Part shown: positions 1-64,000 of the stretch, one piece after another
Layout: each line of letters begins with the position of its first letter
How positions within the stretch are numbered: the stretch's first letter is position 1
IMG/VR virus record: IMGVR_UViG_3300020464_000002
Location: 1-64,000 of that record
Strand: one strand, 5' to 3'
DNA: 64,000 bases
Source of the DNA: a virus
Notes under the pieces: generated by a model
Databases searched by the model: none
Seen by the model: the letters and a program-made list of their open reading frames with translations, nothing else
What the model was told of the DNA's origin: nothing
Position numbers and translations under genes: made by a program

Positions 1-1
1 T

Positions 2-346
2 GACGGCGCTAAGTACGACATATTCCGTATCGATGTTAACGGTAAGATGATCCCGCTATCAGGCGATTTTGATAACAGCTATGACGACTCGTTTAACGCC
101 TCAGTCGATGCACTGGCCACCATGATCAAGACAGGGCAGAAAAAATTTGATGCTAAGCGTGCCAAGATGAAAGTACGCAAGACACCCGCCAGCGGGGGCG
201 GTAGTAAGCGACCAATGAATAAAGCACAGCAGCGTAACGCCTTGCTCGATGAGATCAAGGAGCTTGATGTGATCATTCAAAACAAAGAAACCGAAAAGGC
301 CGAGCTGACAGATCAGTTGGCCAAAATCACAGAATCCAATAAATAA
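2..346 (+). CDS. hypothetical virion-module protein (N-terminus lies upstream of the window)
   Basis: Frame is open from base 2 to TAA 344-346. Track ORF 47-346 is its internal-Met tail. K/E-rich coiled-coil-like C-terminus. Stop overlaps the next start (TAATG). Confidence 0.45.
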   Translation, partial: DGAKYDIFRIDVNGKMIPLSGDFDNSYDDSFNASVDALATMIKTGQKKFDAKRAKMKVRKTPASGGGSKRPMNKAQQRNALLDEIKELDVIIQNKETEKAELTDQLAKITESNK

Positions 347-777
347 TGGGTGAGATCATGCAAAACAGCTACATAGTAGACGCTTTTTTGACTGGCGCAG
401 CGTGGATGATCCTTGCTTTCTTATTTTTTGATTGTAAGGCACGCATTAAGGCGCTAGGTAATATGATGAGCAGCACCACACTTGGCGTGGCGCTATCTAA
501 GTCCGCTAAAGTCGCGACCAGCGTTACCGTGCCGTTTGCCGCGTTCTACTTGTTTTTGTTGTGGCGTTTTTATGCCTTGATGGTAGAAACGCAGACGTGG
601 GGTGCTGGCGGGGTAGGCTTACTGTTGATACTAGGGGTTATGGGCGTGGGGCTGCTATGGCTGCTAATGATGCTTGTTTTTGTGGCACATAGTCCGTTTG
701 TTCAGCTGGCAGCGATTGATGACACAGCACGTAAGCGACCCATCAAAACAAACCAAGATGAGCAGGGCTGGCCATGA
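346..777 (+). CDS. multi-pass membrane protein, unknown function
   Basis: 143-aa ORF with three to four long hydrophobic stretches (AWMILAFLFF, VPFAAFYLFLLW, GLLLILGVMGVGLLWLLMMLVFVA). Tightly packed in the + strand operon. Confidence 0.5.
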   Translation: MGEIMQNSYIVDAFLTGAAWMILAFLFFDCKARIKALGNMMSSTTLGVALSKSAKVATSVTVPFAAFYLFLLWRFYALMVETQTWGAGGVGLLLILGVMGVGLLWLLMMLVFVAHSPFVQLAAIDDTARKRPIKTNQDEQGWP

Positions 778-1103
778 TTGATGCTAAGAATATAAAAGAC
801 ATGATCGATCATTGGTTGGCCACGCCGCCAAACGGCTATTTTGGCCAAAGCTACGGCGCGGACGTGCGCAACATGCTATTGCGTGAGCTTAGCACCGATA
901 ATGCCGATAATTTTTTAGCACATTTGCGCCGTGATATTCCGCTACTAAACCAGCTTAATGATAGCCAGCTTAGTATTGATACGGCCACCGTTGGCTACGA
1001 CCAGCTGTATGTCTATCTAAGAGTTGGCGGTATTGATATCGAGCTTGGCGAGTCAACCACAGAAACGTTAGATCAGGATTACTACAATGTCAGAGCGCAA
1101 TAA
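774..1103 (+). CDS. hypothetical baseplate-module protein
   Basis: 109-aa ORF. ATGA start/stop overlap with the upstream gene. Lies directly before the J-like gene. Confidence 0.45.
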   Translation: MIDAKNIKDMIDHWLATPPNGYFGQSYGADVRNMLLRELSTDNADNFLAHLRRDIPLLNQLNDSQLSIDTATVGYDQLYVYLRVGGIDIELGESTTETLDQDYYNVRAQ

Positions 1104-2550
1104 AATATTAGAAAGCATCAACAGTAATATCAACGACTACCCCGAAGTTGCCGAGCGCTGGCGTGCGGGTGATCCGACCGTCCGCGCTATGCTAACCTCA
1201 ATCGTTGAAGCGGCATTATTTTTAAAGCGTGACAATGATGTGAACGCGATTGAGCCGTTTATTAAGTCAAAAAACCGTACCATCATTGCCGATGCAATCA
1301 ATAAAGGCATACTGCCAACGGCCACACCTTGCCAGCACCTTTTAACCGTTGAAAACAACGCGCAAACCACCTTGACGCTATCGCAAGGCCGACTTATCGA
1401 AGACGGTACAGGGCGACAATGGCGCTTGCTGGCCTCGTTAACACTGAGCGCAGGTGAGGTAAAAACAGTATTGGTTGAGCAGAGCGTGATTAATCGCGTG
1501 AGTATGACTGTGCCAGTCAATGAGCCGTTTTATACCGTGTCGCTATCGACCACTGACGGCGCTTATTTTTCAGGCATTGGCATTACCAACACGACCACTG
1601 GTGAGATCTACCAGCATACGCCTAAATTCATGAACGCCGCCGTAGACGCGCCAGCCTACACCTTACAAAGTGACGATTTGGTCAATATTAATGTCGTTTT
1701 TGGGGCAAGCGATCGCGCCGGCAAGACCGTACAATCGGGTGAAGTGTACGAATTTGCAATCACTCAAAGCTATGGTGAGGTCGATGCGGCAAGCCTAGGC
1801 CAAGCCGCGCTTAGCGAGATCAATACTAGCGATGAAAGCAAGTTAAACCTTTATTTTAAAGCTGGCGATATGATCCGCGCTGGCACTAATCCACTAACGA
1901 TCAATCAACTTAGATTGCTGGCCAGCTTCCCCTCAATGTACGATCGTAACGCGGTATTTATGGGTAATTTTACCTTTTTGGTTATGCAGCACTTTATGAG
2001 CCGTTTTAATTACATGGCAATATGGAATGAAGCCACCAATGAAAAATACTACGGCGCATCATTGGATAGCATCAATCACTTAAACCTTGCAGTCGTGGCC
2101 AAAAGTAATAACGCCAGCGAGAAAGCCCAGCTGATCACCGATATTCAGCAATTAGTAGCACGCGCTGATAGCTTGTTAGAGGGGCGCGTTAGGGTTAGGG
2201 TGGTGGTTGAACGACCATACCGTATTACGATCACAGGGCGCTTGGCAGCGGTGCACGATATAGACTCAGTACGCACACAGATCAAAGAATTGTTGCTGGC
2301 CAGCTATGGCAAGGGATCACTTGCCGCAATCCATCATAACGCCGATGGGTTCAATCAATTAGAGATTGCAACGCGCTTGCGTACCGACATATCAGCCTTT
2401 CAAGATCGTATTAGTGATTTTACCGTGAGCAGTGAGGATGTAGCCGCTAATCCAGTAAAGCCGCATGAGTGGGCTTTTTTGAATAACGACAGCATAACCA
2501 TCAACTTAACCCGAACGGCAGACAGTGGTAACGCGACATGGACAATGTAA
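1087..2550 (+). CDS. baseplate J-like wedge protein (tentative)
   Basis: 487-aa ORF overlapping its neighbours. Size, position next to V/I-like genes and general sequence pattern resemble the gpJ/gp47 family. No search was run. Confidence 0.45.
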   Translation: MSERNKILESINSNINDYPEVAERWRAGDPTVRAMLTSIVEAALFLKRDNDVNAIEPFIKSKNRTIIADAINKGILPTATPCQHLLTVENNAQTTLTLSQGRLIEDGTGRQWRLLASLTLSAGEVKTVLVEQSVINRVSMTVPVNEPFYTVSLSTTDGAYFSGIGITNTTTGEIYQHTPKFMNAAVDAPAYTLQSDDLVNINVVFGASDRAGKTVQSGEVYEFAITQSYGEVDAASLGQAALSEINTSDESKLNLYFKAGDMIRAGTNPLTINQLRLLASFPSMYDRNAVFMGNFTFLVMQHFMSRFNYMAIWNEATNEKYYGASLDSINHLNLAVVAKSNNASEKAQLITDIQQLVARADSLLEGRVRVRVVVERPYRITITGRLAAVHDIDSVRTQIKELLLASYGKGSLAAIHHNADGFNQLEIATRLRTDISAFQDRISDFTVSSEDVAANPVKPHEWAFLNNDSITINLTRTADSGNATWTM

Positions 2551-3167
2551 ACTTAACAGCCAGTGATTTTTTATCACCAATTTTGCACAGTAGCGCCGCC
2601 AATGAATTAGAACGCGCCATGGCTGGCGTGTTTGTCGCTACCATTCAAGATCAAATGATCGACCAGTTAAACGATATTTACAACTACGGCGCGCCTTGGC
2701 AGGGCGGCCGTACCGTTGTTGAGCGCTTTACTAAGCTAAACGGCCTTGCGGTATTGCGGCGAGATGATGACGGCCTGAGCGATAAGCTGATGAGCATTAT
2801 TTATGCAAATTGGGAGGCTATGGCCAGTGAGCGCGGCCTAGGGTTTTTGCAGTTTGTTTTAGACATGCTTTACCCGAACCAAAACGAGATCAAGCAGCTG
2901 TGGCACTCGAAAGCGCTGGCAAGTAGCTATCCAAATCATGTCAGAGAAAAAGGCGGCGCTGGATTGTTTTTAACCAGTCGCGTGCGTATCAAGATCGATG
3001 CGTCCGTAAACATTGCCGAGCTATCAGAGCTTGCGCCAACCATGACCCGCCTTGTGCCTTGGCATATTGTGCCTGAGATCGCCGTTAGCCTGAGCACGGA
3101 TGACACAGGGCTAACCATGGCCGCCGCTGGCACGTTGTATCAAGTGGCCAATTTTTCACCGTACTAA
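2538..3167 (+). CDS. tail/baseplate protein, possibly gpI-like
   Basis: 209-aa ORF translationally coupled to the J-like gene, the position usually held by P2 gpI-type proteins. Confidence 0.3.
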   Translation: MDNVNLTASDFLSPILHSSAANELERAMAGVFVATIQDQMIDQLNDIYNYGAPWQGGRTVVERFTKLNGLAVLRRDDDGLSDKLMSIIYANWEAMASERGLGFLQFVLDMLYPNQNEIKQLWHSKALASSYPNHVREKGGAGLFLTSRVRIKIDASVNIAELSELAPTMTRLVPWHIVPEIAVSLSTDDTGLTMAAAGTLYQVANFSPY

Positions 3168-3189
3168 CCCTTATATCATAGATTGCCAA

Positions 3190-3264
3190 TGGAACACCCC
3201 TAAAAGCCCCGCCTAATAACTTGTCAAAATAGCCTTATCACTCATTCATTGATAAGGCTTTTTT
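3190..3264 (+). promoter_or_regulatory. late-promoter unit A (box, -10, hairpin)
   Basis: Box TGGAACACCCCTAAAAG 3190-3206. TGn plus CAAAAT 3225-3230. IR GCCTTATC/GATAAGGC 3232-3239/3251-3258, then T6. ATG 3265. Confidence 0.6.
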
Positions 3265-3885
3265 ATGAAAACAAACACCCCAAGCCTAGCGGCTTACCGC
3301 AAGCAATACCAAACGATGAAGTCGTTAGGTGCTGCTATGTTGGCGTGTAACGCTGTATTGGTTATTGATGGTTACGAAAACCTATACATGCTGATACAAA
3401 ACTTCCAGCGCCCAATTTGCAGCCACCATGACCCCGCTGATGTGGACTTAGCACGCGGCTTACAGGCGCACGCCGCTGGTACGCGTAAAACCAACTTTGA
3501 GAGCCAATGGACGTTTATTGAAACCGAAAGCGGCGTTATTTCACAGTTTGCAGACGACCTAGTAAACATTCATGACGGCATTATCCCGCTGGCACGCGTT
3601 TATGACGGTTTTGTTGATGACGGCGATAACATCAAAGGCTTGCGTGAATATGAGCTGATCGATTCCGCGATCACGTTTGCTGATGGCGGCGGTGAGATCG
3701 ATTCAGCCAGCCGCAGTCAGATCTTACAAGTACAAGCAAGTTGCCGTTACAACTTCTTTGGTAATGACAGCAAGCTAGGCTCATCAAGCACAGACGTTTT
3801 CGCTAACACCTTAAACAGCGCACTAGGCGCATTTGGCGGCCTAACCGCTACATCCAGTTCAGACAACGTTACCATTTTTGGTTAA
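3265..3885 (+). CDS. late structural protein, function unknown
   Basis: 206-aa ORF directly behind late-promoter unit A, in the baseplate/tail block. Confidence 0.5.
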   Translation: MKTNTPSLAAYRKQYQTMKSLGAAMLACNAVLVIDGYENLYMLIQNFQRPICSHHDPADVDLARGLQAHAAGTRKTNFESQWTFIETESGVISQFADDLVNIHDGIIPLARVYDGFVDDGDNIKGLREYELIDSAITFADGGGEIDSASRSQILQVQASCRYNFFGNDSKLGSSSTDVFANTLNSALGAFGGLTATSSSDNVTIFG

Positions 3886-3894
3886 GGCGGCCTT

Positions 3895-4389
3895 GTGAGC
3901 GTTAATGATACAGACGTGAATCACGTCATTGGCACGATCGAGGATGCAGCCAATGATTTGTATGAGGAGCTTTTAACGACTGGTTATTCTTTATTGCTCA
4001 GCGATGTGGTTAAGGTTTTTATTATCAATACCAAAAAATACGCGGGGTGGTCAGGCGAGTTGCAGCATTGCCCCAAGAGCGATGAATCATGCGTAAAACC
4101 GTTGTTGGAGATCGATCAAAACACGGTTTTGGGGGTGGATGACTGGGTGATTGTTGAGCCAGTTATCCGCGCTCATTGCGATCTCGTTCAGGCGCGGCGT
4201 ATGGAGGGGGCGCAGAATTTAGGCGTTCAACCCGCTGGCATGTCGTCAAGCGAGGCACGCCAGCTATACGATGATGCGGTAAGGACAATGCAAAAAGAGG
4301 CGTTTCAATTCCAGCCGTTTAGTATTGAGATACCTAAAGACGACCCGCGCTACCCTGAGACTAGCCCTTGGCTGGTATGGCAATCATAA
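3895..4389 (+). CDS. hypothetical protein
   Basis: 164-aa ORF with GTG start preceded by AAGGCGG. Followed by GGCCGCC/GGCGGCC hairpin about 4395-4418. Confidence 0.45.
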   Translation: MSVNDTDVNHVIGTIEDAANDLYEELLTTGYSLLLSDVVKVFIINTKKYAGWSGELQHCPKSDESCVKPLLEIDQNTVLGVDDWVIVEPVIRAHCDLVQARRMEGAQNLGVQPAGMSSSEARQLYDDAVRTMQKEAFQFQPFSIEIPKDDPRYPETSPWLVWQS

Positions 4390-4450
4390 GACATGGCCGC
4401 CGATCTACTGGCGGCCACACCCAAATAACCATTACTTTTGAGACAAACGC

Positions 4451-5344
4451 GTGAATATTCAGCTTGAAGATGGTAGTCAAATTGGCGGCGGTAATCTAAT
4501 CAGCGCAATCTATCGAACCGACCTTGTTCCAGTGCCAGTGACATTAGAGCTGGTGGTAAAGGCTGATGATAGATTGCGTGATTTATTTACCATTGGTCGC
4601 AAGATGACCACACCAAAAGGCGTGCCGCTGGTAATTGTTAAGTCGCAAGTGATCAATGAGCAGTCAATCAAGGCTGGCCGCCGTGTTGCGGCTATTCATG
4701 TGATCGCTATTATCGGTGGCTGTGAGGCACTGCTAGGCGTGACCAATAAGGCGGTGCATTTAGAGAACACCAATTTTAATGAAGTTTACCGCGCACTTGG
4801 CGCAAAGGTGAGAATCCAGCGTGACGTTAAACTTGCCAGCTTTACTTGCTTAAAAGGGCAGTTACCAACCGCATCGATTGCATTGGCATTGCAGCGTGAG
4901 GCCGCCGTGGTATGCAACACCGAAAGCGGCTTATCTATCATACGCCTAAATGAGCTGATGGGCGGTGATGCGATCATGTTTGATAAAACCGCCGTCCAGT
5001 GGATCGACAATCCAAACGCCGTCAGGCATAGCAATGTCAACTACTTATCGATCGATGACAATGGATCGGACATTTTAGGCACGGCAAGGGCTGAGCGCTC
5101 AATACAGTATTATCCCCGCGCTGATACCCGCGAATTACAGAACCTACGCCGCATTTTAATCACTAAAGCCACGATCACCCGCCAGCTGGATGAGCGCTTG
5201 GACGCTGGCGCGATCATATCGGTTGATGATCAATCATTAGTCACGCTCACTGGTGTTCACAAGTACGAAACAGGCGCTATGGGTGGTCGCTCAGTGGCCG
5301 CAACTAAGGCATGGCTGGCACAGGTCGAGGACGCTAAACAATGA
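4451..5344 (+). CDS. baseplate hub-like protein (gpD / Mu P-like?), tentative
   Basis: 297-aa ORF immediately upstream of and overlapping the V-like spike gene (ATGA overlap). Call is based on position only. Confidence 0.3.
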   Translation: MNIQLEDGSQIGGGNLISAIYRTDLVPVPVTLELVVKADDRLRDLFTIGRKMTTPKGVPLVIVKSQVINEQSIKAGRRVAAIHVIAIIGGCEALLGVTNKAVHLENTNFNEVYRALGAKVRIQRDVKLASFTCLKGQLPTASIALALQREAAVVCNTESGLSIIRLNELMGGDAIMFDKTAVQWIDNPNAVRHSNVNYLSIDDNGSDILGTARAERSIQYYPRADTRELQNLRRILITKATITRQLDERLDAGAIISVDDQSLVTLTGVHKYETGAMGGRSVAATKAWLAQVEDAKQ

Positions 5345-5997
5345 GCTTTATATCCCCTTATATGCACCCCGCCAAGCTGATGAGCTATGACAAAGTTAAT
5401 CGTACCGCAAAAGTCGCTATTGCTGGCTTAACGGACGGCATAGCAGAGGGTATCACCGCTATGCTGGCGTACCCCATAGGTGATGACGACTTAGACACGG
5501 AGCGCGAATTATTGGCCGGCGCTGACGTATGGGTATTTTTTGAGCAAGGCGATGTATCAATGCCAGTGGTGGCTTTTTACCGCCGTCATGGTCAAGGCCG
5601 CGCAACCGTGGACGTGCGCCGCATACGCCAAGAGAATATCGAGATATTGGCGCGTACCAGCATAACGCTAAGCGCTAAAGACTTTATCGATTTAAAAGCC
5701 AGCAAAATAAACCTTGATGCCGACACTGTGACCATCAACGCCACCGAGCTAAATATCAATGCTGAGACAAACGCAAAAGGCGATATCAACCAAATTGGTG
5801 ATTACTTTATGACAGGCGATCAGCTGATCAATGGCGGCCAAACGATCAACGGCAACAGCGTGTCATACGGCAATCAGACCATTAACGGTAGCGTGCACTC
5901 AACGGTTGATATAACCGCTGGCAATATTTCAGTGAGATACCACTATCACAGCGGCGTAAAAGAAGGCGGTAGTGATACCAGCCAATCCCAAAATTAA
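5341..5997 (+). CDS. baseplate assembly protein V-like spike
   Basis: N-terminal OB-like region ending VWVFFEQGDVSMPVVAFY. C-terminal repetitive beta-helix-like INGGQTINGNSVSYGNQTINGS and an HYHSG motif, typical of gpV/VgrG-type spikes. Confidence 0.55.
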   Translation: MSFISPYMHPAKLMSYDKVNRTAKVAIAGLTDGIAEGITAMLAYPIGDDDLDTERELLAGADVWVFFEQGDVSMPVVAFYRRHGQGRATVDVRRIRQENIEILARTSITLSAKDFIDLKASKINLDADTVTINATELNINAETNAKGDINQIGDYFMTGDQLINGGQTINGNSVSYGNQTINGSVHSTVDITAGNISVRYHYHSGVKEGGSDTSQSQN

Positions 5998-6009
5998 TCA
6001 GGCGGCAAT

Positions 6010-7617
6010 ATGAAACTTTTTGACAGAATGGCAGGTATGCTCATAAGCAACCGCGAAATGAAACAGACGCGCACACCGTCCAGTATTCATGACGCAAACC
6101 ATCAGTATGATGCTATGAACCAGTTTGAGCTTGGCACGTACTACAACAAAGAAAAAATACCGCGCACCCGCCAGCAGATCTACACCATGTGGGAGTTGAT
6201 GCAAAAAGACCCACAGGTTGCAGAAGCGTTGAGCTTGCACGCGACCGCCGCACTAGGTGGCCATGAAACGACAGGGGATATGATCTTTATGACCCCGCAT
6301 GACCGCATTAGAGGCAAAGGCCGCCGCGCAAAAGAGCTACGCGATAAGGTAGAGCGCGAATCACGTCACATGACGACCATTATCAACCGTCACATATTCC
6401 CGCTGGCACGTCAGGCGATCGGTTTTGGCGATAGCTATGCGCGTATCTATACCGACAAACGTGCTGGCGTGGTTGGCTTGATGAATAATAGACACACCGC
6501 GCCGCCGTTGATCATGCCGTTTGAGCAAGCAGGTGATACGATCGGTTTTCATGCGTTAGAAGAAGAAGACTTTGAGCGCTCAATAGCCAAGTTAACACCT
6601 ATGCAAATGTTGCGGGTAAAAATGCCGCGTATCACCAATGTGCCGCAAATGTCGCTACAAGTTTGGCAGGACGAAAAAACGCTTATTTACGACAATCGCT
6701 ATGACAATCCGATTTTACCGAGTGAAGTTGGCGGTTCGTTCCTATACCCGATTGAGGAACCGTGGCAAGACGTGACCATTAGCCGCGCTGGACTCAATAA
6801 CCAGCAGATTGCAGACAGCGTAAAGCAAGCCTTTTTAACGATCAACATGGAGGGGATGCCGCCAGCGCAATCTAAGAAGTATAAAGAGGGACTTACCAAA
6901 ATGCTTGGTAACTATCGCGAACAGATAGAAGAAGCATTTAAAGGCGGCGAGGCGTTGTACGGCACAAGCTACCACGTCATGCCGCAGTGGGGCGATAAGC
7001 AGATCTTACAATCAGTGGGGGATCTAACACAGCGCCAAGCACCACTTAACGAGGGTACGTTAATGGTCAACCTAAGACGCTTAGCGGGTGGCCTTGGTAT
7101 TGATCTCGCACTAATGGGGTGGGCTGATATGCTGGCGGGTGGACTAGGCGATGGGGCGGCGTTCCATACATCAGCACAGATCATGAATAGATCTATGCTT
7201 ATTCGTCAAGCAATCATTGATGCGCTTAATCACTTGATGAGCATTCACTGGGGGATAAAGTACGGTGAGCACTTTGACTCTAAAGAGTACCCTTGGCAGT
7301 TTGATTTTTACAGCGACCAAAACGCGGCGGCCTCACAAGCACTAAACAACAAGCAGAACCGCGCCAATACAACAACCATTCAGGTGCAAGCCATACAGAT
7401 GATCAAGGAGCTGGGCTTAGACAAGGAGACAGCGCAATTAGTCCTAGAAGATGAAATGGGCTATGACATGGCCATGGCTGAGAAAATTGCTATCTCTATT
7501 ACCACGCCACCGCCGGCTGAGGGTGATCAAATGATGATGATGCCTGATGGACAACCAATGAACCCGCCACAAGATGATGAGCTGCCTGACGAATTGGATT
7601 TTGACTATGAGGAATAA
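6010..7617 (+). CDS. putative portal protein
   Basis: 535-aa ORF with a strongly acidic C-terminal tail (DDELPDELDFDYEE). Size and general pattern are portal-like. No other portal candidate is visible in the window. Confidence 0.35.
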   Translation: MKLFDRMAGMLISNREMKQTRTPSSIHDANHQYDAMNQFELGTYYNKEKIPRTRQQIYTMWELMQKDPQVAEALSLHATAALGGHETTGDMIFMTPHDRIRGKGRRAKELRDKVERESRHMTTIINRHIFPLARQAIGFGDSYARIYTDKRAGVVGLMNNRHTAPPLIMPFEQAGDTIGFHALEEEDFERSIAKLTPMQMLRVKMPRITNVPQMSLQVWQDEKTLIYDNRYDNPILPSEVGGSFLYPIEEPWQDVTISRAGLNNQQIADSVKQAFLTINMEGMPPAQSKKYKEGLTKMLGNYREQIEEAFKGGEALYGTSYHVMPQWGDKQILQSVGDLTQRQAPLNEGTLMVNLRRLAGGLGIDLALMGWADMLAGGLGDGAAFHTSAQIMNRSMLIRQAIIDALNHLMSIHWGIKYGEHFDSKEYPWQFDFYSDQNAAASQALNNKQNRANTTTIQVQAIQMIKELGLDKETAQLVLEDEMGYDMAMAEKIAISITTPPPAEGDQMMMMPDGQPMNPPQDDELPDELDFDYEE

Positions 7618-8206
7618 TTTTTTTAATAGTATTGCCGCCGCTGCGACCAACACAGCCAAAAGCTACTTGCCTATGCAGGATCTTAGAAAAATGTATGGCG
7701 AAGTCAGAGCACATGAGATCTTGTTACAGTGCATGTATGTTGTGACGATCGAGGATATTTACGGTATTGGCGCTGGCATACCGTGGTTTACCGACCAGTC
7801 GTTGAGCTATCTTGTGACCGAAACTGATTTATCGCTAGGTAGCGCTGATGCTGAGTCGTTTCATGTTGGCGCATTACCCGCCAGCTATTTAACGCAAAAA
7901 ACCGCTGATGAAATGGACATGACATTCATCGAAACCAGCACAGGCGCAATCTTTAAATCATTTAGGGCTTGCTATGATTTGGCGTTCAACAAAGACGGCA
8001 CGGTAAACGTGCCTAAAGATTATTGTTTTAAGCTAAGCATTGGCTTGATCAACCATAAAAGACCGAACGACCCGCCAGCCGTCACGCGATCTTGGATCGT
8101 GTCGGTCAAAAGTGGCCGAGCCGAGACAAGCGCCGTTGGTAGAAGTGAGGTTGCTAAAGAAGCAATCACCTTTCAGAAGATGAGGCCATTGATCTTCGAG
8201 CGTTAG
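7607..8206 (+). CDS. hypothetical head-associated protein
   Basis: In-frame ATG 7607 overlaps the stop of the upstream gene. The track ORF starts earlier, at 7574. Confidence 0.5.
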   Translation: MRNNFFNSIAAAATNTAKSYLPMQDLRKMYGEVRAHEILLQCMYVVTIEDIYGIGAGIPWFTDQSLSYLVTETDLSLGSADAESFHVGALPASYLTQKTADEMDMTFIETSTGAIFKSFRACYDLAFNKDGTVNVPKDYCFKLSIGLINHKRPNDPPAVTRSWIVSVKSGRAETSAVGRSEVAKEAITFQKMRPLIFER

Positions 8207-8210
8207 GCCA

Positions 8211-8287
8211 CGGAACACCCCTAAACAGCACCCCTTAAAACTTGTCAGAATAACCGTATCTTATTAATTATTCATAGGTACGGCGAA
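8211..8287 (+). promoter_or_regulatory. late-promoter unit B
   Basis: Box CGGAACACCCCTAAAC 8211-8226. TGn plus CAGAAT 8246-8251. IR CCGTATCT/AGGTACGG 8254-8261/8276-8283 (one G-T pair). ATG 8288. Shares AACTTGTCA with units A and J. Confidence 0.6.
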
Positions 8288-11200
8288 ATGGCATACACCA
8301 AACAGAATAAAGCGCACAGCAATCACTATATCACCAAGCCTGACGGCTCAACCGCCAGTCGGTACAGCCGTTATGAGACTGGACGTATCACAGGCCGCTA
8401 TCGTGAAATACCAGCCGTTCTAGCGGACAGCACAGGCTTTGACAGCCTAGGCTTTGATAGCAGCGTTGGCAGCGTTGATGACCGCTGGCACGTTGTTAAC
8501 GTTTTTGACTCAGTAAATACTTATATTGATAGCATTGCCGTTGGCGGCGCGATGGACGGCAACCACGCCTTGCAAATCGCCAAGTCACAGCTAGACAGCT
8601 TGGGCGGCACTACTTGCCAGCTAATCACCAACAACGCCATGCAGTTTGACGGTATGGATCACGACCACGCATGGTCGATTGATGCCATTAATAAGCTGAT
8701 GGATAACCCCTCGCAAAACAAGAGCTACCTACCAGTAATCACCGCGCCTGAATTGGTCGTTGAGGCTGAGCGCGTCACGTTTGATAGCGTGCAGTGGGAT
8801 AGTAACAACAACCTAATCAGCCATGGCGGTAAAGACAGCCGCTTGTATCTTGATCTTACCCGCGCTGATACCCGAAACGAGCTTGTCACTGAGTTTGACT
8901 TGGCAGACGCGTTATTTGACATGGACGCACAGGAAGCGGGTTTTGATGCGTTGATGGACACAAAAAGTCGCTTACCTCTACTAAAAGATCGTTTATTTAA
9001 AGCGCTTAGCCAAGCAGGTGATGAAAGTCTATCTGTAACCAATGTAACGCAAACCAAAGAATTTAAGCGCCAAGGTGTGATTAATATCGCGTTTGTCTTT
9101 GATTTGTCAGACGGCCAAAAGCTGTCTATTTGGTTCCACAAGCCGCTAGAGTCCTCATCCAAACTACTACCAAGCGACTACATGGTGTCGTGGAAGTGGA
9201 TGTTGAATAAGCGCGATGTAACCGCCGCATTATCACCAAAACACGGCGATAACGTGCAGTTGCCAGCGCTGGCACGCCGTATCATGCGTGTGGCCGCTAA
9301 GAACTCTAAACGCTTTAAAGCCGCGCAAGCACGCAAGGCCAAGGTTGAGCAAGAGTTATTGGATGCAGAACAAGCAATCGAAGATAAAAAAGCCACGATC
9401 AGTCAATTAGACGCTGATATTGCTGATATTAACGCTAAAATTGATGCTGCTATGAAAGCGCCCGACTCAGACACAGTTAATGAGTCAGGCTTGCAAGCTG
9501 ACGAGCCAGCGGACGCGCCAGTAAGTACGACAGCGGCGACCGCCATCCCCGTAAGAGAAGCGCTTGAATACGTCAAAGCGAATATCTTTGAAGGCAAAGA
9601 TGATCAAGTCTTAATGTATGTCACCGATAGAAGTACCGGTGAGATCAAAGAAACTAAGCTAGTGAAGGCGTCGAGCAAATCAGCGCAAACGCGATGGTCA
9701 AACAATTTTGTCAATGATGATACGACTGGCTCAGTCTATAACCAGTCAATCCCTAAAACCAATAGCAACGCCGCCACCTTACTTGAAGACCTAGGGTACA
9801 AGATTAATTATGCCGATCCTGAAGGTTTCATTGATGATCAATTCAAAGTTGGTGACGCTTACCGCTTTATTGATCCTAACGACGCTAATGACACGGGCAG
9901 TGTCTTAGAGTTTAAGAGCTGGGAGGGTATCAACAGAGGTAACGACGAGCCGATACTATCATTTTCATCGTTTAGCGGCGCAAGTGGCAAGAGCTTTAAG
10001 CTTAGCGAGATGCAAAAACTTGTTGCTGACGGTGCGGCGGTACTGGTAACAGACTCAGAAGCGCAAGAAGCCAAGGATTTTGAAACCGAGCAGCCGGTAT
10101 CGGTGTATGTGAACAGTAAAGGCCGTGAATTGGTAACAGTGACGTACAGTCATGGTCAATACAATCTTAAAGGCAGTGGCTTTATGAATGGCGCTGACGA
10201 TGAAGCGGGCGTGTTAAAGATTTTGCGATCTATAAGAAAAGACAATAAATCCATGAAGTTGAAAGAGGGTAAAGAATTTTTCCCCGCGGGCGATGACGGT
10301 AAAGAATATCCGCCGCTTGAGTATGACGCCGAAAGCAAAACAGTTACCGCTTACATGAATAGTAAGAAAAAAGATAGCTGGACGGCCATACCTAAAGACG
10401 ATGGCGGCTTTACCGTGTACGCCGATAACGCCCAAACTCGCGCCTACAGAACCAGCGCACCGAAAATGTTTGATAACAGCGAAGATCTCATTGCCACTTA
10501 CCCCGCGTTTAGAGGTATCGACGCATTATTGGCCAAGCATAGCACTAGCAGCGATGACGTAGACTACGCGGAGATCGATGAAAGCGAGTACCCTGAATTA
10601 TTCCTAGATCGCAACAGCGATAAGCTAAATATTTTAGGTATCGGCGATGACAATATTCATGTAGGCAACCAAAACCACGGCGAGGACAGCTATAGCGATC
10701 TATACCATATCGACACCGGTATCTTTAAAGATATGACACTAAACTTTACGGATGCCGTGTGTAAGGTAGTCGATGCTTCCATCGATATAGGTGCTGATGC
10801 GGTTGTCGGTGACTATACAGCAACAGCTTATCAAGATTCAATGTTCGATGACCTTAACAGCAAATCCAACCCCACTTACGGTATCACCGTGCAGATCTCA
10901 AAAGATGGTGCTTACTTGCGCGCCGAAGTCGATGCTTATGGTGAAGCTAAGATCTTAAAAGGCATGAGTGGCCAAGACGTTGTTGCAACCGTAAAACACG
11001 TATTTACCGATAATACCGGCGAATACAAAACAGCGATTGAAAACGCATTAGACGCACAGGCGGATCAAGATATGGACGATAAAAAAGCAGATGACGATAT
11101 GAGTACAACAGACACGCATGATGTACCTAACACAGCTGAGACAGCGCCAGCAGCCAATATTAGCAACTCAGGCATTCCCGACATAACCAATGCAGATAAA

Positions 11201-12472
11201 AGCAATGCCTTGGAATATGGAGAAAAGCTACTTGATTTTGCAAGGGCTAGCTGGGTTCCGTCTAAATCCTATGATGATATTGATGAGTGGACTAGCGAAG
11301 AACAGACGGCGGCGTACAGAAAAGAGAAAGAGTTAGTAGAAGCAGAGTTTAAAGAAGTTATCCGTCTTTTTGGTGTTCTAAAGCAGTACCGAGCCTATAA
11401 AAAGGATCAACAAGAGATTCAAGAAATGGCAAATCTAGCAAACAGAGCTTACCTAAGCGGCTGGCGTGGCAATCCGAGTAAAGGAAGTGAGATGAATCGG
11501 TTTTTCTCAGCTGTTGACAGAAGAAAACAAATGGAAATTTACAACGAAACAAAGGAGTGGAATGCTGTTAGTGAAGATCATGTATTCCCACCAGTCGAAA
11601 AGATAGGCGATGACGAGTACAGAGCTTATCGAGATAGCGATAAAAAAGATCATTGGACAGCCAAACACGTTAGAAGTGGAGATTGGGAGGTTGTTATTGA
11701 TACTGAGCGATCAAGAAATATAAAAGGCGTTAGTACATTAAGACTTTTTAACAGCATTGATGACATTATCAATGAATACCCAGCATTCAAGGGCGTTAAA
11801 GAAATTATTGCAGGCAATGATAAAACTAAAAAAGATGACACGCTGGATGATCCCGATGCGTTATTTGCTGCATTTTTTAATGAGTTTTACGATGAGGTTA
11901 TGAATAGTCAGCGTCCAAAAATACAAGGTCTGCGATTGTCAGCCAATGCGGTAGATGGAACCAATATATCTTTTGAGTCTGGAAATGGTAAGTCTTACAA
12001 AATCTTAGGATCAGAGTACAACCCTTCAGGTAAAAACGTAAACCTTAATTTGATTGAAGTTAAAGCCAACGGCGCAGGTTACACCTCTCAAAACTCTATG
12101 ATATCGATTGTTGCTAGTACCAAAGTGACAAAAAATTCAGACTGGATGGAGTCATTGCGATCTAAGAAAGAGTGGCTCATATCAGAAGTTTTTGACGTAC
12201 TAGACATAGATTACCAAGAAAAAAACAAAGCCGACACAGTAGCGGAGCCAGCCACCAGCGCCGCCGCTAAGCGTATTAACGAGATCGAGCAGCAAATGAG
12301 CGCCGCTGATTTTGACCCGATGACCGTTGATACTGACGAGCTAATCGACTTGGTAGATCAGGTCGAGGGCGATGTGGAGCTTAGCGCCAAGCTAGACTAT
12401 CTCAGCACGACCCTGCAGCAAAAAATAGTTGCCGTCAGCATGAAAGCCCTTACCGATATGGCTGGCGCGTAA
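8288..12472 (+). CDS. giant (1394 aa) putative virion cargo / polyvalent-type protein
   Basis: Uninterrupted 4.2-kb ORF with a coiled-coil segment, acidic low-complexity stretches and an internally duplicated module (KKDxWTA...YPAF(R/K)G). No enzymatic motif recognised. Confidence 0.55.
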   Translation: MAYTKQNKAHSNHYITKPDGSTASRYSRYETGRITGRYREIPAVLADSTGFDSLGFDSSVGSVDDRWHVVNVFDSVNTYIDSIAVGGAMDGNHALQIAKSQLDSLGGTTCQLITNNAMQFDGMDHDHAWSIDAINKLMDNPSQNKSYLPVITAPELVVEAERVTFDSVQWDSNNNLISHGGKDSRLYLDLTRADTRNELVTEFDLADALFDMDAQEAGFDALMDTKSRLPLLKDRLFKALSQAGDESLSVTNVTQTKEFKRQGVINIAFVFDLSDGQKLSIWFHKPLESSSKLLPSDYMVSWKWMLNKRDVTAALSPKHGDNVQLPALARRIMRVAAKNSKRFKAAQARKAKVEQELLDAEQAIEDKKATISQLDADIADINAKIDAAMKAPDSDTVNESGLQADEPADAPVSTTAATAIPVREALEYVKANIFEGKDDQVLMYVTDRSTGEIKETKLVKASSKSAQTRWSNNFVNDDTTGSVYNQSIPKTNSNAATLLEDLGYKINYADPEGFIDDQFKVGDAYRFIDPNDANDTGSVLEFKSWEGINRGNDEPILSFSSFSGASGKSFKLSEMQKLVADGAAVLVTDSEAQEAKDFETEQPVSVYVNSKGRELVTVTYSHGQYNLKGSGFMNGADDEAGVLKILRSIRKDNKSMKLKEGKEFFPAGDDGKEYPPLEYDAESKTVTAYMNSKKKDSWTAIPKDDGGFTVYADNAQTRAYRTSAPKMFDNSEDLIATYPAFRGIDALLAKHSTSSDDVDYAEIDESEYPELFLDRNSDKLNILGIGDDNIHVGNQNHGEDSYSDLYHIDTGIFKDMTLNFTDAVCKVVDASIDIGADAVVGDYTATAYQDSMFDDLNSKSNPTYGITVQISKDGAYLRAEVDAYGEAKILKGMSGQDVVATVKHVFTDNTGEYKTAIENALDAQADQDMDDKKADDDMSTTDTHDVPNTAETAPAANISNSGIPDITNADKSNALEYGEKLLDFARASWVPSKSYDDIDEWTSEEQTAAYRKEKELVEAEFKEVIRLFGVLKQYRAYKKDQQEIQEMANLANRAYLSGWRGNPSKGSEMNRFFSAVDRRKQMEIYNETKEWNAVSEDHVFPPVEKIGDDEYRAYRDSDKKDHWTAKHVRSGDWEVVIDTERSRNIKGVSTLRLFNSIDDIINEYPAFKGVKEIIAGNDKTKKDDTLDDPDALFAAFFNEFYDEVMNSQRPKIQGLRLSANAVDGTNISFESGNGKSYKILGSEYNPSGKNVNLNLIEVKANGAGYTSQNSMISIVASTKVTKNSDWMESLRSKKEWLISEVFDVLDIDYQEKNKADTVAEPATSAAAKRINEIEQQMSAADFDPMTVDTDELIDLVDQVEGDVELSAKLDYLSTTLQQKIVAVSMKALTDMAGA

Positions 12473-13335
12473 TGCTGGACGCACCAGCCAACAACAAAGG
12501 CCAAAAGCCTAGCGGTAAAACGTTAGGCAGCGTTTGGCGCGAAAAAGGCTTAAACAAAAACCTTGTTGTAAAAATTAGACCAGTTGTAGAGGGTAATTTT
12601 GAGGGCGGCCAAGGTCAGCAGACTTATAGTGTTGATACCAGCCAGCCTACGGTTGAATCTATTTTTGAGGAAGCTGATTTTTCCATCGAGAGCCAGTACA
12701 GCACGCCTTTTGAGTCATCAAACCCCGAAGGGCGCTTACCTAACCTGATGGGTATGATCCAGTCAGGCCAAATCAACGCCGCTTACTACAGCTTATTTGC
12801 GGTAACAAATGATCCAACTGGTGTGGGTGCTGGGATTGCCGAACTAGGCGCGGCCGCCGCTGAACTGACAGGCGTTGCTGATGCGTTGAGCGAGTCCGAG
12901 GGTAAATTACAAGGCTTGATGGGGCGCTCAAACTTTACCAAGTTAAACAGCCGTCAGATCTTCACGTCTGCTAGCTCGATCCGTATTACTGGCAGCTTGT
13001 TTTTTGAAGCGTGGGCTAACGCAAAAAGTGAGGTAGAAGACGCTTTACAACAATTACAAATATGGGCATCGGCCGCCGAACTATCCAAGCAATCACTATT
13101 GGTTAGCGGGATAAAAGACGGTTTTTCCGAGGCCATGTTTCCTTCAATCATTCCCCCATTGGTACAACTTCAATACGGCGGCAAAACCTATAGCCCCATG
13201 GTGGTTGAAAGTGTATCAGCACCAATCACAGCACCTATGACCAAAGACGGCGACCGCATTGCCGTTAGGGTGCAGGTTGTCTTCTTATCATTGACCGCAT
13301 GGGATGCACAAAACATTATCAACACGAGGCGCTAA
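12472..13335 (+). CDS. hypothetical protein
   Basis: 287-aa ORF. Start overlaps the stop of the giant ORF (TAATG). Confidence 0.5.
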   Translation: MLDAPANNKGQKPSGKTLGSVWREKGLNKNLVVKIRPVVEGNFEGGQGQQTYSVDTSQPTVESIFEEADFSIESQYSTPFESSNPEGRLPNLMGMIQSGQINAAYYSLFAVTNDPTGVGAGIAELGAAAAELTGVADALSESEGKLQGLMGRSNFTKLNSRQIFTSASSIRITGSLFFEAWANAKSEVEDALQQLQIWASAAELSKQSLLVSGIKDGFSEAMFPSIIPPLVQLQYGGKTYSPMVVESVSAPITAPMTKDGDRIAVRVQVVFLSLTAWDAQNIINTRR

Positions 13336-13337
13336 TC

Positions 13338-14075
13338 ATGACCACAACACTAACCATTCAATTATTAAATGAAAGCCTGAGCTTGCCTGATCTCAGTATT
13401 GGCGATGCCATAGACATTGCACAAATACCGTCAGGCTTTAATGAAAAACGCCTAAGCGCCTTAATTGGCCATTTAAGCGGCGATGCAGCGTTGGCAGGTC
13501 GATTAACCGCGCAAGAGCGCTATTACATACTGCTAAACCATCAAGCAACCACGAGCCACAAGTACAACGCTGATGACGCTGGCGCGAACGATGAATATAT
13601 GATCGAAACTATCCAATCAGACGTACCAAATGAGGTGCAAGTGGGTGAATTGATTATCAACCATTTACGCGGCGCTCACGTTGTTGTTTTAGAGGGGATT
13701 TGTGAAAACGTGGCCGAATGGCTTATGGGGCAAATGGCGTGCCAGCTTAGCGGAAATCTAGCCAGCATTATTGGTGGCGATGACGTTGTATGGGAGCCAG
13801 TACCAGCAACCATGACCGACAGCGAGATCAACGCCGTTATTCAAGAGCGTTTTCGCTTCATTAGCGGCCTATCTGCCACCAGCGCTTTTAACGATCTTGT
13901 CGATGCCTATAGTAACGGCGCACACCAGCTGACGCATTTTGTCAAATTAGGAAGCGACAATAAAGGCTTAACCGTTATTAAGTCAGGAGGTGACGGCAAT
14001 ATGGAGCCGTCACGATTTCACACCCTTGACCATTTATCAGGGGCAGCCGCAAGACTTGCAACATGCCTTGCTTGA
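13338..14075 (+). CDS. hypothetical protein
   Basis: In-frame ATG 13338 lies 2 nt after the upstream stop. The track ORF begins at 13299. Confidence 0.5.
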   Translation: MTTTLTIQLLNESLSLPDLSIGDAIDIAQIPSGFNEKRLSALIGHLSGDAALAGRLTAQERYYILLNHQATTSHKYNADDAGANDEYMIETIQSDVPNEVQVGELIINHLRGAHVVVLEGICENVAEWLMGQMACQLSGNLASIIGGDDVVWEPVPATMTDSEINAVIQERFRFISGLSATSAFNDLVDAYSNGAHQLTHFVKLGSDNKGLTVIKSGGDGNMEPSRFHTLDHLSGAAARLATCLA

Positions 14076-14088
14076 AGACGCATTTACG

Positions 14089-14274
14089 ATGGTGGAACAC
14101 GGCAAAATGAGCTTGCCCGAAGCCCTTAAAATAGGATTGTCTTTTATAAAGCTGTATCGAGACTCACCAAGTTTTGAGCGCGTATCAAAAACCATTGAAA
14201 ACGAGCGTATTTACAAGTCAGGCGTTATAGATCGTTTAAACGCAATCATACAGGTAAGCCAAGCGCGGCGTTAA
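14089..14274 (+). CDS. small hypothetical protein
   Basis: In-frame ATG 14089 lies just after the upstream stop at 14075. The track ORF 13990-14274 would overlap by 86 nt. Confidence 0.35.
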   Translation: MVEHGKMSLPEALKIGLSFIKLYRDSPSFERVSKTIENERIYKSGVIDRLNAIIQVSQARR

Positions 14275-14289
14275 TGGAGAAAGCACAGA

Positions 14290-14811
14290 ATGAATCACCG
14301 CATAGAAACAGCAAGGCTTGCGCTGGCAAATATAAGCGGCGGCAGCGCAACTTATGTGGCAACCGCATCAAGCGCCGCTGGGCTAAGCCAACAACTCAAC
14401 CAAACCCATATGTTCTTATATTTGGATCTACCGATTTGGATATTTTTTACGGCGGCATTTTTACTGGCAATCGTTGGATCGTTGGGATCTTTATATATTG
14501 ATGTGATGAGGGAATCTAACCTTACGCTCGCTCAAAAATTTATCAACTTGTCATTAGGGTTTATAACAGGACTGCTAGGCGCGTTCGTGGTCTTGCCAGC
14601 GTTCACCGCCGCGCCGCCAATGCCAGTCATCCTACTAACGTCATTAGTCACATCGTTTGCAGGTACGGTTGTTATTAGAAACGTGGGTGATCTTATTCGT
14701 AATGAGGAATTGTGGGACGCGGTAAAAACGCTGGTGATAGAACGCCTAAAAATGCTGTCTATCGACCGTGTTAAAGAACTGCTAACACTATTTTTCGGAG
14801 GTCGCAAATGA
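14290..14811 (+). CDS. putative holin (multi-TM)
   Basis: 173-aa ORF with several hydrophobic helices, two genes upstream of the endolysin. Confidence 0.45.
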   Translation: MNHRIETARLALANISGGSATYVATASSAAGLSQQLNQTHMFLYLDLPIWIFFTAAFLLAIVGSLGSLYIDVMRESNLTLAQKFINLSLGFITGLLGAFVVLPAFTAAPPMPVILLTSLVTSFAGTVVIRNVGDLIRNEELWDAVKTLVIERLKMLSIDRVKELLTLFFGGRK

Positions 14812-15209
14812 CCCTTATTAGCTATCTATTCAACTGGCACATAATCAATGGCGCAATGCCGTTTTTTGGGATATTAGCCAGCGCTTATATTCTTTTTAGC
14901 AGGAAGACTTGCACCGCCAACAAAGCCATATCTACAGCGCTATCATTGAGCATTATTCTATGGCTAATGCTGATATGGGCTGACTGGGGGAGCGCTGTTT
15001 TTACGCCGTCTTATCAAAGCATGTGGGCGCGAATACTGTTATTGATCGTGTCCACACTCATCATGTTTGAGTTACGCCGAAATACGATAAACAACCAAAA
15101 ATTAAACCGCGCCAATGCCAGTATTATAAAGGAAAACCAACGCCTCAATACGATCAACCAGCTACTACACCAAAAGATTAACCAACAACAAGGATTAAAC
15201 AATGAGTAA
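14808..15209 (+). CDS. lysis-cassette membrane protein (second holin/antiholin-like)
   Basis: 133-aa ORF with three hydrophobic segments then a polar Q/N-rich tail. Overlaps both neighbours. Confidence 0.4.
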   Translation: MTLISYLFNWHIINGAMPFFGILASAYILFSRKTCTANKAISTALSLSIILWLMLIWADWGSAVFTPSYQSMWARILLLIVSTLIMFELRRNTINNQKLNRANASIIKENQRLNTINQLLHQKINQQQGLNNE

Positions 15210-15783
15210 GTATTTAACCAAACCTCAAATCGTGGCCGCCGCCAATGATCTTGACGTGGAATATGCGGCGCTAAAATCCGTGCTTGAAGTGGAGTGCCGT
15301 AGTAGCGGTTTTTTCAGCACAGGCGAACCCGCGATCTTGTTTGAGCGCCACGTTTATTGGCGGCGTTTAGGTGATATCTACTGGTACACCAAGCGCTTGC
15401 AGATCATGGCCAAACACCCACGCGTCTGTAATAAGTTTAGCGGCGGCTATGGCAAGTTTAGCGAACAGCACGACAAGCTAGCGATTGCAGCCAGTTACAA
15501 CCGTGACGTGGCGTTAGAGTCTGCTAGCTGGGGTATCGGTCAGGTCATGGGCTATCACTGGGAGAAACTGGGCTATCCATCGCTACAGGCGTTTATCAAT
15601 GATATGTATGAAAGCGAAGCCAAGCAGCTAGAAGCCGTGGTTCGTTATATCAAACACTTCAATCTTGATGGGGCTTTACGCCGTAAAGACTGGGCGGCGT
15701 TCGCTTATGGTTATAATGGCAAGGATTACGCCAAAAACAACTATGACGAGAAGCTAAAACAGGCTTACCGCAAGTACGCATAG
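15202..15783 (+). CDS. endolysin, N-acetylmuramidase family (PF11860-like)
   Basis: Motifs ILFERHVYWR, SASWGIGQVMG and FAYGYNGKDYAKNNYDEKL match my memory of the phage muramidase family. Sits after holin-like genes. Confidence 0.65.
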   Translation: MSKYLTKPQIVAAANDLDVEYAALKSVLEVECRSSGFFSTGEPAILFERHVYWRRLGDIYWYTKRLQIMAKHPRVCNKFSGGYGKFSEQHDKLAIAASYNRDVALESASWGIGQVMGYHWEKLGYPSLQAFINDMYESEAKQLEAVVRYIKHFNLDGALRRKDWAAFAYGYNGKDYAKNNYDEKLKQAYRKYA

Positions 15784-15792
15784 GGGCTAACC

Positions 15793-18279
15793 GTGGACAT
15801 TAAAGACAATCTTAGCAAGATCAAGGAGTTGCAGAAAGCCACCGCCGAAGTACAGGCGGCGGCCAATGCTGTGAGTCGTATCAAAGCCAGCCAGCGCCTA
15901 ATTGAGCTTTTAAAGAGTATGGGCGTTTATGATCAAAACCAACATGACATTATAGGCGAAGAAGATGAAGCGGACGACGAATACAGCGACAACACTAATG
16001 ATGAAAATTACCGTTATGCTGATACTGGTTATATCGCTGGGAGTCATAAAGAAAAGGCTGCTAAACGCATTAAAGAGCTAGCCAAAGATGGCCATACCGT
16101 CAAAGATACCGATATCGAATGGGATGAGATCGAAGCGGACGCCTTGTTTGCTGAGGACGTAATCAAAAAGGCTAATATCTTAGGTGATATCGACTATCAA
16201 GCCATGAAAGACGCGGGCGGCGATGCTGGCACGGCGTTTATCATTCAAAAAGTATTTGCTTCTATTGCGCCAAAGCCGCATTGGGATATTCTCGAATTTT
16301 TTGAAAAAAGCAATACAGGTAAACGCATGATACGGCCGGTTAGTCACGGCGATCGTGAGCGTATCTATAAAGACATTGAAAGTAATGTCGCTGAGCGGCA
16401 AAAGCTGGCACGTAAAGCCTATGTTACTGGGATCAATACCCTAAAAGATCGCATTATCGGTATCACTGATATCAAGTCATTGGTGGCCGAGCTAAAAGAG
16501 ATTGCTGAAGAAATGGGCGGCACTAAAGTCAGTGCTGAGGACGCCAAACGTTATAAAGAATTAGATCAAAAACTAGCAGACGCTTTATCTTCCATGAAAG
16601 AGCGATCCGCTAAGTTTGAAGCCGAGTACAAAGCCGCTGAATCTAAAGCGGCGGACGAAATGGATATGCCAAAGAGCACTAAGCGGCGCGGCACGGCCAT
16701 TCCCGATTATTATGACGGCAAGTTTAAGCCATTGGTAACAAAAAGCGCCTATTACCACCGCCGCCAGTCTATGAAAAGGTGGCTTGCTGACAAATACCCC
16801 GATATCGGCTTCTCAGGGTTAGAAAATAGAAACTTCCCCGCCGTAACAACCGTTAAAAGTATTATGGCCTATAAGAATCTATTAGATGAATTTGATCTTA
16901 TGACGTTGCAAGCTGGATTAAGCGGCCTTCGAGATCCAAACGCTAACCTTGCATGGGTGTCACTTGGCGAACGCTTTTGGAATATCATCGAGTTTACGTC
17001 AGGATCTTTTGTTAAACACGCCAACATGGCGCTAAACAAGCGTTATGACGACTGGGCTTTAACCATCAATGAGGGCGGCGCTGGCAAAGGCGGCGCTAAA
17101 AAAGGCAAGACCAAAACCACGTTTGAATTGGTGGTTGCTGACAAGATCGAGAGAAAGGGCGGGCGTGAGGTCAACGTAAGATCGACTGAAGAGTTAAAAG
17201 ATATGTTCGGCTTCCGTGATATCCAGTCCGGTAACTGGGTGCTCAAAGACAAGGCTGTCGCTAAATTTCACGTTGAAAATGCGGCGGCGGCCATGATGGA
17301 TCTATCCGACGTGGTAGGGATTGATGCCAAGTCGCTAGCGTTTGGCGGCCGTTTGGCGCTGGCACTGGGCGCGCGGGGTAAAAAAGGCGCAATGGCTCAT
17401 TATGAACCGGTTGCGCGCGTGATCAACTTGAGCAAGATGAAGGGCGGCGGTGCACTTGGCCATGAGTGGTTTCACGCTATCGACAACATATTGGCCGAGG
17501 TGATGGACGTTGACGGCGGCACTAGCGCTGGCTTGTTTTTAAGTAAGGATTCATCCATTTTAGGCGATAGCCCAATAAATGCCGCGTTCAATAAGCTACG
17601 ATCAGCGATGCTAGAGGGTGATATTCGAGCACCTGAATCGTTTGAGATCACAGAGTCTCTTGTTAGAGCCGCTAAGCTAAACCTACCTGACGGCGATTAT
17701 TTAGGCAAGTTACAAAGAGTCATTAAGGACAACGATGCCACGCAAGCGGTGATCGAGGTTGATAGAATATTGACGCGTAGTAATGGCGGCAAGCGCAGCA
17801 AAAATCACAAAACATGGCGTAGAATAGCCGCTGCCTATCACAACCAAGACAAGATAGGCGAAACAATCACGCTAAACACTGGTGAACCGTCATCTAGTTT
17901 TTATGCTGAGTCAAAACGACTGGACGAGGGTAGATCTAAGCCGTACTGGTCAACCACGCTCGAAATGGCAGCGCGTGCGTTCCAAGCCTTTTTAGAAGAC
18001 AGCTTAAAGGCGCAGGATCGCCAAAACGACTATCTCAGTTACGGTGCTAACAATGCGCTATATAAAAACCATAACGCTTATCCCGATGGGGCGGAGCGTG
18101 AGAATATCAACGCCGTCTTCACTGAATTGTTTAAAGTAATCAAAGACGAACGTATTTTTGAAAACGCCATGGAAGATGAAGCCATGATGGATGCCATTTT
18201 TGGGGCAAAAAGTATCTTTTTTGACGAAGAACAGGCAGCCATTAACACGTTGTTTGGTGACAACGAGTATCACTGGTAA
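15793..18279 (+). CDS. 828-aa zincin-like (HExxH) polyvalent-type virion protein
   Basis: GTG start after AGGGG. HEWFH metallopeptidase-type motif (GGALGHEWFHAIDN). Coiled-coil and K/E-rich regions. Ends at terminator 18322-18346. Confidence 0.5.
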   Translation: MDIKDNLSKIKELQKATAEVQAAANAVSRIKASQRLIELLKSMGVYDQNQHDIIGEEDEADDEYSDNTNDENYRYADTGYIAGSHKEKAAKRIKELAKDGHTVKDTDIEWDEIEADALFAEDVIKKANILGDIDYQAMKDAGGDAGTAFIIQKVFASIAPKPHWDILEFFEKSNTGKRMIRPVSHGDRERIYKDIESNVAERQKLARKAYVTGINTLKDRIIGITDIKSLVAELKEIAEEMGGTKVSAEDAKRYKELDQKLADALSSMKERSAKFEAEYKAAESKAADEMDMPKSTKRRGTAIPDYYDGKFKPLVTKSAYYHRRQSMKRWLADKYPDIGFSGLENRNFPAVTTVKSIMAYKNLLDEFDLMTLQAGLSGLRDPNANLAWVSLGERFWNIIEFTSGSFVKHANMALNKRYDDWALTINEGGAGKGGAKKGKTKTTFELVVADKIERKGGREVNVRSTEELKDMFGFRDIQSGNWVLKDKAVAKFHVENAAAAMMDLSDVVGIDAKSLAFGGRLALALGARGKKGAMAHYEPVARVINLSKMKGGGALGHEWFHAIDNILAEVMDVDGGTSAGLFLSKDSSILGDSPINAAFNKLRSAMLEGDIRAPESFEITESLVRAAKLNLPDGDYLGKLQRVIKDNDATQAVIEVDRILTRSNGGKRSKNHKTWRRIAAAYHNQDKIGETITLNTGEPSSSFYAESKRLDEGRSKPYWSTTLEMAARAFQAFLEDSLKAQDRQNDYLSYGANNALYKNHNAYPDGAERENINAVFTELFKVIKDERIFENAMEDEAMMDAIFGAKSIFFDEEQAAINTLFGDNEYHW

Positions 18280-18321
18280 GTTTAAAAAACGGCAGCCTAG
18301 CCAGCGTTTAGCGCTAACCAA

Positions 18322-18346
18322 CCCCGCCAAAAATGGCGGGGTTTTT
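18322..18346 (+). terminator. intrinsic terminator
   Basis: CCCCGCC aaaaat GGCGGGG followed by TTTTT. Confidence 0.75.
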
Positions 18347-18349
18347 CAT

Positions 18350-18426
18350 TGGAACAGTGTAAAAGTTGCTAGCCGTTTACTTGTCATAATTGGTTATTGC
18401 TTTTTATAACCAATCGGACAGCATTT
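18350..18426 (+). promoter_or_regulatory. late-promoter unit J
   Basis: Box TGGAACAGTGTAAAAG 18350-18365. TGn plus CATAAT 18385-18390. IR ATTGGTTAT/ATAACCAAT 18389-18397/18406-18414. ATG 18427. Confidence 0.6.
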
Positions 18427-21400
18427 ATGAAAACAGATCAAACGCCGTCAGGCACTAAAGCCAAGTTTAAAAACATTGCCGACCTACAAGCCGCGCTTGC
18501 CAAGTTGCAAGGCGCAACCAACACAAAAGACCGACTAGCCGCCACACAAGGCGTTGTCGATGTTTTGAAAAGAATTGGATCGCTGAGATCGATAACCATT
18601 CAAGAGGCCAAAAACGGCAAACTTGATGACGATCATGACACGCCAGCACCAGCCGCCGAAAAAACGCCAACCAGTGATATTGTTGATCGTACTGGCATGG
18701 TTGAGCTGGCGGGAACCAGTAAGCGCCAAGCAGCCAATAATAAAGCGGTCGAACTTTTGGCCAAAATCAAGGCCGAGGGCTTAACCCGCGATGATCTATC
18801 ATCTGAGCAGATCGAAACGCTGGCGGCCTATACTGGCAGCGGCGGCGGCCTGATCTCAAACAAGGGTAAACGCGGTAGCGCTTACGAGTATTACACCCCC
18901 AAAGCCGTTGCCTCAAAAATGTGGGAATTGGCCTCAGAAATGGGCTTTACTGGCGGCAAGGTACTAGATCCGAGCGCTGGTACTGGCGTTTTTGCGGCCA
19001 CCAGCCCTGAAAGTGCCGTTATTGACAGTATCGAGCTTGACGAAGTATCAGGCGGCATTGCCTCGATCTTAAACGATGGGGATCGCAGCAATACGGTTGT
19101 ATCGTCTTTTGAGAAGCGCAACGAGCTGATCGCAGATGATAGTCTCGATATGGTAATGACAAACGTGCCTTTTGGCGACAATAAAACACGCGGCGAGCAC
19201 AAAATGGACGATGACGCGTACCAAAATGAGAGCTTAGAGACTTACTTTATCTTGCGTTCGCTTGAAAAGATTAAGCACGGCGGCCTTGCCGTATTTATCA
19301 CGCCAACGTCTGTGATCTCAGGCAAAAAAGGCGACAAGGAACGCTTGCGCAAATTGACCAGCCTAAAAGCTGAGCTGCTGGGCGCGTACCGCTTACCAAA
19401 CAAAGTATTTGAACAGACAGGCGCGGACGTAATGACGGATATCATTGTTTATCGCAAGCATAGCCGTGAAGCGACCGATCAAATCAACGCGCTGTATGAA
19501 GCTGGCGATATGGACACGTTGGCCAAAACCAAGGTCATGTGGGATGAATATATCAGCGGCGCTTATTTTAAAAACCCAATCCATAAAGCTAAATTCATGT
19601 TGGGTAACGAAGTGCAAGTACCAAGCCGTTTTAACCCCGAAGAAATGGTAACGGCGCTAAGCAACCCCAAACCAACGCCTGAGATCATGAAAGACATTAA
19701 AAAGTTTGGCGGTAGTCGTATTGATTGGGAAGCACTGGGCGCAGCTGAGGCCGCTTATATCGAATACAACAACGGTGACGTGATATTCCAAAACGGCAAG
19801 CAATTAGAGTACCAAGACGGCCGCTGGCACGTTATGGCCGCCGAGCCGACCGACAGTGACCGTGAAATGCAGAAGGCACTTGCTAACATGGGCAGTGCGA
19901 TCGAAATGGTTGTAGCTGGCATGACGTTTGACATGATGGATCGTGTGAACAGCTACACCTTAACGACTGGCCAAGCCGATTTAATCCCGCGTGCTGCTAG
20001 ATCTTTGTTTAATCGAACCCTCGTTGTCGCCCCTAAAATGCGTGCCGCCGCGTGGAATTGCGTTATCGCAGCACAAGCGATAAAAGACGTGATCGCCGAG
20101 CAAGATTATGGCTATGACTTCATGACCAACGAGCCGGCCTTGACCAGCTTTATGAAAACCGCCTTTTTGGACGGCAAAAATACCAAGCTGACCAAAGAAC
20201 CAAAGCAAGACTTTAATTTTGTCAAACTCTACTACGATAATGGCAAGTATAACGCGGTATGGCGCGGCCAAATTGATACCGAGGTCGAAGTTAAGGACGA
20301 GGCGCGATCTTATACAAGCCTTATTGCACGTATGCAGTATGACAATAAGAGCCTATATTTAAGCCGTGAGCAGTTGGCCAAAGTTAACCCCGATACTGAC
20401 CCATTAACCGATAATGAGTGGTTTATCAATCATGACGGCAGCCAAGTTATCGCCGCTAGTGACTTTTTGACTGGCAGCTTATCGAATTGTTTGGCCAAGA
20501 TTGACGAGCAGATCAAACAAGCGACCGACAGCAAGATCATTGCCAAGCTAGAACAGCAAAAACTATTTGCGACTGAAAACGTAACACGTATCAACTTGCA
20601 AAGCGTGGACTTTGACTTGCGCAGCCCACTAATCAGCGCCGAGGACAAAGTACGCTTTTTAAAGCAGTCAGTGCACAAAGACGCGTATATCTCGTTTGAT
20701 GAGTACGGCAAGGGCACGCCTGATATTGACGTAAAAGGCGGCAATCTAAGGGATGAAGAAAAGCTGTATAACCGTATCGGTGACTGGTTGGCTAAGGGAA
20801 CCGTGACCACTGGCGGCGTGACACTTAGCAGAATGACCGAGCGTGAAGCGCTGGACTGGATGAGCGAGCAAATTAACGTTGCTAACGTCAAATTTAGCAG
20901 CTGGGTTAAAGCCAACGACAAGCTAATGGCCAGCCTTGAGCGCACCATAAACCATAACGACAACCTATTTTTTAGCCAAAACAGTGATGAATCACCAGTC
21001 GAAATCGCTGGCATGAACCCTCAACTCAAGTTGCATGGCTATCAAAACGCGTTTGTGCGCAGCCAAGGCCGACATTTTGGCGGGATTAACGGCATGGGCG
21101 TTGGACTTGGTAAGACGTTTTCGTCATTGTCCAGCACGCAACATGCGCATAATATTGGCGCTAAGAAAAAAACTATTTTTGTTGTGCCAAATAGCGTGCT
21201 GTCAAACTGGCGTAAAGAGGTCGATTTTGCCTATACCAGCACTGATGACTGTTTGTTTGTTGGCTTGCGTGAAAAGGGCGACCAATTCCGCGTCTATTCC
21301 AACAAGTATGATGAAGATCTACTAAAAGCGGTCGATAGCAAGTACCGTAAGATTTTTATGACTTATGAAGCGTTTAAGCGTATTAGATTGAAAGATGAGA

Positions 21401-24400
21401 CTATAGCGGACTATGCAAGGTACGTTAAACAAAACGATTCAGCCTACGCTAATAAAGACTTGCAAAAAGCCAATGAAAAAGCCAAGGGCATGATTGCTGA
21501 GTTAATCGATCGCCTATCGATGGACACCAACGCGCCATTTTTAGAAGACATGCGCGTTGATAGCGTGGTGATCGATGAAGCCCATGCGTTCAAAAACTCA
21601 ATCAGTGCGCCCAATACAGACAACCGTATTAAGTACCTATCACAGCCCCAAGAGTCAGCACGCGGTGAGGACGCACAGGCTAAGTTATTTTACATACGCG
21701 GCCTGACCCCAGCCAATGACGGCGTGCAGCTGCTAACAGCAACACCTATCACCAACAGCCCCTTGGAGATCTACTCTATGCTATCGCTGGCTGGCGGTCG
21801 TGACACAGTAAATAAAATGTGTGGCGGTATTGTGGGTGCAGACGACTTTTTGGCCGTTATGTGCCAAATTGAAGAAGAAGTCGTACCAACGATTGACGGC
21901 AAGACGCGCTCACAAAACGTTTTTACTGGCATTAGAAACGCGCAGATCTTGAAAAAAGCGGTACGAGCCAATGCCGTGATCAAGGACGCGCAAGACGTTG
22001 GCATGTCGGTTGTTATTCCCGAACGTGAAGAATTGGCAACCTCGGTCAATTTAGGCAAAGAGATTGACGGCCAGTTAAGAGAATTACAAGATGCGTATGT
22101 GGTAGCGCGTCAGATCGAGGCTGAAAAGCTGGACAATGAATTAAAAGACCCAACCCATCCACAAAGCCCATACAATCCAAAAAGCCCTTATAGCATTGTT
22201 GCTGGCAAGTACGGTGAAACCAACGATCTAATAGCACACCCATTCAACCTGATCCGTAAGATGGACGTAATGATTGCCGATGCTGAGTTTAGCGAGGGTG
22301 TGACGTTTTATGACTTTGACGAAAACCAACAGGCGATCGCTGAAAAGGTAGTGAACCAATTTAGCAACGGTAGAAAAAAACACACTGATGAACGTTCGCG
22401 CCCTAGCGCATACACTGCTGAGGAAGACGCTAAACCGATCTATAAGAAAGAAGACGGCGAACAGGTGCTAAAGGGTTATAAAATCGCTTGCAAGGCTAGA
22501 ATTGTTATCCACAAAGGCCGTTCACGTATTATGATTGACACAATCGAGAGCAAGTTTCAATCCAGTTTTGAGGCTATGGCCGATAAAGCCAAGCTAAATC
22601 TTGATGTTGCCGTGTCTGCTAAAGTTGCGGCCTTGCTTGAAAACTTTAAAAACGAACAGGCCAACCCGCGTGGGATCAGTAACGACAATACAACCAGCAA
22701 GATCGTTAAGCAGATCATCTTCTGTGATCACTTATTTTTGCATAACAAGATCAAGCGTGTTTTAATCAAACGCGCTGGCGTGCCAGCTAACAAGATCGTC
22801 ATCATTACAGGACAGACAAATAACGATCCTGACAAAATGATCGATATTCAAGACGGTTTTAACGCGTTTGGTGCAGATAATCAGTATCAAGTGGTTATTG
22901 CTAACAAGAAAGCTGAGGTCGGTATCAACTTGCAACGTGGTACGCAAGCAATCCATCATTTAACGACTGGCTGGACACCCGACAGCTTAGAGCAGCGCAA
23001 CGGACGCGGCGCACGCCAAGGCAACAAGACAGAGAGGGTTAAGATTTTTCATTATGACGCGGACGGCACGTTTGATGAGTTTAAACGCACCATGATCGAC
23101 AAAAAGGATGAGTGGATCACCAGCGTGTTATCAGATGAAGACACGAACACGATTGAGGTATCAGGCAGTATCACCCGCGCTGAGCAAGACGCGCTTATTC
23201 GTTTGGGTGGTGATCGTGAGGCCATGCGTGCGTATCAAGCCGAGCGTGACGCACAAGAGGCGCAAGCGCGTAAGGAAGCCGCTATCAAGCGTCATAAAGT
23301 CAATATGCAAGTCGTTGATGAGCAAACCAAGATTGTTAAAAAGCTCAAGATAGATGATTTTTATGAGAACGCTGTAAAAGAAGTCGTTAACCTCATTAAA
23401 GATAATAACGTTGTCTATAAGAAAATACACGCTAACAAAAGCAGCGCCAGCACCAAAGCAAACAGCACCAAGCGTTACAATGCCACCAAGTCGGTTATCC
23501 TCGATAAGATCGAAGAAATTTTTGATAACGTGAAATCACAGGCGGTAAATAGTAATTGGGTAGCAATAGAGAGTATCAGTCCTTATCGCGCCACTATTAG
23601 CGCTGAGGATGCCTATGATATCGTGCAAAACAACTTAGGTCGCGGCGAAAATTTTGCTAATGATAATAGTGGATCATGGGCGGTGCATTTTGCTCGTAAG
23701 ATTTTAACCCATGGCGCTAATTTTGATAGATCCAAAACTATTATCAACAGCGATGGTATTTATCAAGCCACGTATGATGAGATCAACACAACGGCTAGAA
23801 ACCTCATTAAGCAAGCGCTACTAGCAGCAAATGAGTTGGCCGATCGTGCTGGCTTGGCTGGCATGACGATACCTGACGATGCAGGTAATTTAATTGCTGA
23901 CGGTAAAGCGGTTATTCATGATGGTTTTTTCTTTATGGCTGGCTCGATTGCAATTAGCGATCAGTGGTCGCCAGTTAGAAAAGAGGACTTTTTATTTGCA
24001 ATTAACGATAAATTGAGAGGCCACGCACTAACAAGCCGCGTAGATACAAGGGGCGTAACCGTTTATCAAAGCCCCGAAAGCTCACCTCAAGGCATAAAAG
24101 CAAAAGCAGTTATTCATCCAAACACGCCTGAATACCTAGAATACGTTAAGGCTATGGCTAAGATTGAAGATGAGCACTACGGCGCAGGGCAGTTAAGCGA
24201 AGCCGTTTACAGTAATATCATTCCTCAAGTTGCCGAATATAGAGATAATAGTATTCAACCGTTGTGGCATTTAAGCCCTAATTTAGCTGGCCGTCAGGTT
24301 GGCTTATCAAATTGCGACTTCTTGGTGATGTTGCCTTATGAGGTTTTGGCCGCTGGCACGCCGTTTGCGAATAAAATGCTAAGCGACTATAGCGCCGCTG

Positions 24401-25113
24401 GCATTAGTATTGATCTTGATAGCAAAACTTATCAAGCGACTAACGACAAAGTGCAAATTAACGCCGATCAATACGATACGCAAATGATCCACGATCTTTA
24501 TTACAGTTATGTTGGTTTAATGATTAAGCATAGCGGCGTTAAGTTAACCGCTGACGATAAAGCGCTAATGGGGCAACCTCAGATTATAGCTGAGCTATTA
24601 AAGGAACCAGCTGATCAGTTGATAACCGCGCTTAGAGCCGCCGCCGACAGCATTACCGAGCGCCAAAGCAATCGAGTGTTAGAAGATATGGTCGTTAAAT
24701 TGTTTGATGATCTTATTTATAGCGATGAATATATGAGCGATGAGCCAACAGCCGATATGAAGATTTATACGCTAGAATATGTTTATGACGAACACTTAAA
24801 CCGTCAAAATGTTTTAGATGCCGTGGACTTCTTACGGACTGAGAGCAGCAAAAACATTGCTGAGGCTAAAGTTAAGGCGATGGGCTTAGAGGCAAGCGCC
24901 GCTGGTATAAAAGACAGCGACACGGTTTACGTTAGCGGTGATACCCAAACGTACTATAAAACTATCAAGGCATACGGCAATAAAAACGGTGAGAAAGCAA
25001 GATATCAAGGCAATAAATACCAGTCGTGGGCGATGAGTTTTAGAGCCTACAAAGAAATGATAACCGCTAGACCTGAATTGGCTAATCTTTTACCTATGAG
25101 CAAAACACGATAA
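18427..25113 (+). CDS. DarB-like giant protein: N6-adenine methyltransferase plus SNF2-type helicase plus long uncharacterised C-terminus
   Basis: MTase motif I VLDPSAGTGVF (about 18967-18993) and motif IV TNVPFG (about 19162-19176). Helicase motifs GMGVGLGKT (about 21101), VIDEAHAFKN (about 21574), LLTATPITNSPLEIYSML and QRNGRGARQGN. ATG 18427 is preferred over the track start 18397, which lies inside the hairpin. Confidence 0.7.
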   Translation: MKTDQTPSGTKAKFKNIADLQAALAKLQGATNTKDRLAATQGVVDVLKRIGSLRSITIQEAKNGKLDDDHDTPAPAAEKTPTSDIVDRTGMVELAGTSKRQAANNKAVELLAKIKAEGLTRDDLSSEQIETLAAYTGSGGGLISNKGKRGSAYEYYTPKAVASKMWELASEMGFTGGKVLDPSAGTGVFAATSPESAVIDSIELDEVSGGIASILNDGDRSNTVVSSFEKRNELIADDSLDMVMTNVPFGDNKTRGEHKMDDDAYQNESLETYFILRSLEKIKHGGLAVFITPTSVISGKKGDKERLRKLTSLKAELLGAYRLPNKVFEQTGADVMTDIIVYRKHSREATDQINALYEAGDMDTLAKTKVMWDEYISGAYFKNPIHKAKFMLGNEVQVPSRFNPEEMVTALSNPKPTPEIMKDIKKFGGSRIDWEALGAAEAAYIEYNNGDVIFQNGKQLEYQDGRWHVMAAEPTDSDREMQKALANMGSAIEMVVAGMTFDMMDRVNSYTLTTGQADLIPRAARSLFNRTLVVAPKMRAAAWNCVIAAQAIKDVIAEQDYGYDFMTNEPALTSFMKTAFLDGKNTKLTKEPKQDFNFVKLYYDNGKYNAVWRGQIDTEVEVKDEARSYTSLIARMQYDNKSLYLSREQLAKVNPDTDPLTDNEWFINHDGSQVIAASDFLTGSLSNCLAKIDEQIKQATDSKIIAKLEQQKLFATENVTRINLQSVDFDLRSPLISAEDKVRFLKQSVHKDAYISFDEYGKGTPDIDVKGGNLRDEEKLYNRIGDWLAKGTVTTGGVTLSRMTEREALDWMSEQINVANVKFSSWVKANDKLMASLERTINHNDNLFFSQNSDESPVEIAGMNPQLKLHGYQNAFVRSQGRHFGGINGMGVGLGKTFSSLSSTQHAHNIGAKKKTIFVVPNSVLSNWRKEVDFAYTSTDDCLFVGLREKGDQFRVYSNKYDEDLLKAVDSKYRKIFMTYEAFKRIRLKDETIADYARYVKQNDSAYANKDLQKANEKAKGMIAELIDRLSMDTNAPFLEDMRVDSVVIDEAHAFKNSISAPNTDNRIKYLSQPQESARGEDAQAKLFYIRGLTPANDGVQLLTATPITNSPLEIYSMLSLAGGRDTVNKMCGGIVGADDFLAVMCQIEEEVVPTIDGKTRSQNVFTGIRNAQILKKAVRANAVIKDAQDVGMSVVIPEREELATSVNLGKEIDGQLRELQDAYVVARQIEAEKLDNELKDPTHPQSPYNPKSPYSIVAGKYGETNDLIAHPFNLIRKMDVMIADAEFSEGVTFYDFDENQQAIAEKVVNQFSNGRKKHTDERSRPSAYTAEEDAKPIYKKEDGEQVLKGYKIACKARIVIHKGRSRIMIDTIESKFQSSFEAMADKAKLNLDVAVSAKVAALLENFKNEQANPRGISNDNTTSKIVKQIIFCDHLFLHNKIKRVLIKRAGVPANKIVIITGQTNNDPDKMIDIQDGFNAFGADNQYQVVIANKKAEVGINLQRGTQAIHHLTTGWTPDSLEQRNGRGARQGNKTERVKIFHYDADGTFDEFKRTMIDKKDEWITSVLSDEDTNTIEVSGSITRAEQDALIRLGGDREAMRAYQAERDAQEAQARKEAAIKRHKVNMQVVDEQTKIVKKLKIDDFYENAVKEVVNLIKDNNVVYKKIHANKSSASTKANSTKRYNATKSVILDKIEEIFDNVKSQAVNSNWVAIESISPYRATISAEDAYDIVQNNLGRGENFANDNSGSWAVHFARKILTHGANFDRSKTIINSDGIYQATYDEINTTARNLIKQALLAANELADRAGLAGMTIPDDAGNLIADGKAVIHDGFFFMAGSIAISDQWSPVRKEDFLFAINDKLRGHALTSRVDTRGVTVYQSPESSPQGIKAKAVIHPNTPEYLEYVKAMAKIEDEHYGAGQLSEAVYSNIIPQVAEYRDNSIQPLWHLSPNLAGRQVGLSNCDFLVMLPYEVLAAGTPFANKMLSDYSAAGISIDLDSKTYQATNDKVQINADQYDTQMIHDLYYSYVGLMIKHSGVKLTADDKALMGQPQIIAELLKEPADQLITALRAAADSITERQSNRVLEDMVVKLFDDLIYSDEYMSDEPTADMKIYTLEYVYDEHLNRQNVLDAVDFLRTESSKNIAEAKVKAMGLEASAAGIKDSDTVYVSGDTQTYYKTIKAYGNKNGEKARYQGNKYQSWAMSFRAYKEMITARPELANLLPMSKTR

Positions 25114-25122
25114 GGAATATTT

Positions 25123-25551
25123 ATGAATTATTTATATGATCCTGATTTTCTATCGAGAAAAACAGCGGCCACCAAAAGATCACTAGCAGAAAACCAGCCA
25201 AATGCAGACTTCGTTGAGTTTGCCGCTGGCGTGATCTATGATCGCCTTAAAAAGAACATACAGCGCTATAGAGTGTATGGGATGTACTGGTGGGCATTAA
25301 AGGACGTTCTAGCGCGTCAGGGCTACGATATGGGCGCAGAAACCGATGATGATATGGCTGCCTTGTATAAGGGCGCTGACGATGCTGAAACATTAGTCGC
25401 AGCCGATCTGTTTTATCTTGATATGAGTAGTCAAAAGCCGGTTGATAATAATCGCTGGACGATCGACAACCGCCGCGATGATTATGTTTTGTATGATGCA
25501 GACATGGAAGAACGCAACAGAATTACCGACAGCTCATTTTTAGTAAAATAA
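25123..25551 (+). CDS. hypothetical protein
   Basis: 142-aa ORF with SD AAGGA, the last gene of the DarB-like operon. Confidence 0.5.
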   Translation: MNYLYDPDFLSRKTAATKRSLAENQPNADFVEFAAGVIYDRLKKNIQRYRVYGMYWWALKDVLARQGYDMGAETDDDMAALYKGADDAETLVAADLFYLDMSSQKPVDNNRWTIDNRRDDYVLYDADMEERNRITDSSFLVK

Positions 25552-25575
25552 GTTGCATAGTCATTTTGGTAGTTT

Positions 25576-25603
25576 TTGCGTAGCGCGAAAAAGGCGCTAT
25601 AAT
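25576..25603 (+). promoter_or_regulatory. sigma70-type promoter
   Basis: TTGCGT (25576-25581), 16-nt spacer, TATAAT (25598-25603). The spacer holds the IR TAGCGC/GCGCTA. Confidence 0.5.
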
Positions 25604-25609
25604 AAATTC

Positions 25610-25694
25610 ATAACGTAGGTTGCGTTATACTCACTCCATAGTATCTATTGTTATTTTACAGTAAGCAAAAGCCCATCCCAGTGATGGGCTTTTT
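25610..25694 (+). ncRNA. candidate small RNA (about 85 nt)
   Basis: Promoter above. 5' stem ATAACG/CGTTAT (25611-25616/25623-25628). U/A-rich single-stranded stretch. Intrinsic terminator GCCCATC ccagt GATGGGC TTTTT (25671-25694). No ORF with an SD inside. Confidence 0.35.
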
Positions 25695-25702
25695 GCTGTC
25701 TA

Positions 25703-25732
25703 ATGAACGCAAATTAACGCAAATGAACGCAA
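25703..25732 (+). repeat. three tandem decamers AT(G/T)AACGCAA (candidate integrase arm-type sites, P arm)
   Basis: ATGAACGCAA ATTAACGCAA ATGAACGCAA with exact 10-bp phasing. Confidence 0.5.
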
Positions 25733-25741
25733 GGACAGATT

Positions 25742-26158
25742 ATGAGTAGTGAAACGATATTAGATCAAGTTAGAGAAATGGTCATAAAAGTAACGGCAGC
25801 AAAAAAGATTGATGACGAGTATGAAGCATACAGGATGCAAGATCAGGGCGATAGTTGGGATCAAGTACGCGAGCAGTTAAGGGCTGGCTATGAAGTATCG
25901 CACCTTGTAATGAGCCACGATATTTATCAAAAAATATCTCAGGAATCGCTAGACAGGGCACTTAGAAACGAACCTAACCCGCATTTCTTTTGGGGCTTGG
26001 CAGTCGAAGTTGATACCAGTCTGCCTGATAGCACTTTTGGCGTAGTGCTCAAAAAAAGCGACATAGTAGAGCCTCGCAAACGGAATATGGTACAACACAT
26101 GATTAACACACATACAGCACACAGAACCATAAGTATGATTGATATGCCTTATATTTAA
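25742..26158 (+). CDS. hypothetical protein (moron inside the att region)
   Basis: 138-aa ORF with SD AAGGA. Bounded by terminator 25671-25694 and the att core and terminator downstream. Confidence 0.5.
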   Translation: MSSETILDQVREMVIKVTAAKKIDDEYEAYRMQDQGDSWDQVREQLRAGYEVSHLVMSHDIYQKISQESLDRALRNEPNPHFFWGLAVEVDTSLPDSTFGVVLKKSDIVEPRKRNMVQHMINTHTAHRTISMIDMPYI

Positions 26159-26180
26159 AGGCTTTGAGGGCAACTATAAG

Positions 26181-26199
26181 ACTCCCGCCATCTCCACCA
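26181..26199 (+). other. attP core: copy of the 3' end of a tmRNA (ssrA)/tRNA-Ala-like gene
   Basis: ACTCCCGCCATCTCCACCA reads as T-loop end, T-stem CCCGC, acceptor strand CATCTCC (compatible with G3-U70), discriminator A and CCA. It closely resembles the E. coli ssrA 3' end as I recall it. No matching 5' half of a T-arm lies upstream, so this is only a fragment. Confidence 0.6.
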
Positions 26200-26220
26200 C
26201 TTATAAACAAGCAACAATAA

Positions 26221-26244
26221 ACATCAACGAACATCAACGAACAT
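26221..26244 (+). repeat. tandem decamers ACATCAACGA x2 (+ACAT), candidate arm-type sites
   Basis: A perfect direct repeat immediately 3' of the att core. Confidence 0.5.
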
Positions 26245-26254
26245 TATTTACCCT

Positions 26255-26290
26255 AAACCCCTTACAGCTTATGGCTTTAAGGGGTTTTTT
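26255..26290 (+). terminator. intrinsic terminator downstream of att core
   Basis: AAACCCCTTA ... TAAGGGGTTT stem followed by T6. It would terminate the reconstituted ssrA-like gene in a lysogen. Confidence 0.65.
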
Positions 26291-26304
26291 AATGCCTAAA
26301 ACAG

Positions 26305-26350
26305 ACATTAACGAACACTAACGAACATTGACAAGCATCAACAAACATCG
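26305..26350 (+). repeat. four to five degenerate tandem decamers (ACATTAACGA ACACTAACGA ACATTGACAA GCATCAACAA ACATCG), candidate arm-type sites (P' arm)
   Basis: 10-bp phasing. Shares ATNAACGNA with the repeats at 25703 and 26221. Lies just upstream of int. Confidence 0.5.
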
Positions 26351-26399
26351 TAATAATGCACACAGAACACACACGGCCTTACACACAGGAATTGCAACT

Positions 26400-27563
26400 A
26401 TGATCACTAAAGACAGTCAGGTTAAGTCTTTAAAACCTAAAGAAAAAAGGTACACTAATGCCGCTGGTGACGGCTTGTTCCTTGATGTTATGCCAACTGG
26501 TAAGAAATCATGGACGGTGGCGTACAGCAAGAACGGTAAACGCACACGAACCAAGATAGGTACTTATCCAGTATTGTCATTAAAGGATGCACGCGTATTA
26601 GCTCAGGATCTACAACGTCAAGCATTGTTAGGTTATAGCGATATACTGATGAAAGATCTTGTTAAGGAATGGTTATCAGTTTATAGCCCTAACTGGACGA
26701 GTAAAAAATATGAAAAAAATGTAATTCATCGACTAGAATTGGTCACAGAGCGCATAGCTGACGTGAAAGCAAACGAGGTGACACGCTCGATGATCTCGGA
26801 TGAGATAGGGCTAATTGTAGGCAGGGGTACGATAGAAACGGCCAATCGTTGCTTGCGGCTTATTAAAACCGTCTTTGATTATGCCGTAGCTAAAGAGTAT
26901 GTTGAGACCAACCCATGCACATTGGTTAGCAAGATGATACCCGCTAGAAAGGTCGTTAATATGGCCTCATTGCCGATCAGCGAAATGCCTAAATTTTGGA
27001 CAGCGCTTAACTATATGGACATGGCTTATGAAACTAAGCAAGCAATAGCGCTTTATAATTATCTTGCTTGCCGACCAAGTGAGCTGGTAAAGGCGCGATG
27101 GGATACTGGTGAGTTTGACTTAGATAAGGGTGTTTGGATTATCCCAAAACACCGTATGAAAATGCGGCTTGAGCACATGATACCGCTAACCGAAAAACCA
27201 TTACAGATACTCAGAGATCTATACGATCGCCGCATTGATGATGAGTTTGTTTTTAAGAAAAAAAATAAGCCTTGGGAACACATGCCAACAGAAACGCCGC
27301 TGGCAGCGGTAAAGCGAGCTGCTGGTAATGGTAAGATGACAACACATGGTTTTAGATCGCTACTATCAACCAATGCGAACGAGGCCAAACTAGCGGACGG
27401 CACGCGCATGTTTCATGAAGACATTATTGAGCGTCATTTAGCACACGTACCGCATAATAAAGGCCGCGCCGCTTATAATCGCGCTAAATACTGGAATGAC
27501 AGGGTAAGGTTGATGGAATGGTGGGCGGCGATTGTTACGCCATGGATTGAACCTGAATCTTGA
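26400..27563 (+). CDS. int: tyrosine integrase, P4-type (DUF4102 N-terminus)
   Basis: N-terminus MITKDSQVKSLKPKEKRYTNAAGDGLFLDVMPTGKKSW. C-terminal HGFRS, HLAH and the catalytic-Tyr region GRAAYNRAKY. ATG 26400 is preferred over the track start 26328, which lies inside the decamer repeats. Confidence 0.85.
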   Translation: MITKDSQVKSLKPKEKRYTNAAGDGLFLDVMPTGKKSWTVAYSKNGKRTRTKIGTYPVLSLKDARVLAQDLQRQALLGYSDILMKDLVKEWLSVYSPNWTSKKYEKNVIHRLELVTERIADVKANEVTRSMISDEIGLIVGRGTIETANRCLRLIKTVFDYAVAKEYVETNPCTLVSKMIPARKVVNMASLPISEMPKFWTALNYMDMAYETKQAIALYNYLACRPSELVKARWDTGEFDLDKGVWIIPKHRMKMRLEHMIPLTEKPLQILRDLYDRRIDDEFVFKKKNKPWEHMPTETPLAAVKRAAGNGKMTTHGFRSLLSTNANEAKLADGTRMFHEDIIERHLAHVPHNKGRAAYNRAKYWNDRVRLMEWWAAIVTPWIEPES

Positions 27564-27570
27564 TCAAAAA

Positions 27571-27600
27571 AAATAGGGTATGCACTGCATACCCCTATTT
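27571..27600. terminator. bidirectional terminator between convergent int and xis-like genes
   Basis: ATAGGGTAT gcactgc ATACCCCTAT stem, flanked by A8 upstream and TTT downstream. Stronger in the leftward direction. Confidence 0.65.
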
Positions 27601-27604
27601 GGTG

Positions 27605-27808
27605 TTAGTTGTTTTCAACCTCAACTTCTTCAACCTCTACACCGAATACCTCTCTTTTAATGCGATTTGCGTCGGCTCGTGTCCAAGATTTGCGGTCAGC
27701 AACCCACCGCTGCGGCGGATTTTCGGCCATATAATTAGCGATAAACGTTCGCTTGTCAATTCCACATTCTTTTGATAGCTGTGTCAGTGATACCCATTCA
27801 ATAGGCAT
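27605..27808 (-). CDS. excisionase/AlpA-like small DNA-binding protein
   Basis: 67-aa ORF with HTH-like LTQLSKECGIDKRTFIANY, a W...RADANRI pattern and an acidic tail. Adjacent to int. Confidence 0.45.
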   Translation of the reverse strand: MPIEWVSLTQLSKECGIDKRTFIANYMAENPPQRWVADRKSWTRADANRIKREVFGVEVEEVEVENN

Positions 27809-27862
27809 GGTAGTCTCCTATGGTTTCAAGATGATTGTTTGAGCAGACGGCGTATTTATCAT

Positions 27863-28384
27863 TCATCGGTTAGCCTCCGTATTAAGTCTTAATAGACAGT
27901 CACATATATTTTCACCCTCTAGCATTGAGAGATAATCCGTAGCGATAATTTTTCTAAATTCATGAATATTATTTTCAATAATACCGCTGGTATTGGCGGG
28001 GTTATTCTCAGAATAAGCGCGGGTATAAATAACCTCATTAGACATCGATATATCTAGTACCTCTATAATTACCTTATGATTAAATCGATCTAACCAGCGC
28101 TGGCCAATACTAAAGCCGCTAGCGTCATATTCCTCTTGTTTTTTGGCGTAGTGGACGTTTAATATCCAATCGTTTGCGTCATCGTGACTGATAAAACCGT
28201 GTCGCTGATCCGACTCATTAGTAATGCGATTAGCCCAACGAACGCTTAAACCATTTTTTTTGTCCACATAGACCGTGTAGAAGTGAGTAGGTGACATAGC
28301 AACGTTGCCTTGTTGCCAGTTAAGCGGGGTTAGTTTGTCTGCGTTATCGATGGTTGATCCTTGTTTGCTTGTGTTATTGCTCAT
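27863..28384 (-). CDS. hypothetical protein (visibly AT-rich orphan)
   Basis: 173-aa ORF with no recognisable motif. Composition looks lower in GC than its neighbours. Confidence 0.45.
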   Translation of the reverse strand: MSNNTSKQGSTIDNADKLTPLNWQQGNVAMSPTHFYTVYVDKKNGLSVRWANRITNESDQRHGFISHDDANDWILNVHYAKKQEEYDASGFSIGQRWLDRFNHKVIIEVLDISMSNEVIYTRAYSENNPANTSGIIENNIHEFRKIIATDYLSMLEGENICDCLLRLNTEANR

Positions 28385-28445
28385 ACTTAAAACCTTTTAA
28401 TTGCTGGCCGTCATCGAGCGTGACGGCTCCTTAAAATTTGATTAA

Positions 28446-29375
28446 TCAGGCTGGCTTGAATAATGCCTCGCCTACATAAGCATCTATAGCCGCTAGATTG
28501 AGATTTTTAGGGCTGGTTATGTTTAGCACGTCTTCCGATAAATCACTTCTTACTACCAGTTGCCTATTGCCGACAAATCGATCAATCTTGTACTTACGTC
28601 CTTTGTCATAGTTTTTATTGCCCTTGGTGCACTCCAATTCAGTGCCAGTAAGCACCGTTTGAAATTCTTTTAATAGGTAAGGATCACTAATATCCTCACT
28701 GATTAGGTAGAAAAAGTAACCGCGACCTGACTTAGTGGCAGCCAAGTCTTTTATTTTTTTACCTTTTTCTTTACCGAACGTCATTACCGTTGGTATGCGT
28801 GTCATTTCGCTAAACTCATAAAGCGACTGCATATCGGTTATACCAGCTTCACGGCAAAATATGCGTAGAAGACGAACACAAAATCTCACGTCATGCGCCG
28901 CACTATGGGCGTTTTGTGCGTGCTGTCTTGCATAGTCATAGTCAAAACGGTACAACAGCGCCGCTAACTTATGATCTGCATCAGGGTAAAGGTGACGTGC
29001 TATTGCTAGCGTGCATATTGACTTGTATTTGCTGGTATCAACGCCTGAATTACGTGCAACTTGCAAATCATAGTCAATGTTATGGCCAATGATATAAGCC
29101 GCGCCGTATGGCATGTGATCTAGTAATACCTTTTCGTGGCTTTCTGCCGCCTCTAAGTCCTCGGGGCATATACCAGTAACCGCCATTGCGCCATAACTGA
29201 TATCACGATCAGGGCGGCAACTCTTGGCGTATGCGTCCGTTGTGGGGTTCAAGATACCCTTATTGCTAAAAGCAATCGAGCAATAACCAATTTGAGTTGC
29301 TTGCGCGTCAGGGCTTGCGTCAGTGGCCTCAAAATCAATAGCCATGGCTGGCAAGTTTGAGTTTGATTGCATCAT
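28446..29375 (-). CDS. DEDDh 3'-5' exonuclease, ExoX-like
   Basis: Exo motifs IDFEATD, IIGHNIDYD and HSAAHDVRF. C-terminal MTFGKEKGKKIKDL...YLL resembles the DUF3820-type tail of ExoX. Confidence 0.65.
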   Translation of the reverse strand: MMQSNSNLPAMAIDFEATDASPDAQATQIGYCSIAFSNKGILNPTTDAYAKSCRPDRDISYGAMAVTGICPEDLEAAESHEKVLLDHMPYGAAYIIGHNIDYDLQVARNSGVDTSKYKSICTLAIARHLYPDADHKLAALLYRFDYDYARQHAQNAHSAAHDVRFCVRLLRIFCREAGITDMQSLYEFSEMTRIPTVMTFGKEKGKKIKDLAATKSGRGYFFYLISEDISDPYLLKEFQTVLTGTELECTKGNKNYDKGRKYKIDRFVGNRQLVVRSDLSEDVLNITSPKNLNLAAIDAYVGEALFKPA

Positions 29376-29390
29376 AAAATTCCTCTCTAT

Positions 29391-29702
29391 TTAGTTGGCA
29401 AGCTGACTGCCAGCGGTTAACTTGATACTACCGCATGAGTCGGTGGCAACGTACTGATTACCCGCGATAGGGTGGCCATTGGTACTGATCGTGATCTCGA
29501 TACTGTCACCATCAATCACTAGGTCTTTTAACGGCACACCCACGACCAATTCCAGCAAGTCTTCTGCGCTCATTGCGCCGAGCGCTTGCGGATCAACGAG
29601 CGTACTTTTAACAGTCTTTCTCGATTTTCTTGCTGACAAAAAGGAAGTCGCCGCAATGATGGTTGCTATGGCTGTGATCAGCGCTAAAAAACTGGTATTC
29701 AT
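29391..29702 (-). CDS. small membrane-anchored protein
   Basis: 103-aa ORF with an N-terminal hydrophobic helix FLALITAIATIIAATSFL. Confidence 0.45.
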   Translation of the reverse strand: MNTSFLALITAIATIIAATSFLSARKSRKTVKSTLVDPQALGAMSAEDLLELVVGVPLKDLVIDGDSIEITISTNGHPIAGNQYVATDSCGSIKLTAGSQLAN

Positions 29703-29754
29703 TATTTAATATCCTTATGCTTAATAAGGCGGCCAAGCGACCGCCTATTTTGGC

Positions 29755-30816
29755 TTACGCCATTTCTTGTTGATTGTTATAGACGTTGTATTGACCACCA
29801 TCATCAGCGATCACCTCTGCATAATCATTCGGATCAACCGATTGTGTGTTTTGCTGCTGAGCATAACTTGCTTGCTCGTCTTTTATCACTTGCGCGTCTA
29901 TTGTTGCCTTTAGTTTGTTTTGATAGTAATCAAAACGACCCGCTGGTATAAGCCTTACGTCAGGTATAGCCTTTTTGATATTGGCAACAGAATTGGGATC
30001 GGTAACGCAAGCAATCATCTTGGTTAAAATATCGACCTGCTCGTCATCGATATATTGAATTTGCGGCTCAGGTTGCGGCTGCTCGCTTGGCTCCTGCTGC
30101 GGGGTTACATCCCGCGCTTGCGTAAAGTCCTCAACCTCGTCTTTAGTGTAAATCCCCATCATGACTTCGGGCGCGTAAAGCCGACCAAAAAAAGCGGCGG
30201 CGCGATACTTCGCCATTTGCTCAGGCATAGTTGGCCATTTGCTGCCCCGCTTAAAGTACCAACCCTCTTTGATAGCTAGCTCCAAGGTAATAGGTGACGA
30301 CTCAACCCTATTACCAGTCTCCTTGTCGATCGCCCACGCCACGCAAGAGAAATCGTTAACATTGGTCGTTTTGGTAAAATATTTCTTGTTTCTGCCATAG
30401 CCGCTAGTCTCTTGGTATTCGATATTGCGATTGCCAAGATCGGTAAATTCAAAATTTAACGTGCCAAACCGAACGCAAGAGTTAATACCCGCAATGATGA
30501 ATGTCGAAGACCAAGCGGGTCGCCCCTCTATGAGATAAAGGTTTTGCATAATCATTAGGGGATCTGCGCCCATGCGATTAGACATATTGAGTGCGACCAA
30601 GCAGTTAGCGACCGCGTTGGGGTTGTTTATGTGTTCCTCTCTATAAGTGTCACCCCAGCCTGATTTTTTCACTATCACAGCGCGGTATGCTTCGGGGACG
30701 ATGTTAGAATTGGCTAGCATGTGGGCGGCCTTAACCACCTCGTTGAAGTTGCTAAAATTAAAAAGCCCAGTGCCAGCGGCTTGCGTTTGGTTGTTGGTTG
30801 TCGTTAACTCACTCAT
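29755..30816 (-). CDS. recT: RecT-family single-strand annealing recombinase
   Basis: Pattern LIEGRPAWSS, WPTMPEQMAKYRAAAFFGRLYAPEVMMG, typical of RecT/Bet-like proteins. Confidence 0.6.
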   Translation of the reverse strand: MSELTTTNNQTQAAGTGLFNFSNFNEVVKAAHMLANSNIVPEAYRAVIVKKSGWGDTYREEHINNPNAVANCLVALNMSNRMGADPLMIMQNLYLIEGRPAWSSTFIIAGINSCVRFGTLNFEFTDLGNRNIEYQETSGYGRNKKYFTKTTNVNDFSCVAWAIDKETGNRVESSPITLELAIKEGWYFKRGSKWPTMPEQMAKYRAAAFFGRLYAPEVMMGIYTKDEVEDFTQARDVTPQQEPSEQPQPEPQIQYIDDEQVDILTKMIACVTDPNSVANIKKAIPDVRLIPAGRFDYYQNKLKATIDAQVIKDEQASYAQQQNTQSVDPNDYAEVIADDGGQYNVYNNQQEMA

Positions 30817-30817
30817 T

Positions 30818-31309
30818 TTATTTATACCCCGCTATCTCACCGTTAAATATCTTGTCCAACTGATCGTCAGTTGGATTAATAAAGATCGTCGCTGGCTGGC
30901 TGTTGCGTTGCCCTTGTGCCAGCCTGATTAGATAGCCTTTATCGACCCCCTTTTTTGCTCGGGCTGGCTTGTCTGCCATGGCTTCAAAATGAGACTTAAT
31001 AGAAGACACGCGTTTTTGCATGACAATAGGGTCAGTTTCACGAATAAATTTAAACGTATCACCCTTGGCGCTTATCAATGATTGAAACTTAGCGGCAATA
31101 GCTTTTTTGTAGCTTGGCTTTAAATGTACTCGCAACCACATACAGTTAACAAACTTAAGGGCGCTATCACCGACATTGCCGTCTTGATCAGCTACGCACG
31201 CATACATAGATGGGTTGCAATTTTTATCGTAAATCATGACTTGACCAGCAAAGCTACCGTCAAAATAACGGCGCACCGTGGTCGTGTTTATCATTGCGCG
31301 TACTTTCAC
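30818..31309 (-). CDS. hypothetical protein
   Basis: 163-aa ORF tightly packed in the leftward operon. Confidence 0.45.
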   Translation of the reverse strand: MKVRAMINTTTVRRYFDGSFAGQVMIYDKNCNPSMYACVADQDGNVGDSALKFVNCMWLRVHLKPSYKKAIAAKFQSLISAKGDTFKFIRETDPIVMQKRVSSIKSHFEAMADKPARAKKGVDKGYLIRLAQGQRNSQPATIFINPTDDQLDKIFNGEIAGYK

Positions 31310-31680
31310 TTGTCACCCCCTAGGCCTAATAGGTAGTCAATTCTTTCATGTGCTTGTTGCATTGCACGCTTAGCCTTTTCAACGCCAAGCGTTAAACGAT
31401 CCAAGTCTAATTCTTCTAACTTTTGCTCCAAGCTGGCAACCTCACCTTCTAAATCCTCTATCTCGGATAGCAAGTCTTCTCTGCTTTTGTCGTCTATTCT
31501 TTTTAAGTCATCAGCACTAAAAAATAAGCCTTTGTTGTTGCCGCTTCGGTAAATAATCCCCAGCTTATCCACTTGATAGGCTAGCTGATAAGCTAGCGTG
31601 TCATCAGGGTTATCAAGTAGTGCATCAACCAACTCAGCATCATTCATTATGCTAATAGGGCGCAGTAATAGATCACTCAT
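31306..31680 (-). CDS. acidic coiled-coil protein
   Basis: 124-aa ORF with an E/D/L-rich heptad-like segment. Overlaps its neighbours by 4 nt. Confidence 0.45.
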   Translation of the reverse strand: MSDLLLRPISIMNDAELVDALLDNPDDTLAYQLAYQVDKLGIIYRSGNNKGLFFSADDLKRIDDKSREDLLSEIEDLEGEVASLEQKLEELDLDRLTLGVEKAKRAMQQAHERIDYLLGLGGDK

Positions 31681-32180
31681 TGAACACCCCCAGTAGAAGC
31701 GTATCGCTTCATTTCTGCCAGCTTTTCGTTAGCGTACTGATTTTGCTTTCTAAACTCGATGAGAGCGGGGCTTTCAAGATCGGTTCGAGCATTTATGGTT
31801 GATGTGGCTATGTCTTTTTCAGCTTGGCTCATCACATAGCTATTGCACCCAGTCACATTGCCAACCGTTGCGATGATCGCGCCAACGGTCAAACCAACGG
31901 CAACGTGCCGAATATATGATTTAAACTGGCTTGCCTTGGCTGGCGTGTCAGTATCGATAAACTGATCATCGGTATCACCTGCCAGCAACTTAGCTGGCGA
32001 ATAACCCATTTCACGTAAACCATCCCAGCCTATATAGCGGATATACGATCCAGTTTCGGCATCGGTTATGTCTGCATACTGGTCTTCCAAGTGAATGTTT
32101 AAGCGCTCATTGCGTCCAAACTTATAAACAGCTGGCGTGTAGCGCTCAGCTTTATTGATTAGCGTTAGAATCTGTGTCAT
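31677..32180 (-). CDS. hypothetical single-pass membrane protein
   Basis: 167-aa ORF with the hydrophobic segment VAVGLTVGAIIATVGNV. Confidence 0.45.
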   Translation of the reverse strand: MTQILTLINKAERYTPAVYKFGRNERLNIHLEDQYADITDAETGSYIRYIGWDGLREMGYSPAKLLAGDTDDQFIDTDTPAKASQFKSYIRHVAVGLTVGAIIATVGNVTGCNSYVMSQAEKDIATSTINARTDLESPALIEFRKQNQYANEKLAEMKRYASTGGVQ

Positions 32181-32253
32181 AATATTTTTTCCGTTGAAAG
32201 TGTTTGACCCCTTTTTTGATTCCAGTCAAAAAAGGGTTTTTTATTGTCTAAAT

Positions 32254-32550
32254 TTAGCTGTGGTGATCGATACACGCTTGCTTAGTATCAAAAACCAACT
32301 CAGCCCCTTTTAACCCCAAGTCATCATTCATTCGCGCTGCGTGCCTGACAAAAGCGTTTTCATGGCCTTTCATCAGCATGTGACCAGCACATTGCTTGCG
32401 ATCTCTTAATGTACCGCCAGTTGTTTTGTGACAGATAAATGAATCAGCGTTTAAAATCTCAGTCATGCGATCTTCACCAAGCCAGCCTTCTAGCGTGTCT
32501 TTTCTAAAAGGACAGTCTTTACAGGGTGTTTTAACTCTAGGTATTTTCAC
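32254..32550 (-). CDS. Cys-rich small protein (DUF6283-like?)
   Basis: 98-aa ORF with a CKDCPFRKD motif and further Cys/His residues. Confidence 0.4.
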   Translation of the reverse strand: MKIPRVKTPCKDCPFRKDTLEGWLGEDRMTEILNADSFICHKTTGGTLRDRKQCAGHMLMKGHENAFVRHAARMNDDLGLKGAELVFDTKQACIDHHS

Positions 32551-32939
32551 TTTTCACCCTCGTTCATTTGCTTTTCGGCCATTGCCGCCATGTCTTTATC
32601 AGATAAAGACTTGCCTTGTTTTTTTGGCTCATTGACTGGCGGGTTAGCTGGTTGCTTGCTAATTTGCTCGCAAAAGTCCATTGCAAGATCAAGCACCATT
32701 TCTGCTATGTCTACCTTAAAGACACCTGACTGCCCCTTTTTCTTATCCGTAACCTGAATGATCAGCCCTAGACCTTCACCCTCAACAGGCATTTCCTTGC
32801 TTACTTCAACTTCTACATGATCTGCTTTGGCTGAAAAAAAACCTTGAGCTAAAAGAAAACCAGTATCAGGCTTGATCGCTTCAACCGTTGTGGTTAAAAC
32901 AGCTATATCGTTTTTAACAGTTACTTTTTTACCAAACAT
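32547..32939 (-). CDS. hypothetical protein, first gene of the leftward early operon
   Basis: 130-aa ORF. The SD region CTTTCAACGGAGAAAAT is shared with gene 31677-32180. Confidence 0.45.
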   Translation of the reverse strand: MFGKKVTVKNDIAVLTTTVEAIKPDTGFLLAQGFFSAKADHVEVEVSKEMPVEGEGLGLIIQVTDKKKGQSGVFKVDIAEMVLDLAMDFCEQISKQPANPPVNEPKKQGKSLSDKDMAAMAEKQMNEGEK

Positions 32940-33048
32940 AAATTTTCTCCGTTGAAAGCCAAAATGGTTTTTTTTGACTTTGTTGTTGCGATTGCAAAAG
33001 AGTTGTTTTTTTAAATAATTTCGGCTGATTCGTCACCATCCGATAGTG

Positions 33049-33106
33049 ATAAGTTTACTAAACGAAACCAAACAAAGCAAGTATAAGTTGCCAAAAAGAA
33101 ACTTAT
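33049..33106. promoter_or_regulatory. candidate left operator region (OL)
   Basis: The 8-mer AAACTTAT or its complement ATAAGTTT occurs at 33049-33056 (-), 33083-33089 (-, 7/8) and 33099-33106 (+). The same 8-mer recurs in the cI-cro intergenic region. Confidence 0.35.
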
Positions 33107-33120
33107 TTTGATCAGGCAAT

Positions 33121-33143
33121 AAAAAACCCGCACAACGGCGGGC
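33121..33143 (-). terminator. terminator after the repressor gene
   Basis: On the - strand: GCCCGC cgttgt GCGGG followed by T6. Confidence 0.5.
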
Positions 33144-33170
33144 TTTACAGCGGTTTACTTTTTTAAATTA

Positions 33171-33869
33171 TTACCATCTTTCCATGTTTGACCATTCCCA
33201 CACCCAGCCTAGTATCTCTATATCATCCATTTGCTCAGGGGGGACTATTTCATCTTCGTACTCAGGATTATGGCTTCTTATAAGCAATCCGCCATCAGGT
33301 CGCCAGTATAAATACTTGGTACGCCTCATAACCCCATGTCTGAAACAATATATCTTACCGTCTTTGATCTCTTTTTTGCTAGCATCTGCGGTGCATCTAG
33401 CGCCGTCCGATATTCGATCGGACATACTGTCACCATCGTTTATATAGCTAAAAGATTGTGTGATGCTTGCACCTGCTTTACGAGCAGATCTTTTGCTCAT
33501 GCGTATTTTTTTATCAGTCATTTCTTGTATTTCGCCCTCTTTGTTACCCGCTGTAACTAATACTTTATCGTAGTGACTGATTTCAAATTCGTCGTCATCT
33601 AATGGGGTGCTGTCATCCCAGCCTAAGACCTCAGAAGTATCATCGCTTGTAGAAGTTTCTTTTTCTTTTTCTATACCAGTCAGCAACCATTCTGAGTCTA
33701 CATCTAAAAATTTAGCAAGTGCTATTAAGTAACTTCCTTTGGGCGTGTTTGTGCCTGACAGCCATTTAGATACCGTGCCCTTGCTGGCTCCCGTAACCCT
33801 AACAATATCCGCTTGCTTGCTATCGCTTGCTGCCAATCTACTTTGAATCCTATCTGCTACCGTCTGCAT
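33171..33869 (-). CDS. cI: CI-like repressor (XRE HTH plus S24 LexA-type autopeptidase)
   Basis: N-terminal HTH QADIVRVTGASKGTVSKWLSG. C-terminal GDSM serine motif and a downstream Lys region. Divergent from the cro-like gene. Confidence 0.8.
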   Translation of the reverse strand: MQTVADRIQSRLAASDSKQADIVRVTGASKGTVSKWLSGTNTPKGSYLIALAKFLDVDSEWLLTGIEKEKETSTSDDTSEVLGWDDSTPLDDDEFEISHYDKVLVTAGNKEGEIQEMTDKKIRMSKRSARKAGASITQSFSYINDGDSMSDRISDGARCTADASKKEIKDGKIYCFRHGVMRRTKYLYWRPDGGLLIRSHNPEYEDEIVPPEQMDDIEILGWVWEWSNMERW

Positions 33870-33916
33870 AATCAGCCCTCCAGCCTATTTATAGTTTCTT
33901 AGAGTAGACCAGACTG

Positions 33917-33984
33917 TTGATTTTTGGCTAAACTTATGGTTTACTATCGGAAACTTTATGTTTATTTAAGGAAACGTTATGGAC
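33917..33984. promoter_or_regulatory. cI-cro switch region with three phased operator-like sites
   Basis: AAACTTATGGTTT 33930-33942, AAACTTTATGTTT 33951-33963 and AAACGTTATGGAC 33972-33984, spaced 21 bp apart. Possible PR is TTGATT (33917-33922), 17 nt, TTTACT. Confidence 0.45.
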
Positions 33985-34308
33985 ATAGACTCGATCCATA
34001 AGTATTGCGGCACAAAAGCTGATGTAGACCTCAAACCTTTCTTGGGTGTGAGTAAGTCAACTATAAGTAAATGGCGTGCCAATGGCATACCCGCTGAGCG
34101 TCAAGCCATATTTGAATTGCTGTCTAATGGTGCGCTTAAAGCTGATCTAAACGAATTTAAGTTAGAACAGCTACAGACCAAAAGTGGCGTACCTATTGAG
34201 CGTCAAGCCATATTTCAAGCGCTATCTAATAGCGCTACGAAAGCCGATCTAGCGAGTTTTAAGTTAGGACAACCTCGATCAAAAAATGTTTCATCTAAGC
34301 GTCTGTAA
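33979..34308 (+). CDS. Cro/YdaS-like HTH protein with an internal 34-aa tandem duplication
   Basis: LGVSKSTISKWRANGIP HTH. GIPAERQAIFELLSNGALKADLNEFKLEQ is repeated as GVPIERQAIFQALSNSATKADLASFKLGQ. Confidence 0.55.
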   Translation: MDIDSIHKYCGTKADVDLKPFLGVSKSTISKWRANGIPAERQAIFELLSNGALKADLNEFKLEQLQTKSGVPIERQAIFQALSNSATKADLASFKLGQPRSKNVSSKRL

Positions 34309-34347
34309 TAAATATTACAACAAACTATCATCAAAAAGAACGTACAA

Positions 34348-34875
34348 ATGCAAGGAAAAAATACGATGCGCAATCCAATGGATATTATTGATGCGGCATA
34401 CAAAACTGTGCACGAATACCCACACGGCGGCAGCGCTGCATTAGCAGCACGCATGGGGTTTAAGTCAGTAGCACTGCTTAATAACAAAGTAAACAAAACC
34501 GCACCCGCGCACCACCTCCGCTTAGATGAGGCGGTAAGCATTATGGAATTAACAGGCGATCATGCCATTGTGCACGCGATCGCTTACCGTTTGGGTGGGG
34601 TGTATTGCGAGATCAATACTGTGGAAACGCAGAAAGAAGATTTGATTATGACGGCGCTGTCTGCATCTGCCAGCTCAGGCGATGTTATCCAAGAGCTTCA
34701 CCACGCGCTTGAAGATGGACAAATAAGTTGCGACCAGCGCATTACGCTACTTGCCAAGATCCAAGACGCGCAAACCGTACTACAGTCATTGGCTCAGAGT
34801 GTCAAAGATAAGCACGCTATAGACAACCCCCATGTGGTTGCGTATCAGCAAGCAAATAGCAAAGCACTGGGCTAA
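34348..34875 (+). CDS. cII: CII-like regulatory protein (Phage_CP76-like)
   Basis: AAYKTVHEYPHGGSAALAARMGFKSVALLNNKVN...HHLRLDEA matches my memory of the CII/CP76 family. Sits after cro. Confidence 0.55.
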   Translation: MQGKNTMRNPMDIIDAAYKTVHEYPHGGSAALAARMGFKSVALLNNKVNKTAPAHHLRLDEAVSIMELTGDHAIVHAIAYRLGGVYCEINTVETQKEDLIMTALSASASSGDVIQELHHALEDGQISCDQRITLLAKIQDAQTVLQSLAQSVKDKHAIDNPHVVAYQQANSKALG

Positions 34876-34903
34876 AAATCACCATTTTAACGGACAAAAA
34901 ACT

Positions 34904-35764
34904 ATGAGTATCGCAACCAAAAAAGCAACCATTATTAAAGAAGATAACAAGCCTTATTCCTCGTTCAACGCGTATCAGCGACCCAAGCGCAAGCACACCA
35001 GCTACCACAAGCCTAAAAACGTCAGAGTTATAAATCTCGACCCTACCGATGATCCCGATCAGGTATGTGAGGCGTATCGCCAAATCAGAATAAAAGAGCA
35101 ATACAAACGCATTGCTAAAAATGAAGCGCGTTTTGCTGAAAAGCGCCGCCTTGCTGAGATAGCAGCTGAAAAAGCTGCCGCTAAAGAAGCAAAAAGGGAA
35201 GAAAAAAGAAGAATGGGGGCTGCTATGGCAGTTAAGAAGCGTAGAGAGTCGAGCAAGTCTGTAGCAGCAAGACAGCGCCAAGCGCTTATCTCAAAAATAT
35301 TAAAAGCTGGCAAGCCCATAAGTTTAAAAGCCAGTGAGATCATAAGCGGCGACCAAAAAAGCACCGTCAAGGATTTTAATATTAAAAAGGAAGTGGAAAA
35401 ACTAAGAGTCCATGGCCACGACATTGTATCGATAGTCTCAGCTGGCAGACAGTGCAACAGAGCTATATCTATTTCTTTATTTGTGATTGATGACTTTGAG
35501 CGACCGACCGAGCGCATAAACGAGATCTACGCAGCCAGCCAAGCCGATGCTAATAAAGTGATTATTGAGGCTTTACAAAAAGGTTTTGTTTTAACCGCTG
35601 ATGACGTAAGAGCGTCCGCATCAGCAGTTAGAAACGCGATCTATCAGCTTAGGCTTGAGGGCTGGCCGATTTGTACCATCAAGAATCGCGCTACTGATGA
35701 TCAGACGCGTGGCTGGATACTGCCTTGTGAGGCAAACGGCTTGCAAGCGTTTGTGGCCGAATGA
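34904..35764 (+). CDS. basic K/R-rich hypothetical protein
   Basis: In-frame ATG 34904 lies after the upstream stop. The track ORF starts at 34832. Confidence 0.45.
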   Translation: MSIATKKATIIKEDNKPYSSFNAYQRPKRKHTSYHKPKNVRVINLDPTDDPDQVCEAYRQIRIKEQYKRIAKNEARFAEKRRLAEIAAEKAAAKEAKREEKRRMGAAMAVKKRRESSKSVAARQRQALISKILKAGKPISLKASEIISGDQKSTVKDFNIKKEVEKLRVHGHDIVSIVSAGRQCNRAISISLFVIDDFERPTERINEIYAASQADANKVIIEALQKGFVLTADDVRASASAVRNAIYQLRLEGWPICTIKNRATDDQTRGWILPCEANGLQAFVAE

Positions 35765-35842
35765 CAGGCAGTAAAAAGCCAGCGTGGGGCGCTGGCTAGT
35801 ATTAAACAACTCGAAAGAAGTTAACAAATAGGATTATATCAC

Positions 35843-36505
35843 ATGCAACAGCTTATGCAACAAAACACAGATAGCATGATGAGCAGCCGAGAGATTGCGC
35901 AATTATGCGGAAAAAATCACTCTCATGTCTTGCGAGATATTAGAGAAATGATTAAGCAAATAGGTAATCCAAGTTTGGATTATAAACAATATCAAACACT
36001 TAGCGATGATATTGGCCGTACCGCATCAATCAATTTAAACAAAGATCTAACCATGACTTTGATCACAGGCTATCGCGCCGACATACGTTATCAGGTGATC
36101 AAACGCTGGCAAGAGTTGGAGCAGTCAGCCGCCGCACCAGTTATGCCAGCGATACCGCAAACATTTTCAGAAGCCTTGCTACTTGCTGGATCACTACAGC
36201 AAAAAATAGAGCAAGACGCGCCCAAAGTTGCTCACTACGACAGTATCGTTGACCGCCATACGCTGCTAACCGCCACACAGGTTGGCCAAAAGGTAGGCGT
36301 GTCAGCTACAAAGCTAAATATCTTTTTGGACACGCTAAATGTTTATAACAAAACCGTTAAGCGTAGCAGAGTGTTTAACACTTGGTTTATATCAAAAGGG
36401 CTTGGTCAGTTAAAGCAGGTCAAAAAGGGCTACGATCAGCCGCTATTCACGCTAAAGGGTGAGGCATGGGTAGTGAGTCAGTATAAGAAAGCGGAGGTGG
36501 CTTAA
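35843..36505 (+). CDS. Rha-family regulator with KilAC/ANT antirepressor-type C-terminal domain
   Basis: SSREIAQLCGKNHSHVLRDIREM (Rha motif). C-terminal DAPKVAHYDSIV...TATQVGQKVGVSATKLN. Confidence 0.65.
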   Translation: MQQLMQQNTDSMMSSREIAQLCGKNHSHVLRDIREMIKQIGNPSLDYKQYQTLSDDIGRTASINLNKDLTMTLITGYRADIRYQVIKRWQELEQSAAAPVMPAIPQTFSEALLLAGSLQQKIEQDAPKVAHYDSIVDRHTLLTATQVGQKVGVSATKLNIFLDTLNVYNKTVKRSRVFNTWFISKGLGQLKQVKKGYDQPLFTLKGEAWVVSQYKKAEVA

Positions 36506-37515
36506 TGAGATATCACGGCCGCATTAACTATGTTAAGTGCTACGAATGGGGTCTAAGCATGGCTCAAGGGGCGTTGTTTGATCTCTTGAATGAGTCAAGC
36601 TCATGGGCGAAAACACACATTATCGGTGACGAGGTTTACTACTGGGTGTCGCGTAACAAGGTGATAGATGAATTACCGGTAGCTTATACCAAGTCGGACA
36701 CTGTTTACAGACACTTAAAGCTACTGGCTAAAAAGGGCTTGATCTTTTATCGCAAAGAGGGTGTTAAAGATTTGGTGATGTTAACCGAAAAGGGCAAGAC
36801 GTGGAACGCTAAAATCAACTCGGATTCAAATCCGAATAGCAACAAAACCTCGGATTCAGATCCGAATAGCTCGGATTCAAATCCGAATAAACTCGGAAAT
36901 AAATCCGAAAATACAGGCAAAAACTCGGATTCAGATCCGACAGATAAGGATACCAGTCTTAATAAGAATACCAATGATAAGAATACTAATGATAAGGGTG
37001 CTGATAAACCTACAAAGAGTAGAAAGAAAAAGTTAACTGAATATCCTGATGACTTTAAACCTACCGACAAGCAAATAGAAAAAATGAATAAGTATGGGAT
37101 CGACATACCTTTATTTTTAGAAACATTTAAAAGCGGAACAAAGGCTAAGGATATTCAGTATAAGTGCTGGACTAGCGCACTTACTACTTGGATAAACAAC
37201 GAGATCAAATTTAATAAGCTCGTTCCAGTATCGGAAAAGCGATTTAGCATTGACGATGAGGATTGGAGTAATCCAAACGCGCCAGCTAGATACCAGCAGC
37301 CTGATACATACCATCCTAGCCACCAATTAGATAAGCCGATGATTGATACTAGGCCAAACCCGCTAGTTGCAGATGACTGGCACTGGAAAGAGCCACTGCC
37401 AAACATGAGCGTTCCTGAGACTTACAAGTATCTCAAGGCCAATCGCAAGGCTGGCGAGACTGAGAAAAAGGCTTATGACCGTTTATACGCTGAAATGCAA
37501 GGTGGGGCATCATGA
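36505..37515 (+). CDS. replication initiator (winged-helix N-terminus) containing the origin iterons
   Basis: N-terminal wHTH-like region. The central SDSNPNS low-complexity segment is encoded by the iterons, an arrangement like lambda O. Confidence 0.45.
   Translation: MRYHGRINYVKCYEWGLSMAQGALFDLLNESSSWAKTHIIGDEVYYWVSRNKVIDELPVAYTKSDTVYRHLKLLAKKGLIFYRKEGVKDLVMLTEKGKTWNAKINSDSNPNSNKTSDSDPNSSDSNPNKLGNKSENTGKNSDSDPTDKDTSLNKNTNDKNTNDKGADKPTKSRKKKLTEYPDDFKPTDKQIEKMNKYGIDIPLFLETFKSGTKAKDIQYKCWTSALTTWINNEIKFNKLVPVSEKRFSIDDEDWSNPNAPARYQQPDTYHPSHQLDKPMIDTRPNPLVADDWHWKEPLPNMSVPETYKYLKANRKAGETEKKAYDRLYAEMQGGAS
36820..36940 (+). repeat. origin iterons: five copies of palindromic TCGGATTCA(A/G)ATCCGA
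   Basis: Copies at 36820-36835, 36850-36865, 36871-36886, 36893-36908 (degenerate) and 36925-36940. An AT-rich repeat (AATAAGAATACCAATGATAAGAATACTAATGATAAG) follows. Confidence 0.6.
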
Positions 37516-37760
37516 ACACAGTAGTAAAAATAACCGCTTACGACCCGCTAGATATGGGGGATGATGATGTTGATGGTCTTGATGCAGGTTGGCACGCGGT
37601 AAGCGCTAATCATGGTGATATGCAAATACTGTGTAGCGGCTTTTTTTTCGGTGATGGTGCAAGCGGTATCGAGTATCAGCTAAAAGAGCGCAAGCGCGGC
37701 GGTATCACATGCTGTGAGTGCTTGCGGTTAATCAAGGCATACAAGGCGGTGAAGCTATGA
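37512..37760 (+). CDS. small hypothetical protein
   Basis: 82-aa ORF with ATGA overlaps on both sides. Confidence 0.45.
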   Translation: MNTVVKITAYDPLDMGDDDVDGLDAGWHAVSANHGDMQILCSGFFFGDGASGIEYQLKERKRGGITCCECLRLIKAYKAVKL

Positions 37761-38623
37761 GTATCAAACCACTAATGAGGTATCACGGAGCCAAGTGGCG
37801 CTTAGCCCCTTGGATTATCAGCCACTTTCCACAGCATCATTGTTATGTCGAGCCTTTTGGTGGTAGTGCGGCGGTACTCATCAGTAAAGAGCCATCGATA
37901 CGTGAAGTCTATAACGATAAAAACGATGAGATTGTGAACCTGTTTAACGTGATTCGATGCAACAACATGCGTCCTGAGCTACTTAGACTGCTACATATGA
38001 CGCCATATAGCCGTACTGAGTTTGAATTTTCAAAAGAGCATAGCGATGCACATCGTGATTCGCGTGGAAACATCATACCGGGCGACTCTGCGGTAATAGA
38101 AGCCCTTAAACTACTGGTACGCGCTCAGATGGGCTTTGGCAGCGCTGGCGCGACACGTGGTAATACTGGCTTTAGATTAGATACAGCACGTGGCGGAACC
38201 TCTTTACAGTCGCTTTGGTCAGAATTGCCGGAAAGGGTTTTAGAAGTCACTGAGCGCTTGCGTAACGTCATCATTGAAAATACCGATGCTTATAACGTTA
38301 TCAAGCAGCACGACCGCAGCGACACACTCTTTTATCTTGATCCTCCGTACACATTGGACACGCGCACTAATACAGACAGCTACGGCAAGTTTGAAATGCG
38401 CGAGTTTGAGCATGAGCGCTTACTCGATCTGACTCTAAAATCAAAAGGCATGTTTGTGATTAGTGGTTATGACAATGAGCTTTACAACGACATGCTGAAC
38501 GGTTGGACTAAATCATCAAGACAGACAGCTATCAGTAGTCGCAATGGTAGTGGTAAGCGCACTGAGGTACTTTGGATATCGCCTAATTGTGAGCAGCAGC
38601 AACCTGACATTTTTGATTTCTAG
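37757..38623 (+). CDS. dam: DNA N6-adenine methyltransferase, Dam (D12-class) family
   Basis: N-terminal MRYHGAKWRLAPWI...EPFGGSAAV and the catalytic FYLDPPYT motif. ATG 37757 overlaps the upstream stop. Confidence 0.75.
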   Translation: MSIKPLMRYHGAKWRLAPWIISHFPQHHCYVEPFGGSAAVLISKEPSIREVYNDKNDEIVNLFNVIRCNNMRPELLRLLHMTPYSRTEFEFSKEHSDAHRDSRGNIIPGDSAVIEALKLLVRAQMGFGSAGATRGNTGFRLDTARGGTSLQSLWSELPERVLEVTERLRNVIIENTDAYNVIKQHDRSDTLFYLDPPYTLDTRTNTDSYGKFEMREFEHERLLDLTLKSKGMFVISGYDNELYNDMLNGWTKSSRQTAISSRNGSGKRTEVLWISPNCEQQQPDIFDF

Positions 38624-38634
38624 GAGGTAAGCGC

Positions 38635-39039
38635 GTGAGTAATCCTAAGCATAAAGTTATTAAGGCGCTTGATCAGCCAAAAATTGAGGTCGATCGCGGC
38701 GCGCATAAGTTGGATAAGTGGCTAGACAGACAGCGCGGGATCATCGAGCAAGCGGGCGTCGATCATAAGGCGGCCAACCCCGACAGATATTTTGTCGCAT
38801 TTGTCAGGCTCGATATGCCGAGATCAACCGCACCTGAGCGCGTATGGCCTAGATCCATCAATGAGACTTTTTTATTTGAGCAGCCTGATATGCCGTCACT
38901 AGACGATGTTGTTGCTACAGCTAAAAAAGCATGGGGTATTGCGGACAGGGTTGAAGTGTTGAATTTTTATGAAATGAATGAGGTGGATTACATGGCGTTT
39001 CTTGGTGACGAGTCGGGCTGGACGGTGATACACGAATGA
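38635..39039 (+). CDS. hypothetical protein
   Basis: 134-aa ORF with a GTG start after GGAGG. Confidence 0.45.
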   Translation: MSNPKHKVIKALDQPKIEVDRGAHKLDKWLDRQRGIIEQAGVDHKAANPDRYFVAFVRLDMPRSTAPERVWPRSINETFLFEQPDMPSLDDVVATAKKAWGIADRVEVLNFYEMNEVDYMAFLGDESGWTVIHE

Positions 39040-39344
39040 AAAAAGATCCAACCGACTATACATCAGGCGAGCGCAAATTTGCTGATTTAGTAGCAGCGCT
39101 CAAAGCTGGCAAGCCGAACGCCTATACGTACCGCGTAAATAGTGCAGTCACCGAGGACGGCGATTTTGTAATAGGGCTGACATACCATAGAGAGCGCCGG
39201 TATTACTCAGCCAGTGCGATTGAAGTTGATGGGGTGCGAGATAACAGCAAGTTATGCAGTTGGGATGCAGAGGGCGGCGCGTTAGAAAGCGATTTAAGCG
39301 ACTTAAATATTAACTCAGTACACGCATCGGTCAGGACGGTTTAA
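39036..39344 (+). CDS. hypothetical protein
   Basis: 102-aa ORF with an ATGA overlap. Confidence 0.45.
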   Translation: MKKDPTDYTSGERKFADLVAALKAGKPNAYTYRVNSAVTEDGDFVIGLTYHRERRYYSASAIEVDGVRDNSKLCSWDAEGGALESDLSDLNINSVHASVRTV

Positions 39345-39364
39345 AGGGCAGGAGGGGCGGCCAC

Positions 39365-39847
39365 ATGGCACGCAAAACAGCAAAGAGAAGCAGGATCACA
39401 TACAAAGACATTGCACACACCAAAGTTGGTATGGCAAATCTTCATAAAGTGGCCGAATTATGGTCAAAAAAACCTAAGAAAAAAGGCAATAAGTTTGGCG
39501 CGATCAAGGTTGTTATTGACGGCATTAAGTTTGACAGCGAGGGCGAGGGCGAACGCTACAAGTTCTTAAAATCCAAACTGGCCGCTGGCGTGATTCGAGA
39601 TCTACGGTTGCAGGTTAAGTATGAGCTGACACCAAAATATGAGGAAAAGGACGGCACAAAGGTTCGCGCCATGAATTACGTTGCCGATTTTGTTTACTTC
39701 AATGTCTTAACCGGCACGGAAGTGGTCGAGGATTTTAAAGGCCGCCGCACTCAGTCGTATAAAGACAAGCGCAAGCAGATGAAAATAATACATGACATAG
39801 AGATCTATGAGACAACCCGAAAAACATTAAAGGATGGGATTTTATGA
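39365..39847 (+). CDS. DUF1064-family protein
   Basis: NKFGAIKVVIDGIKFDSEGEGERY ... YVADFVY ... VEDFKG pattern, typical of DUF1064. Confidence 0.55.
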   Translation: MARKTAKRSRITYKDIAHTKVGMANLHKVAELWSKKPKKKGNKFGAIKVVIDGIKFDSEGEGERYKFLKSKLAAGVIRDLRLQVKYELTPKYEEKDGTKVRAMNYVADFVYFNVLTGTEVVEDFKGRRTQSYKDKRKQMKIIHDIEIYETTRKTLKDGIL

Positions 39848-40086
39848 CCGAGCTTATAGCAAGTTTTGGAAACCAGCAACCAACAAAGAGGCAGCAAGCC
39901 ATGAGTAAAGAAGCCAAGTATTTAGAAGATGATAGCCCAATCGGTAACGTTGTTAACAGCCGCGTCATGTGGTTAAGAAGTCAGTATAACCAAGGCGTGA
40001 GAAACAACCAAACACGCGCCGCCAACACGCTATATGGCCGCGTTCGCCGTGACAAACTTGCTAGCAAAAAGCGAGGTGAGGTATGA
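39844..40086 (+). CDS. small hypothetical protein
   Basis: 80-aa ORF with overlapping starts and stops. Confidence 0.4.
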   Translation: MTELIASFGNQQPTKRQQAMSKEAKYLEDDSPIGNVVNSRVMWLRSQYNQGVRNNQTRAANTLYGRVRRDKLASKKRGEV

Positions 40087-40724
40087 GCTTAGCAGAAGAC
40101 ATGAAAACGCTAGCAAGCGCTGGCGATCAGCGCCGTAAATGCGTTGAATGTAGGAACGCCTATCACGTAAGCACGCCTGATGGGATATGGATTGATGGTT
40201 GTGGGCGATGCGTTAGTTGCCAGCAGTCAAAGCCTCACAACAAAAAATCGGTCGATGTTACCAAGTGCATATCAACGAATATGGCTTACGTCCAAAAGGC
40301 AACAGGGGAGAGGGTTGTTATTGAGTCTGTTTCCTTAGACTACGAGGGTATTTACCAAGTGGTTTTTAGAACAGTCGCCTATAGCAGTACAGTCTCAATG
40401 AGGTTAACCGATTTCTTCTTGCAATATGAATTAGACATAATTACAGAAAATGATCAGAAGTTAGCCGCGCCGCTGGCAGGTAATGAAAAAACTTATTACT
40501 ACGTTACTTATTCGTTTTTGGCTGGCCGTAGAAAAACGCATAAGCGAGGGTTTACGGCAATAAGCATCAAGGGGTTATCGATATTTAATTTATCAGCATT
40601 GCAGAAACAAATAAAAAATGAGGAGCAAAAACAAACAGGGCTAAAAGTGCATAGCGTGTTAATAGAAAACTGGATAAAAATTAATGAAACCAAGTATAAC
40701 GATTTAATGGGTCATGTTTTATGA
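40083..40724 (+). CDS. Cys4 zinc-finger protein (candidate late regulator)
   Basis: CVEC...CGRCVSC near the N-terminus. One of the last sizeable early-right genes before the late block. Confidence 0.35.
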   Translation: MSLAEDMKTLASAGDQRRKCVECRNAYHVSTPDGIWIDGCGRCVSCQQSKPHNKKSVDVTKCISTNMAYVQKATGERVVIESVSLDYEGIYQVVFRTVAYSSTVSMRLTDFFLQYELDIITENDQKLAAPLAGNEKTYYYVTYSFLAGRRKTHKRGFTAISIKGLSIFNLSALQKQIKNEEQKQTGLKVHSVLIENWIKINETKYNDLMGHVL

Positions 40725-40784
40725 GTATTAAAAAGTCACTCAAAACAACGCGATTAATCAGCGTGTCAGGCTTGGGCTAATACG

Positions 40785-40883
40785 ATGTTTGACCTAATTT
40801 TATCAATGGTGGCAGCGCTTGTAATGACAGGCGTTTTTCTAAAAGCAAGTGAGTGGTTTTGGCTAAAAGGTAAGAAAAAATGA
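40785..40883 (+). CDS. 32-aa hydrophobic peptide (not in ORF track)
   Basis: MFDLILSMVAALVMTGVFLKASEWFWLKGKKK. Stop overlaps the next start (ATGA at 40880-40883). Confidence 0.3.
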   Translation: MFDLILSMVAALVMTGVFLKASEWFWLKGKKK

Positions 40884-41146
40884 CGTTAAGAAAAGCGACA
40901 CAGGCAACATTTAAAATCGCCCCGCCTTGGGTTAAATCAATCGCGGTTAATCGTAACGGTGAGTGCTGGGGTTTTGAAGTAGTAGTGGCCGACCTTGAAA
41001 GAAACGATCGCCGTTTTTGGTGTGCACTTATGGATAAGAGAGATGTTCTTTTAGGATCAGGTTTTGATACAACCAAGTGGAAGAATAGCGCTATTAATAG
41101 TTTAGAGGTGAAAGCAAGAATACGTCAGCAAAGAAATAATGTGTAA
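40880..41146 (+). CDS. hypothetical protein
   Basis: 88-aa ORF followed by hairpin 41158-41181. Confidence 0.45.
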   Translation: MTLRKATQATFKIAPPWVKSIAVNRNGECWGFEVVVADLERNDRRFWCALMDKRDVLLGSGFDTTKWKNSAINSLEVKARIRQQRNNV

Positions 41147-41157
41147 GCAATAAAAAA

Positions 41158-41181
41158 GCGCCTATGTTCGAGCATAGGCGC
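41158..41181. terminator. strong hairpin, terminator-like (T-run on the minus side only)
   Basis: GCGCCTATG ttcgag CATAGGCGC, preceded by A6 and followed only by TT. Confidence 0.35.
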
Positions 41182-41281
41182 TTAGATCGTTGCAGGATTT
41201 GAACTGAACAACTGGCATAACAATTATACAATGTTATTTGCTTTTTGCAACAATGGTTGTGGAGAGTGTTCAGGGGGAATA

Positions 41282-41980
41282 ATGGCTAAACGATCAGGAT
41301 ATACAAAACGTGATATTAAAAACATCAATGTTACGGTAGGGCTAAATTTAGCAGCAGCGCGGCGTAATGCTGGCATGTCTCAAACTGATGTGATGAAAGC
41401 TGTATGGGGTGTATCTAATAACCGAAATCGTATTAGTGAGATTGAGAACGGCAAAAAAGACTTAACGCTTATCGATCTTCTTATTTTTCAAGATCTTTAC
41501 GGTCAATCATTGGATTATATATGCGGTCTATCGACAGAACCCGAAGTTGATATGCTGGCGGGAACCGTTAACCATGTGGTTAACCAGTCGCACGCATTGA
41601 TTGAAATGCTGACAGGTAGCATGGCTGACGTGATCGTCAATCATGTTAAATCGATCAGTAAAAATGATCATGAGGCGTTGCTGGACGCGTCAAAGCGTCT
41701 ATGTAATATCGTTAGGAATGATCACAAAGACGACAGTGCCAGCGTTGAAGCTGTGGTGGCCGCCAGTACCGTAATGCGCGTTGTTAGATCGATAGAGGTC
41801 AAGCAAGCAAGGCAAGCACAAGCCATTGATACGCAGATGACACAAATCGCCGAGCGTGTTGATCGTGAAGACCGTCACCGCTTGCTAAAAGATCGTGACC
41901 GTCACTATCAGTACAGCATACCTTTACCCGCGCCAATGATGTTGGACGGCGCAAACGTGGTGGGGGTTAGCTGTGAGTGA
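41282..41980 (+). CDS. XRE-family HTH regulator (candidate late activator)
   Basis: ATG 41282 after GGGGGA. HTH NLAAARRNAGMSQTDVMKAV...ISEIENGKKDLTL. First gene of the second late block. Confidence 0.5.
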   Translation: MAKRSGYTKRDIKNINVTVGLNLAAARRNAGMSQTDVMKAVWGVSNNRNRISEIENGKKDLTLIDLLIFQDLYGQSLDYICGLSTEPEVDMLAGTVNHVVNQSHALIEMLTGSMADVIVNHVKSISKNDHEALLDASKRLCNIVRNDHKDDSASVEAVVAASTVMRVVRSIEVKQARQAQAIDTQMTQIAERVDREDRHRLLKDRDRHYQYSIPLPAPMMLDGANVVGVSCE

Positions 41981-42917
41981 TCAATCCTTAAAAGACGAGA
42001 TATGGGCGGCGGCTAAGTTAATATGGGAGAACACACCCAAAATCACCGACCGAGAATTACTGGATCAACTACAAACGACCTACGGAGAAAGTGCACCAAA
42101 GTCGAGCGGTTCGGTAAGCAAAAGGCGAAAAAAGGAAGCATGGACGAAGCAAAGCCTTGTTAAATCGCCTAAAAATAGCCTAAAAATAGAGGGAGAGGAC
42201 GCAGGAAGCAAGCAACCTAGGAAGCAGGAAGCGCAAAATAATACTTTGATTCCTTCAAAAAATAATAAAGCACAAAACGGCTATTTAGAGAGGGAAGCGG
42301 AAGCAGCAGGAAGCAAGATTGGTGAAATAACCGACAATGTGGTGATCGATGCCAAAGGTCGCGCCGCCATTATTAATAGGACTAGACGAAGGTTTAGTAA
42401 TTTAGGTGAATTGTTTGATCAAGCGCTTGCCATAACGCTAAGTATTCCTGAGCTGGCAGATGAGGTAGAGAGAATAGAGCAAGAGGCGCTGGCAGGTGAA
42501 TACGGCGCTAACTTTGAAATAGGTGAGAACGACAAAAAAGAACCGATAGCCGAGGTCGAGGCCGCCGCGCAACGATTGCAACGAGCCATGGTGTTAAGCA
42601 AGTCTTTAACCGAGACTACAACCAGCTTGTCTATGGCGCTTAAAACCATATCAGAAGTTGAAATGCCGTTATGCGGGATCACAGCGGACGACTTCAAACA
42701 GTCAGACCAAGACCGCCGTTTGGATGCCTTGGCCGCGCTGGGCGATATCAATAAGAAAGAGCGTGAGGCACGCGAACAGTTGCAGCCTGAGTTATATGAG
42801 CGCTTGAACCGCATTAAGGCGGCAGAGGCAAGCGCTGATTTTGGCCTTGATGATGAGGGTAATGAGGGAAACCCCGATGATGATATCGATGATATCGATT
42901 ATACGAGCGTTGACTAG
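41973..42917 (+). CDS. hypothetical protein (possible DNA-binding/packaging accessory)
   Basis: 314-aa ORF with a GTG start, basic middle region and acidic C-terminus. Confidence 0.4.
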   Translation: MSDQSLKDEIWAAAKLIWENTPKITDRELLDQLQTTYGESAPKSSGSVSKRRKKEAWTKQSLVKSPKNSLKIEGEDAGSKQPRKQEAQNNTLIPSKNNKAQNGYLEREAEAAGSKIGEITDNVVIDAKGRAAIINRTRRRFSNLGELFDQALAITLSIPELADEVERIEQEALAGEYGANFEIGENDKKEPIAEVEAAAQRLQRAMVLSKSLTETTTSLSMALKTISEVEMPLCGITADDFKQSDQDRRLDALAALGDINKKEREAREQLQPELYERLNRIKAAEASADFGLDDEGNEGNPDDDIDDIDYTSVD

Positions 42918-42942
42918 GCTGGCAGGTAATAAGGAGGGGGTT

Positions 42943-43086
42943 ATGGGTAAGATCTTAGAGGTAATTGATAAGATTATTGGGGTTGTAATAGAGCAATCCC
43001 CGCGCTGGCTGGCCATTGTTTTTTATATGATGGTTTTATCGATGCTTATAACTTGGGTAGGGTCGATGTTTAGTTACTACTACTGA
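42943..43086 (+). CDS. 47-aa membrane peptide
   Basis: ATG 42943 after a strong AAGGAGG. Hydrophobic segment WLAIVFYMMVLSMLITWVGSMF. Confidence 0.45.
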   Translation: MGKILEVIDKIIGVVIEQSPRWLAIVFYMMVLSMLITWVGSMFSYYY

Positions 43087-43096
43087 GGGAGCGTGT

Positions 43097-43171
43097 AAGG
43101 AACACCAAGGCCGCCGTATCACTTAGCAATGCCATAATCTAATGACTGAATTATCAAATAAGGCATAGATC
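43097..43171 (+). promoter_or_regulatory. late-promoter unit C (degenerate box)
   Basis: AGGAACACCAAGG 43097-43109. TGn plus CATAAT 43132-43137. Weak 5-bp IR ATGCC/GGCAT 43128-43132/43162-43166. ATG 43172. Confidence 0.45.
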
Positions 43172-45535
43172 ATGACATACCTAAACTATGATGCTGGCGG
43201 CTTCATCGTTGGCGTTAATAAAATGAATGATGGTATCGACCGTGTGCACAATGACACGCAAGAGATCATCCAAATACTAAAGAGCCAAAATCAAATTGCT
43301 AATACGCGCATGACTGAGCTAACAAGGGCGGTCAGAAAGGCCACCTATCAAGCCAGTAGTCAGAGCGCCGTTAACAACAACCGAGAACGCGCCGCCAGTG
43401 GCCGCACCTCGTCCACAAGTCGCATTGCCGGTGAACCCGCCAGCATAACCCGACAAGCACCAAGCGCTAGACAGCGCACGCAATCAAACAGCAACACTCA
43501 AAACATTGGTAGTCAGGCACGCGCCGCAAGACGCAACCAAGGCGGTAGTCAGGCGGATGGTGACGCCGTACCGATCAGCCGTGACAGCACCAATGCCAGC
43601 ACGCGAACGCGCAGCCCCAACAGTGACAGCCCCGCCAGTACGGACGCAGCAGGGCGCGAACGTGACGCAAGAGGTCGCTTTACTGGGGGTAGTAGCTCAG
43701 CGTCCGAAAACGAGCGTAGAAAGCTGGGTTTTGGCTCATTAAGTGGCGGCCGCAGTGATACCAGTGGCATTGACCCATTAGTCGATAGCTTTAGAGAGGC
43801 AAAAGATCTTTTATCGCCGATTGGTGGCATTGGTAAGCTGGCAGGTCGCGGCGTTAAATTTAGCGTGTCAAAGCTAAGGGCTATGAAGCGGCGGGAACCA
43901 TTGCCAAACGATCAAGATCGACATAACAATGAGAACGAGAAGCTACTAGATAAGATCTTAAAGGCCATTATAAAGCAAGGCAGTAACGGCGGCGGTGGCG
44001 GCTTGCTGGGCGGCTTACTGGGCGGCGGTCGCGGTGGCCGTGGCGGTGGCCTCAAAAACCTATTTAAGAAAATGGGCGGCCTAAAGGCGCTAGGCGTAAT
44101 TGGGGCGCTGGCTGGTACAGCTGGCCTTGCGATGGACTGGGATAATCTTGATCATCAAGGCAAATCAGAGGGTGTAGGTAGGCTGGCGGGTGCTGGCGCT
44201 GGTGCAATCGCTGGCGCGACCGCTGGATCACTAGTCGTACCAGTGGTCGGTACAGCTATTGGCGCGGTTGTTGGTGGCTGGCTTGGTAGTGAGGGCGGTG
44301 AATGGCTTGGCGGTGTGGCCTCACCATATATTCAGAGTTGGACGAGCGCGATCACAGCCTATAACTTGCCAGCGAAAATGAGCGACACATGGGATGATGG
44401 TATTAAACCGTTTTTTACTCGCATGGACGCGCTGGCAGGTAAGATGAGCGCTTGGGTTGATCGAAAAATGACCGATATTGGCGATGCTGTCTCATCGACT
44501 GGCGCGGGGCTTAGTGAAGCGCTTGGACTGGCAGATCTTGGCTCGGTGGCAGAGAAGTATGAATCCGGTGGGCGCGGCGTTGGTACGATATCAACGGGCA
44601 AAGGTGATCACGGCGGCGTATCGTATGGCACACATCAGTTATCATCAAAAACCGGTACGATGGCCGCGTTTTTAAGAAGTCCTGACGGTAAGAAGTTTGC
44701 CGACGAGTTTGCGGGCATGTCGGCCGGATCAGCGGCGTTTAATGCCAAGTATAAAGACGTGGTTAGCAGACGCGGTGACGAGTTTAAGCAAGCGCAAAAA
44801 GACTACATTACCCGCACGCACTACATGCCGGCTAAAAAGATCGCTGAAGGGTACGGCTTCGACACCTCTAATCGTGGTATTCAGGAAGCTATTTACTCGC
44901 ACTCTACCCAGTACGGGGCTAACCATAAGTCACGGTTTAAGCGGGTGGCAGAGTCAGGCGTTGATATGTCCGACAATGAGGCTGTGTTAAAGGCGTTTTA
45001 TGAAGACAAGGCGCGTTACGTTGATAGCGACTTTAAAAGCAGCTCAGCAAACGTAAGGGCTGGCGTGCGCAAGCGCATCAAGAGTGAGAAAGCGGACGTA
45101 TTGGCCATTTCTAAGGTATCGGACGTTAAAGAGGCGGTTGTAAATGCTGTTGCGCCTGAAACCGCGCCAAAGAGTGAGACTGGTAAATATACTGGCGGTA
45201 TCATGGGGCGTGACGCTAGAGAGCAAATCAAGTCTGTTGCAAATAAAGGATCATTGGATAAGGTTAGCAGCAACTTTAGCGACAACGTGCCAATGATCTT
45301 TAATTCGAGCACGCCAGCTGGCAGGGATCTTGGTTATGCCCCCGCAAACTTCCCTAGTGCACCTATGCTGAATGTGCCTAATATGCCAAAGGTTAAGCAA
45401 CGACTGGATAGCGGCGGGGATAGCAAGCCGATCATGATACAGAGCAGCAATGACAGCATTAACCAAAACGTGTCAGACCGCAGCTTGGCACACGCGATCA
45501 CTGGTGGGTTAGGCCAACAACGCCAGTGGGGTTGA
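43172..45535 (+). CDS. 787-aa glycine-zipper membrane-active virion protein with a putative C-terminal cell-wall hydrolase-like domain
   Basis: S/T/R-rich disordered region, a G-rich run (GGGGGLLGGLLGGGRGGRGGG), glycine-zipper helices (AGAGAGAIAGATAGS...GTAIGAVVGGWLG), then YESGGRGVGTISTGKGDHGGVSYGTHQLSS. Confidence 0.4.
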   Translation: MTYLNYDAGGFIVGVNKMNDGIDRVHNDTQEIIQILKSQNQIANTRMTELTRAVRKATYQASSQSAVNNNRERAASGRTSSTSRIAGEPASITRQAPSARQRTQSNSNTQNIGSQARAARRNQGGSQADGDAVPISRDSTNASTRTRSPNSDSPASTDAAGRERDARGRFTGGSSSASENERRKLGFGSLSGGRSDTSGIDPLVDSFREAKDLLSPIGGIGKLAGRGVKFSVSKLRAMKRREPLPNDQDRHNNENEKLLDKILKAIIKQGSNGGGGGLLGGLLGGGRGGRGGGLKNLFKKMGGLKALGVIGALAGTAGLAMDWDNLDHQGKSEGVGRLAGAGAGAIAGATAGSLVVPVVGTAIGAVVGGWLGSEGGEWLGGVASPYIQSWTSAITAYNLPAKMSDTWDDGIKPFFTRMDALAGKMSAWVDRKMTDIGDAVSSTGAGLSEALGLADLGSVAEKYESGGRGVGTISTGKGDHGGVSYGTHQLSSKTGTMAAFLRSPDGKKFADEFAGMSAGSAAFNAKYKDVVSRRGDEFKQAQKDYITRTHYMPAKKIAEGYGFDTSNRGIQEAIYSHSTQYGANHKSRFKRVAESGVDMSDNEAVLKAFYEDKARYVDSDFKSSSANVRAGVRKRIKSEKADVLAISKVSDVKEAVVNAVAPETAPKSETGKYTGGIMGRDAREQIKSVANKGSLDKVSSNFSDNVPMIFNSSTPAGRDLGYAPANFPSAPMLNVPNMPKVKQRLDSGGDSKPIMIQSSNDSINQNVSDRSLAHAITGGLGQQRQWG

Positions 45536-45542
45536 TCAGGCG

Positions 45543-45571
45543 TGACGCGGCGCGGTTGGCAGTGCTACAAT
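45543..45571 (+). promoter_or_regulatory. sigma70 promoter with extended -10
   Basis: TGACGC (45543-45548), 17 nt, TGc TACAAT (45566-45571). Confidence 0.5.
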
Positions 45572-45599
45572 CATAAACTTCTTACATGAGGGGTTAATT

Positions 45600-46103
45600 A
45601 TGCAGTTACAGACAGTTTTAAAACGTGCCAGTATTGGCTTATTGGCTGGCGTGGCCATGATGAGTCAGGCGCAAGCGGCCAACTCATCAAAAGATGATAA
45701 CTTGATGTGCGCCGCTTACATGGATATTGCAGTGGCAGATCTTTACCCGCTAAAGCTCATACCGTATGCCAAAGCCAAGCAAATGCTAAGTAGCAGATTT
45801 TTACGTTTGGCCACCACGTCCATATCAACCGATGAGTCGATTAGCGCGGTCGTTGATAGTTTCATCAATTCACGGAACCAAGCAAGGGAAGCCTTGCTTA
45901 AAAATAACCAGTTTAACGACTTGCGCTTAAATCCTGAAGGTGATCTTCTCACGTATGCGCAAGCGATCGACAAACAGATGAATCAGTATTGCCCGAAAGG
46001 TAACACCAGCTATGAGGCAATGGCCAACGATTACGATCGTGAGGATATTTTGGCCATGGTGGTTGAGATATCAAAAGAGCTAAAAAAGCACGGCGAAAAA
46101 TAA
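45600..46103 (+). CDS. secreted/periplasmic protein (moron)
   Basis: Signal peptide MQLQTVLKRASIGLLAGVAMMSQAQA. Has its own sigma70-type promoter and sits between late operons. Confidence 0.55.
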   Translation: MQLQTVLKRASIGLLAGVAMMSQAQAANSSKDDNLMCAAYMDIAVADLYPLKLIPYAKAKQMLSSRFLRLATTSISTDESISAVVDSFINSRNQAREALLKNNQFNDLRLNPEGDLLTYAQAIDKQMNQYCPKGNTSYEAMANDYDREDILAMVVEISKELKKHGEK

Positions 46104-46182
46104 CGGCGTGATCAGGCGTTAAACAAGCTCTCGTTAGAAATAGCGGGGGCTTTTTGCTGGCGAGCACTCACTCATAAAGCCT

Positions 46183-46260
46183 AGGAACACCCCACCAGCC
46201 AGCCCCCGCAAGCCCCTTAAACTAGACGTATTCACCACGTTTATTTAAGGGGCATTTTTT
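46183..46260 (+). promoter_or_regulatory. late-promoter unit D
   Basis: AGGAACACCCCACC 46183-46196. TAAACT 46218-46223. IR GCCCCTTAAA/TTTAAGGGGC 46212-46221/46244-46253, then AT6. ATG 46261. Confidence 0.55.
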
Positions 46261-47190
46261 ATGTCAAAAAGAACAGATCCAATCACCTATAACCTAGCAG
46301 ATCGCGGCCGCAAGCATGTTGGCGTTGATCGATCGGACATGAATATTCAATCAATGATTGAGCGTATCAACGCGCCTGATGTTCAAGAGCTGGTGGCCAG
46401 CGGCGATCTATACGGCTATTACGGCCATGAAGTACGCGCACGTTTTGGTATGAACCCGCCTGATGTTTGGTTGAACCCCAAAACTGGCGAAAACATACGC
46501 ATCGAGCCAGCCCTACGCACAATCGAGCTGACCGCCGACAGTGACGGCAATGTCACGTCAAGACATGAGTTTTTAGACACCGATACTGGTAAATACTCAG
46601 AACGTCTTTACACCAACAAGGCTGGCGGGTTTAGCAGTGCTGTTATGCGTAAGCGCGGCGCGTCAGGCAAGTTTGATATCACAGGTTTTTACGGCTTTGA
46701 TTATGTGCGCCAGCCTAATTACAACACCAATCGCGGTAATGGCATGTTCGATAGCTTGTTTTGGCTTGATGAAGAAGAAGCTGAAATGGCGTTTGATAGC
46801 TTGGACAACCTAACCCCGCAGCAAGCCAGCCACAAGGCCGCGCTTGAAGCCGCCATTTTGCACCAGTACGACAGCATTGCCACCGCTAATGAAGCGGACG
46901 TGATGATCGGTCATTACCAAAATGAGTTAATGCGATCGCAAGACGAGCAGATCAGCCGCCAAGAGAAGTTGGAGCGCCTACGCCAGCGCCGCCATGATCG
47001 CAAACTAGAGGTTTTTGACAGTCTGATTTGTCCGTCAGTGCCGTTTGATGAGGCTGTGGCGCAGTGGGATAGTTTCAACGCGCAGGGCACAAGTGATCTT
47101 GACCTACGCACGACAGGCGACACCAAAAAAGCCAAGGCTGATCAAGAGCGCCACCGCCGCGAACGCACCCGCATTTTTAAAGGCCGCTAA
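46261..47190 (+). CDS. possible prohead protease/scaffold-type protein
   Basis: 309-aa ORF. The N-terminal half has YGYYGHEVR, GGFSSAV and FDYVRQPN patterns reminiscent of prohead protease families. C-terminal coiled-coil R/E-rich tail. Confidence 0.3.
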   Translation: MSKRTDPITYNLADRGRKHVGVDRSDMNIQSMIERINAPDVQELVASGDLYGYYGHEVRARFGMNPPDVWLNPKTGENIRIEPALRTIELTADSDGNVTSRHEFLDTDTGKYSERLYTNKAGGFSSAVMRKRGASGKFDITGFYGFDYVRQPNYNTNRGNGMFDSLFWLDEEEAEMAFDSLDNLTPQQASHKAALEAAILHQYDSIATANEADVMIGHYQNELMRSQDEQISRQEKLERLRQRRHDRKLEVFDSLICPSVPFDEAVAQWDSFNAQGTSDLDLRTTGDTKKAKADQERHRRERTRIFKGR

Positions 47191-47199
47191 GGGGTAGGT

Positions 47200-47619
47200 A
47201 TGAGTCAATATCATAAAAATGGGTGTGTGTTTTGTGATCACTCAAAAATACAGGCTGGCGATATAAGAGAGCACCACTTGAGAGGCGTTGATTTTTTGTC
47301 TTTTACGCCGCTTAACCCGATAGCGTTAGGGCACTTGGTGGTGATACCAGTGCCACACGTTGACGATGCCAGCGCCGCGCCTGAAATCACTGGCGCAACG
47401 TTCGAGCTGGCCGCCACGATCGCTAAAGATCTTGGCTTGGATAACTACAACTTAATCGTGAATAAAGGTGCTGACGCAGATCAGACGGTTTTTCATCTTC
47501 ACGTTCACATTGTGCCGCGTTTCAAGGGCGATGAAACCATCACCGTTTGGAATACCAGCGAGGCAGTACAAGCACGCTCAGAATTTACCGACCGACCAAC
47601 CATTTTTAGACGCACTTAG
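47200..47619 (+). CDS. HIT-family (histidine triad) nucleotide hydrolase/transferase
   Basis: Canonical HLHVHIVPR triad (about 47494-47511) and N-terminal CVFC...ALGHLVVIP. Translationally linked within the late operon. Confidence 0.8.
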   Translation: MSQYHKNGCVFCDHSKIQAGDIREHHLRGVDFLSFTPLNPIALGHLVVIPVPHVDDASAAPEITGATFELAATIAKDLGLDNYNLIVNKGADADQTVFHLHVHIVPRFKGDETITVWNTSEAVQARSEFTDRPTIFRRT

Positions 47620-47628
47620 GAGATTATT

Positions 47629-48531
47629 TTGAGTAAAGCTAGCCGTTTGTTATCCCCGCTGGAATCGATACAGAACGCATGGGGATTAAAGCTAAGGGAT
47701 TTTCGCCAGTGGTGCACGCCAGCTGGTCAAAAGTCTATTAGAGACTGGAAAACGCGCCGCATTGAGGGCGCGATCATCGTGGCCAAAGGCAGCATGGTTG
47801 ATGATGTTGAAAGAATGCTAAAGGCCGTCCAGCAGAACGAAAATGCCGAGGCCATGGGTGATACGACCAATTCAGGCACGTCAGTAAATCTACCATTCAT
47901 GGTGACGGCAATCAGCGCCATTGAGTCGCCGCCTGAGCGTGAAGTGGTTATTGGTTCCCCAACATGGCAAAACGTGGTGATCCCGACCGATCCATTGCAA
48001 CGCGTAGTACAGGCAAGAACCGCCGCCGTGTCTTATCGATGCCAAATTGCATTTTTTGCGCCTGATCCTCATGCCGCCTCATCGATTGCCAACCAGTTTG
48101 TTAATTTTTGGAAGCATGAGCGCAAGCGCGGCATTGATGTTTTTTATGAGCTTGGTTTTGCTGGCGAGACAATTATCAAGGATAAGTGGAATTTTAGAGT
48201 CGTAGAAAACACGCTTTACCCTGACAAGGCAGACGTAGGTATTGAGACTGTGCACGCCGTGACGGTTGATTGCATTGTGGTGGGTGCTGAGCCAAACGTA
48301 GTAGGGCTGGGCGGCTATGATGACGATATTACCGATGCTGGCGAACCTGACGGCAGCATACCGCCAACCTTGCCACCAGTGGGCGGCCACCGTGACCCGC
48401 CTGAGAAGCTAAACAGCTTTGTGATTGAAGCGGACGTGATCGAGCGTGAAGCGAATAGACACACCCGCGTAACAGCCGATCCGACCACTGGCGAGGTTAA
48501 CCAATCCGACATTAAGGACGACACACCATGA
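47629..48531 (+). CDS. hypothetical protein
   Basis: 300-aa ORF with a TTG start after AGGAG. Confidence 0.45.
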   Translation: MSKASRLLSPLESIQNAWGLKLRDFRQWCTPAGQKSIRDWKTRRIEGAIIVAKGSMVDDVERMLKAVQQNENAEAMGDTTNSGTSVNLPFMVTAISAIESPPEREVVIGSPTWQNVVIPTDPLQRVVQARTAAVSYRCQIAFFAPDPHAASSIANQFVNFWKHERKRGIDVFYELGFAGETIIKDKWNFRVVENTLYPDKADVGIETVHAVTVDCIVVGAEPNVVGLGGYDDDITDAGEPDGSIPPTLPPVGGHRDPPEKLNSFVIEADVIEREANRHTRVTADPTTGEVNQSDIKDDTP

Positions 48532-49058
48532 GCGATAAAAAGCCAGTAAACCCAAATGCTGTCTATATTGATGCGCGTGCTGCCACCTATGACGGTGAGG
48601 CCGTGCGTATCTTAGCTGTCACCCTTGCTGATACTGGCAAGATCTTGGTCAGTAAGACGGCTGAGTGGCGCGATCAACCAGTGGCCAAAGGCGATACAAT
48701 CGTTGTAACCGATACGCCTAATGTTTTTAATCATTGGAGCCTATCGTTCAATGAAAAAGAGCAAATGCAAGCAGTTATGGCGGCTTATAAGGCCAGCTTA
48801 GCCGCTGGCTTGCTAGTGATCGATAGCTCAGTGCAGCGTTACGACCCTAAACAGGTGATCCAAACGCGCAAGGTCGATGAGCGCGGTAAAGCGCTCGATT
48901 TTGACAGCATGGGGATTAATAACGGCCATATTGCAGTATTGCTTGCAGTGTGGGCGGCAAGATCAGCCCATGGCGGCTATGTTATAACCCGCCAGCCTGA
49001 TCCTGAGCAAAAAGAGGACGAAGCTGACGAGTTCGATATGATGCCATTTAGCATCTAA
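48528..49058 (+). CDS. hypothetical protein (position of a small terminase)
   Basis: 176-aa ORF immediately upstream of the large terminase. No motif recognised. Confidence 0.35.
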   Translation: MSDKKPVNPNAVYIDARAATYDGEAVRILAVTLADTGKILVSKTAEWRDQPVAKGDTIVVTDTPNVFNHWSLSFNEKEQMQAVMAAYKASLAAGLLVIDSSVQRYDPKQVIQTRKVDERGKALDFDSMGINNGHIAVLLAVWAARSAHGGYVITRQPDPEQKEDEADEFDMMPFSI

Positions 49059-49068
49059 GTGAGTTGCA

Positions 49069-50622
49069 ATGATAGAGAGCTTGCTAGAGTTACCTGAATG
49101 GCTTGAGGTATGCGACCGATACCGCTACGACATAACACGTTTTGCGGTTGAAGCACTGGACATGACGGTTGATTCAGGACAGGCCGTAACCCCGCAGCAA
49201 GAATTGCTTTTTCAGTCAATCCAAATTCCAAGTAGTCGCACGTCCGTTGCATCAGGACACGGTACAGGTAAATCTAGGTCGGCTGGCATTATCGCGTTGT
49301 GGCACTTACTGTTTTACCCTGAGTCCGTCATGCTTTTTACCGCGCCGCAAATTGGCCAGTTAAGGACGGTCGTTTGGAAAGAGATCAATATTTGTATTCA
49401 GCGCTTACGCAATAACCCCGCGCTGAGCTGGCTTGCTGATTTTGTCGTGGTGCTGGCAGAAAAGATCTACATTAAGGGCTTTAAAGATACGTGGTTCGTT
49501 TTTGCCAAGACCGCGCCCAAACACCAGCCGACTAACATTGCTGGCCAGCATGGTGATCACTACATGGTATGGGCTGATGAGGCTTGCGGTATCGATGATG
49601 CCGTGATGGAAGTCGCTATCGGTGCATTGACCCATGAAAACAACCGCGCCGTACTGACAAGTCAGCCAGCAACCAACACTGGCTTTTTCTATGACACGCA
49701 CCATAAGCTAAGCCACCATAACGGCGGCGTGTGGATTGCGTTAGAGTTTAACGGCGAGTTATCCCCGCTAGTGAGTGAGTCTAAGCTGATTGAAGCGCTA
49801 TACCAGTATGGCAGCCGCGATCATGCAGGTTATATGATCCGCATACGTGGCAAGTTCCCCGAATTAAAGGGCAAGTTCTTACTGACGCGATCCGAAATAA
49901 CGCAGATGCTCAAGCGTAAACCCGCGATCACTGAGGAAGACGAGTACGGTTACATCATAACCGTGGACGTTGGCGGTGATGTTGGCCGTGATAGCAGCGT
50001 AATCAGTGTATTTAAGGTGGTCGATAAAGACTACCAAGGCCGTATTGAACGCCATGCGCACTTGGTCGATATACCGCTATTTAGCAACCGCGCCAATATT
50101 AATGAGCTAAAAGCCAAGATCTATGCAACGGTAGCTGAATATGCTGGCGCGACCGTTGTTATCGATCCTATGGGCGCTGGTATGGGTTTATGCCAGTCGC
50201 TAAAAGCTGAGGGTTTGTATTTTGAGACTGTCAACTGGGGCGTGCCTTGTTTCAACAACAACCTAAAAACGCTTTACTTCAACAAACGTGCTCACGCTTA
50301 TGTGACCATGGCAAAAACCGTTGAGCGCGGTATATTCAGCATAGCGCCAAAAGTGCGCCGTATGTACCAAGTTGTTACTAACCTTGAAACACAGATGAGC
50401 CGATTACCGTACTTCTTTGACGAAAAATCGCGCTGGGGTATCACTAGCAAAAAAGACATGCTAAAAGACGGTATTACCTCACCTGATATTGCTGATACGT
50501 TCGCGTTCGCGTTCCTTGAAAACATCAATTACACGCCAGCAAACAAGGTCGGATTTAAGGGCAGCGATAAGGACAAACAGCAATGGGAGGACTTGGACGA
50601 ATTGGCCGCGCTTATGGGGTAA
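49069..50622 (+). CDS. terminase large subunit
   Basis: Walker A SGHGTGKS, Walker B MVWADEACG, nuclease-domain acidic motif ITVDVGGDVGRDSSV. Confidence 0.75.
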   Translation: MIESLLELPEWLEVCDRYRYDITRFAVEALDMTVDSGQAVTPQQELLFQSIQIPSSRTSVASGHGTGKSRSAGIIALWHLLFYPESVMLFTAPQIGQLRTVVWKEINICIQRLRNNPALSWLADFVVVLAEKIYIKGFKDTWFVFAKTAPKHQPTNIAGQHGDHYMVWADEACGIDDAVMEVAIGALTHENNRAVLTSQPATNTGFFYDTHHKLSHHNGGVWIALEFNGELSPLVSESKLIEALYQYGSRDHAGYMIRIRGKFPELKGKFLLTRSEITQMLKRKPAITEEDEYGYIITVDVGGDVGRDSSVISVFKVVDKDYQGRIERHAHLVDIPLFSNRANINELKAKIYATVAEYAGATVVIDPMGAGMGLCQSLKAEGLYFETVNWGVPCFNNNLKTLYFNKRAHAYVTMAKTVERGIFSIAPKVRRMYQVVTNLETQMSRLPYFFDEKSRWGITSKKDMLKDGITSPDIADTFAFAFLENINYTPANKVGFKGSDKDKQQWEDLDELAALMG

Positions 50623-50641
50623 GGTGATTAAGTGCTATGTT

Positions 50642-50692
50642 TTGCAACTTGCAATTTGCAATTTGCAAGTTGCAATATCAAGGCGCTTGCAA
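50642..50692. repeat. five tandem TTGCAAN heptads forming a 34-bp palindrome, plus a sixth TTGCAA
   Basis: TTGCAA at 50642, 50649, 50656, 50663, 50670 and 50687. Positions 50642-50675 are self-complementary except for one T-T pair (50655/50662). Confidence 0.85.
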
Positions 50693-50741
50693 ACTAAAAA
50701 GACAACCCGCCGTGACCCTCACATGACCCCGATCAAAGCAA

Positions 50742-50817
50742 TGGAACACGTCTAATCATGCCAGCTGGCACGCGGTAAAATTATCCATACTCATTAATTG
50801 AATAGCGAATAATAATT
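50742..50817 (+). promoter_or_regulatory. late-promoter unit E
   Basis: TGGAACACGTCTAAT 50742-50756. TAAAAT 50776-50781. No clear IR. ATG 50818. Confidence 0.5.
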
Positions 50818-53181
50818 ATGGCGGCTAATACCAAATCTATTATTTTTAAGATCACCGAGGCTGGCAAGCAAGCTGCCCTTGATGCTCAAGAAAATGCAGC
50901 ACAAATAAAAATCAATCTAACACAAGTGGCCGTTGGTACAGGTAAGCGCATTATTACCGGTAATGAAACGGCGTTACTATCCGAAGTTAAGAGATCTGCT
51001 ATTGTCTCAGGCGATATTGAGGTAAACAGTAATACTTTACGCTTTACCAGCCCGATGAATGGCAGCGCTAAAACTGATGTTTACGAGGTGGGGTTGTTCA
51101 CTGATGCCGGCGTATTGTTTGCTGTTGCCTCATCGACTGATAACCCGCTATTTAGCTTGCATCCTGACATTACTTTTGTGATTGGCTTTGGCTTATCTTT
51201 GCAAGACGTGGCAGCCGATAGCGTGACGGTCACAACTGATCCCAATGGGGCGCTGGCAATAGTCATCATGGAGCAGCATTTAGCCGCGCCTGATCCGCAT
51301 CCGCAATATCTTAATAAGGATCGTTTTCAGTTTGCCATGCGTGCCCTATATCCTATCGGTTATCAATATCATTCACACGAAGCGGTAAACCCTAAGCCTA
51401 TCTTTGATGATATTTTAGGAGTCGATACGGCTTGGCGGCGTATCACCGGTAAGATCATAATTGCCTCAGATCCTAACGATCCGTTTATCAATGATCATAG
51501 TATCGTCTTAGGTCAGCGCGGTATGACTGATCTTGCTAGCAGTGGTCAGCGTCCGCATGTCTATCCATTGCAGACAACGCACTTATTTGAGCGTTATGAC
51601 CCTAACTCAAACATCGATACTGTATGGAATGTCAGAGCAGACAAAAACTCTATTGGCGAGGGAGGCAATGTCCGATTTACCGTGACTGCCAATAATCTGC
51701 CGGATGGTCAGTCGCTAGATTGGACGGTTAAAGAGGGGGTGCTCGATAGCGCCAATAATAATATCACCAGTCCTGAGAAAACCGATCAAGGCCAAGTCAC
51801 GTTGACAAATGGTCAAGCGATTATAAATTACACTACCACAGAGGATGATAACGAAGTAGAGCCGCAAAAACACGTCCGCCTAACCGTGGGCGCACCGGCT
51901 AACTTGTCAATCAATGTACCGATCAATGATCTAGGTAACACTGAATCGATTGTCCATATTGCCCAAAGCACAACCAACGGCATACAGCTTGATGAATACT
52001 ACAAACAGCAAAGCGGTAGCTACCCAGCTGCTAGCGATAAGATTCGCTTTATTGTTGATGAAGGCGTGGATATTATCGCACCTGACACGCAAACGCCCGC
52101 ATTGGTAGAGGGCGCGAATTGGCCTACAGGTAATACCCCTATCGTAGAAAATCATGGGCGCATCTTAGGGCGTGGCGGTGACGGTGGACGTAGTGCAGAG
52201 TATCAAGGCGGTCAATTTGTTAATGAATTACCGAAGTCTGAAAATGATGAAAATTGGGTAATGCCGGAGAATGGAAAAAATGGCGGCGTGGCCGTTTATT
52301 CATCAAAACAACCTATCATCATAGAAAACTACAACCTTGTCGCGGGCGGCGGCGGCGGCGGAGCTGGCGGCGGTGCAGTAACCTATAGGATTGACAGTCA
52401 GTACAATGATGCAGGTGCTTATGAAATGGTAGGTGGGAGTGGTTCAGGCGGCGGCGCACCGCTTGGCAAAAGATCGCCTAACGCTAACACTATCGAGAGC
52501 TATTACAAGTATAGTGCAGCAGAGGGTTATACGGTTTTTGATTATGAAAACCTATCATCCCCGATACGCTTCATGATAGTACAGAAAGAAGATGGGAGGT
52601 GCGATTTTTCCCCTTGGTGGAGTGGTGGTGGTGACACTATCAGCAAGATTATCCCCCAAAAAGACCCCACACTTAAAGACTCATTTCCTCGTTTTTTTAC
52701 ACCGTACTACGAAAGCAACGGAGTGGATTATAAGCTCATCTCATACGAGGTAAATGAAGATATCGCAGATCAATCGTTACCTTGGGTACAGGGTAATGGA
52801 GGTAGGGTTTACCATAACCATAGCGTCAAGCTCAGACAATCAACAGACGGCACGATAACTAGCGGCGGTGATTACGGTTATGGGGGTATCGGGATTGTAG
52901 GCGCAAACGTAAGATCAGATCTTGTTATGCCTAATTATTTTGAAGCGTTAGATTTTAGCCAGTATCACGGAGGATCAGGCGGGGATTTAGGTAGCAGTGG
53001 TGGTACAGGCGCAAATATTACTAAGCCAACAATACGAAAATTGTTGGGTGACAGGCTTCTTGGGGATTATGCAAAGGTGCATGAAATAACACCCGCAGCA
53101 AAAGGCGGCTTAGCCGGTTACGTCAAAGAAGGTAATGTCACCATTACAAACTACGGAAGCGGAATAACCAAGGGGCGTTAA
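50818..53181 (+). CDS. tail fibre protein (tail-collar/DUF3751-type N-terminus, glycine-rich distal part)
   Basis: N-terminus FKITEAGKQAALDAQ...TQVAVGTGK...EVGLFTDAGVLFAV matches the P2 gpH-type collar domain. Gly runs GGGGGGAGGG, GGSGSGGG and GGSGGDLGSSGGTG. Confidence 0.65.
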   Translation: MAANTKSIIFKITEAGKQAALDAQENAAQIKINLTQVAVGTGKRIITGNETALLSEVKRSAIVSGDIEVNSNTLRFTSPMNGSAKTDVYEVGLFTDAGVLFAVASSTDNPLFSLHPDITFVIGFGLSLQDVAADSVTVTTDPNGALAIVIMEQHLAAPDPHPQYLNKDRFQFAMRALYPIGYQYHSHEAVNPKPIFDDILGVDTAWRRITGKIIIASDPNDPFINDHSIVLGQRGMTDLASSGQRPHVYPLQTTHLFERYDPNSNIDTVWNVRADKNSIGEGGNVRFTVTANNLPDGQSLDWTVKEGVLDSANNNITSPEKTDQGQVTLTNGQAIINYTTTEDDNEVEPQKHVRLTVGAPANLSINVPINDLGNTESIVHIAQSTTNGIQLDEYYKQQSGSYPAASDKIRFIVDEGVDIIAPDTQTPALVEGANWPTGNTPIVENHGRILGRGGDGGRSAEYQGGQFVNELPKSENDENWVMPENGKNGGVAVYSSKQPIIIENYNLVAGGGGGGAGGGAVTYRIDSQYNDAGAYEMVGGSGSGGGAPLGKRSPNANTIESYYKYSAAEGYTVFDYENLSSPIRFMIVQKEDGRCDFSPWWSGGGDTISKIIPQKDPTLKDSFPRFFTPYYESNGVDYKLISYEVNEDIADQSLPWVQGNGGRVYHNHSVKLRQSTDGTITSGGDYGYGGIGIVGANVRSDLVMPNYFEALDFSQYHGGSGGDLGSSGGTGANITKPTIRKLLGDRLLGDYAKVHEITPAAKGGLAGYVKEGNVTITNYGSGITKGR

Positions 53182-53477
53182 TGCTAACTAATATCTACCT
53201 AAACGCCGTTCGTACCCATGTTGACTTATTGGTACGCCGATCGCGTACCGATAAGCTGATCGTTTGGGATATTGGCACGGATGAAGTGCACGACCCCAGC
53301 TTGGTTGCTTATCGTGCGTATGGGAACCGCGATAATGCAGACGTTGTGATGCTATGCGCTGGCACGAATCGCATTGGCGAGCCGTTGCCGCGCCGTACCA
53401 TCTTCTTACCCTTGCCAGCAAACTTAGCACAGCTTAAACGTGAGCACATGAGCAAGGGGGCTGGTATCGATGGATAA
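53181..53477 (+). CDS. hypothetical protein
   Basis: 98-aa ORF. TAATG overlap with the fibre gene. Confidence 0.45.
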   Translation: MLTNIYLNAVRTHVDLLVRRSRTDKLIVWDIGTDEVHDPSLVAYRAYGNRDNADVVMLCAGTNRIGEPLPRRTIFLPLPANLAQLKREHMSKGAGIDG

Positions 53478-54663
53478 TTACCCCGAAGACTTTTTAAGCC
53501 CTGATCGTGAGGACAGCACCAGTTATCAAGATCGCCAGCTTAACAATATGACGCTCGATGAGCTTAGACGCTGGCGCACGCAAACTGGTAAGACCGTTGG
53601 TCAGCAGCGCAAGCACGCCAGCCGTCAAAAGCGGTATTTTAAGGATGTACTACAAGACATTGAGCACGGCGAACGCCTGACAACCAAAAAATTAGAGTCA
53701 TTGGTTAAGACGGCCAAAAACCGCGCTGGCATTAGTGCTGGCGAGTTATTGGAGTTTACCCTAGGCGATACCAAGCGCAACCGTGAGTTAAAAAAGACGC
53801 TTAACGCCGCGATACTTGATGCCTATCTTGCCAATGTCAAAGCAGCCTCAAACAAGTTTCTAGGCGGTATCACGCCCCAGCAAGTGATCAACCAATCCCG
53901 CGTAGAAGATATCAAGCGTGCCAACACTCAGATTCACCTTGCCAGCGTTTTTAAGCGCAAGGGTAACACGCTTCATTTTGTCACGAACGCAGGTATCGGT
54001 AGTAAGGACACACACCACTATGTCACGGTGCAGCTACTCGACTATCCAAACTTGCTGCTAGGTCGCACTAAAGCGCCAAGCGTGGTGGACGTGAGAGAAG
54101 CAGTTATTGACGGCAAGATTCGCTTCGACTGTGATTGCGGCCGTCATCGCTACTGGTACAGATACGTGGCCACCGTAGGCAAGTATAACTACGGTATCGA
54201 TGAGAACCGCTACCCATCAACGCGCAACCCTAAATTAACTGGCGTGGCTTGTAAGCACGCCTTACGTGTCATGAAGTACGTCACCAGTCCGCACATGATC
54301 GCCAAGATCAGAGATTATGCGCGTGAAGACATAGCCAAGGCCAGCAACCAAGTGAAGTCGCACCGTAGGCCAGCCAGCACGCTAGAACGTGAAGCCATGA
54401 AGCAGACAGAGGCGCTTAATAACTGGAATGGTCGTTTGCATTGGAGCAAAAAGATCAAGCAAGCCGCTACCGCCGCTGAAAAGCAGGTCAAAGCCGAGCA
54501 AAAGCGCCAGCAAGCTAAGTCGCCTCATCAGCCCACGCAAGCCGAACGCGCCAGCTACCAGTACGCCAAAAATCAGCTAGGCAAAAAGAACGTGCCAGCC
54601 AATTTTAAAGAGATCTATCAAACCGAAGTTAATAACTATCAGAAAAAATGGGGCAATAAATGA
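53470..54663 (+). CDS. SWIM-like zinc-finger protein in the head module
   Basis: CDC (about 54130) ... CKH (about 54250) gives a CxC...CxH arrangement. Basic N- and C-terminal regions. Confidence 0.4.
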   Translation: MDNYPEDFLSPDREDSTSYQDRQLNNMTLDELRRWRTQTGKTVGQQRKHASRQKRYFKDVLQDIEHGERLTTKKLESLVKTAKNRAGISAGELLEFTLGDTKRNRELKKTLNAAILDAYLANVKAASNKFLGGITPQQVINQSRVEDIKRANTQIHLASVFKRKGNTLHFVTNAGIGSKDTHHYVTVQLLDYPNLLLGRTKAPSVVDVREAVIDGKIRFDCDCGRHRYWYRYVATVGKYNYGIDENRYPSTRNPKLTGVACKHALRVMKYVTSPHMIAKIRDYAREDIAKASNQVKSHRRPASTLEREAMKQTEALNNWNGRLHWSKKIKQAATAAEKQVKAEQKRQQAKSPHQPTQAERASYQYAKNQLGKKNVPANFKEIYQTEVNNYQKKWGNK

Positions 54664-55226
54664 GCTTACGGATAGAAAATGAGCTGGTGACGAATGGCCA
54701 GCGTTTGGCCAATCGCATTATCACCTTGCGCAGTCAGTCAGTGATCCCTACCTTTGCTTTTAGACGCGTTGTTTTACCAGTCGGTGACAGTACCAACGAC
54801 CGCGACCGTGATACTTGGTCAGGGCTTGGCACGGTAAGCAATAGCGATGAGCACGCGATTGATTACAAGCCGTTAGGTCATGCCATGGTTTTAATGCTCG
54901 ATAGCTTGGGCGGCGCGTTTCATGATACTGGCATGTTTGTTTTGCCCGAAGAAATGTCATCGATCGTACTGGTTGAGCCTTACGATATCAAGTTGCAGGG
55001 CGATGAGCGCTTAAAAAATATGCCAAATTGGGAGCCAAAAAAAGGCGATCTTCTTTGTTTTATGCTAAACGGCCATAAGGAGTACCACGAAGTCACAGGC
55101 ATCATGGCGCAAGCAATGCTTGCCAGCGCTGGCAAGCGATACGCACTGGCGCAGCGCTTCGATCTTGACTACCTCGATGCGTTTGACGAGAGCGACATAA
55201 AGGATGTGGCCACGCCCTATGAGTAA
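54660..55226 (+). CDS. hypothetical head-module protein
   Basis: 188-aa ORF with an ATGA overlap. Followed by terminator 55252-55274. Confidence 0.45.
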   Translation: MSLRIENELVTNGQRLANRIITLRSQSVIPTFAFRRVVLPVGDSTNDRDRDTWSGLGTVSNSDEHAIDYKPLGHAMVLMLDSLGGAFHDTGMFVLPEEMSSIVLVEPYDIKLQGDERLKNMPNWEPKKGDLLCFMLNGHKEYHEVTGIMAQAMLASAGKRYALAQRFDLDYLDAFDESDIKDVATPYE

Positions 55227-55251
55227 AAATCAATATACCAATCACTAAATA

Positions 55252-55274
55252 AGCCGCCTAATAAGCGGCTTTTT
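55252..55274 (+). terminator. intrinsic terminator
   Basis: AGCCGC ctaataa GCGGCT followed by TTTT. Confidence 0.65.
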
Positions 55275-55279
55275 GCGTT

Positions 55280-55378
55280 TGGAACACCCCTAAAACGCCC
55301 ATTTGAAACGCTATTAACATTAATCCTATCAGTTTAGATGTTCTATCACTATCCAACCGACCATATAGGATTAACCCC
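55280..55378 (+). promoter_or_regulatory. late-promoter unit F (capsid gene)
   Basis: TGGAACACCCCTAAAACG 55280-55297. TAACAT 55315-55320. IR AATCCTAT/ATAGGATT 55322-55329/55365-55372. ATG 55379. Confidence 0.6.
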
Positions 55379-57193
55379 ATGGATAAGAAGCAAGCAGCAG
55401 TATTTGACGCAGCAGCACATAAAGAAGTACAGGCAGTACGCCGCCTGATGCGTTCTTTAGAAAACAAGGGCAATAGCAGCGATCAAGTCGCCGCGTTTGA
55501 CTCGATGCTGGCAAGCAACCCCCAAGGCCGTGAGGCAGCAATGAGCGAGCTACCCGAGTCGCTACAGCGTATCTTAAACAGTAAATACATGGCAGAAGAC
55601 AAGCAAGCCGTTTTTGATGGTTTAGAAGACGGTATTATTGAATTTAAACGCCGTAATGGTGGTGAAATGCCGTCAGAGTACGCGATTGCCGCCGCATTGA
55701 CCACAGCCGCCGCGCCGTTTGGTGGTGCTGAAAAATACGATAGCAACTCAGAGCCTACGTTTGATAGCCTATCACTAGGTCATCATGAAGCGTTGTCAGT
55801 CGTGCCAGCCGCAACTCAAGTCATTATCGCGTACGGTATCTCTAACTCACTACCACTGCTATCGATGTTACCTAACCCAATGGGTAGCAACGAATTGCCG
55901 ATCGTTTATGGTACAGCTGTTGCCGGCTTAGACATGGGCGTTATGCGCCGTGGTGAATTGATGGACGGCGACAAAGCGGGTATGCCATACCTAGAAAACC
56001 GTCATACATTGACCATGGAAAAGACCGCCGCTGGCACGTTCACGCTAGAATCTCATGTCGCTTATACCGCTGAAAAGCGCGGCGATAAAACTGTTAAATT
56101 TACCGTTGATAAAACCTCGTCACTTGCGCCGTTCTTAGGCGGCCGTGTTGTCGTTATGATCAAGGGCATTGAGATCGCCAACGACAAGCACCGTGATCAC
56201 CCGACTAAGGGTGGCCGTAGTGTTCTACAGCCGCTAGATCCAGTTGATATCGGTACAGATACTTATATCGTAACAACCGCTGTGGCTGATCTTGACACGT
56301 ACACTATCGAAGTGAATTTTGATACGACAAACGGCGTTGATCCTGAGCCTGATGACGTGAGCATTGAGCTTATCTTTGACTACGAGCGTAAAGACAGCAA
56401 CGGCAACAATATTTTGCGTGAACCATCGGTAGATATGGAGTTTTTACACCGTTCTATCTATGCAGCCCCTCATCGTTCGCGTTCTACCGCAACAATCGAT
56501 GCGATCACTCAGCTATCGAATGAGCTTGGTATCAACTGGTACGGAGCCGCGCAGACAATCGCTATGCAGCGTTACTACTTTGAGCAGACAGGCCGCTTAT
56601 TGCGCACCGCGTTTAATATGTGTCTATCGGATCAAAACCCAAAAACTGGCCGCGTGGTGACGTTTGACTTTAACAAGACTGGTGTGTCACCGACCAACCT
56701 AGCGGATGCGTTTTCTAACGTCAATATTACGTTAGGGCTGGCGCGTACTCGCTTGTCTCGCGCTATTAACACAGCGATTGCAGGTTACGATCTGTATGTA
56801 TCAGATCGCGGCGCGGCGTTCTTCTCAGGCATGGGCGGCCAAAACTACGAATCAACAGGCGTACCGTTTGGTGATCAGTATTCCGTCTACCGTATTGGCC
56901 GTCTTAAAAACAACGGTGCAAACGTCTATTACGTTCCATCAAGCATGGGCGTATTTGATGAAGAAACGGACACCACCACAGCACACGCATTGTTAGTGCC
57001 ACGCGCTATCACGCCAGCACAAGCGCCGTTTGTTGGCTTTACCGCAGTACCGCCAATGGTGCTAACGTCAAATGCCACCGCGTTTGAAAAAGACGTGGCG
57101 ATCTACAGCCGTATGGCTGGCGAGGTTAACCCGCTACCTCGTTATCGCAATCAGTGCATGTTGATTGAAATGATCAACTTGCCAGCGCTTTAA
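55379..57193 (+). CDS. putative major capsid protein (604 aa, possibly with a cleavable N-terminal domain)
   Basis: Has its own box promoter and is followed by a strong terminator. Size and position are capsid-like. No motif-level proof. Confidence 0.45.
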   Translation: MDKKQAAVFDAAAHKEVQAVRRLMRSLENKGNSSDQVAAFDSMLASNPQGREAAMSELPESLQRILNSKYMAEDKQAVFDGLEDGIIEFKRRNGGEMPSEYAIAAALTTAAAPFGGAEKYDSNSEPTFDSLSLGHHEALSVVPAATQVIIAYGISNSLPLLSMLPNPMGSNELPIVYGTAVAGLDMGVMRRGELMDGDKAGMPYLENRHTLTMEKTAAGTFTLESHVAYTAEKRGDKTVKFTVDKTSSLAPFLGGRVVVMIKGIEIANDKHRDHPTKGGRSVLQPLDPVDIGTDTYIVTTAVADLDTYTIEVNFDTTNGVDPEPDDVSIELIFDYERKDSNGNNILREPSVDMEFLHRSIYAAPHRSRSTATIDAITQLSNELGINWYGAAQTIAMQRYYFEQTGRLLRTAFNMCLSDQNPKTGRVVTFDFNKTGVSPTNLADAFSNVNITLGLARTRLSRAINTAIAGYDLYVSDRGAAFFSGMGGQNYESTGVPFGDQYSVYRIGRLKNNGANVYYVPSSMGVFDEETDTTTAHALLVPRAITPAQAPFVGFTAVPPMVLTSNATAFEKDVAIYSRMAGEVNPLPRYRNQCMLIEMINLPAL

Positions 57194-57220
57194 TCATCAA
57201 GCAAAGGCTTAGCCACTAAA

Positions 57221-57256
57221 AGCCTTGCTGTCATGAGTGGCAGCAGGGCTTTTTTT
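57221..57256 (+). terminator. strong intrinsic terminator after the capsid gene
   Basis: AGCCTTGCTG tcatgagtgg CAGCAGGGCT (one G-U pair) followed by T7. Competes with upstream hairpin 57204-57226. Confidence 0.75.
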
Positions 57257-57292
57257 AAATCTATTTTTAACCAATACCCAAGGATTACCGAT

Positions 57293-57988
57293 ATGACAGA
57301 CGTTAAGCAATTACCTGAAAATCTTGATCAACTAGAGCAGCTGACAGAGTTCAAACGCGTGTATAAAAAATACACCGCTGATCAGCTGGAAGATCTATTG
57401 ACCGAAGCTGAGGTGGATTACCTAAGCGCTGACAACAAGTCAGAGCTAACATGGCGCTTACTGGATCATCAGGGCTTTGATTTTGAAGCCGCGCTTGCCG
57501 AAGAAAACAGCGATCAATCAGCACCGCAAGATGAGCCAGTACCAGCGGATGATAAGAATGATGCCAATGAAGACGTACAGACGGTTCAAGATGATGCTGA
57601 TAGCGAGCAAGGCGATCAGATCGATAGCGAAGCAAACGCCGATCTTGGTTCAGGTGGTGAAAGCACTGACGACAGCGAAAAATCTAGTCAAATGGATAAC
57701 GTTACCAACGATTATGCGCCGTCAGATATTAGTAACGGCAATGACGCTAACGCAAACGAAGTTGAGCAACCAGCAGAAGCGGCAGATCAGCCAGTGAAAG
57801 AGAAAGATCATGTGGCCGTTTTTAATACTGGTGCGTGGCCTTTTTTCGAGACAGCGACCAGCACGCTAGTTCCCGCTAAGAAGACAACTAAGATCTATCC
57901 TACGGCCTCAGTCGATAAAGATCGGATTTTGCGTAATGTGGAGCAGTACAACCACACACGCGGTAATAAATTGCGCGTTATTAATTAA
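57293..57988 (+). CDS. highly acidic protein with a SAP/Rho-N-like N-terminal helix pair
   Basis: ATG 57293 after AAGGA. The track start 57233 overlaps the terminator. Long D/E/Q/N-rich central region. Confidence 0.5.
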   Translation: MTDVKQLPENLDQLEQLTEFKRVYKKYTADQLEDLLTEAEVDYLSADNKSELTWRLLDHQGFDFEAALAEENSDQSAPQDEPVPADDKNDANEDVQTVQDDADSEQGDQIDSEANADLGSGGESTDDSEKSSQMDNVTNDYAPSDISNGNDANANEVEQPAEAADQPVKEKDHVAVFNTGAWPFFETATSTLVPAKKTTKIYPTASVDKDRILRNVEQYNHTRGNKLRVIN

Positions 57989-58005
57989 GCGAGTGGTGAT
58001 TTATT

Positions 58006-58036
58006 GGCGGCCATGCTGACGTTGTGGCCGTCTTTT
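58006..58036 (+). terminator. intrinsic terminator
   Basis: GGCGGCCA tgctgacgttg TGGCCGTC followed by TTTT. Confidence 0.6.
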
Positions 58037-58059
58037 CTACCTAACACAAGGGATTTGCT

Positions 58060-59148
58060 ATGATCAACAGCAAAACACTAGGATCAGCCGCCGGTATTCA
58101 ATACCAAGGCGTGATCGACAACTCAGAGGGTACGAATCTACCATCACTGGCTAATGGCGTGGTCATTGGCAAGTTTAAGCGCGGGCGCATGGATAAGCCG
58201 TTTAAGGTGACTGCTAGCAACTACAAGGCATTGCTTGGCCGCGATCCATCTAACCCTAGCTACTTAGCCGTAGAGGACGCCTTTAAGCGCGGCGTTAGCG
58301 AGGTTAGTATTTTGCGCATTGGTGGCACTGGCGGCGCAGCAAAGCCCATCCCAGTTAACACAGGAACCGTTATTTTTAGCGTTGAGAGCTACGAGAACCC
58401 ATCTAGTGAATATCCAGTATATATTTATATTGAAAATCCAGTTGGCGACTGGACGCTAACCGAGGCGGGCGAGTTAATCGCTGATTCAACAGGGTTTGCC
58501 GCTGACGGCGTGGATTTGGATATCTATGACGGCGGCGCTGATATTCTCTTTACGGTTGTTACGCCCGACAAGCGATCTTTTGAGCTTGATGTAACCGCCG
58601 AATATGCCGATATTTCTTATGATGGACAGCATAACTTTCATAGCCCAAACAGCGATGTGGCTACCTTAGATCCGCTAGGCGAGGTTGTTATCAGTCAATT
58701 TTCGTCAAAGATACCTAGTTTTTCAACAGCATTTTTCAACACGCTTTTAACCGTGCCTGAACATATACCGCCTGAATTGGTCGATATCAGTTATTTATTT
58801 TTCGAAGCCTCGCGTTTTAACCAAAACATAAGTATGTGGGATGTAAGTCACGTACTCAATATGAATAGCACTTTTTATAACGCTAAGATTTTTAACCAAG
58901 ATCTATCTAATTGGTGTACGCCTAATCTACCGTTCGGTGGTGTAGATTTTGATACTGGCGCCGATGCGTGGTTATTGCCTAGACCAGTTTGGGGTACTTG
59001 TCCACGCAGAGAGGGCGGCGCGACTGATTATGTTTTTGATCCATTGCTACCAAGCCAGCCGCCGAGCACAGATAGCAGTTATATCCGCATAGCACCAGTA
59101 ACGCCGATAGACGGCTGGCATGATGCGTCAAATAACATGACAACATAA
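58060..59148 (+). CDS. anchor-domain paralogue 1 with C-terminal DUF285/BspA-type repeats
   Basis: Conserved 88-aa N-terminus shared with 60407 and 61656. C-terminal FNQNISMWDVSHVLNMNSTFYNAKIFNQDLSNW. Confidence 0.6.
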   Translation: MINSKTLGSAAGIQYQGVIDNSEGTNLPSLANGVVIGKFKRGRMDKPFKVTASNYKALLGRDPSNPSYLAVEDAFKRGVSEVSILRIGGTGGAAKPIPVNTGTVIFSVESYENPSSEYPVYIYIENPVGDWTLTEAGELIADSTGFAADGVDLDIYDGGADILFTVVTPDKRSFELDVTAEYADISYDGQHNFHSPNSDVATLDPLGEVVISQFSSKIPSFSTAFFNTLLTVPEHIPPELVDISYLFFEASRFNQNISMWDVSHVLNMNSTFYNAKIFNQDLSNWCTPNLPFGGVDFDTGADAWLLPRPVWGTCPRREGGATDYVFDPLLPSQPPSTDSSYIRIAPVTPIDGWHDASNNMTT

Positions 59149-59157
59149 GGGTGATTC

Positions 59158-60294
59158 ATGACTACTATAGCAGCTTGTTTAAAAGTAAAAATAAACAATC
59201 AGGAGGCAAAGCTAAATAGTTTTGTTGATCTAAATTTTAATAACTTGTCAGACATTAGCACTGAACAGCTAGCGGTCGTTAGATTGCTTAAAAACTATCT
59301 TGGTGGGTTTTTTAGATGGTCGCAACTATTGCCTGATAGAGAGCTTGGTATCATGGATGGTGTTGGCGGTATGGGTGGCGAGCCAGCAGATAAAAGCGGG
59401 TTTTACATAGGCACTATCAATATGCGCGAATATCCGTTCTCATTCGCCGCTTTCGATGAGCAGCAATTTAGATCAGCGATTAGTGAGGTTGAAGATGTAT
59501 TGAAACTCTTTAATTTTGACGAGCTTGTCAATGCCGCCAGCCTTGAGGATTTGCAGCAGTTGATCGATAATGAGATCAATAGTAGCAACCCAAAATATAC
59601 GGTTACGGCTCACACAGAGCCAGTCACCTTGCGTATATTGCGTTGCACACAGAGCGATATTAACTCTATCGCCGTAGACGGTGCGCCGCCTCATGTGGAT
59701 ATGTTCGATTCATTAGTGCAGATGCTACCGCACCACTCACCAACACTGGACAAGGCCGATTATGCGCCAGCTTATTATGACGCTGGATTTGATCAGATTA
59801 TTTTTAAATCTAAGTTTGGCTTGCATCAAAAGCTGGCGGGTTCTAATGATGACTTTGTTACTAGCGTTACAGTCAGTAAAGACCTGATTAATGACACTGT
59901 GACAAATTATCTTTTTTCATATCAGATTAACGATAGACCTATTGTTAGAGCTAGTTTTGACGGCAGTAGCTTTATGCCAACCTCGCTTGCGGACTATATC
60001 GTATGGCACATGCCTGATGATCATATATTCAAGTTTGATTTTGACCGACACCCTAGCGATAACGAGATTTTACAGCCGTTTTGGATCAACAACGAAAGCG
60101 ATGCTAACGGTAATTATGTTTTCTCAGGCTTAGACGGTACGGAGAATATACCCAATGTAACGCTATTTGAGCAGCAAAACACTCTTAAATTCTTATTAAC
60201 GCCTGATGCGACTAATGATAATGACTTAGTACGCATACTATTCGGTGGTGATATTGAAATCAGATCGTCTTTTGCCTCAAGTGGATCTCAATAA
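59158..60294 (+). CDS. companion protein 1 (paralogue of 60805-61527)
   Basis: 378-aa ORF. Shares TLRI.xC, VD(M/I)F and FDEL segments with companion 2. Confidence 0.5.
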   Translation: MTTIAACLKVKINNQEAKLNSFVDLNFNNLSDISTEQLAVVRLLKNYLGGFFRWSQLLPDRELGIMDGVGGMGGEPADKSGFYIGTINMREYPFSFAAFDEQQFRSAISEVEDVLKLFNFDELVNAASLEDLQQLIDNEINSSNPKYTVTAHTEPVTLRILRCTQSDINSIAVDGAPPHVDMFDSLVQMLPHHSPTLDKADYAPAYYDAGFDQIIFKSKFGLHQKLAGSNDDFVTSVTVSKDLINDTVTNYLFSYQINDRPIVRASFDGSSFMPTSLADYIVWHMPDDHIFKFDFDRHPSDNEILQPFWINNESDANGNYVFSGLDGTENIPNVTLFEQQNTLKFLLTPDATNDNDLVRILFGGDIEIRSSFASSGSQ

Positions 60295-60333
60295 TTTTTT
60301 TAAAGTTATCGTCAGGCATCCAAGCCTAGCCTT

Positions 60334-60406
60334 TGGAACACCCTAAAACCCTAACCTCGACAAAGCCTATACTGAGTCATAAACCACTCAGTATAGGCAT
60401 TTTATT
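60334..60406 (+). promoter_or_regulatory. late-promoter unit G
   Basis: TGGAACACCCTAAAAC 60334-60349. TATACT 60368-60373 lies inside IR GCCTATACTGAGT/ACTCAGTATAGGC 60365-60377/60386-60398, then ATTTTATT. ATG 60407. Confidence 0.6.
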
Positions 60407-60754
60407 ATGATCGAGAGTAAAACACTAGGTAGCGCCGCTGGCGTGCAGTATCAGGGCGTTATCGACAAGACAGAAACAAACAGCTTGCCGTCATTGGCCA
60501 ATGGCGTGGTCATTGGCAAGTTTAAGCGCGGCCGTATGGACAAGCCGTTTAAGGTGACTGCCGTCAATTATCAGGCATTGCTAGGGCGTGATCCGATGAA
60601 TCCAAGCTACTTAGCAGTAGAGGATGCCTTTAGGCGCGGTATTAGCGAGGTGAGCGTATTGCGCGTTGGCCAAACGGGCGGCGCGTCAGTTGTGGAGGTC
60701 GAAAAATACAGCTATCTTGATTTATCGCTACCCTTGCCGCCAGCCGTCGCTTAA
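60407..60754 (+). CDS. anchor-domain paralogue 2 (short, 115 aa; anchor module only)
   Basis: Same N-terminal module, then 25 unrelated residues and a stop. May be a truncated copy. Confidence 0.45.
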   Translation: MIESKTLGSAAGVQYQGVIDKTETNSLPSLANGVVIGKFKRGRMDKPFKVTAVNYQALLGRDPMNPSYLAVEDAFRRGISEVSVLRVGQTGGASVVEVEKYSYLDLSLPLPPAVA

Positions 60755-60804
60755 ACCTACCGCAATAATAAACATGAATTTTTAATAAATATAAGGATTT
60801 TCTT

Positions 60805-61527
60805 ATGGCTAACGAATGGTTTTATGCAGCATGTGCAAAAATGCAGGTTAATAACAGTGAGCCTTTCATACTATCTTTTGAAGATACTGCTTTTAGAGAT
60901 ATGGCTGAACAAATACCCAACGTAGATTTTAACGATTTATGTATTTTTGCTTTAATTTCGCCATTTTTCACCCCCAATGTAACAAATATGGATCAAAATT
61001 GGTCGGCACGCTTGCCGCGCTTAAATTTCACTGCCATTCCTGAAGATATGGTCATGTTAGGCCGGCAGGTTAATAGCCTATCTAACCCTTATCCCGAAAA
61101 CCGCACTGGTCTTGTTTGTTTTACTAAAGAATCGTTTAAGGCGCTCATGATGCAAGAGCCGCCCACTACGGACATGACGCCACAGGAGTGGCAAGACTTG
61201 GTAATTAGCACACCATTTGATGAGCTACAATCTCTACTAGAAACGTTTGGATCATCACCTTTCAAGATTAATGGTACGAGATCAACGCTCAGAATAATGC
61301 CATGTAGTCGAGAAGAAATAAAGAGCCTTGATCCGTACGGCGGGCTTGATGCGCCGCGTGTAGATATTTTTAACCTTGTTAAAGAGCGTTTAACCAATAC
61401 GGTTAAACAGCTTGACGATAAGGGTTTAGAGCCAGCCAAATACTATGCAGGCGGCAATTATATCGAGTTTGTTGCGGAGTGTTCGATAAGTATTTCTGAG
61501 ACTATGCCTACTAACCCACAGTTATGA
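60805..61527 (+). CDS. companion protein 2
   Basis: 240-aa ORF, paralogous to 59158-60294. Confidence 0.5.
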   Translation: MANEWFYAACAKMQVNNSEPFILSFEDTAFRDMAEQIPNVDFNDLCIFALISPFFTPNVTNMDQNWSARLPRLNFTAIPEDMVMLGRQVNSLSNPYPENRTGLVCFTKESFKALMMQEPPTTDMTPQEWQDLVISTPFDELQSLLETFGSSPFKINGTRSTLRIMPCSREEIKSLDPYGGLDAPRVDIFNLVKERLTNTVKQLDDKGLEPAKYYAGGNYIEFVAECSISISETMPTNPQL

Positions 61528-61582
61528 TAAGGATTAGCTTGACAGGTGAGTAGCTGGTGTCGAGCGAACCCGATTCAAGCTA

Positions 61583-61655
61583 TGGAACACTGCTAAAGCC
61601 ACAAGCCAAGCCAAGCCTATACTGAGCTATTACTACTCAGTATAGGCTTTTTATT
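61583..61655 (+). promoter_or_regulatory. late-promoter unit H
   Basis: TGGAACACTGCTAAAG 61583-61598. TATACT 61618-61623 lies inside IR GCCTATACTGAG/CTCAGTATAGGC 61615-61626/61636-61647, then a T-run. ATG 61656. Confidence 0.6.
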
Positions 61656-62468
61656 ATGATCAACAGCAAAACACTAGGATCGGCCGCCGGTATTCAATAC
61701 CAAGGCGTTATCGATAAGACAGAAACAAACAGCTTACCGTTATTGGCCAATGGTGTGATCATTGGCCGGTTTAAGCGTGGGCGTATGGATAAACCATTTA
61801 AAGTGACTGCTAATAACTACCAATCGTTGCTAGGCCGCGATCCGTCTAATCCTAGCTACTTAGCGGTTGAGGACGCGTTTAAGCGTGGTATCAGCGAGGT
61901 TAGTATTTTGCGCGTTGGCGGGCGGGCAGCTGGCGATGGTTTAGGCGATGGTTTAGGCGATGGAGGATTGGGCGGCGGCAGTGGTTGGAGTGATATTGAT
62001 TTCGTTGGATCGGTGGGCGGTATGTCGATTGGGTACGAGATGGGTTATCTTTATATATTTCAATACCAAATTAATGATGAAACGCCGGTTATTGTAGAAG
62101 TACCCGCCAACCGGACTGAATTGGTGGGTACTAACCTTGGGATGCTTGTCGTTGACTTCACCCCCAATGTTTTTAAAGATTCAGCAAGCGGTGATCCGTA
62201 TGAGTATTGGATGGAATGGGAGGTTCAAGAAAACTCTAATTGGATTACTCTAAAAGGTCTAAGATCCGGATATACCGCGCCGCAAATGGATTCAATGCTG
62301 GAAAATAATATACTTAGAATAACAGAGGTTTCGGAAGAGGAGCGCTACTCTATATCCATTAACAATCCTAATCTAACAACCTATGATATAGGGCTAAATA
62401 ATAACACTGCTGAAATGGGTGTGAGGTCAGAAATTAGGGTTGTAGCGCCGGATCTAGGTGCTGTGTAA
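61656..62468 (+). CDS. anchor-domain paralogue 3 with GDGLG linker and an unrelated C-terminal domain
   Basis: Same N-terminal module, then GDGLGDGLGDGGLGGGSG, then a domain of about 170 aa. Confidence 0.55.
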   Translation: MINSKTLGSAAGIQYQGVIDKTETNSLPLLANGVIIGRFKRGRMDKPFKVTANNYQSLLGRDPSNPSYLAVEDAFKRGISEVSILRVGGRAAGDGLGDGLGDGGLGGGSGWSDIDFVGSVGGMSIGYEMGYLYIFQYQINDETPVIVEVPANRTELVGTNLGMLVVDFTPNVFKDSASGDPYEYWMEWEVQENSNWITLKGLRSGYTAPQMDSMLENNILRITEVSEEERYSISINNPNLTTYDIGLNNNTAEMGVRSEIRVVAPDLGAV

Positions 62469-62477
62469 ATAAGGCAT

Positions 62478-62551
62478 TGGAACACCCCTAAAGGCCTAAA
62501 GCAAACCTTGCCTATACTGAGTTGATACCAACACAGTATAGGCATTTTATT
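62478..62551 (+). promoter_or_regulatory. late-promoter unit I
   Basis: TGGAACACCCCTAAAG 62478-62493. TATACT 62513-62518 lies inside IR GCCTATACTG/CAGTATAGGC 62510-62519/62534-62543, then ATTTTATT. ATG 62552. Confidence 0.6.
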
Positions 62552-63940
62552 ATGAGCGCTCAGATCCTTTATTTAAGTATTCTAGCGTCTTCCATGGCAC
62601 TGACGGAATCGCCCGATCCCGCAGCGCTGGCAAGCGTAGAGCTTGTCACGGAATACGCTTTTGATTCAAACGTTGTGGCAAAAGTCATGGTGGTTGATCA
62701 AAAAACCTTTACCACTGCCGCCGACCCCTTAAACAACCTTGTTTTTAAGATCAGCTTTAACGACAAGATCGATGGCAGTACGCTAACAGAATTACAAGGC
62801 CGTTTATACACTGGCGGCGGCGTTGAGGCGCTAGAAGAAAACCATGCCGATGACTTTAGTTACGTCACAGGTAAGCTAGACTTTCACGGCGCATTAGATA
62901 GCCAGTATGACTTTTTCGAGTCCGTCACGACCAGTTATAGCGCAAGCAGTGCAGCAGCGATCAAAACAGCGCTTGAAACCGTGGGCGCATTAAACGAGCT
63001 TGGCGCTTATCGCACCAAACAAGTTGAATTGGCCGTACCAGCTAGCACCGTAACCGACCTGACACCAAAAGAGCTTAAAAACGCGTTGTTAGACATGCGC
63101 GATCGTCCACGCTACCTAGTCACTTGTGACGTGGCCAGCTTACCCCATATTGAAGCGCTGGCAGAGGTGATGGGTAAGATCAACTGTCACGTATTGCTTG
63201 ATATTGGCAATATCACCGACTGGCAATCAGCCGTAGCGTTAACTGAGACATTGAGCATTAACGATCACCGTTTTTGGGTGTTTTGGAACCCTAATAAGTC
63301 ACGTCCAAGCAATGCAACAACCGTGCTGGCGCGTAAAAAATGGCGACCGTGTGTTGGTGATTACCTCGCTCAATTATTGTTGCGCAACGCGGCCACCAAT
63401 GCCGCTGGCATCCCGCCAATCTATCGACCAATCGCAGGTTACGACTTCCCAGTGGCGTTCCGCGATATGGAAAAAATAGGCGGTTTAACGCTGGATGAAG
63501 AAGCACAAAACGCGCTTGCCAGTGCTGGCGTGAACGTGGTTATTAATGAGCGTTTTGAGGGCGGCGATCGCTGGATCTATGGCGATGCGTTGACCCAGTA
63601 TGACAGCAAGACCAGCGCCTTGCGCCTGATCAACTCATCCGAGATTGAGACTTATACCGCCAATGTTGTGATCGGCATTGCTAAAAAGCACTTGCTAAAA
63701 GGTATGAGTAGTTATGTCAAAGATGCGACCAATGAGTGTGAGCGCTTTTTGGATTCATGCGTTGTTGATGATAGTGGTAAGGGCTTGTTGGTGCAGTCGT
63801 CAGAGCTTGGCGGTCGTTATTATGCGCTAAGTATTACGCCACGCGCTGACGATCCATTCAGTAAAGTAGATATCAAGTTTAGCCGCCGTCCGCAAGGTTG
63901 TGCACGCCAAGCATTTTTAGAAACCACAGTAACGAAGTAA
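62552..63940 (+). CDS. contractile tail sheath protein
   Basis: C-terminal pattern ALASAGVNVVINERFEGGDRWIYGDALTQ ... RYYALSITPRADDPFSKVDIKF resembles the sheath C-terminal domain. ATG 62552 fits the box spacing. The track start 62522 lies inside the hairpin. Confidence 0.55.
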   Translation: MSAQILYLSILASSMALTESPDPAALASVELVTEYAFDSNVVAKVMVVDQKTFTTAADPLNNLVFKISFNDKIDGSTLTELQGRLYTGGGVEALEENHADDFSYVTGKLDFHGALDSQYDFFESVTTSYSASSAAAIKTALETVGALNELGAYRTKQVELAVPASTVTDLTPKELKNALLDMRDRPRYLVTCDVASLPHIEALAEVMGKINCHVLLDIGNITDWQSAVALTETLSINDHRFWVFWNPNKSRPSNATTVLARKKWRPCVGDYLAQLLLRNAATNAAGIPPIYRPIAGYDFPVAFRDMEKIGGLTLDEEAQNALASAGVNVVINERFEGGDRWIYGDALTQYDSKTSALRLINSSEIETYTANVVIGIAKKHLLKGMSSYVKDATNECERFLDSCVVDDSGKGLLVQSSELGGRYYALSITPRADDPFSKVDIKFSRRPQGCARQAFLETTVTK

Positions 63941-64000
63941 TAACCCCACTGATCGCTATCACGCCAGCGTTAGCGATCAGCACCAACCACAGTGTAAATA

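Follow-up and report, generated by a model that had tools for sequence, protein, structure and literature searches.

Putative activator-dependent late promoters with an upstream GGAACAC box, most of them set in hairpins, in a temperate Psychrobacter myophage

In phage P1, many late promoters are scattered ahead of morphogenesis, packaging, and antirestriction operons. These promoters have a TANNNT -10 hexamer and lack a -35 element; a short conserved sequence, AAGTGACTT, lies 4 bp ahead of the -10 hexamer, with its centre at about -22. They depend on Lpa with the assistance of host SspA, and at LPsit and LPdar a hairpin overlaps the -10 hexamer and pairs with the Shine-Dalgarno (SD) sequence. 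Class II sigma-70 promoters (lambda cI at PRM, Mu Mor/C, and the C-proteins of restriction-modification systems) also combine a good -10 hexamer with a missing -35 element, and the site of the factor, a dimer bound to a dyad-symmetric sequence, overlaps or abuts the -35 region with its centre near -42. GGAAC is the classical -35 core of ECF sigma promoters, which have a spacer of 16–17 bp. In phage T4, genes e, soc, 49, and I-TevI have a hairpin that blocks the SD or the start codon and whose 5' strand contains the late promoter; the RNA initiated upstream is translationally silent, whereas the late-promoter RNA, which lacks the 5' strand, is translated (PMC3014915).

We analyzed a window of 64,000 nucleotides (positions 1–64,000 of the IMG/VR record IMGVR_UViG_3300020464_000002), which represents the nearly complete genome (~65.7 kb) of a temperate Psychrobacter myophage. 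Its immunity region is lambdoid (CI/Cro/CII and integrase), and its morphogenesis genes are distant relatives of those of P1, with homologues of BplA, Prt, Pro, PacB, gp25, Tub, DarA, DarB, and Ulx encoded in the window. An earlier sequence-only reading had listed ten copies of a late box with an invariant GGAACAC. All ten copies were present and intergenic, but the 18350 copy reads GGAACAG, the copy placed at 43097 starts at 43098 and its CATAAT at 43133 (both coordinates having been off by one), and an eleventh copy (box 14093, TAAAAT 14127) had been overlooked. A twelfth copy is expected just beyond the window; an equivalent is found in a relative (L001:16198), and the source contig is ~65.7 kb long. 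The features are summarized in the table.

Table. Late promoter units, associated hairpins and terminators, and candidate regulator genes in the window.
Feature	Coordinates	Strand	Elements
Late promoter unit, tail-tube-like operon (3265-8206)	3190..3267	+	box TGGAACACCCCTAAA 3190-3204; TGt-CAAAAT 3225-3230; ATG 3265
Hairpin of 3190 unit	3231-3259	+	AGCCTTATCA/TGATAAGGCT, then T-run; z -4.4
Late promoter unit, DarA-like 1394-aa gene	8211..8290	+	box CGGAACACCCCTAAA; TGt-CAGAAT 8246-8251; ATG 8288
Hairpin of 8211 unit		+	CCGTATCT/ATAGGTACGG, SD-sequestering; z -3.3
Eleventh copy	14093..14132	+	box TGGAACACGGCAAAA; TAAAAT 14127-14132
Intrinsic terminator directly upstream of 18350 box	18322..18346	+	CCCCGCC...GGCGGGG and T-run
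Late promoter unit, DarB-like 2228-aa gene	18350..18429	+	box TGGAACAGTGTAAAA (variant G, core position 7); TGt-CATAAT 18385-18390; ATG 18427
Hairpin of 18350 unit		+	ATTGGTTAT/ATAACCAAT
Own sigma-70-like promoter of 41282-41980	41205-41232		after terminator 41156-41183
Candidate activator, 232 aa	41282..41980	+	Xre/cI-type HTH, then two long helices
Partner, 314 aa, translationally coupled	41973..42917	+	small N-terminal three-helix domain, disordered linker, long coiled coils
Late promoter, first after regulator pair; 787-aa tape-measure/tail-lysozyme-like gene	43098..43174	+	box AGGAACACCAAGGCC; TGc-CATAAT 43133-43138; ATG 43172; weak hairpin
Late promoter unit, Pro-like/terminase operon	46183..46263	+	box AGGAACACCCCACCA; TAAACT 46218-46223; ATG 46261
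Hairpin of 46183 unit		+	GCCCCTTAAA.../...TTTAAGGGGC enclosing TAAACT, then T-run; z -6.0; compensatory pairs
Late promoter unit, tail-fibre operon	50742..50820	+	box TGGAACACGTCTAAT; TAAAAT 50776-50781; ATG 50818; stable hairpin absent
Intrinsic terminator directly upstream of capsid-gene box	55251..55274	+	AAGCCGC...GCGGCTT and T-run
Late promoter unit, major-capsid-like gene	55280..55381	+	box TGGAACACCCCTAAA; TAACAT 55315-55320; ATG 55379
Hairpin of 55280 unit		+	long-range TTAATCCTAT/ATAGGATTAA, occludes SD; SD unpaired 0.07 vs 0.78
Late promoter unit, sheath-N-domain paralogue	60334..60409	+	box TGGAACACCCTAAAA; TATACT 60368-60373; ATG 60407
Hairpin of 60334 unit		+	13-bp GCCTATACTGAGT/ACTCAGTATAGGC enclosing TATACT, then T-run; z -6.8
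Late promoter unit, second sheath-N-domain paralogue	61583..61658	+	box TGGAACACTGCTAAA; TATACT 61618-61623 in hairpin, then T-run; z -5.8; ATG 61656
Late promoter unit, tail-sheath gene	62478..62554	+	box TGGAACACCCCTAAA; TATACT 62513-62518 in hairpin, then T-run; z -4.9; ATG 62552

The window contains GGAACAC 12 times, where 4.9 occurrences would be expected, and 11 of the 12 are on the + strand. The composite pattern GGAACA[C/G]-N26-27-nAnnnT had 11 matches on the + strand and none on the - strand, which agrees with the strict strand bias described before; 300 dinucleotide shuffles, counted on both strands, gave a mean of 1.07 and a maximum of 4. The virion genes appear to be split into at least 11, and probably 12, co-directional transcription units. 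The boxes had been proposed to define the whole late regulon: 11 operons are indeed preceded by a box, but gene 58060 has none and follows a terminator-like hairpin.

The box is kept in related phages, as the sequence-only reading had wanted checked. The same architecture was observed at 73 distinct sites from the window and related Psychrobacter phage contigs (58–94% capsid identity), ahead of orthologous genes at 58–94% protein identity. The conserved core is WGGAACACCC, an asymmetric element of 10 bp; the following CTAAA is weakly conserved among the relatives, and neither dyad symmetry around the box nor a second half-site was visible in the 73-site set. The isolated Acinetobacter phage vB_AbaM_ABMM1 (ABMM1) carries a shortened box, TGGAAC, with the same geometry, and the shortened form also occurs in prophages of Moraxella, Faucicola, Alkanindiges, and Acinetobacter. 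That GGAAC stays invariant from host to host could just as well indicate a conserved host component. The 14093 copy is positioned inside a small ORF (13990/14089-14274) or where that ORF begins, 181 nt from the next start codon, and is probably an internal promoter for the genes from 14274 onward. Its position corresponds to that of the ABMM1 holin promoter, and in a 91%-identical relative the box and hexamer are unchanged while the flanks differ.

The first G of the box was found at a fixed 33 or 34 nt from a hexamer with the consensus TAnA(A/C)T at all 73 sites, divergent relatives included. Position 4 of the hexamer is A in 66 of these sites and position 5 is exclusively A or C, neither of which was imposed by the search; the seventh base past the hexamer is A in 42. 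In the window, the hexamers begin at box position 35 or 36, where they had been placed (the 43098 site shifted by one). The extended TGn in four copies (3190, 8211, 18350, and 43098) and the box-to-ATG distances of 73–78 nt in nine copies and 99 nt at the capsid gene were also reproduced, as was the absence of a TTGACA-like hexamer 16–18 bp upstream of the -10 hexamer (best match at most 3/6 in ten sites and 4/6 in one). Because the first G is 33–34 bp upstream of the hexamer, WGGAACACCC would span approximately -47 to -38, with its centre near -42. Canonical terminators are located immediately upstream of the 18350 and 55280 boxes, so RNA must re-initiate downstream of them; the T-run ahead of the capsid-gene box is kept in all relatives. 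The strand and intergenic bias, the fixed spacing, the missing -35 element, and the upstream terminators are consistent with the earlier proposal of late promoters that depend on an activator or specificity factor, and it is from such sequence features that we infer the promoter function of the box units.

The sequence-only reading had located the hexamers correctly and had overlooked their embedding in hairpins. At most late operons, the -10 hexamer and the predicted start lie in the 5' arm of a hairpin and the SD in its 3' arm; the hairpins at 43098 and 50742 are weak or absent. For the read-through RNA, the mean dG was -16.1 kcal/mol and the median z was -3.1 (z < -2 at 40 of 67 sites); for the RNA from the predicted start, the mean dG was -3.0, a contrast partly inflated by the comparison of long with short RNA. 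The probability of the SD being unpaired was 0.22 in the read-through RNA and 0.56 in the predicted-start RNA. In 87 of 95 cases, the bases pairing with the GG of the SD lay no further downstream than +6, counted from the end of the hexamer. Stable hairpins were followed by a T-run in 24 of 50 cases, and two ortholog sets contained compensatory base-pair changes.

In regards to the regulator, two ORFs had been proposed, and 41282-41980 is conserved in the box-bearing relatives, whereas the zinc-finger ORF 40083-40724 is not. If generic matches to the CI repressor (26% identity) and to the integrase (25%) are set aside, the Psychrobacter phage and ABMM1 have just two early-region proteins in common, this HTH protein and its partner, whose ABMM1 homologues are gp68 and gp69. 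The partner gene directly follows the HTH gene wherever it was detected among the Moraxellaceae relatives (Faucicola, Moraxella, Alkanindiges, two Acinetobacter prophages, and one divergent Psychrobacter prophage), and in all Psychrobacter relatives examined the pair has its own promoter and lies directly upstream of the first late promoter. These phages are also syntenic overall, which partly confounds the co-occurrence of pair and box. The recognition-helix motif NR(I/M)SEIE(N/S)G is near-invariant across the HTH family, the remainder of the protein falling to ~30% identity, and this parallels the invariant GGAAC. A fold search with the predicted structure matched the HTH N-domain to Xre-type DNA-binding domains, including restriction-modification controller proteins and the N-domain of lambda cI from its solved complex with sigma region 4; controller proteins and lambda cI are activators that contact sigma. 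The structure models are moderate (pLDDT 74 and 69), and all matches obtained in the fold searches were generic HTH or coiled-coil ones. Dyads are the usual targets of Xre-type dimers and the box is asymmetric, which counts against the HTH assignment. Sigma, Q, Ogr, Mor, and Lpa domains were absent from all other ORFs tested. The Xre-HTH/coiled-coil protein is most likely the box-reading factor, and the partner probably acts together with it.

On these sequence comparisons, we consider it likely that the GGAACAC sites are sigma-70-type late promoters requiring a factor bound at approximately -42, most likely the HTH pair, and that the hairpins insulate the units. Host RNA polymerase alone would be unable to use these promoters; a phage-encoded factor on the GGAAC element, in the position of a class II activator, would recruit or stabilize the polymerase and switch on all late units together. 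RNA reading in from upstream would fold the hairpin and be terminated and/or untranslatable, and the late-promoter RNA, lacking the anti-SD arm, would be free for translation. The hairpins would insulate each unit and prevent synthesis of the late proteins before the activator is present.

Activator-dependent promoters of this kind could have another GGAAC reader, either a small or unrecognized phage protein or a redirected host protein, in the manner in which P1 Lpa works with host SspA. The HTH assignment draws solely on co-occurrence, on where the gene lies, and on the conserved recognition helix, and the box lacks dyad symmetry. Moreover, the HTH-containing operon is itself preceded by a box promoter in ABMM1 and in two Acinetobacter prophages, so the HTH protein could be a mere product of the regulon. 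The lack of any further shared early-region protein and the constant position of the pair before the first late promoter make a different reader unlikely in our judgment. We regard it as improbable that an alternative sigma (divergent phage-encoded or host ECF) reads the box as its -35-type element, with no activator working alongside sigma-70. Such a factor would fit the identity of GGAAC with the ECF core, and it would fit a box that is asymmetric and stays the same among many different hosts, as is more typical of sigma elements than of the sites of dimeric activators; the box lies a full helical turn further upstream than a normal -35 element, with a spacer of 27–28 bp instead of 17. However, a spacer of this length is outside what is known for sigma factors, the 73 sites show no conservation 16–17 bp downstream of GGAAC, and the hexamer itself resembles that of sigma-70 (TAnAAT), four window copies also having TGn. 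Furthermore, the ORFs tested yielded no Sigma70_r2, Sigma70_r4, or other sigma-like domain, and a host sigma alone would fail to give phage-specific late timing.

The covarying hairpins, about half of them with T-runs, the co-directional units, and the G-poor spacer between box and hexamer would also suit a unit that works in RNA. One long late transcript would then carry the hairpins and T-runs as terminators, attenuators, or processing sites, and the box would be a loading site for an antitermination or processing factor, like nut or put. The distance from nAnnnT to the box is fixed, however, whereas the register of the hairpin moves by up to ~20 nt relative to both box and hexamer; the strong terminators before two boxes demand a downstream start; the 50742 site has a box and hexamer without a hairpin; and the unit matched no Rfam family. 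We find this explanation very improbable.

Compared with the known systems, the sigma-70-type late promoters proposed here share with P1 the scattered distribution, the hexamer, the missing -35 element, the short upstream element, and the hairpin geometry of LPsit and LPdar. The earlier statement that the box is not recognizable as a signature of P1, P2, or Mu is supported: the P1 element is located elsewhere (about -22, against about -42 for WGGAACACCC), no Lpa homologue was detected among the ORFs tested, and no dyad surrounds the box. P1 also differs in its immunity, which is based on C1 with a plasmid prophage. ECF promoters share the upstream pentamer and its asymmetric recognition and differ in the spacer, the downstream element, and the sigma gene, which was not found among the ORFs tested. 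With class II promoters, the match lies in the position and in the Xre/cI-type fold of the candidate activator, although a single asymmetric element is conserved here and the long coiled-coil C-terminal half and the coupled coiled-coil partner of the candidate are unusual. The late-promoter set is undescribed, yet conceptually ordinary. The promoter-in-hairpin arrangement, which is the new point beyond the sequence-only reading, has the same geometry, as predicted here, as that of T4 gene e; in T4 it concerns a few genes with gp55-type TATAAATA promoters, whereas here it extends to most late operons of a temperate phage with another promoter class, and approximately half of the hairpins also resemble intrinsic terminators.

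We searched the window for GGAACAC and found 12 copies against 4.9 expected, 11 of which were on the + strand. The composite pattern GGAACA[C/G]-N26-27-nAnnnT occurred 11 times on the + strand and 0 times on the - strand; in 300 dinucleotide-preserving shuffles, with both strands pooled, the mean was 1.07 and the maximum was 4. The sequence-only reading had listed ten boxes from 3190 to 62478, and all ten were found in intergenic positions. The hexamers were present at box position 35 or 36, four copies carried a TGn extension as described, no TTGACA-like hexamer was found 16–18 bp upstream of the hexamers, and the reported box-to-ATG distances of 73–78 nt (99 nt for the capsid gene) were reproduced. 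The GGAACAC heptamer was not invariant as claimed, since the 18350 copy is GGAACAG. The copy placed at 43097 is real, but its box and hexamer coordinates were off by one, and an eleventh copy at 14093 had been missed. It maps to the beginning or the interior of a small ORF, and 181 nt separate it from the next start codon. The ~1.7 kb of the phage genome that falls outside the window is expected to hold a twelfth copy; a relative (L001) has the equivalent box between its sheath operon and the operon with which the window begins.

Contigs of relatives were fetched via three proteins (the capsid protein, the candidate regulator, and a tape-measure-like protein). The window and these contigs contained 73 distinct sites at which GGAACA[C/G] was followed by an nAnnnT hexamer, and conservation of the box in related phages was thereby borne out. 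The hexamer started 33 nt after the first G of the box in 23 sites and 34 nt after it in 50 sites. The columns left free by the search were also conserved, giving W-GGAACAC-CC(c) for the box and T-A-n-A-(A/C)-T for the hexamer, and the seventh base past the hexamer was mostly A. The CTAAA tail stressed in the sequence-only reading was weak outside the window. The spacer and the sequence upstream of the box showed no conservation in the 73-site profile, and neither a dyad nor a second half-site was seen, so that the element is asymmetric. Acinetobacter phage vB_AbaM_ABMM1 (ABMM1), the nearest isolate (syntenic, 27–54% protein identity), has TGGAAC(t/c) with equal spacing and equal downstream hairpins before its tail, head, sheath, tube, holin, and baseplate genes, and the same arrangement was found in prophages of Faucicola, Moraxella, Alkanindiges, and several Acinetobacter species. 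Xanthomonas phage Rb1, a high-GC phage with a distantly related capsid, was rejected as a carrier, as it has no recognisable box. Literature searches for the motif returned no description in the library covered, and the ABMM1 paper is silent on promoters. The box is thus confirmed and extended as a genuine signature of predicted late promoters that is conserved in a lineage of Moraxellaceae phages.

The window is a temperate phage genome. The early and immunity genes encode a CI-like repressor, Cro-like and CII (CP76) proteins, a Rha/antirepressor, an O-like replication protein, a Dam methylase, and an integrase. Psychrobacter is the annotated source of the homologous proteins, on which the host assignment is based. 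Megablast of the window against known phages gave no nucleotide similarity, and no isolated phage was alike at the DNA level; a 65,667-bp metagenomic contig encodes a protein identical to one of the window. Rfam and tRNA scans gave 0 matches. Distant homologues of the P1 morphogenesis and antirestriction proteins BplA, portal Prt, Pro, PacB, gp25, Tub, DarA, DarB, and Ulx were found. The DarA, DarB, and Ulx homologues are a packaged antirestriction system in an integrating phage with lambdoid immunity. The start of the integrase gene is flanked by a terminator and short direct repeats, which are probably arm-type integrase sites or attP.

Coordinates of the features discussed (window positions unless another sequence is named)
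Feature	Position	Remarks
Box with corrected coordinates	43098	hexamer at 43133
Eleventh box	14093	TGGAACACGGCAAAA; TAAAAT at 14127
HTH protein gene	41282-41980	232 aa
Partner gene	41973-42917	314 aa
Zinc-finger-like ORF	40083-40724	
Promoter region of the HTH protein gene	41150-41290	conserved in relatives L013-L015
CI-like repressor gene	33171-33869	- strand
CI/cro intergenic repeats	33920-33960	
Virion genes	43172-64000 and 1-25551	+ strand
DarA homologue (N-domain)	8288-12472	
DarB homologue (methylase + helicase)	18427-25113	2228 aa
Ulx homologue	25123-25551	
Direct repeats at integrase gene start	25715-25745, 26220-26335	AA(A/T)GAACGCAA and AACGAACA(T/C)(T/C)AACGAACA
Terminator-like hairpin before gene 58060	57990-58060	GGCGGCCATGCTGACGTTGTGGCCGTC + TTTTC
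Overlapping ORFs at the eleventh box	13299-14075 and 13990-14274	different frames; overlap part matches ABMM1 39988-40218 (tblastn)
Small ORF at the eleventh box	ATG at 14089	61 aa
Extra box of a relative	L001:16198	
Sheath-N-like copies of a relative	L003:13940-18963	
TGGAAC-type promoter, ABMM1 (L037)	L037:9516-9645	ABMM1 59516-59645; RusA-HTH operon
TGGAAC-type promoters, Acinetobacter relatives	L055:9214, L056:9215	
P1 (L018) LPsit	46560-46626	CTCGTAGAAT...ATTCTACGAGG
P1 (L018) LPdar	31180-31230	CCTCCT...AGGAGG

Canonical intrinsic terminators were located directly 5′ of the boxes at 18350 and 55280, so that transcripts of the genes that follow have to begin in the interval from box to ATG. 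Judged from their sequence, the units are by far best read as promoters in view of these terminators, the strand bias, and the constant spacing of box and hexamer. With a predicted start 7 nt past the hexamer, assumed for all sites, the core lies at about -47 to -38 with its centre near -42, which is one helical turn upstream of the usual place of the -35 hexamer and is where class II activators classically bind. Relative to this start, the units thus show the layout of class II activator-dependent sigma-70 promoters, in which a recognisable -10 goes with a weak -35 and the factor site has its centre near -41.5 on the same face of the helix. The activator of such promoters contacts sigma region 4 or the alpha N-terminal domain; the Xre-HTH protein described below is a candidate for this role.

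Several late loci deserve separate description. The cassette at 60334 and 61583 is duplicated and comprises the promoter, the leader hairpin, and the first ~87 codons, which form a domain like the sheath N-terminus (phrog_14345/phrog_1036). A third sheath-N-like paralogue at 58060 has no box, and one relative (L003) has more copies. Gene 58060 is preceded by a terminator-like hairpin, and neither a box nor a recognisable promoter for genes 58060–60294 was found directly ahead of it in the interval tabulated. At the 14093 box, two ORFs overlap in different frames, and the overlap part is conserved as protein in ABMM1; ORF 13990–14274 is either a programmed frameshift product or has a mis-called start. 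With the ATG at 14089 as its start, the small ORF here is about the size of ABMM1 gp37.

An inverted repeat, which the sequence-only reading had missed, lies between hexamer and ATG at almost every site. Its 3′ arm holds the Shine-Dalgarno sequence (SD; AAGG, TAGG, or AGGGG), and its 5′ arm overlaps or abuts the -10 hexamer. The arm sequences vary between sites, with compensatory changes inside ortholog groups. A single consensus fold for all paralogous leaders failed because the hairpin register differs between sites, but folding worked inside ortholog groups. We modelled read-through RNA, which enters from upstream, with 14 nt upstream of the hexamer for 67 sites and calculated z values against shuffles. 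The mean ΔG of this long RNA was -16.1 kcal/mol and the median z was -3.1 (z < -2 in 40/67), and the mean ΔG of RNA from the predicted start was -3.0. The unpaired probability of the SD was 0.22 in the long RNA versus 0.56 in the short RNA. The pairing partners of the SD-GG were at or before +6 from the hexamer end in 87/95 cases, and a T-run followed 24 of the 50 stable hairpins. The position of these partners and the folding contrast indicate that, given the predicted starts, the hairpin would form only in RNA from upstream. In read-through RNA, the formed hairpin would cause termination, prevent translation, or both; in RNA initiated at the predicted start, the SD would be free.

In regards to the regulator, the sequence-only reading had proposed two ORFs. 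The zinc-finger-like ORF is absent from the box-bearing close relatives, one locus having a 27% match, and was rejected, whereas the gene for the helix-turn-helix (HTH) protein is conserved in all Psychrobacter relatives with a retrievable region. The latter gene has its own sigma-70-like promoter, located after a terminator, and its end overlaps the start of the partner gene, which is conserved beside it. The HTH protein (gp68 in ABMM1) and the partner (gp69) are the only early-region proteins common to ABMM1, apart from generic CI repressor and integrase matches. Moreover, the two genes are adjacent in Moraxellaceae prophages wherever the partner was detected. The model of the HTH protein (pLDDT 74) has an Xre/cI-type HTH domain (residues 9–80) followed by two long helices, and Foldseek matched the HTH domain only (restriction-modification controller proteins, BldD, ImmR, and the lambda cI N-domain). 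The partner model has a small three-helix N-domain, a disordered linker, and long coiled coils, and its fold search gave no informative match. PDB sequence and fold searches with both candidates gave only generic Xre-HTH or coiled-coil matches.

The HTH family extends down to ~30% identity, and its recognition-helix motif NR(I/M)SEIE(N/S)G is essentially invariant. This parallels the invariant GGAAC and is circumstantial evidence that the HTH protein reads the box; covariation of box variants with HTH divergence was uninformative as a test because GGAAC is invariant throughout. For an Xre dimer, an asymmetric box would be atypical. The operon holding the HTH_3 regulator gene has a TGGAAC-type promoter ahead of it in ABMM1 and in two Acinetobacter prophages. 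This suggests positive autoregulation, but also fits the HTH protein as a mere late product. In the Psychrobacter phages, the HTH gene has a separate sigma-70-like promoter instead. The relatives have an inverted repeat, ACATTGC-N9-GCAATGT, just past the -10 of this promoter, which could be an operator and is unlike the CI/cro intergenic repeats. Control of this gene by CI was rejected, as the putative CI-cro operators (AAACTTATGGTTTA-like) were not seen at its promoter by eye.

We suggest, as a tentative and rather unlikely proposal, that a two-protein late-transcription module not recognised before and confined to Moraxellaceae phages reads GGAAC. In this module, the Xre-HTH/coiled-coil protein and its coupled coiled-coil partner would bind an asymmetric site one helical turn upstream of the -35 position and take the place of sigma region 4, unlike a classical dimeric activator. 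Such a module, combined with promoters set in terminator or anti-SD hairpins at nearly every late operon, would constitute a distinct genome-wide scheme by which temperate phages control their late genes. It is likewise doubtful, though conceivable, that a factor other than this pair reads the box. GGAAC is the -35 core of ECF sigma factors, and a GGAAC-type element is present here, so that recognition by an alternative sigma factor was considered. However, the spacer here is 27–28 bp, as against 16–17 bp to a conserved -10 of the CGT/TC type in ECF promoters, and nothing was conserved 16–17 bp downstream of GGAAC in the 73-site profile. The sole conserved downstream element is a sigma-70-like TAnAAT. 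Furthermore, Pfam, PHROGs, and NCBIfam scans of the early and unknown ORFs detected no sigma, Q, Ogr, or Mor domains, and hence no cognate sigma gene in the ORFs scanned; an alternative sigma factor is accordingly improbable. A purely RNA-level element is very improbable. Compared with a promoter read by the HTH protein and its partner, a different factor, an alternative sigma factor, and an RNA-level element each agree more poorly with the geometry or the gene content.

The analysis provides a map of predicted late transcription units and a testable regulator candidate for a lineage that comprises Psychrobacter, Acinetobacter, Moraxella, and related prophages and includes ABMM1, a temperate A. 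baumannii isolate under consideration for therapy. With the motif nGGAAC-(28–29 nt)-TAnAAT, late operons can be annotated and prophages of the same type detected. The hairpin design suggests how a temperate phage silences its virion and lysis genes against read-through transcription. Current concepts of phage gene regulation are unchanged by the finding.

The promoters resemble those of P1, which depend on Lpa and on host SspA, in having a multi-copy TANNNT -10 without a -35 hexamer ahead of late operons. In the extracted P1 sequences, the annotated late promoters have a conserved 9-bp AAGTGACTT ~4 bp upstream of the -10 (the "-22 region"), whereas the 73-site profile shows nothing conserved there. 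Tblastn of all window ORFs against the lpa-carrying P1 region gave no Lpa homologue at E < 1e-3, and no family match was found. A P1-type late promoter was therefore rejected, as the box and its position differ and an Lpa homologue was not found. The Ogr-Delta late promoters of P2, 186, and P4 have a TGT-N12-ACA dyad near -55 and a small Cys4 zinc-finger activator; in contrast, neither this dyad nor conserved bases occur upstream of the box, and the only zinc-finger-like ORF is missing from box-bearing relatives. In the Mor/C-type middle and late promoters of Mu, a dimer of the Mor/C family occupies a dyad-symmetric site at -33 to -51. The box has a similar position here but is asymmetric, and no Mor/C domain was found. 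As for the hairpins, the same mechanism has been documented for the T4 genes e, soc, 49, and I-TevI (PMC3014915). Shared with T4 are an SD or start codon within the 3′ strand of a stable conserved hairpin and a late promoter with its predicted start inside the 5′ strand, so that late RNA would lack that strand. In T4, where transcripts initiated upstream are translationally silent, a few genes are controlled in this way, whereas in the Psychrobacter phage the device would be generalised to the whole late regulon. At the P1 promoters LPsit and LPdar, too, an inverted repeat pairs the SD of the first gene with the -10/start region, as in the phage here. Dispersed factor-dependent late promoters without a -35 are a kind of system already well known. 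What is new is the form that it takes here, with regard to the box and where it lies, the candidate pair of regulators, and the systematic placing of promoters in hairpins.

Follow-up and report, generated by a model that had tools for sequence, protein, structure and literature searches.

A probable Dar gene set, rearranged and rebuilt from polyvalent-protein modules, in a distant integrating relative of phage P1

The Dar (defence against restriction) proteins of phage P1 travel in the phage head and pass into the cell together with the DNA, where they weaken host restriction enzymes. P1 virions contain six of them, among which DarA and Hdf line the inner capsid, and Ulx and DdrB aid the loading of DarB (PMC9024508, PMC12810830). 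The P1 darA operon also holds lydA and lydB, the lysis genes being placed under a late promoter. The catalogue of polyvalent proteins includes DarA-N, LPD1, LPD3, DdrB-ParB, methylase plus SWI2/SNF2 helicase and metallopeptidase domains, the last of which have been proposed to process polyvalent proteins (PMC5512222). The CLCA_X family of metallopeptidases is enriched in phages and plasmids, where it is found in long proteins without other known domains (PMC3650047). Here we analysed a 64,000-nucleotide stretch of DNA from an uncultured marine temperate phage (positions 1 to 64,000 of IMG/VR record IMGVR_UViG_3300020464_000002; hereafter the window). It probably carries the Dar genes of an integrating phage distantly related to P1, in an altered arrangement and reassembled from the modules of polyvalent proteins. 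This reading draws on homology and domain content, on the order of the genes, on shared promoter boxes and on the presence of counterparts in related phages, from which we infer packaging, processing, ejection and an anti-restriction effect. An earlier note on this DNA had proposed a Dar-like multi-component set, and this was borne out by homologues of DarB and Ulx and by a 1394-aa protein with a DarA_N domain, matching chain I of PDB 9ukm (P1 DarA structure, E 2.8e-14). The same note had offered the set as an undescribed system; close relatives in Psychrobacter genomes, however, already bear the labels "defense against restriction DarA-related protein" and "LPD1 domain-containing protein", and both domain classes have been published (PMC5512222, PMC3650047). 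Judged by its sequence, the locus appears to be a rearranged variant of the known Dar system and not an undescribed one.

The anatomy described in the earlier note, with three giant ORFs, interleaved lysis genes, two box promoters and a strong terminator, agreed with the ORF calls, the hairpin fold and the box motif (Table 1). Together the giants (1394, 828 and 2228 aa) take up 13,359 nt, or 21% of the window, in line with the fifth that had been estimated. The description of the region as a cargo island could not be kept in its pure form, as a PmgG-like gene, probably for a baseplate component, and the lysis cassette belong to the first operon as well, and the list of components had lacked an Hdf-like DarA_N protein encoded outside the island, across the left edge of the window. 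The second terminator in Table 1 was also missing from the earlier list.

Table 1. Positions of the genes and signals of the locus within the window.
Feature	Position	Strand	Remarks
3' part of 179-aa Hdf-like gene	1-346	+	start about 195 nt before the window; DarA_N plus basic helical tail
Promoter unit B (putative promoter)	8212-8271	+	box GGAACACCCCTAAA 8212-8225, TTGTCA 8242-8247, 18 nt, AATTAT
1394-aa ORF	8288-12472	+	
287-aa ORF	12472-13335	+	
245-aa ORF	13338-14075	+	258 aa if counted from 13299
61-aa ORF	14089-14274	+	94 aa from upstream GTG
173-aa ORF	14290-14811	+	three hydrophobic segments
133-aa ORF	14808-15209	+	three hydrophobic segments
Muramidase (endolysin)	15202-15783	+	PF11860
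828-aa ORF	15793-18279	+	HEWFH at residue 557
Intrinsic terminator, end of first operon	18320-18343	+	ten-pair GC-rich stem, then T-run; -19 kcal/mol, z -4.0
Promoter unit J (putative promoter)	18351-18410	+	degenerate box GGAACAGTGTAAAA, TTGTCA at +30, about 18 nt, TATAAC
2228-aa ORF	18427-25113	+	from ATG; 2238 aa if extended to TTG at 18397
142-aa ORF	25123-25551	+	
Intrinsic terminator, end of DarB-Ulx operon	about 25670-25694	+	after 142-aa ORF; -19.9 kcal/mol, z -5.0

The box GGAACACCCCTAAA was found 11 times at up to three mismatches against 3.6 expected, a count that 0 of 100 shuffles reached. Its good copies were confined to the + strand, where they occupied gaps some 75 nt ahead of late genes, and the box stood upstream of the Dar operons as well as of tail, head and fibre genes. 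Downstream of the boxes at 3191, 8212 and 18351, ACTTGTCA(N)AAT was present at exactly +28 in each case, as a sigma70-like -35 element, and the spacing in unit J was the same as at 3191 and 8212. These box units are referred to as putative promoters. The GGAACAC at 14094 was considered as a third promoter, serving the lysis genes, and was rejected, as it lies inside the conserved 61-aa ORF (codons V-E-H), 196 nt from the next start. No RNA gene was found in the window by Rfam and ARAGORN. The 20 nt at 26180-26199 are identical to a tmRNA 3' end, which is consistent with an attP for the ssrA integration envisaged in the earlier note, the tmRNA gene itself being absent from the window. When the whole region was compared by megablast with 50,697 phage records, no match was returned, and the phage appears to be without a close cultured relative.

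The full Hdf-like gene could be seen on the same phage (L010:9462-10001). Its 179-aa product matched Pfam DarA_N marginally (27.7 bits against a cut-off of 27) and, over 134 aa, shared 27% of its residues with P1 Hdf (E 7e-5). In its backbone the phage resembles P1 distantly, having homologues of BplA, Pro, PacB and gp25, and the portal gene adjoins the Dar genes. The candidate capsid protein (55379-57193) displayed no clear similarity to P1 gp23, so that the geometry of docking is not simply transferable from P1. Within the first operon, the 287-aa protein matched PHROG 1114 (E 1.8e-53) and is PmgG-like, its position being kept in relatives; in P1, PmgG belongs to the baseplate (PMC9024508, PMC12810830), and the 287-aa protein is probably a component of the baseplate/tail-tube junction and not a Dar partner. 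The 245-aa protein matched PHROG 6830 (E 1.4e-34) and has syntenic 245-aa counterparts in L008, L014 and L015, and genes of 61 and 72 aa were called at the position of the 61-aa ORF in L008 and L015. The 173- and 133-aa proteins, each with three hydrophobic 19-mers, matched no family in Pfam or PHROG; their genes overlap and lie directly upstream of that for the endolysin, and they may be regarded as holin/antiholin-like membrane proteins. The endolysin, an N-acetylmuramidase, was identified by PF11860 (E 4.5e-56) and by a PHROG endolysin family (E 6e-78). The likeness of this cassette to that of P1 is one of position only, because the P1 lysis proteins LydA-E and Lyz have no homologues here.

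The 1394-aa protein can be classed from its domain content as a DarA-related DarA_N giant. Pfam DarA_N (PF18788) matched residues 219-340 (E 1.2e-25; 90 bits against a cut-off of 27), and the protein was 28% identical to residues 107-265 of P1 DarA, no other part of which aligned. NCBIfam anti_RE_DarA (NF052326) was matched with an E of 1.4e-16 at 60 bits, below its cut-off of 350, and tblastn against phages gave two weak matches only, both in the DarA_N region. Where the earlier note could name no domain in the partners of the methylase-helicase apart from HExxH, the profile searches that it had proposed recovered DarA_N in this protein and LPD1, as part of a predicted CLCA_X zincin, in the 828-aa protein; DarA_C, which had also been proposed, had no match at E<=1 in the 1394-aa protein or the window, and the giant is not a full-length equivalent of DarA. 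Residues 1-400 form a conserved N-terminal region, residues 420-1320 consist of shuffled orphan cargo modules, and the last 70 or so residues form a conserved tail. Homologues of the cargo were sought by exhaustive HMMER search in place of a word-indexed search with residues 421-960, which had returned one fragment. These modules, from the C-terminal region of about 970 aa, were found almost only in DarA_N proteins, and no known fold and no catalogued Pfam domain was matched by them. A Foldseek search of the PDB with the cargo model (pLDDT 64.6) had Spt5-like small barrels as its best match, which at an E of 0.013 and a probability of 0.25 was not used.

The DarA_N giant and the Hdf-like protein could be envisaged as mainly structural, acting as inner-capsid cement or head-size determinants, with the C-terminus filling or organising the head interior and no role in anti-defence. 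In P1, head morphogenesis is affected by DarA and Hdf, which occupy 55 penton-hexon junctions (PMC12810830); the cargo has neither an enzymatic signature nor a known fold, and the conserved part of the giant is its N-terminal 400 aa. However, C-terminal modules are exchanged between DarA_N giants with near-identical N-termini, relatives carrying LPD3 and DdrB-ParB there, and such swapping is typical of conflict-driven effectors and not of structural spacers; moreover, P1 DarA has both roles. A purely structural role is thus considered unlikely. A more far-reaching form of the Dar reading, which we put forward tentatively and hold to be doubtful, is that the DarA_N region, together with Hdf, serves as a general capsid-loading handle, and that the C-terminus of about 970 aa is a string of undescribed effector domains delivered into the host; near-identical phages would swap these as cassettes, and the co-conserved CLCA_X zincin would release them. 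If true, the locus would hold new anti-defence activities together with a natural, programmable protein-delivery platform. The DarA_N giants as such form a family with a conserved, putatively capsid-binding head and fast-changing, otherwise orphan cargo, offering a defined place in which to seek new injected anti-defence activities.

The 828-aa HExxH protein is a predicted CLCA_X-family zincin. In it, some 430 aa of helical N-terminal sequence are followed by the N-half of the zincin (464-583), an insert of about 110 aa and the C-half (695-785). NCBIfam CLCA_X (NF041907) was matched with an E of 9.5e-36, profile positions 14-136 and 161-245 of 250 corresponding to the two halves, at 123 bits, below the curated cut-off of 260. 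The motif HEWFHAID occupies residues 557-564, and H557, E558, H561 and D564 were invariant in 37 homologues. The Pfam LPD1 match (E 4.5e-22) coincides with the C-half, and "LPD1" can, on this alignment, be read as the C-terminal half of the CLCA_X metallopeptidase, which would provide an enzymatic assignment for a common domain of unknown function. An AF2 model (pLDDT 81) found polyvalent or MuF-fused phage proteins as fold matches in BFVD; its Foldseek search against the PDB gave none below an E of 0.4, the whole-chain search of a multidomain model being a weak test. PDB sequence searches returned no match for the 828-aa, 287-aa and DarB-like proteins or the capsid candidate. The protein was also considered as an orthologue of P1 DdrB and this was rejected, as BLASTP detected no similarity and hhalign of the 828-aa protein family against DdrB gave a probability of 0.1.

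It could be argued that this zincin belongs to lysis or attack on the cell envelope, as a peptidase that cooperates with the neighbouring endolysin or as a virion-associated enzyme degrading host surface proteins, and not to Dar as a processing or packaged factor. Its gene is found directly 3' of the endolysin gene in the window and in all syntenic relatives, and those CLCA and M64 relatives that have been characterised are secreted proteases (PMC3650047). In contrast, no hydrophobic signal or membrane segment was evident in the N-terminal sequence of the 828-aa protein (the TM scan covered the 173- and 133-aa proteins), and family members are fused to DarA_N, LPD3, PBECR, InPase or MuF head-morphogenesis domains. 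Zincins of the 828-aa type are fused to DarA_N in other phages (P0069, P0076) and adjoin DarA_N proteins in L016, which, together with the BFVD matches, speaks for this family being capsid cargo, and the zincins of Xanthomonas phage Rb1 and P1 share a Dar context without any lysis genes. A role in lysis or envelope attack is thus highly unlikely.

The 2228-aa and 142-aa proteins are homologues of DarB, which in the P1-type system has about 2,250 aa, and of Ulx. The former carries an N6-adenine methyltransferase, an SNF2/SF2 helicase and a C-terminus of about 600 aa without assignment (Pfam Eco57I, SNF2-rel_dom and Helicase_C); its identity to P1 DarB, in which the domains follow the same order, was 34% in the methylase part and 27% in the helicase part, across about 1,300 aa. 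It was 41% identical to Rb1 DarB over 1602 aa, and DarB of P1 and of Rb1 shares its motifs DPSAGTG, NVPFG, GLGKT and DEAH. The 142-aa protein matched PHROG 1629, 'Ulx-like anti-restriction' (E 1.7e-23), and was 34% identical to P1 Ulx and 44% identical to a 141-aa protein of Rb1; its ORF begins 9 nt past the DarB-like stop codon, the darB-then-ulx order being that of P1. Both are missing or replaced in some close relatives, the slot being occupied in P. cibarius by a NERD-UvrD helicase and the pair being absent in L014, and are therefore accessory. DISARM, Dpd and type I R-M defence were rejected as identities for the locus, as the PADLOC and NCBIfam matches to DrmD, DpdE and type I methyltransferase reflect generic helicase/methylase cores far below family cut-offs (DrmD 47 bits against 610), and no partner genes of these systems lie nearby. 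While this absence from relatives, these weak matches and the position of the pair at the prophage end beside integrase and attP could suggest an accessory for defence or exclusion from the lysogen (through a methylase-helicase like those of type ISP or DISARM) and not an injected anti-restriction factor, this is very improbable indeed, given that no nuclease domain was found, that the best specific matches are P1 and Rb1 DarB with Ulx attached, that the operon stands under a putative late-type box promoter and that the Rb1 pair is embedded among virion genes.

In the preferred Dar reading, the putative box promoters shared with the virion genes would express the two Dar operons late in infection. 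While the head assembles, the Hdf-like protein would attach to the inside of the capsid, as would the 1394-aa giant through its DarA_N region, and the giant's cargo of about 970 aa would thereby be carried into the head; the DarB-like methylase-helicase would be recruited with the help of the Ulx-like protein. The 828-aa CLCA_X zincin would be packaged too, its most likely task being to cut itself or the other giants into functional fragments. On infection, the Dar proteins would leave together with the DNA and, ahead of phage gene expression, shield it in cis against restriction, chiefly of type I. Support for packaging, ejection and this protection comes here from the late-type boxes that the operons share with virion genes. 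Against this reading, identity to the P1 proteins is low, DarA_C, DdrA and the DdrB-ParB domain were not detected in the window, the capsid candidate lacks clear similarity to P1 gp23, DarB and Ulx are accessory, the zincin appears not to be homologous to the DdrB peptidase at the sensitivity used, and the cargo has no evident fold or activity that could be assigned.

Compared with the P1 Dar system, homologues of Hdf, DarA (in its N-terminal part), DarB and Ulx are found here, the DarA operon is shared with lysis genes and putatively late-expressed, as judged from the boxes, the Dar genes lie near the portal gene, and a zinc peptidase is encoded within the DarA operon. In contrast to P1, DarA_N is placed inside a 1394-aa protein that has orphan cargo and lacks DarA_C, the zincin at the DdrB-equivalent operon position is predicted to be of the CLCA_X family and is not of the DdrB type, hdf is found among tail genes, far away from darA, and the phage integrates, with a tmRNA-like attP, whereas P1 is a plasmid. 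Phmmer (--max) against all window ORFs of at least 40 aa gave a best E of 0.43 with P1 DdrA and of 3 with P1 DdrB, and none of the window proteins scanned against Pfam had the ddrB-ParB domain that relatives do carry.

The large multidomain architecture, late-gene context and mosaic shuffling between relatives are those described for polyvalent proteins (Iyer et al. 2017, PMC5512222). At least two catalogued polyvalent domains were found in the DarB-like protein (methylase and SWI2/SNF2 helicase) and in the 828-aa protein (zincin and LPD1), and the 1394-aa protein held DarA_N and uncatalogued modules only. In contrast to the catalogue, the cargo thus falls outside the listed Pfam domains, and LPD1 would here be a zincin half and not a separate domain. 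The 828-aa protein shares with the CLCA_X family (Lenart et al. 2013, PMC3650047) the HExxH followed by a conserved Asp and both halves of the profile; it differs in its sub-cut-off score, in being split by the insert and in the family-specific helical region that precedes the domain.

Xanthomonas phage Rb1 (PQ569993) carries a contiguous four-gene module of DarA_N giant, zincin, DarB and Ulx, in the same order as here, and its giant of 1221 aa was 32% identical to the 1394-aa protein over the DarA region. Its zincin is, however, DdrB-like (HELGH; 25% identical to P1 DdrB 769-964) and not CLCA_X, the 828-aa protein giving no match to it by BLASTP at E<0.01; moreover, Rb1 has no interleaved lysis or baseplate genes, and its cargo regions are unrelated to those described here. 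Dar relatives are common in Psychrobacter prophages, which display the same order of DarA_N giant, 287-aa gene, 245-aa gene, lysis genes, LPD1 zincin and integrase, with a zincin 55% identical and the N-terminus of the giant up to 96% identical. In contrast, LPD3 and DdrB-ParB are present in most of their giants, integration is at tRNA-Arg(CCU), and several lack DarB/Ulx or have other genes in the slot. These comparisons do not overturn current understanding; they indicate that the Dar system of P1 extends beyond the P1-like plasmid prophages of enterobacteria. A recognisable core of Hdf, DarA_N, zincin, DarB and Ulx is seen again in a Xanthomonas phage and in integrating myophages, both marine and of the Moraxellaceae type, with its parts fused, split or swapped.

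Homologues of DarB, Ulx, DarA (through DarA_N) and Hdf were identified, which upheld the proposal in the earlier note of a multi-component set resembling the P1 defence-against-restriction (Dar) proteins. The 2228-aa protein is a DarB homologue: its Pfam domains are those of P1 DarB, to which it is 34% identical in the methylase region and 27% in the helicase region, and it keeps the DPSAGTG, NVPFG, GLGKT and DEAH motifs. The DarB-like protein that Xanthomonas phage Rb1 encodes is 41% identical to it across 1602 aa. The 142-aa ORF matched PHROG 1629 (identity 34% to P1 Ulx, 44% to the Rb1 equivalent) and is assigned as Ulx-like; as in P1, where ulx comes directly after darB, it follows the DarB-like gene. 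That this pair serves instead as a lysogen defence system is improbable. The product of a 179-aa gene straddling the left edge of the window contains no domain but DarA_N and shares 27% identity with P1 Hdf. This fourth, Hdf-like component lies outside the interval stated in the earlier note.

Layout of the Dar-like region
Feature	Position	Strand	Remark
Operon 1 box GGAACACCCCTAAA	8212	+	heads operon 1
1394-aa ORF	8288-12472	+	first in operon 1
287-aa ORF	12472-13335	+	overlaps stop codon of 1394-aa ORF
245/258-aa ORF	to 14075	+	third in operon 1
61-aa ORF	14089-14274	+	operon 1
Two membrane-protein genes (173 and 133 aa)	after 61-aa ORF, operon 1	+	three hydrophobic segments apiece
Muramidase	operon 1, after 133-aa gene	+	PF11860
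828-aa ORF	last in operon 1	+	HEWFH at residue 557
Strong intrinsic terminator	18320-18343		3' of 828-aa ORF
Degenerate box	18351		heads operon 2
2228-aa ORF	ATG at 18427	+	operon 2
142-aa ORF	ends 25551	+	operon 2, after 2228-aa ORF
Second terminator	~25670-25694		3' of 142-aa ORF

The 1394-aa protein is, judged by its sequence, DarA-related. The profile search proposed earlier was positive for DarA_N (residues 219-340, E 1.2e-25) and negative for DarA_C, and the cut-off of the NCBIfam DarA equivalog was not reached. The protein also matched chain 9ukm_I of the solved P1 DarA structure. The aligned stretch, DarA residues 128-265, comprises most of the DarA_N (hexon-binding) region, which spans residues 66-204 in P1 DarA, and extends into the helical part beyond (domain names as in PMC12810830). 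A purely structural role for this giant is unlikely. Across 119 homologues, the N-terminal ~400 residues were conserved (identity up to 96%), as were, widely, the last ~70, and the middle formed a mosaic of modules that were reordered, duplicated or swapped. Many relatives carry LPD3 and DdrB-ParB inserted in this middle region, and in one, contig L015, DdrB-ParB is a stand-alone gene; neither was found in the cargo of the window's protein, the region beyond its conserved N-terminus. When 1.84 billion cluster representatives were searched exhaustively by HMMER with residues 421-1394, only 28 matched at E<=0.001. Six of the eight more distant matches tested were DarA_N proteins themselves; the other two were a protein without a Pfam family and a polyketide synthase, the latter taken as a chance match. 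The AF2 model of the cargo, of moderate confidence (pLDDT 64.6), shows small domains of alpha/beta and beta type strung together and had no significant match in the PDB. The cargo is the sole truly undescribed part of the locus. Its best-conserved block, residues ~772-900 (window 10600-10990), holds D, C, D, T, Y, Q, F, D, P, Y, G and R invariant across 35 homologues; this block had no family or fold match and may represent a catalytic or binding domain that is as yet uncharacterised.

The earlier note could name no domain in the 828-aa protein apart from HExxH, a view not supported by its match, below the curated cut-off, to the NCBIfam CLCA_X zincin family, LPD1 included. This profile of 250 positions matched in two pieces, positions 14-136 to residues 464-583, which include HEWFHAID, and positions 161-245 to residues 695-783, with a ~110-aa insert interrupting the zincin. 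Since the Pfam LPD1 match at 710-785 coincides with the second piece, LPD1, a domain of unknown function, seems to correspond to the C-terminal half of the CLCA_X zincin domain, here in the stretch of residues 690-785 (window 17860-18147). H557, E558, H561 and D564 were invariant in 37 homologues, and CLCA_X has been described as a zincin family that is rich in phages and plasmids and in which an HExxH-Asp site is conserved (PMC3650047). The confident AF2 model (pLDDT 81) had no whole-chain match in the PDB; its matches in BFVD were polyvalent and MuF-fused phage proteins. Members of the family are fused to DarA_N (related proteins P0069 and P0076), LPD3, PBECR or InPase domains, and some adjoin DarA_N proteins instead. 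Mainly because of these relatives, we think that the 828-aa protein is itself head cargo. A role as a lysis or envelope enzyme has a low probability. Comparison with DdrB ruled out its being DdrB.

Every gene of the region lies on the + strand, and gene calls were identical across independent assemblies of the same phage. ORF calls, box statistics and hairpins bore out the two-operon anatomy with box promoters and terminator described earlier. With <=3 mismatches, the late-gene box was matched 11 times against 3.6 expected (0 of 100 shuffles reached 11), a non-random distribution. It was found upstream of tail tube, Pro-like, fibre, sheath and other late genes, and exactly 28 nt beyond the boxes at 3191, 8212 and 18351 stands ACTTGTCA(N)AAT, a sigma70-like -35 element; we infer that the box units are active promoters. 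Copies of GGAACAC(CCCTAAA) lie on the + strand at 3191, 8212, 18351, 43099, 46184, 50743, 55281, 60335, 61584 and 62479, with start codons ~75 nt downstream. GGAAC is similar to the -35 element of an ECF sigma factor or to a site for an activator, and a perfect hairpin GCCTATACTGAG...CTCAGTATAGGC follows the last three boxes, immediately 5' of the start codon. A tblastn comparison revealed no homologue of P1 Lpa. A box-like match, GGAACACGGCAAAA, at 14094-14107, inside the 61-aa ORF and 5' of the holin-like genes, may be due to chance or be a weak internal promoter of the lysis cassette.

The block had been called a cargo island, a description that fails. Its 287-aa protein is PmgG-like, P1 PmgG being a baseplate/tail-tube junction protein needed for tails (PMC9024508, PMC12810830), and every syntenic relative shows the 287-aa gene, then the 245-aa one, then the lysis cassette. 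The block is thus a late operon in which Dar genes stand together with genes for morphogenesis and lysis. P1 is alike, its late promoter LPdar driving lydA, lydB, hdf, darA, ddrA and ddrB.

In Xanthomonas phage Rb1, a DarA_N giant, a DdrB-type zincin (HELGH), DarB and Ulx are encoded by four adjacent genes, and contig L015 has the layout of the window plus its separate DdrB-ParB gene. In two Psychrobacter prophages integrated at tRNA-Arg (L008 and L014), the giant and the CLCA_X zincin are retained while DarB and Ulx are missing, and L008 has a NERD-UvrD helicase in the DarB-Ulx slot. From these arrangements, the DarA_N protein and zincin are the stable unit and the DarB-Ulx pair is accessory. 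The syntenic prophage L008 (Psychrobacter cibarius CP131612, 1623913-1646426) adjoins tRNA-Arg(CCU), beside recC, and encodes an MmeI-like R-M enzyme immediately 5' of its DarA_N giant.

The source is a ~65.5-kb phage contig from a marine metagenome (Tara Oceans), of which the window covers 64 kb; no close cultured relative was found, and its nearest protein relatives belong to Psychrobacter prophages. Its backbone is distantly P1-like, with homologues of the P1 proteins BplA, Pro, PacB and gp25; its portal shares its PHROG type with the P1 portal. Unlike P1, it encodes a tyrosine integrase. The idea of an ssrA attP gained support because 20 nt at 26180-26199 are identical to the tmRNA gene 3' end of Acinetobacter, Moraxella, Microbulbifer and Methylophaga. 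In the attP-like region (25696-25739 and 26180-26348), 10-bp-phased repeats (AACGAACAT/C and AACGCAAAT) flank this core and are likely integrase arm sites. Between the terminator of the Ulx-like gene and the core lies an orphan 138-aa ORF (25742-26158) with no match in Pfam, NCBIfam or PADLOC, whose position suggests a moron. The late-gene block also encodes a 604-aa protein (55379-57193, PHROG 1014) close in size to P1 gp23 (568 aa), with marginal collinear similarity to it (pairwise E 0.05) and no match in a PDB sequence search.

We regard a P1-type Dar system as the best-supported and quite probable reading of the locus. By analogy with P1 (PMC9024508, PMC12810830) and the polyvalent-protein model (PMC5512222), from which every functional step is drawn, the Dar-like proteins would be made late in infection and brought into the head via Hdf and DarA_N, with Ulx helping DarB; the zincin may process them, and they would be ejected along with the DNA, which would thus be protected from restriction. 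Weak points of this reading are the low identity of the proteins to their P1 counterparts, the lack of DdrA, DdrB-ParB and DarA_C, and a candidate capsid protein without clear similarity to P1 gp23. Contrary to the suggestion in the earlier note, the system is not undescribed: its domains, the system and even names of close relatives can already be found in papers and databases. The new elements are the architecture, with DarA_N fused to an orphan cargo, a CLCA_X zincin replacing the DdrB peptidase, hdf displaced and an integrating host phage, and the interpretation of LPD1 as a portion of the zincin.

Follow-up and report, generated by a model that had tools for sequence, protein, structure and literature searches.

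No component of the classic antirestriction system of phage P1 is larger than DarB. The DNA analyzed here (the window: 64,000 nucleotides, positions 1 to 64,000 of IMG/VR virus record IMGVR_UViG_3300020464_000002) encodes a DarB-like protein, and a sequence-only reading had suggested that the last roughly 1.8 kb of its gene, which looked AT-richer than the enzymatic core, is a swapped module. This raises the question of where the C-terminal part of the protein came from and what it might do.

The gene, its product and its neighborhood

The mechanical open reading frame extends over 18397..25113 on the plus strand, and the ATG at 18427 gives a product of 2,228 aa, with the stop codon included in 18427..25113. 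The frame proposed earlier is thus real, and its length is identical to that of the closest relatives (P0003, P0004 and P0005). All six motifs named in the earlier reading were found: the methyltransferase (MTase) motifs I (DPSAGTGVF, aa 181; 18967-18993) and IV (NVPFG, aa 246; 19162-19176), and the helicase motifs GLGKT (aa 893), DEAH (aa 1050), TATPITNSPLE (aa 1104) and QRNGRGARQGN (aa 1523), the last of which ends at aa 1533. The N-terminal ~100 aa (18427..18726) are variable: identity to the family averages about 16%, and dN/dS is 0.27-0.43. P1 DarB carries an N-terminal capsid-targeting signal (PMC9024508), and by its corresponding position this segment may share that function. It is followed by a putative LPD36-like helical segment and a gamma-class N6-adenine MTase domain (18727..19566). 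The former was judged by motif, not by profile score, from YTGSGGG and YYTP, whose columns are nearly invariant across the family. In the latter, motif I precedes motif IV ((N/D)xP(F/Y)), as the class requires, and the Pfam Eco57I-type MTase family matches above its cut-off (E 1.1e-5). C-terminal to the MTase lies a SWI2/SNF2-type SF2 helicase/translocase (20851..23049), which is supported by Pfam SNF2-rel_dom (E 6.7e-10) and ResIII, while Helicase_C falls slightly under its 23.5-bit cut-off (23.2 bits, E 8.8e-5). About 400 aa between the MTase and helicase domains have no assigned domain.

Sequence comparison gives good support to the view that this product is a clear relative of the virion-packaged P1 antirestriction protein DarB, as had been proposed. 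It matched phrog_11801 (E=0), where it covers only positions 36-1586 of the 2,269-position profile, and phrog_10089, 'DarB-like antirestriction' (E 2.4e-76). The suggested alignment to P1 DarB (YP_006479; 2,255 aa) was significant over the enzymatic core: tblastn aligned aa 100-1568 with 29% identity (E about 1e-58), and BLASTP aligned aa 100-520 (33.6% identity, E 5.6e-48) and aa 814-1620 (26.7%, E 2.4e-65). The two proteins share the order of N-terminal extension, LPD36-like segment, gamma-class N6A MTase and SNF2-type helicase, as well as the motifs NVPFG, GLGKT, DExH and QRNGR. However, core identity is no more than 27-34%, P1 has DEGH where the window protein has DEAH, and the C-terminal ~600 aa of P1 DarB have no detectable homology to those of the window protein. 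An LPD36-MTase-SF2 arrangement has been described as the 'DNA methylase-helicase dyad' of polyvalent proteins (Iyer et al. 2017, PMC5512222), and it apparently shares with our locus the LPD36-MTase-SWI2/SNF2 order, as well as the late-gene phage context, and LPD1 and DarA_N neighbors, although the section of that paper on the dyad mentions no post-helicase domain. A closer counterpart is gp58 of Xanthomonas phage Rb1 (XPA09466; 2,238 aa), annotated as a 'chromatin remodeling complex ATPase', whose full-length architecture matches that of the window protein and whose core is 42% identical to it over aa 98-1600. In Rb1, a 141-aa gene, a candidate ulx counterpart by its position, lies directly 3' of gp58, and an 'internal head protein' gene lies upstream.

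The neighboring genes agree with this assignment. A Ulx-like gene (25123..25551, plus strand; phrog_1629, E 1.7e-23) directly follows the darB-like frame, and its product is 34% identical to P1 Ulx (E 1e-11); we confirmed that ulx is immediately 3' of darB in P1 as well. Upstream, all on the plus strand where coordinates are given, are the genes for a DarA_N-domain protein of 1,394 aa (8288..12472; E 1.2e-25), an 828-aa LPD1-domain polyvalent-type protein (15793..18279) and a muramidase. The DarA_N protein is probably an internal head or Dar companion protein; its homologues in relatives additionally carry LPD3 and ddrB-ParB domains, and the ddrB-ParB domain was not detected in the window's copy. 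An intrinsic-terminator-like hairpin (18320..18343, plus strand; 10-bp stem with 7 G-C pairs, followed by a T-run) divides the LPD1 gene from the darB-like/ulx-like pair. Five related loci show an identical gene order.

With portal, terminase, sheath and CI-like repressor genes and a tyrosine integrase gene (26328..27563, plus strand), the window is a 64-kb temperate P1-like myovirus. Its host is probably Psychrobacter; one Psychrobacter chromosome carries the darB-ulx-int block at a prophage edge, adjoining recC. No tRNA gene was found near the integrase gene. P1 and the window phage are both myoviruses with P1-like portal, PmgG-like and DarA_N proteins, but P1 lives as a plasmid, whereas the window phage integrates via its tyrosine integrase and has its DarA_N domain within the 1,394-aa fusion protein. 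Nucleotide searches with the gene and 25-kb flanks against phage and plasmid collections gave no match.

Extent, family and fold of the C-terminal module

The sequence-only reading had placed about 900 residues after the helicase. Counted from the end of the last helicase motif, only 695 remain; conservation stays high over the first ~100, and the sequence diverges over about 590 aa, from aa ~1640. We treat the C-terminal module as 590-650 residues, with boundaries at aa ~1580/1640, ~1810 and 2228. Its first part (aa 1581-1810; 23167..23856, plus strand) is a long-helix bundle or stalk, of which the first ~60 aa are still conserved. The second (aa 1811-2228; 23857..25110, plus strand) is a predicted alpha/beta plus helical region that ends in a small predicted alpha/beta domain, and its conserved residues include Y1903, A1911, D1915, R1939, G2171, K2181 and W2201. 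Structural models of the module indicated a confident fold (pLDDT 90.7 and 92.1). Its conserved columns are chiefly G, A, P, L and W.

We then asked how widely the module is distributed. When the C-terminus alone was the query, a word-indexed protein search returned only two proteins, which reflects the sensitivity limit of that method; full-length and exhaustive profile searches recovered the family. The exhaustive search found the module in 145 representative clusters among 1.84 billion, and the profile (~580-626 positions) was matched end to end in 149 long proteins. In full-length carriers, which are DarB-like and about 2,100-2,300 residues long, it without exception forms the C-terminus. 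The clade takes in Psychrobacter, Xanthomonas phage Rb1, Burkholderia, Halomonas and Nitrosomonas. Comparison by hhalign of the window's close subgroup with a distant subgroup built without the window gave a probability of 100% (E 7.5e-58, 552 columns). Rb1 gp58 matched the profile over aa 1653-2232 (E 1.4e-146), although single-sequence tblastn with the window protein stops short of the Rb1 C-terminus. Several proteins of 70-137 aa matched the last ~80 profile positions, but we did not retain them as stand-alone homologues because they resemble ORF fragments cut off at contig ends; by eye, one corresponded to the tail of a full-length protein.

The P1 DarB C-terminus did not match the clade profile by hhalign or hmmsearch, and the profile-profile comparison gave a probability of 0.7%. 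Therefore, the DarB family as a whole carries differing C-terminal modules, and the region in the window protein has no characterized counterpart. Foldseek searches with the 648-aa C-terminal model against PDB and BFVD, and with a 419-aa sub-model against PDB, returned nothing at E<0.001; the best matches for these models were generic helical bundles. Sequence and profile searches of PDB also found nothing, and no consistent family emerged when the C-terminus and 15 family members were scanned against Pfam, PHROG and NCBIfam. None of the Pfam families recorded for relatives covers the module. PF28555, which is recorded for many of them, was considered and dropped because deletion variants of P1 DarB map it to about aa 960-1245, inside the helicase region. 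The C-terminal 590-650 residues are a folded, clade-specific module.

Composition, divergence and recombination along the gene

One possible reading is that the last ~1.8 kb was swapped in recently from a foreign, lower-GC source and fused to a DarB core. The compositional observation itself was sound: computed from position 23340, GC falls from 47.6% to 42.3% and GC3 from 52.6% to 42.0%. The best GC3 changepoint is at 23512 (codon 1695, plus strand; z=4.8), across which GC3 drops from 52.6% to 40.7%, and no value as high arose in 5,000 codon permutations (p<0.0002). A recent swap would also fit the sharp loss of identity to every relative at aa ~1600-1650, the occurrence of recombination within the gene, and the non-homologous C-terminus of P1 DarB, which shows that the family has used more than one module at some depth. 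However, GC at codon positions 1+2 is nearly flat (44.6 vs 43.7%) and amino-acid composition is barely altered, so the shift is one of codon usage, not of protein composition. In the C-terminal part, GC3 (0.42) stays inside the gene-to-gene range of the window (mean 0.48, sd 0.057) and similar to that of the accessory and early genes downstream. Moreover, the dip is common to all six Psychrobacter-lineage genes examined (the window and five relatives), including some with C-termini just 30-45% identical to the window's; Rb1 gp58 differs in showing no dip. The lower GC3 is a lineage-wide trait of a less constrained segment and not a mark of recent foreign origin.

The pattern of divergence points the same way. 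Over about 5,800 pairs, core and C-terminal identity are strongly correlated (Spearman 0.87), and even the pair of the window and P0005, with 79% identity in the core and 45% in the C-terminus, falls on the family trend. A search among close relatives for a cassette breakpoint where module and core meet found none; near-identical recombination tracts run through the boundary instead of ending there, as in the tract common to the window and P0003 (about 22930-24430). Together with the clade-wide homology and constant position of the module, these results leave the swap proposed earlier without support: a recent foreign origin is largely refuted, and we regard it as very improbable. Only in a deeper form does one part of the idea survive, in that, judged by sequence, P1-type and window-type C-termini appear to differ across the DarB family. 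We note that dS is heterogeneous along the gene, which indicates recombination inside it; therefore, the family-wide pattern could partly reflect repeated exchange among relatives.

The module also evolves quickly. Its dN is 0.497 against 0.148 for the core, about 3.4-fold faster, and its dN/dS is 0.15-0.22 against 0.07-0.09. The C-terminal module is thus under purifying but relaxed selection. The divergence is localized to this segment: between the window and the relative L002, DarB-N is 77% and Ulx 78% identical, whereas DarB-C reaches only 35% by local alignment. More generally, Ulx (65-78% identity) and other neighbors are far more conserved than the DarB C-terminus, which argues against simple co-evolution of the C-terminus with Ulx as its partner.

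Possible roles of the protein and its C-terminal module

We consider it likely that the gene product is an antirestriction protein of the DarB type, belonging to a temperate P1-like myovirus and equipped with an ancestral C-terminal module of the clade's own. By homology to P1 (about 29% identity), the protein would be made late and loaded into the procapsid. In P1, DarB packaging is aided by Ulx and DdrB (PMC9024508); by analogy, loading here may be helped by the Ulx-like protein just downstream and the DarA_N-domain protein upstream. The protein would then be ejected together with the phage DNA, as in P1, and its SNF2-type motor and gamma-class N6-adenine MTase would act in cis on the incoming genome and blunt type I restriction. 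The analysis shows the C-terminal ~590-650 residues to be a module that is ancestral to the clade and has been co-inherited vertically, with a helical stalk leading into an alpha/beta region. Its conserved polar residues are few, which points to binding or scaffolding and not to catalysis, and the module most likely contacts a variable protein partner, in the capsid or in a host restriction complex.

Other explanations have to be weighed against this one. The module could be an arms-race interface that binds or decoys host defences such as type I restriction-modification and that, diversifying under positive selection, sets which defences are neutralized. Its nonsynonymous excess over the core within an otherwise conserved block, the acidity of its globular part (net charge -15, pI 5.0; family mean net charge -13.5), its few conserved polar residues and the different modules of P1 and the window clade would all suit such a role. 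Nevertheless, pairwise dN/dS is 0.04-0.22 overall, far below 1, an average that is still compatible with patches of positive selection, and structure searches revealed no similarity to known inhibitors or DNA mimics; we think this explanation unlikely, though less so than the others. We also considered whether the module recognizes or clamps DNA and so governs how sequence-specific or processive the MTase-translocase is. Gamma-class MTases need a target-recognition domain (TRD), none is assigned here by Pfam, and specificity domains typically evolve fast. On the other hand, a DNA-binding module would not usually be acidic overall, some 1,300 residues separate this one from the MTase domain, the ~400 aa between MTase and helicase are a more natural TRD site, and structure searches returned no TRD or DNA-binding domain of similar fold, which makes such a role improbable. 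Lastly, the helicase C-lobe weakly matches NCBIfam DrmD (E 1e-12) and DpdE (E 2e-10), as if the gene were a host-side or prophage-encoded defence of the DISARM DrmD- or Dpd-like type (SNF2 plus methylase) and not an antirestriction gene. These scores (46.8 and 39.1 bits) are far from the equivalog cut-offs of 610 and 500, and the late and structural neighbors, the adjoining Ulx-like and DarA_N genes, the complete phage genome and the strong PHROG DarB-like matches all speak for antirestriction. The defence reading is already disfavored and appears extremely improbable.

As a genome feature, the gene adds an ordinary case to a known family; the module that it carries is uncharacterized. A broad clade of DarB-like proteins is united by one C-terminal module that is confidently folded, structurally unmatched and distinct from that of P1, and whose rate of evolution is about three times that of the attached enzymes. 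Domain boundaries and a short list of conserved residues now define it for truncation, swap and binding work. A bolder and rather doubtful proposal is that the C-terminal third of DarB is a specificity module of new fold, exchangeable over deep time, that engages host defence complexes. If so, this third would decide which restriction systems the phage neutralizes, and the P1-type and Rb1/Psychrobacter-type modules would be two solutions for different targets.

Family membership and domain layout

The darB-like ORF spans 18397-25113 on the plus strand when delimited mechanically, and from the ATG at 18427 it encodes 2,228 aa, which is the exact length of its closest database relatives. A strong terminator-like hairpin lies 5' of it (18320-18343). 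All six motifs quoted in the sequence-only reading were located in the translation: DPSAGTGVF at aa 181, NVPFG at aa 246, GLGKT at aa 893, DEAH at aa 1050, TATPITNSPLE at aa 1104 and QRNGRGARQGN at aa 1523. Pfam placed an Eco57I-type methylase at aa 226-304, and SNF2-rel_dom, ResIII and Helicase_C within aa 809-1532. The helicase motifs end at aa 1533, which leaves 695 residues beyond them, and not the approximately 900 first estimated. Some DarB-like relatives (P0029, P0036-P0042, P0076, P0095 and P0114) carry NUDIX and LPD3 as extra N-terminal domains or inteins (Intein_splicing, LAGLIDADG_3, PT-HINT); none of these was found in the window's copy.

The proposal of a DarB-like methyltransferase-helicase proved right. 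In PHROG, the ORF matched phrog_11801 (E=0, aa 31-1657) and phrog_10089, 'DarB-like antirestriction' (E 2.4e-76). A tblastn search of 50,697 phage records gave Xanthomonas phage Rb1 as the best match (42% over aa 98-1600), and aligned aa 100-1568 with DarB of P1, P7, D6 and SJ46 at ~29% identity (E about 1e-58). In direct BLASTP, aa 100-520 are 33.6% and aa 814-1620 are 26.7% identical to P1 DarB, and the NVPFG, GLGKT and QRNGR motifs are common to both proteins. The gene is thus an additional member of an already known family. We also observed that many database entries for P1 DarB (P0261-P0298, from P1-like elements of E. coli and Salmonella) have large in-frame internal deletions, for example of aa 1370-1735, 1748-2005 or 928-2051, so that darB appears often to be truncated in resident P1-like plasmids.

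Genomic setting

Directly downstream, at 25123-25551, lies a Ulx-like gene (phrog_1629, E 1.7e-23; 34% identity to P1 Ulx, E 1e-11), so that the darB-ulx order is that of P1. On the 5' side are genes for a 1,394-aa DarA_N-domain protein, a PmgG-like protein, a muramidase and an LPD1 protein. The remaining genes include those for portal, baseplate, terminase, tail fibre, sheath, RecT, a CI-like repressor and a tyrosine integrase. From the portal, terminase, sheath, repressor and integrase genes, we conclude that the entire 64 kb is the genome of a temperate myovirus; no tRNA gene was found within the window. The ORF's relatives bear Psychrobacter names, and one is a prophage adjoining recC/recB in a Psychrobacter chromosome. 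In this integrated relative (locus L004, Psychrobacter chromosome JBEFNJ010000001.1), the prophage ends in the darB-ulx-int block, and recC and a UvrD/PDDEXK-domain (recB-like) gene lie ~2 kb past the integrase, beyond two small ORFs.

Between the LPD1 and darB genes (18280-18426) is a slot of variable content, a 'moron' site: there is the terminator alone in the window, a 129-aa ORF in the two closest relatives (loci L007, 5490-5879, and L008, 5489-5878), a Tad2-like (anti-Thoeris-type) gene in L002 (7696-7851) and L004 (9089-9856), and a 110-aa ORF in L003 (7549-7881). The slot 3' of ulx (25552-26327) is variable too: L002 has an additional 74-aa Acb2/Tad1-hairpin-type gene there (15136-15360), and the window's 138-aa ORF (25742-26158), for which a family scan gave no match, is 37% identical to its L002 counterpart, with the flanking ulx and int at 78%. 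The DarA_N-domain protein (8288-12472) is itself a mosaic: conservation with relatives covers its first ~390 aa and its last ~70-140 aa, and the central parts match some loci only. Its homologues bear LPD3 and ddrB-ParB domains, and on this domain evidence DarA- and DdrB-like functions appear to be fused in it. The integrase ORF (26328-27563) is listed with a TTG start giving 411 aa; relatives have 381-405 aa and align from ~residue 12-29, and the true start is probably farther downstream. A bidirectional terminator-like hairpin (27575-27595) lies 3' of the integrase gene.

Divergence and inheritance of the C-terminal module

The sequence-only reading had described the last ~1.8 kb, from about 23340, as AT-richer and suggested a swapped module. 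The composition is as described: GC is 47.6% in 18427-23339 vs 42.3% in 23340-25113, and GC3 is 52.6% vs 42.0%. An unbiased scan of the ORF for GC3 changepoints ranked codon 1695 (nt 23512) first, with z=4.8, a value exceeded in 0 of 5,000 codon permutations. Protein identity to all relatives also falls sharply at aa ~1600-1650, from 75-94% to 35-54% in the case of P0005, one of the closest relatives. Against L002, the N-terminal part of DarB (77%), Ulx (78%) and integrase (78%) are well conserved, whereas the DarB C-terminus gives only a 35%-identical local match; the divergence is restricted to the C-terminal segment. The compositional difference is one of synonymous codon usage: GC at codon positions 1+2 is 44.6 vs 43.7%, and amino-acid composition is near constant across the ORF. 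Gene GC3 over the window has a mean of 0.48 (sd 0.057); late/structural genes lie mostly at 0.49-0.57 and accessory/early genes mostly at 0.36-0.45. The lower range also applies to most genes of the ulx-int-early-regulatory block (about 25.1-42 kb), and the genome has two compositional domains. The core of the ORF resembles the late/structural class and its tail the accessory/early class. A GC3 dip of 6.6-11.8 points (z 2.7-4.9) occurred in all six Psychrobacter-lineage darB-like genes examined, and was absent from those of Rb1 and P1 in the same comparison.

Across the family (all ~5,800 pairs), identity in the C-terminus followed that in the core (Spearman 0.87). Where the cores are 75-80% identical, the C-termini are 38-61% identical, and the window-P0005 pair (79% core, 45% C-terminal) sits on the family line. 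By the Nei-Gojobori method, dN/dS was 0.085 (vs P0004, another close relative) and 0.074 (vs P0005, for which dS is saturated) in the core, and 0.15 and 0.22, respectively, in the C-terminus; dN against P0005 was 0.148 and 0.497, a 3.4-fold higher nonsynonymous rate in the C-terminus, which is under purifying but relaxed selection. Synonymous divergence along darB is mosaic among close relatives, so recombination does occur within the gene, and a tract nearly identical to P0003 (about nt 22930 to 24430) spans the module boundary. Against L008 and L007 (94-97% identical), dS varies more than 10-fold between segments (0.02 at codons 1601-2000, 0.36 at codons 401-600), which indicates recent homologous recombination tracts inside the gene. 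Given the co-varying identities, the dN/dS values, the shared GC3 dip and the boundary-crossing tract, the C-terminus is not a recently imported, swapped module but a vertically co-inherited, less constrained one.

Nature of the module and its possible role

Profile comparison shows that the C-terminal region is homologous throughout the clade despite its divergence: the Psychrobacter-type profile aligned with that of distant members (Burkholderia, Halomonas, Nitrosomonas and others) at probability 100% (E 7.5e-58, 552 columns), and a combined C-terminal HMM matched the Rb1 C-terminus (E 1.4e-146). When 1.84 billion representatives were searched exhaustively with the profile, just 145 clusters had the module, and every full-length match carried it at the C-terminus of a protein of ~2,100-2,300 aa. 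It differs from the C-terminus of the prototype: the HMM did not match P1 DarB or Bordetella phage PHB04, the clade profile gave no match to an alignment of P1-type C-termini (probability 0.7%), and the P1-type C-terminus was seen only among close enterobacterial relatives.

Confident AlphaFold2 models from a 50-sequence alignment (aa 1581-2228, pLDDT 90.7, pTM 0.70; aa 1810-2228, pLDDT 92.1, pTM 0.80) show a long-helix bundle (about aa 1581-1810), then a region of mixed beta and alpha/beta structure and a small terminal alpha/beta domain. Foldseek searches (the longer model against PDB and BFVD, the shorter against PDB) gave nothing under E 0.001, PDB sequence and profile searches were empty, and Pfam, PHROGs and NCBIfam scans gave no consistent family. 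With a net charge of -15 and a pI of 5.0, the globular part is acidic. Among 121 non-redundant sequences, the columns that reach at least 85% conservation are mainly G, A, P, L and W, with few polar residues (Y1903, D1915, R1939, T2173 and K2181), a pattern that fits binding or scaffolding better than catalysis.

P1 DarB is a ~250-kDa head protein that enters the capsid last, directed by a 30-residue signal at its N-terminus and with help from Ulx and DdrB (PMC9024508). It leaves with the DNA, which it shields in cis against restriction of the EcoK/EcoB type (PMC12810830, PMC5512222), and the methylase-SNF2 dyad is proposed to move along the incoming DNA and modify it (PMC5512222). By homology, the window's protein may likewise be loaded, co-ejected and protective in cis, its dyad would act on the entering DNA in the same way, and the capsid-targeting region would probably be its variable N-terminal ~100 aa. 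The C-terminal module is a putative partner-binding element. We suggest that this ~600-aa module, well folded in the models, clade-restricted, structurally unmatched and joined to DarB-like enzymes, is worth following.
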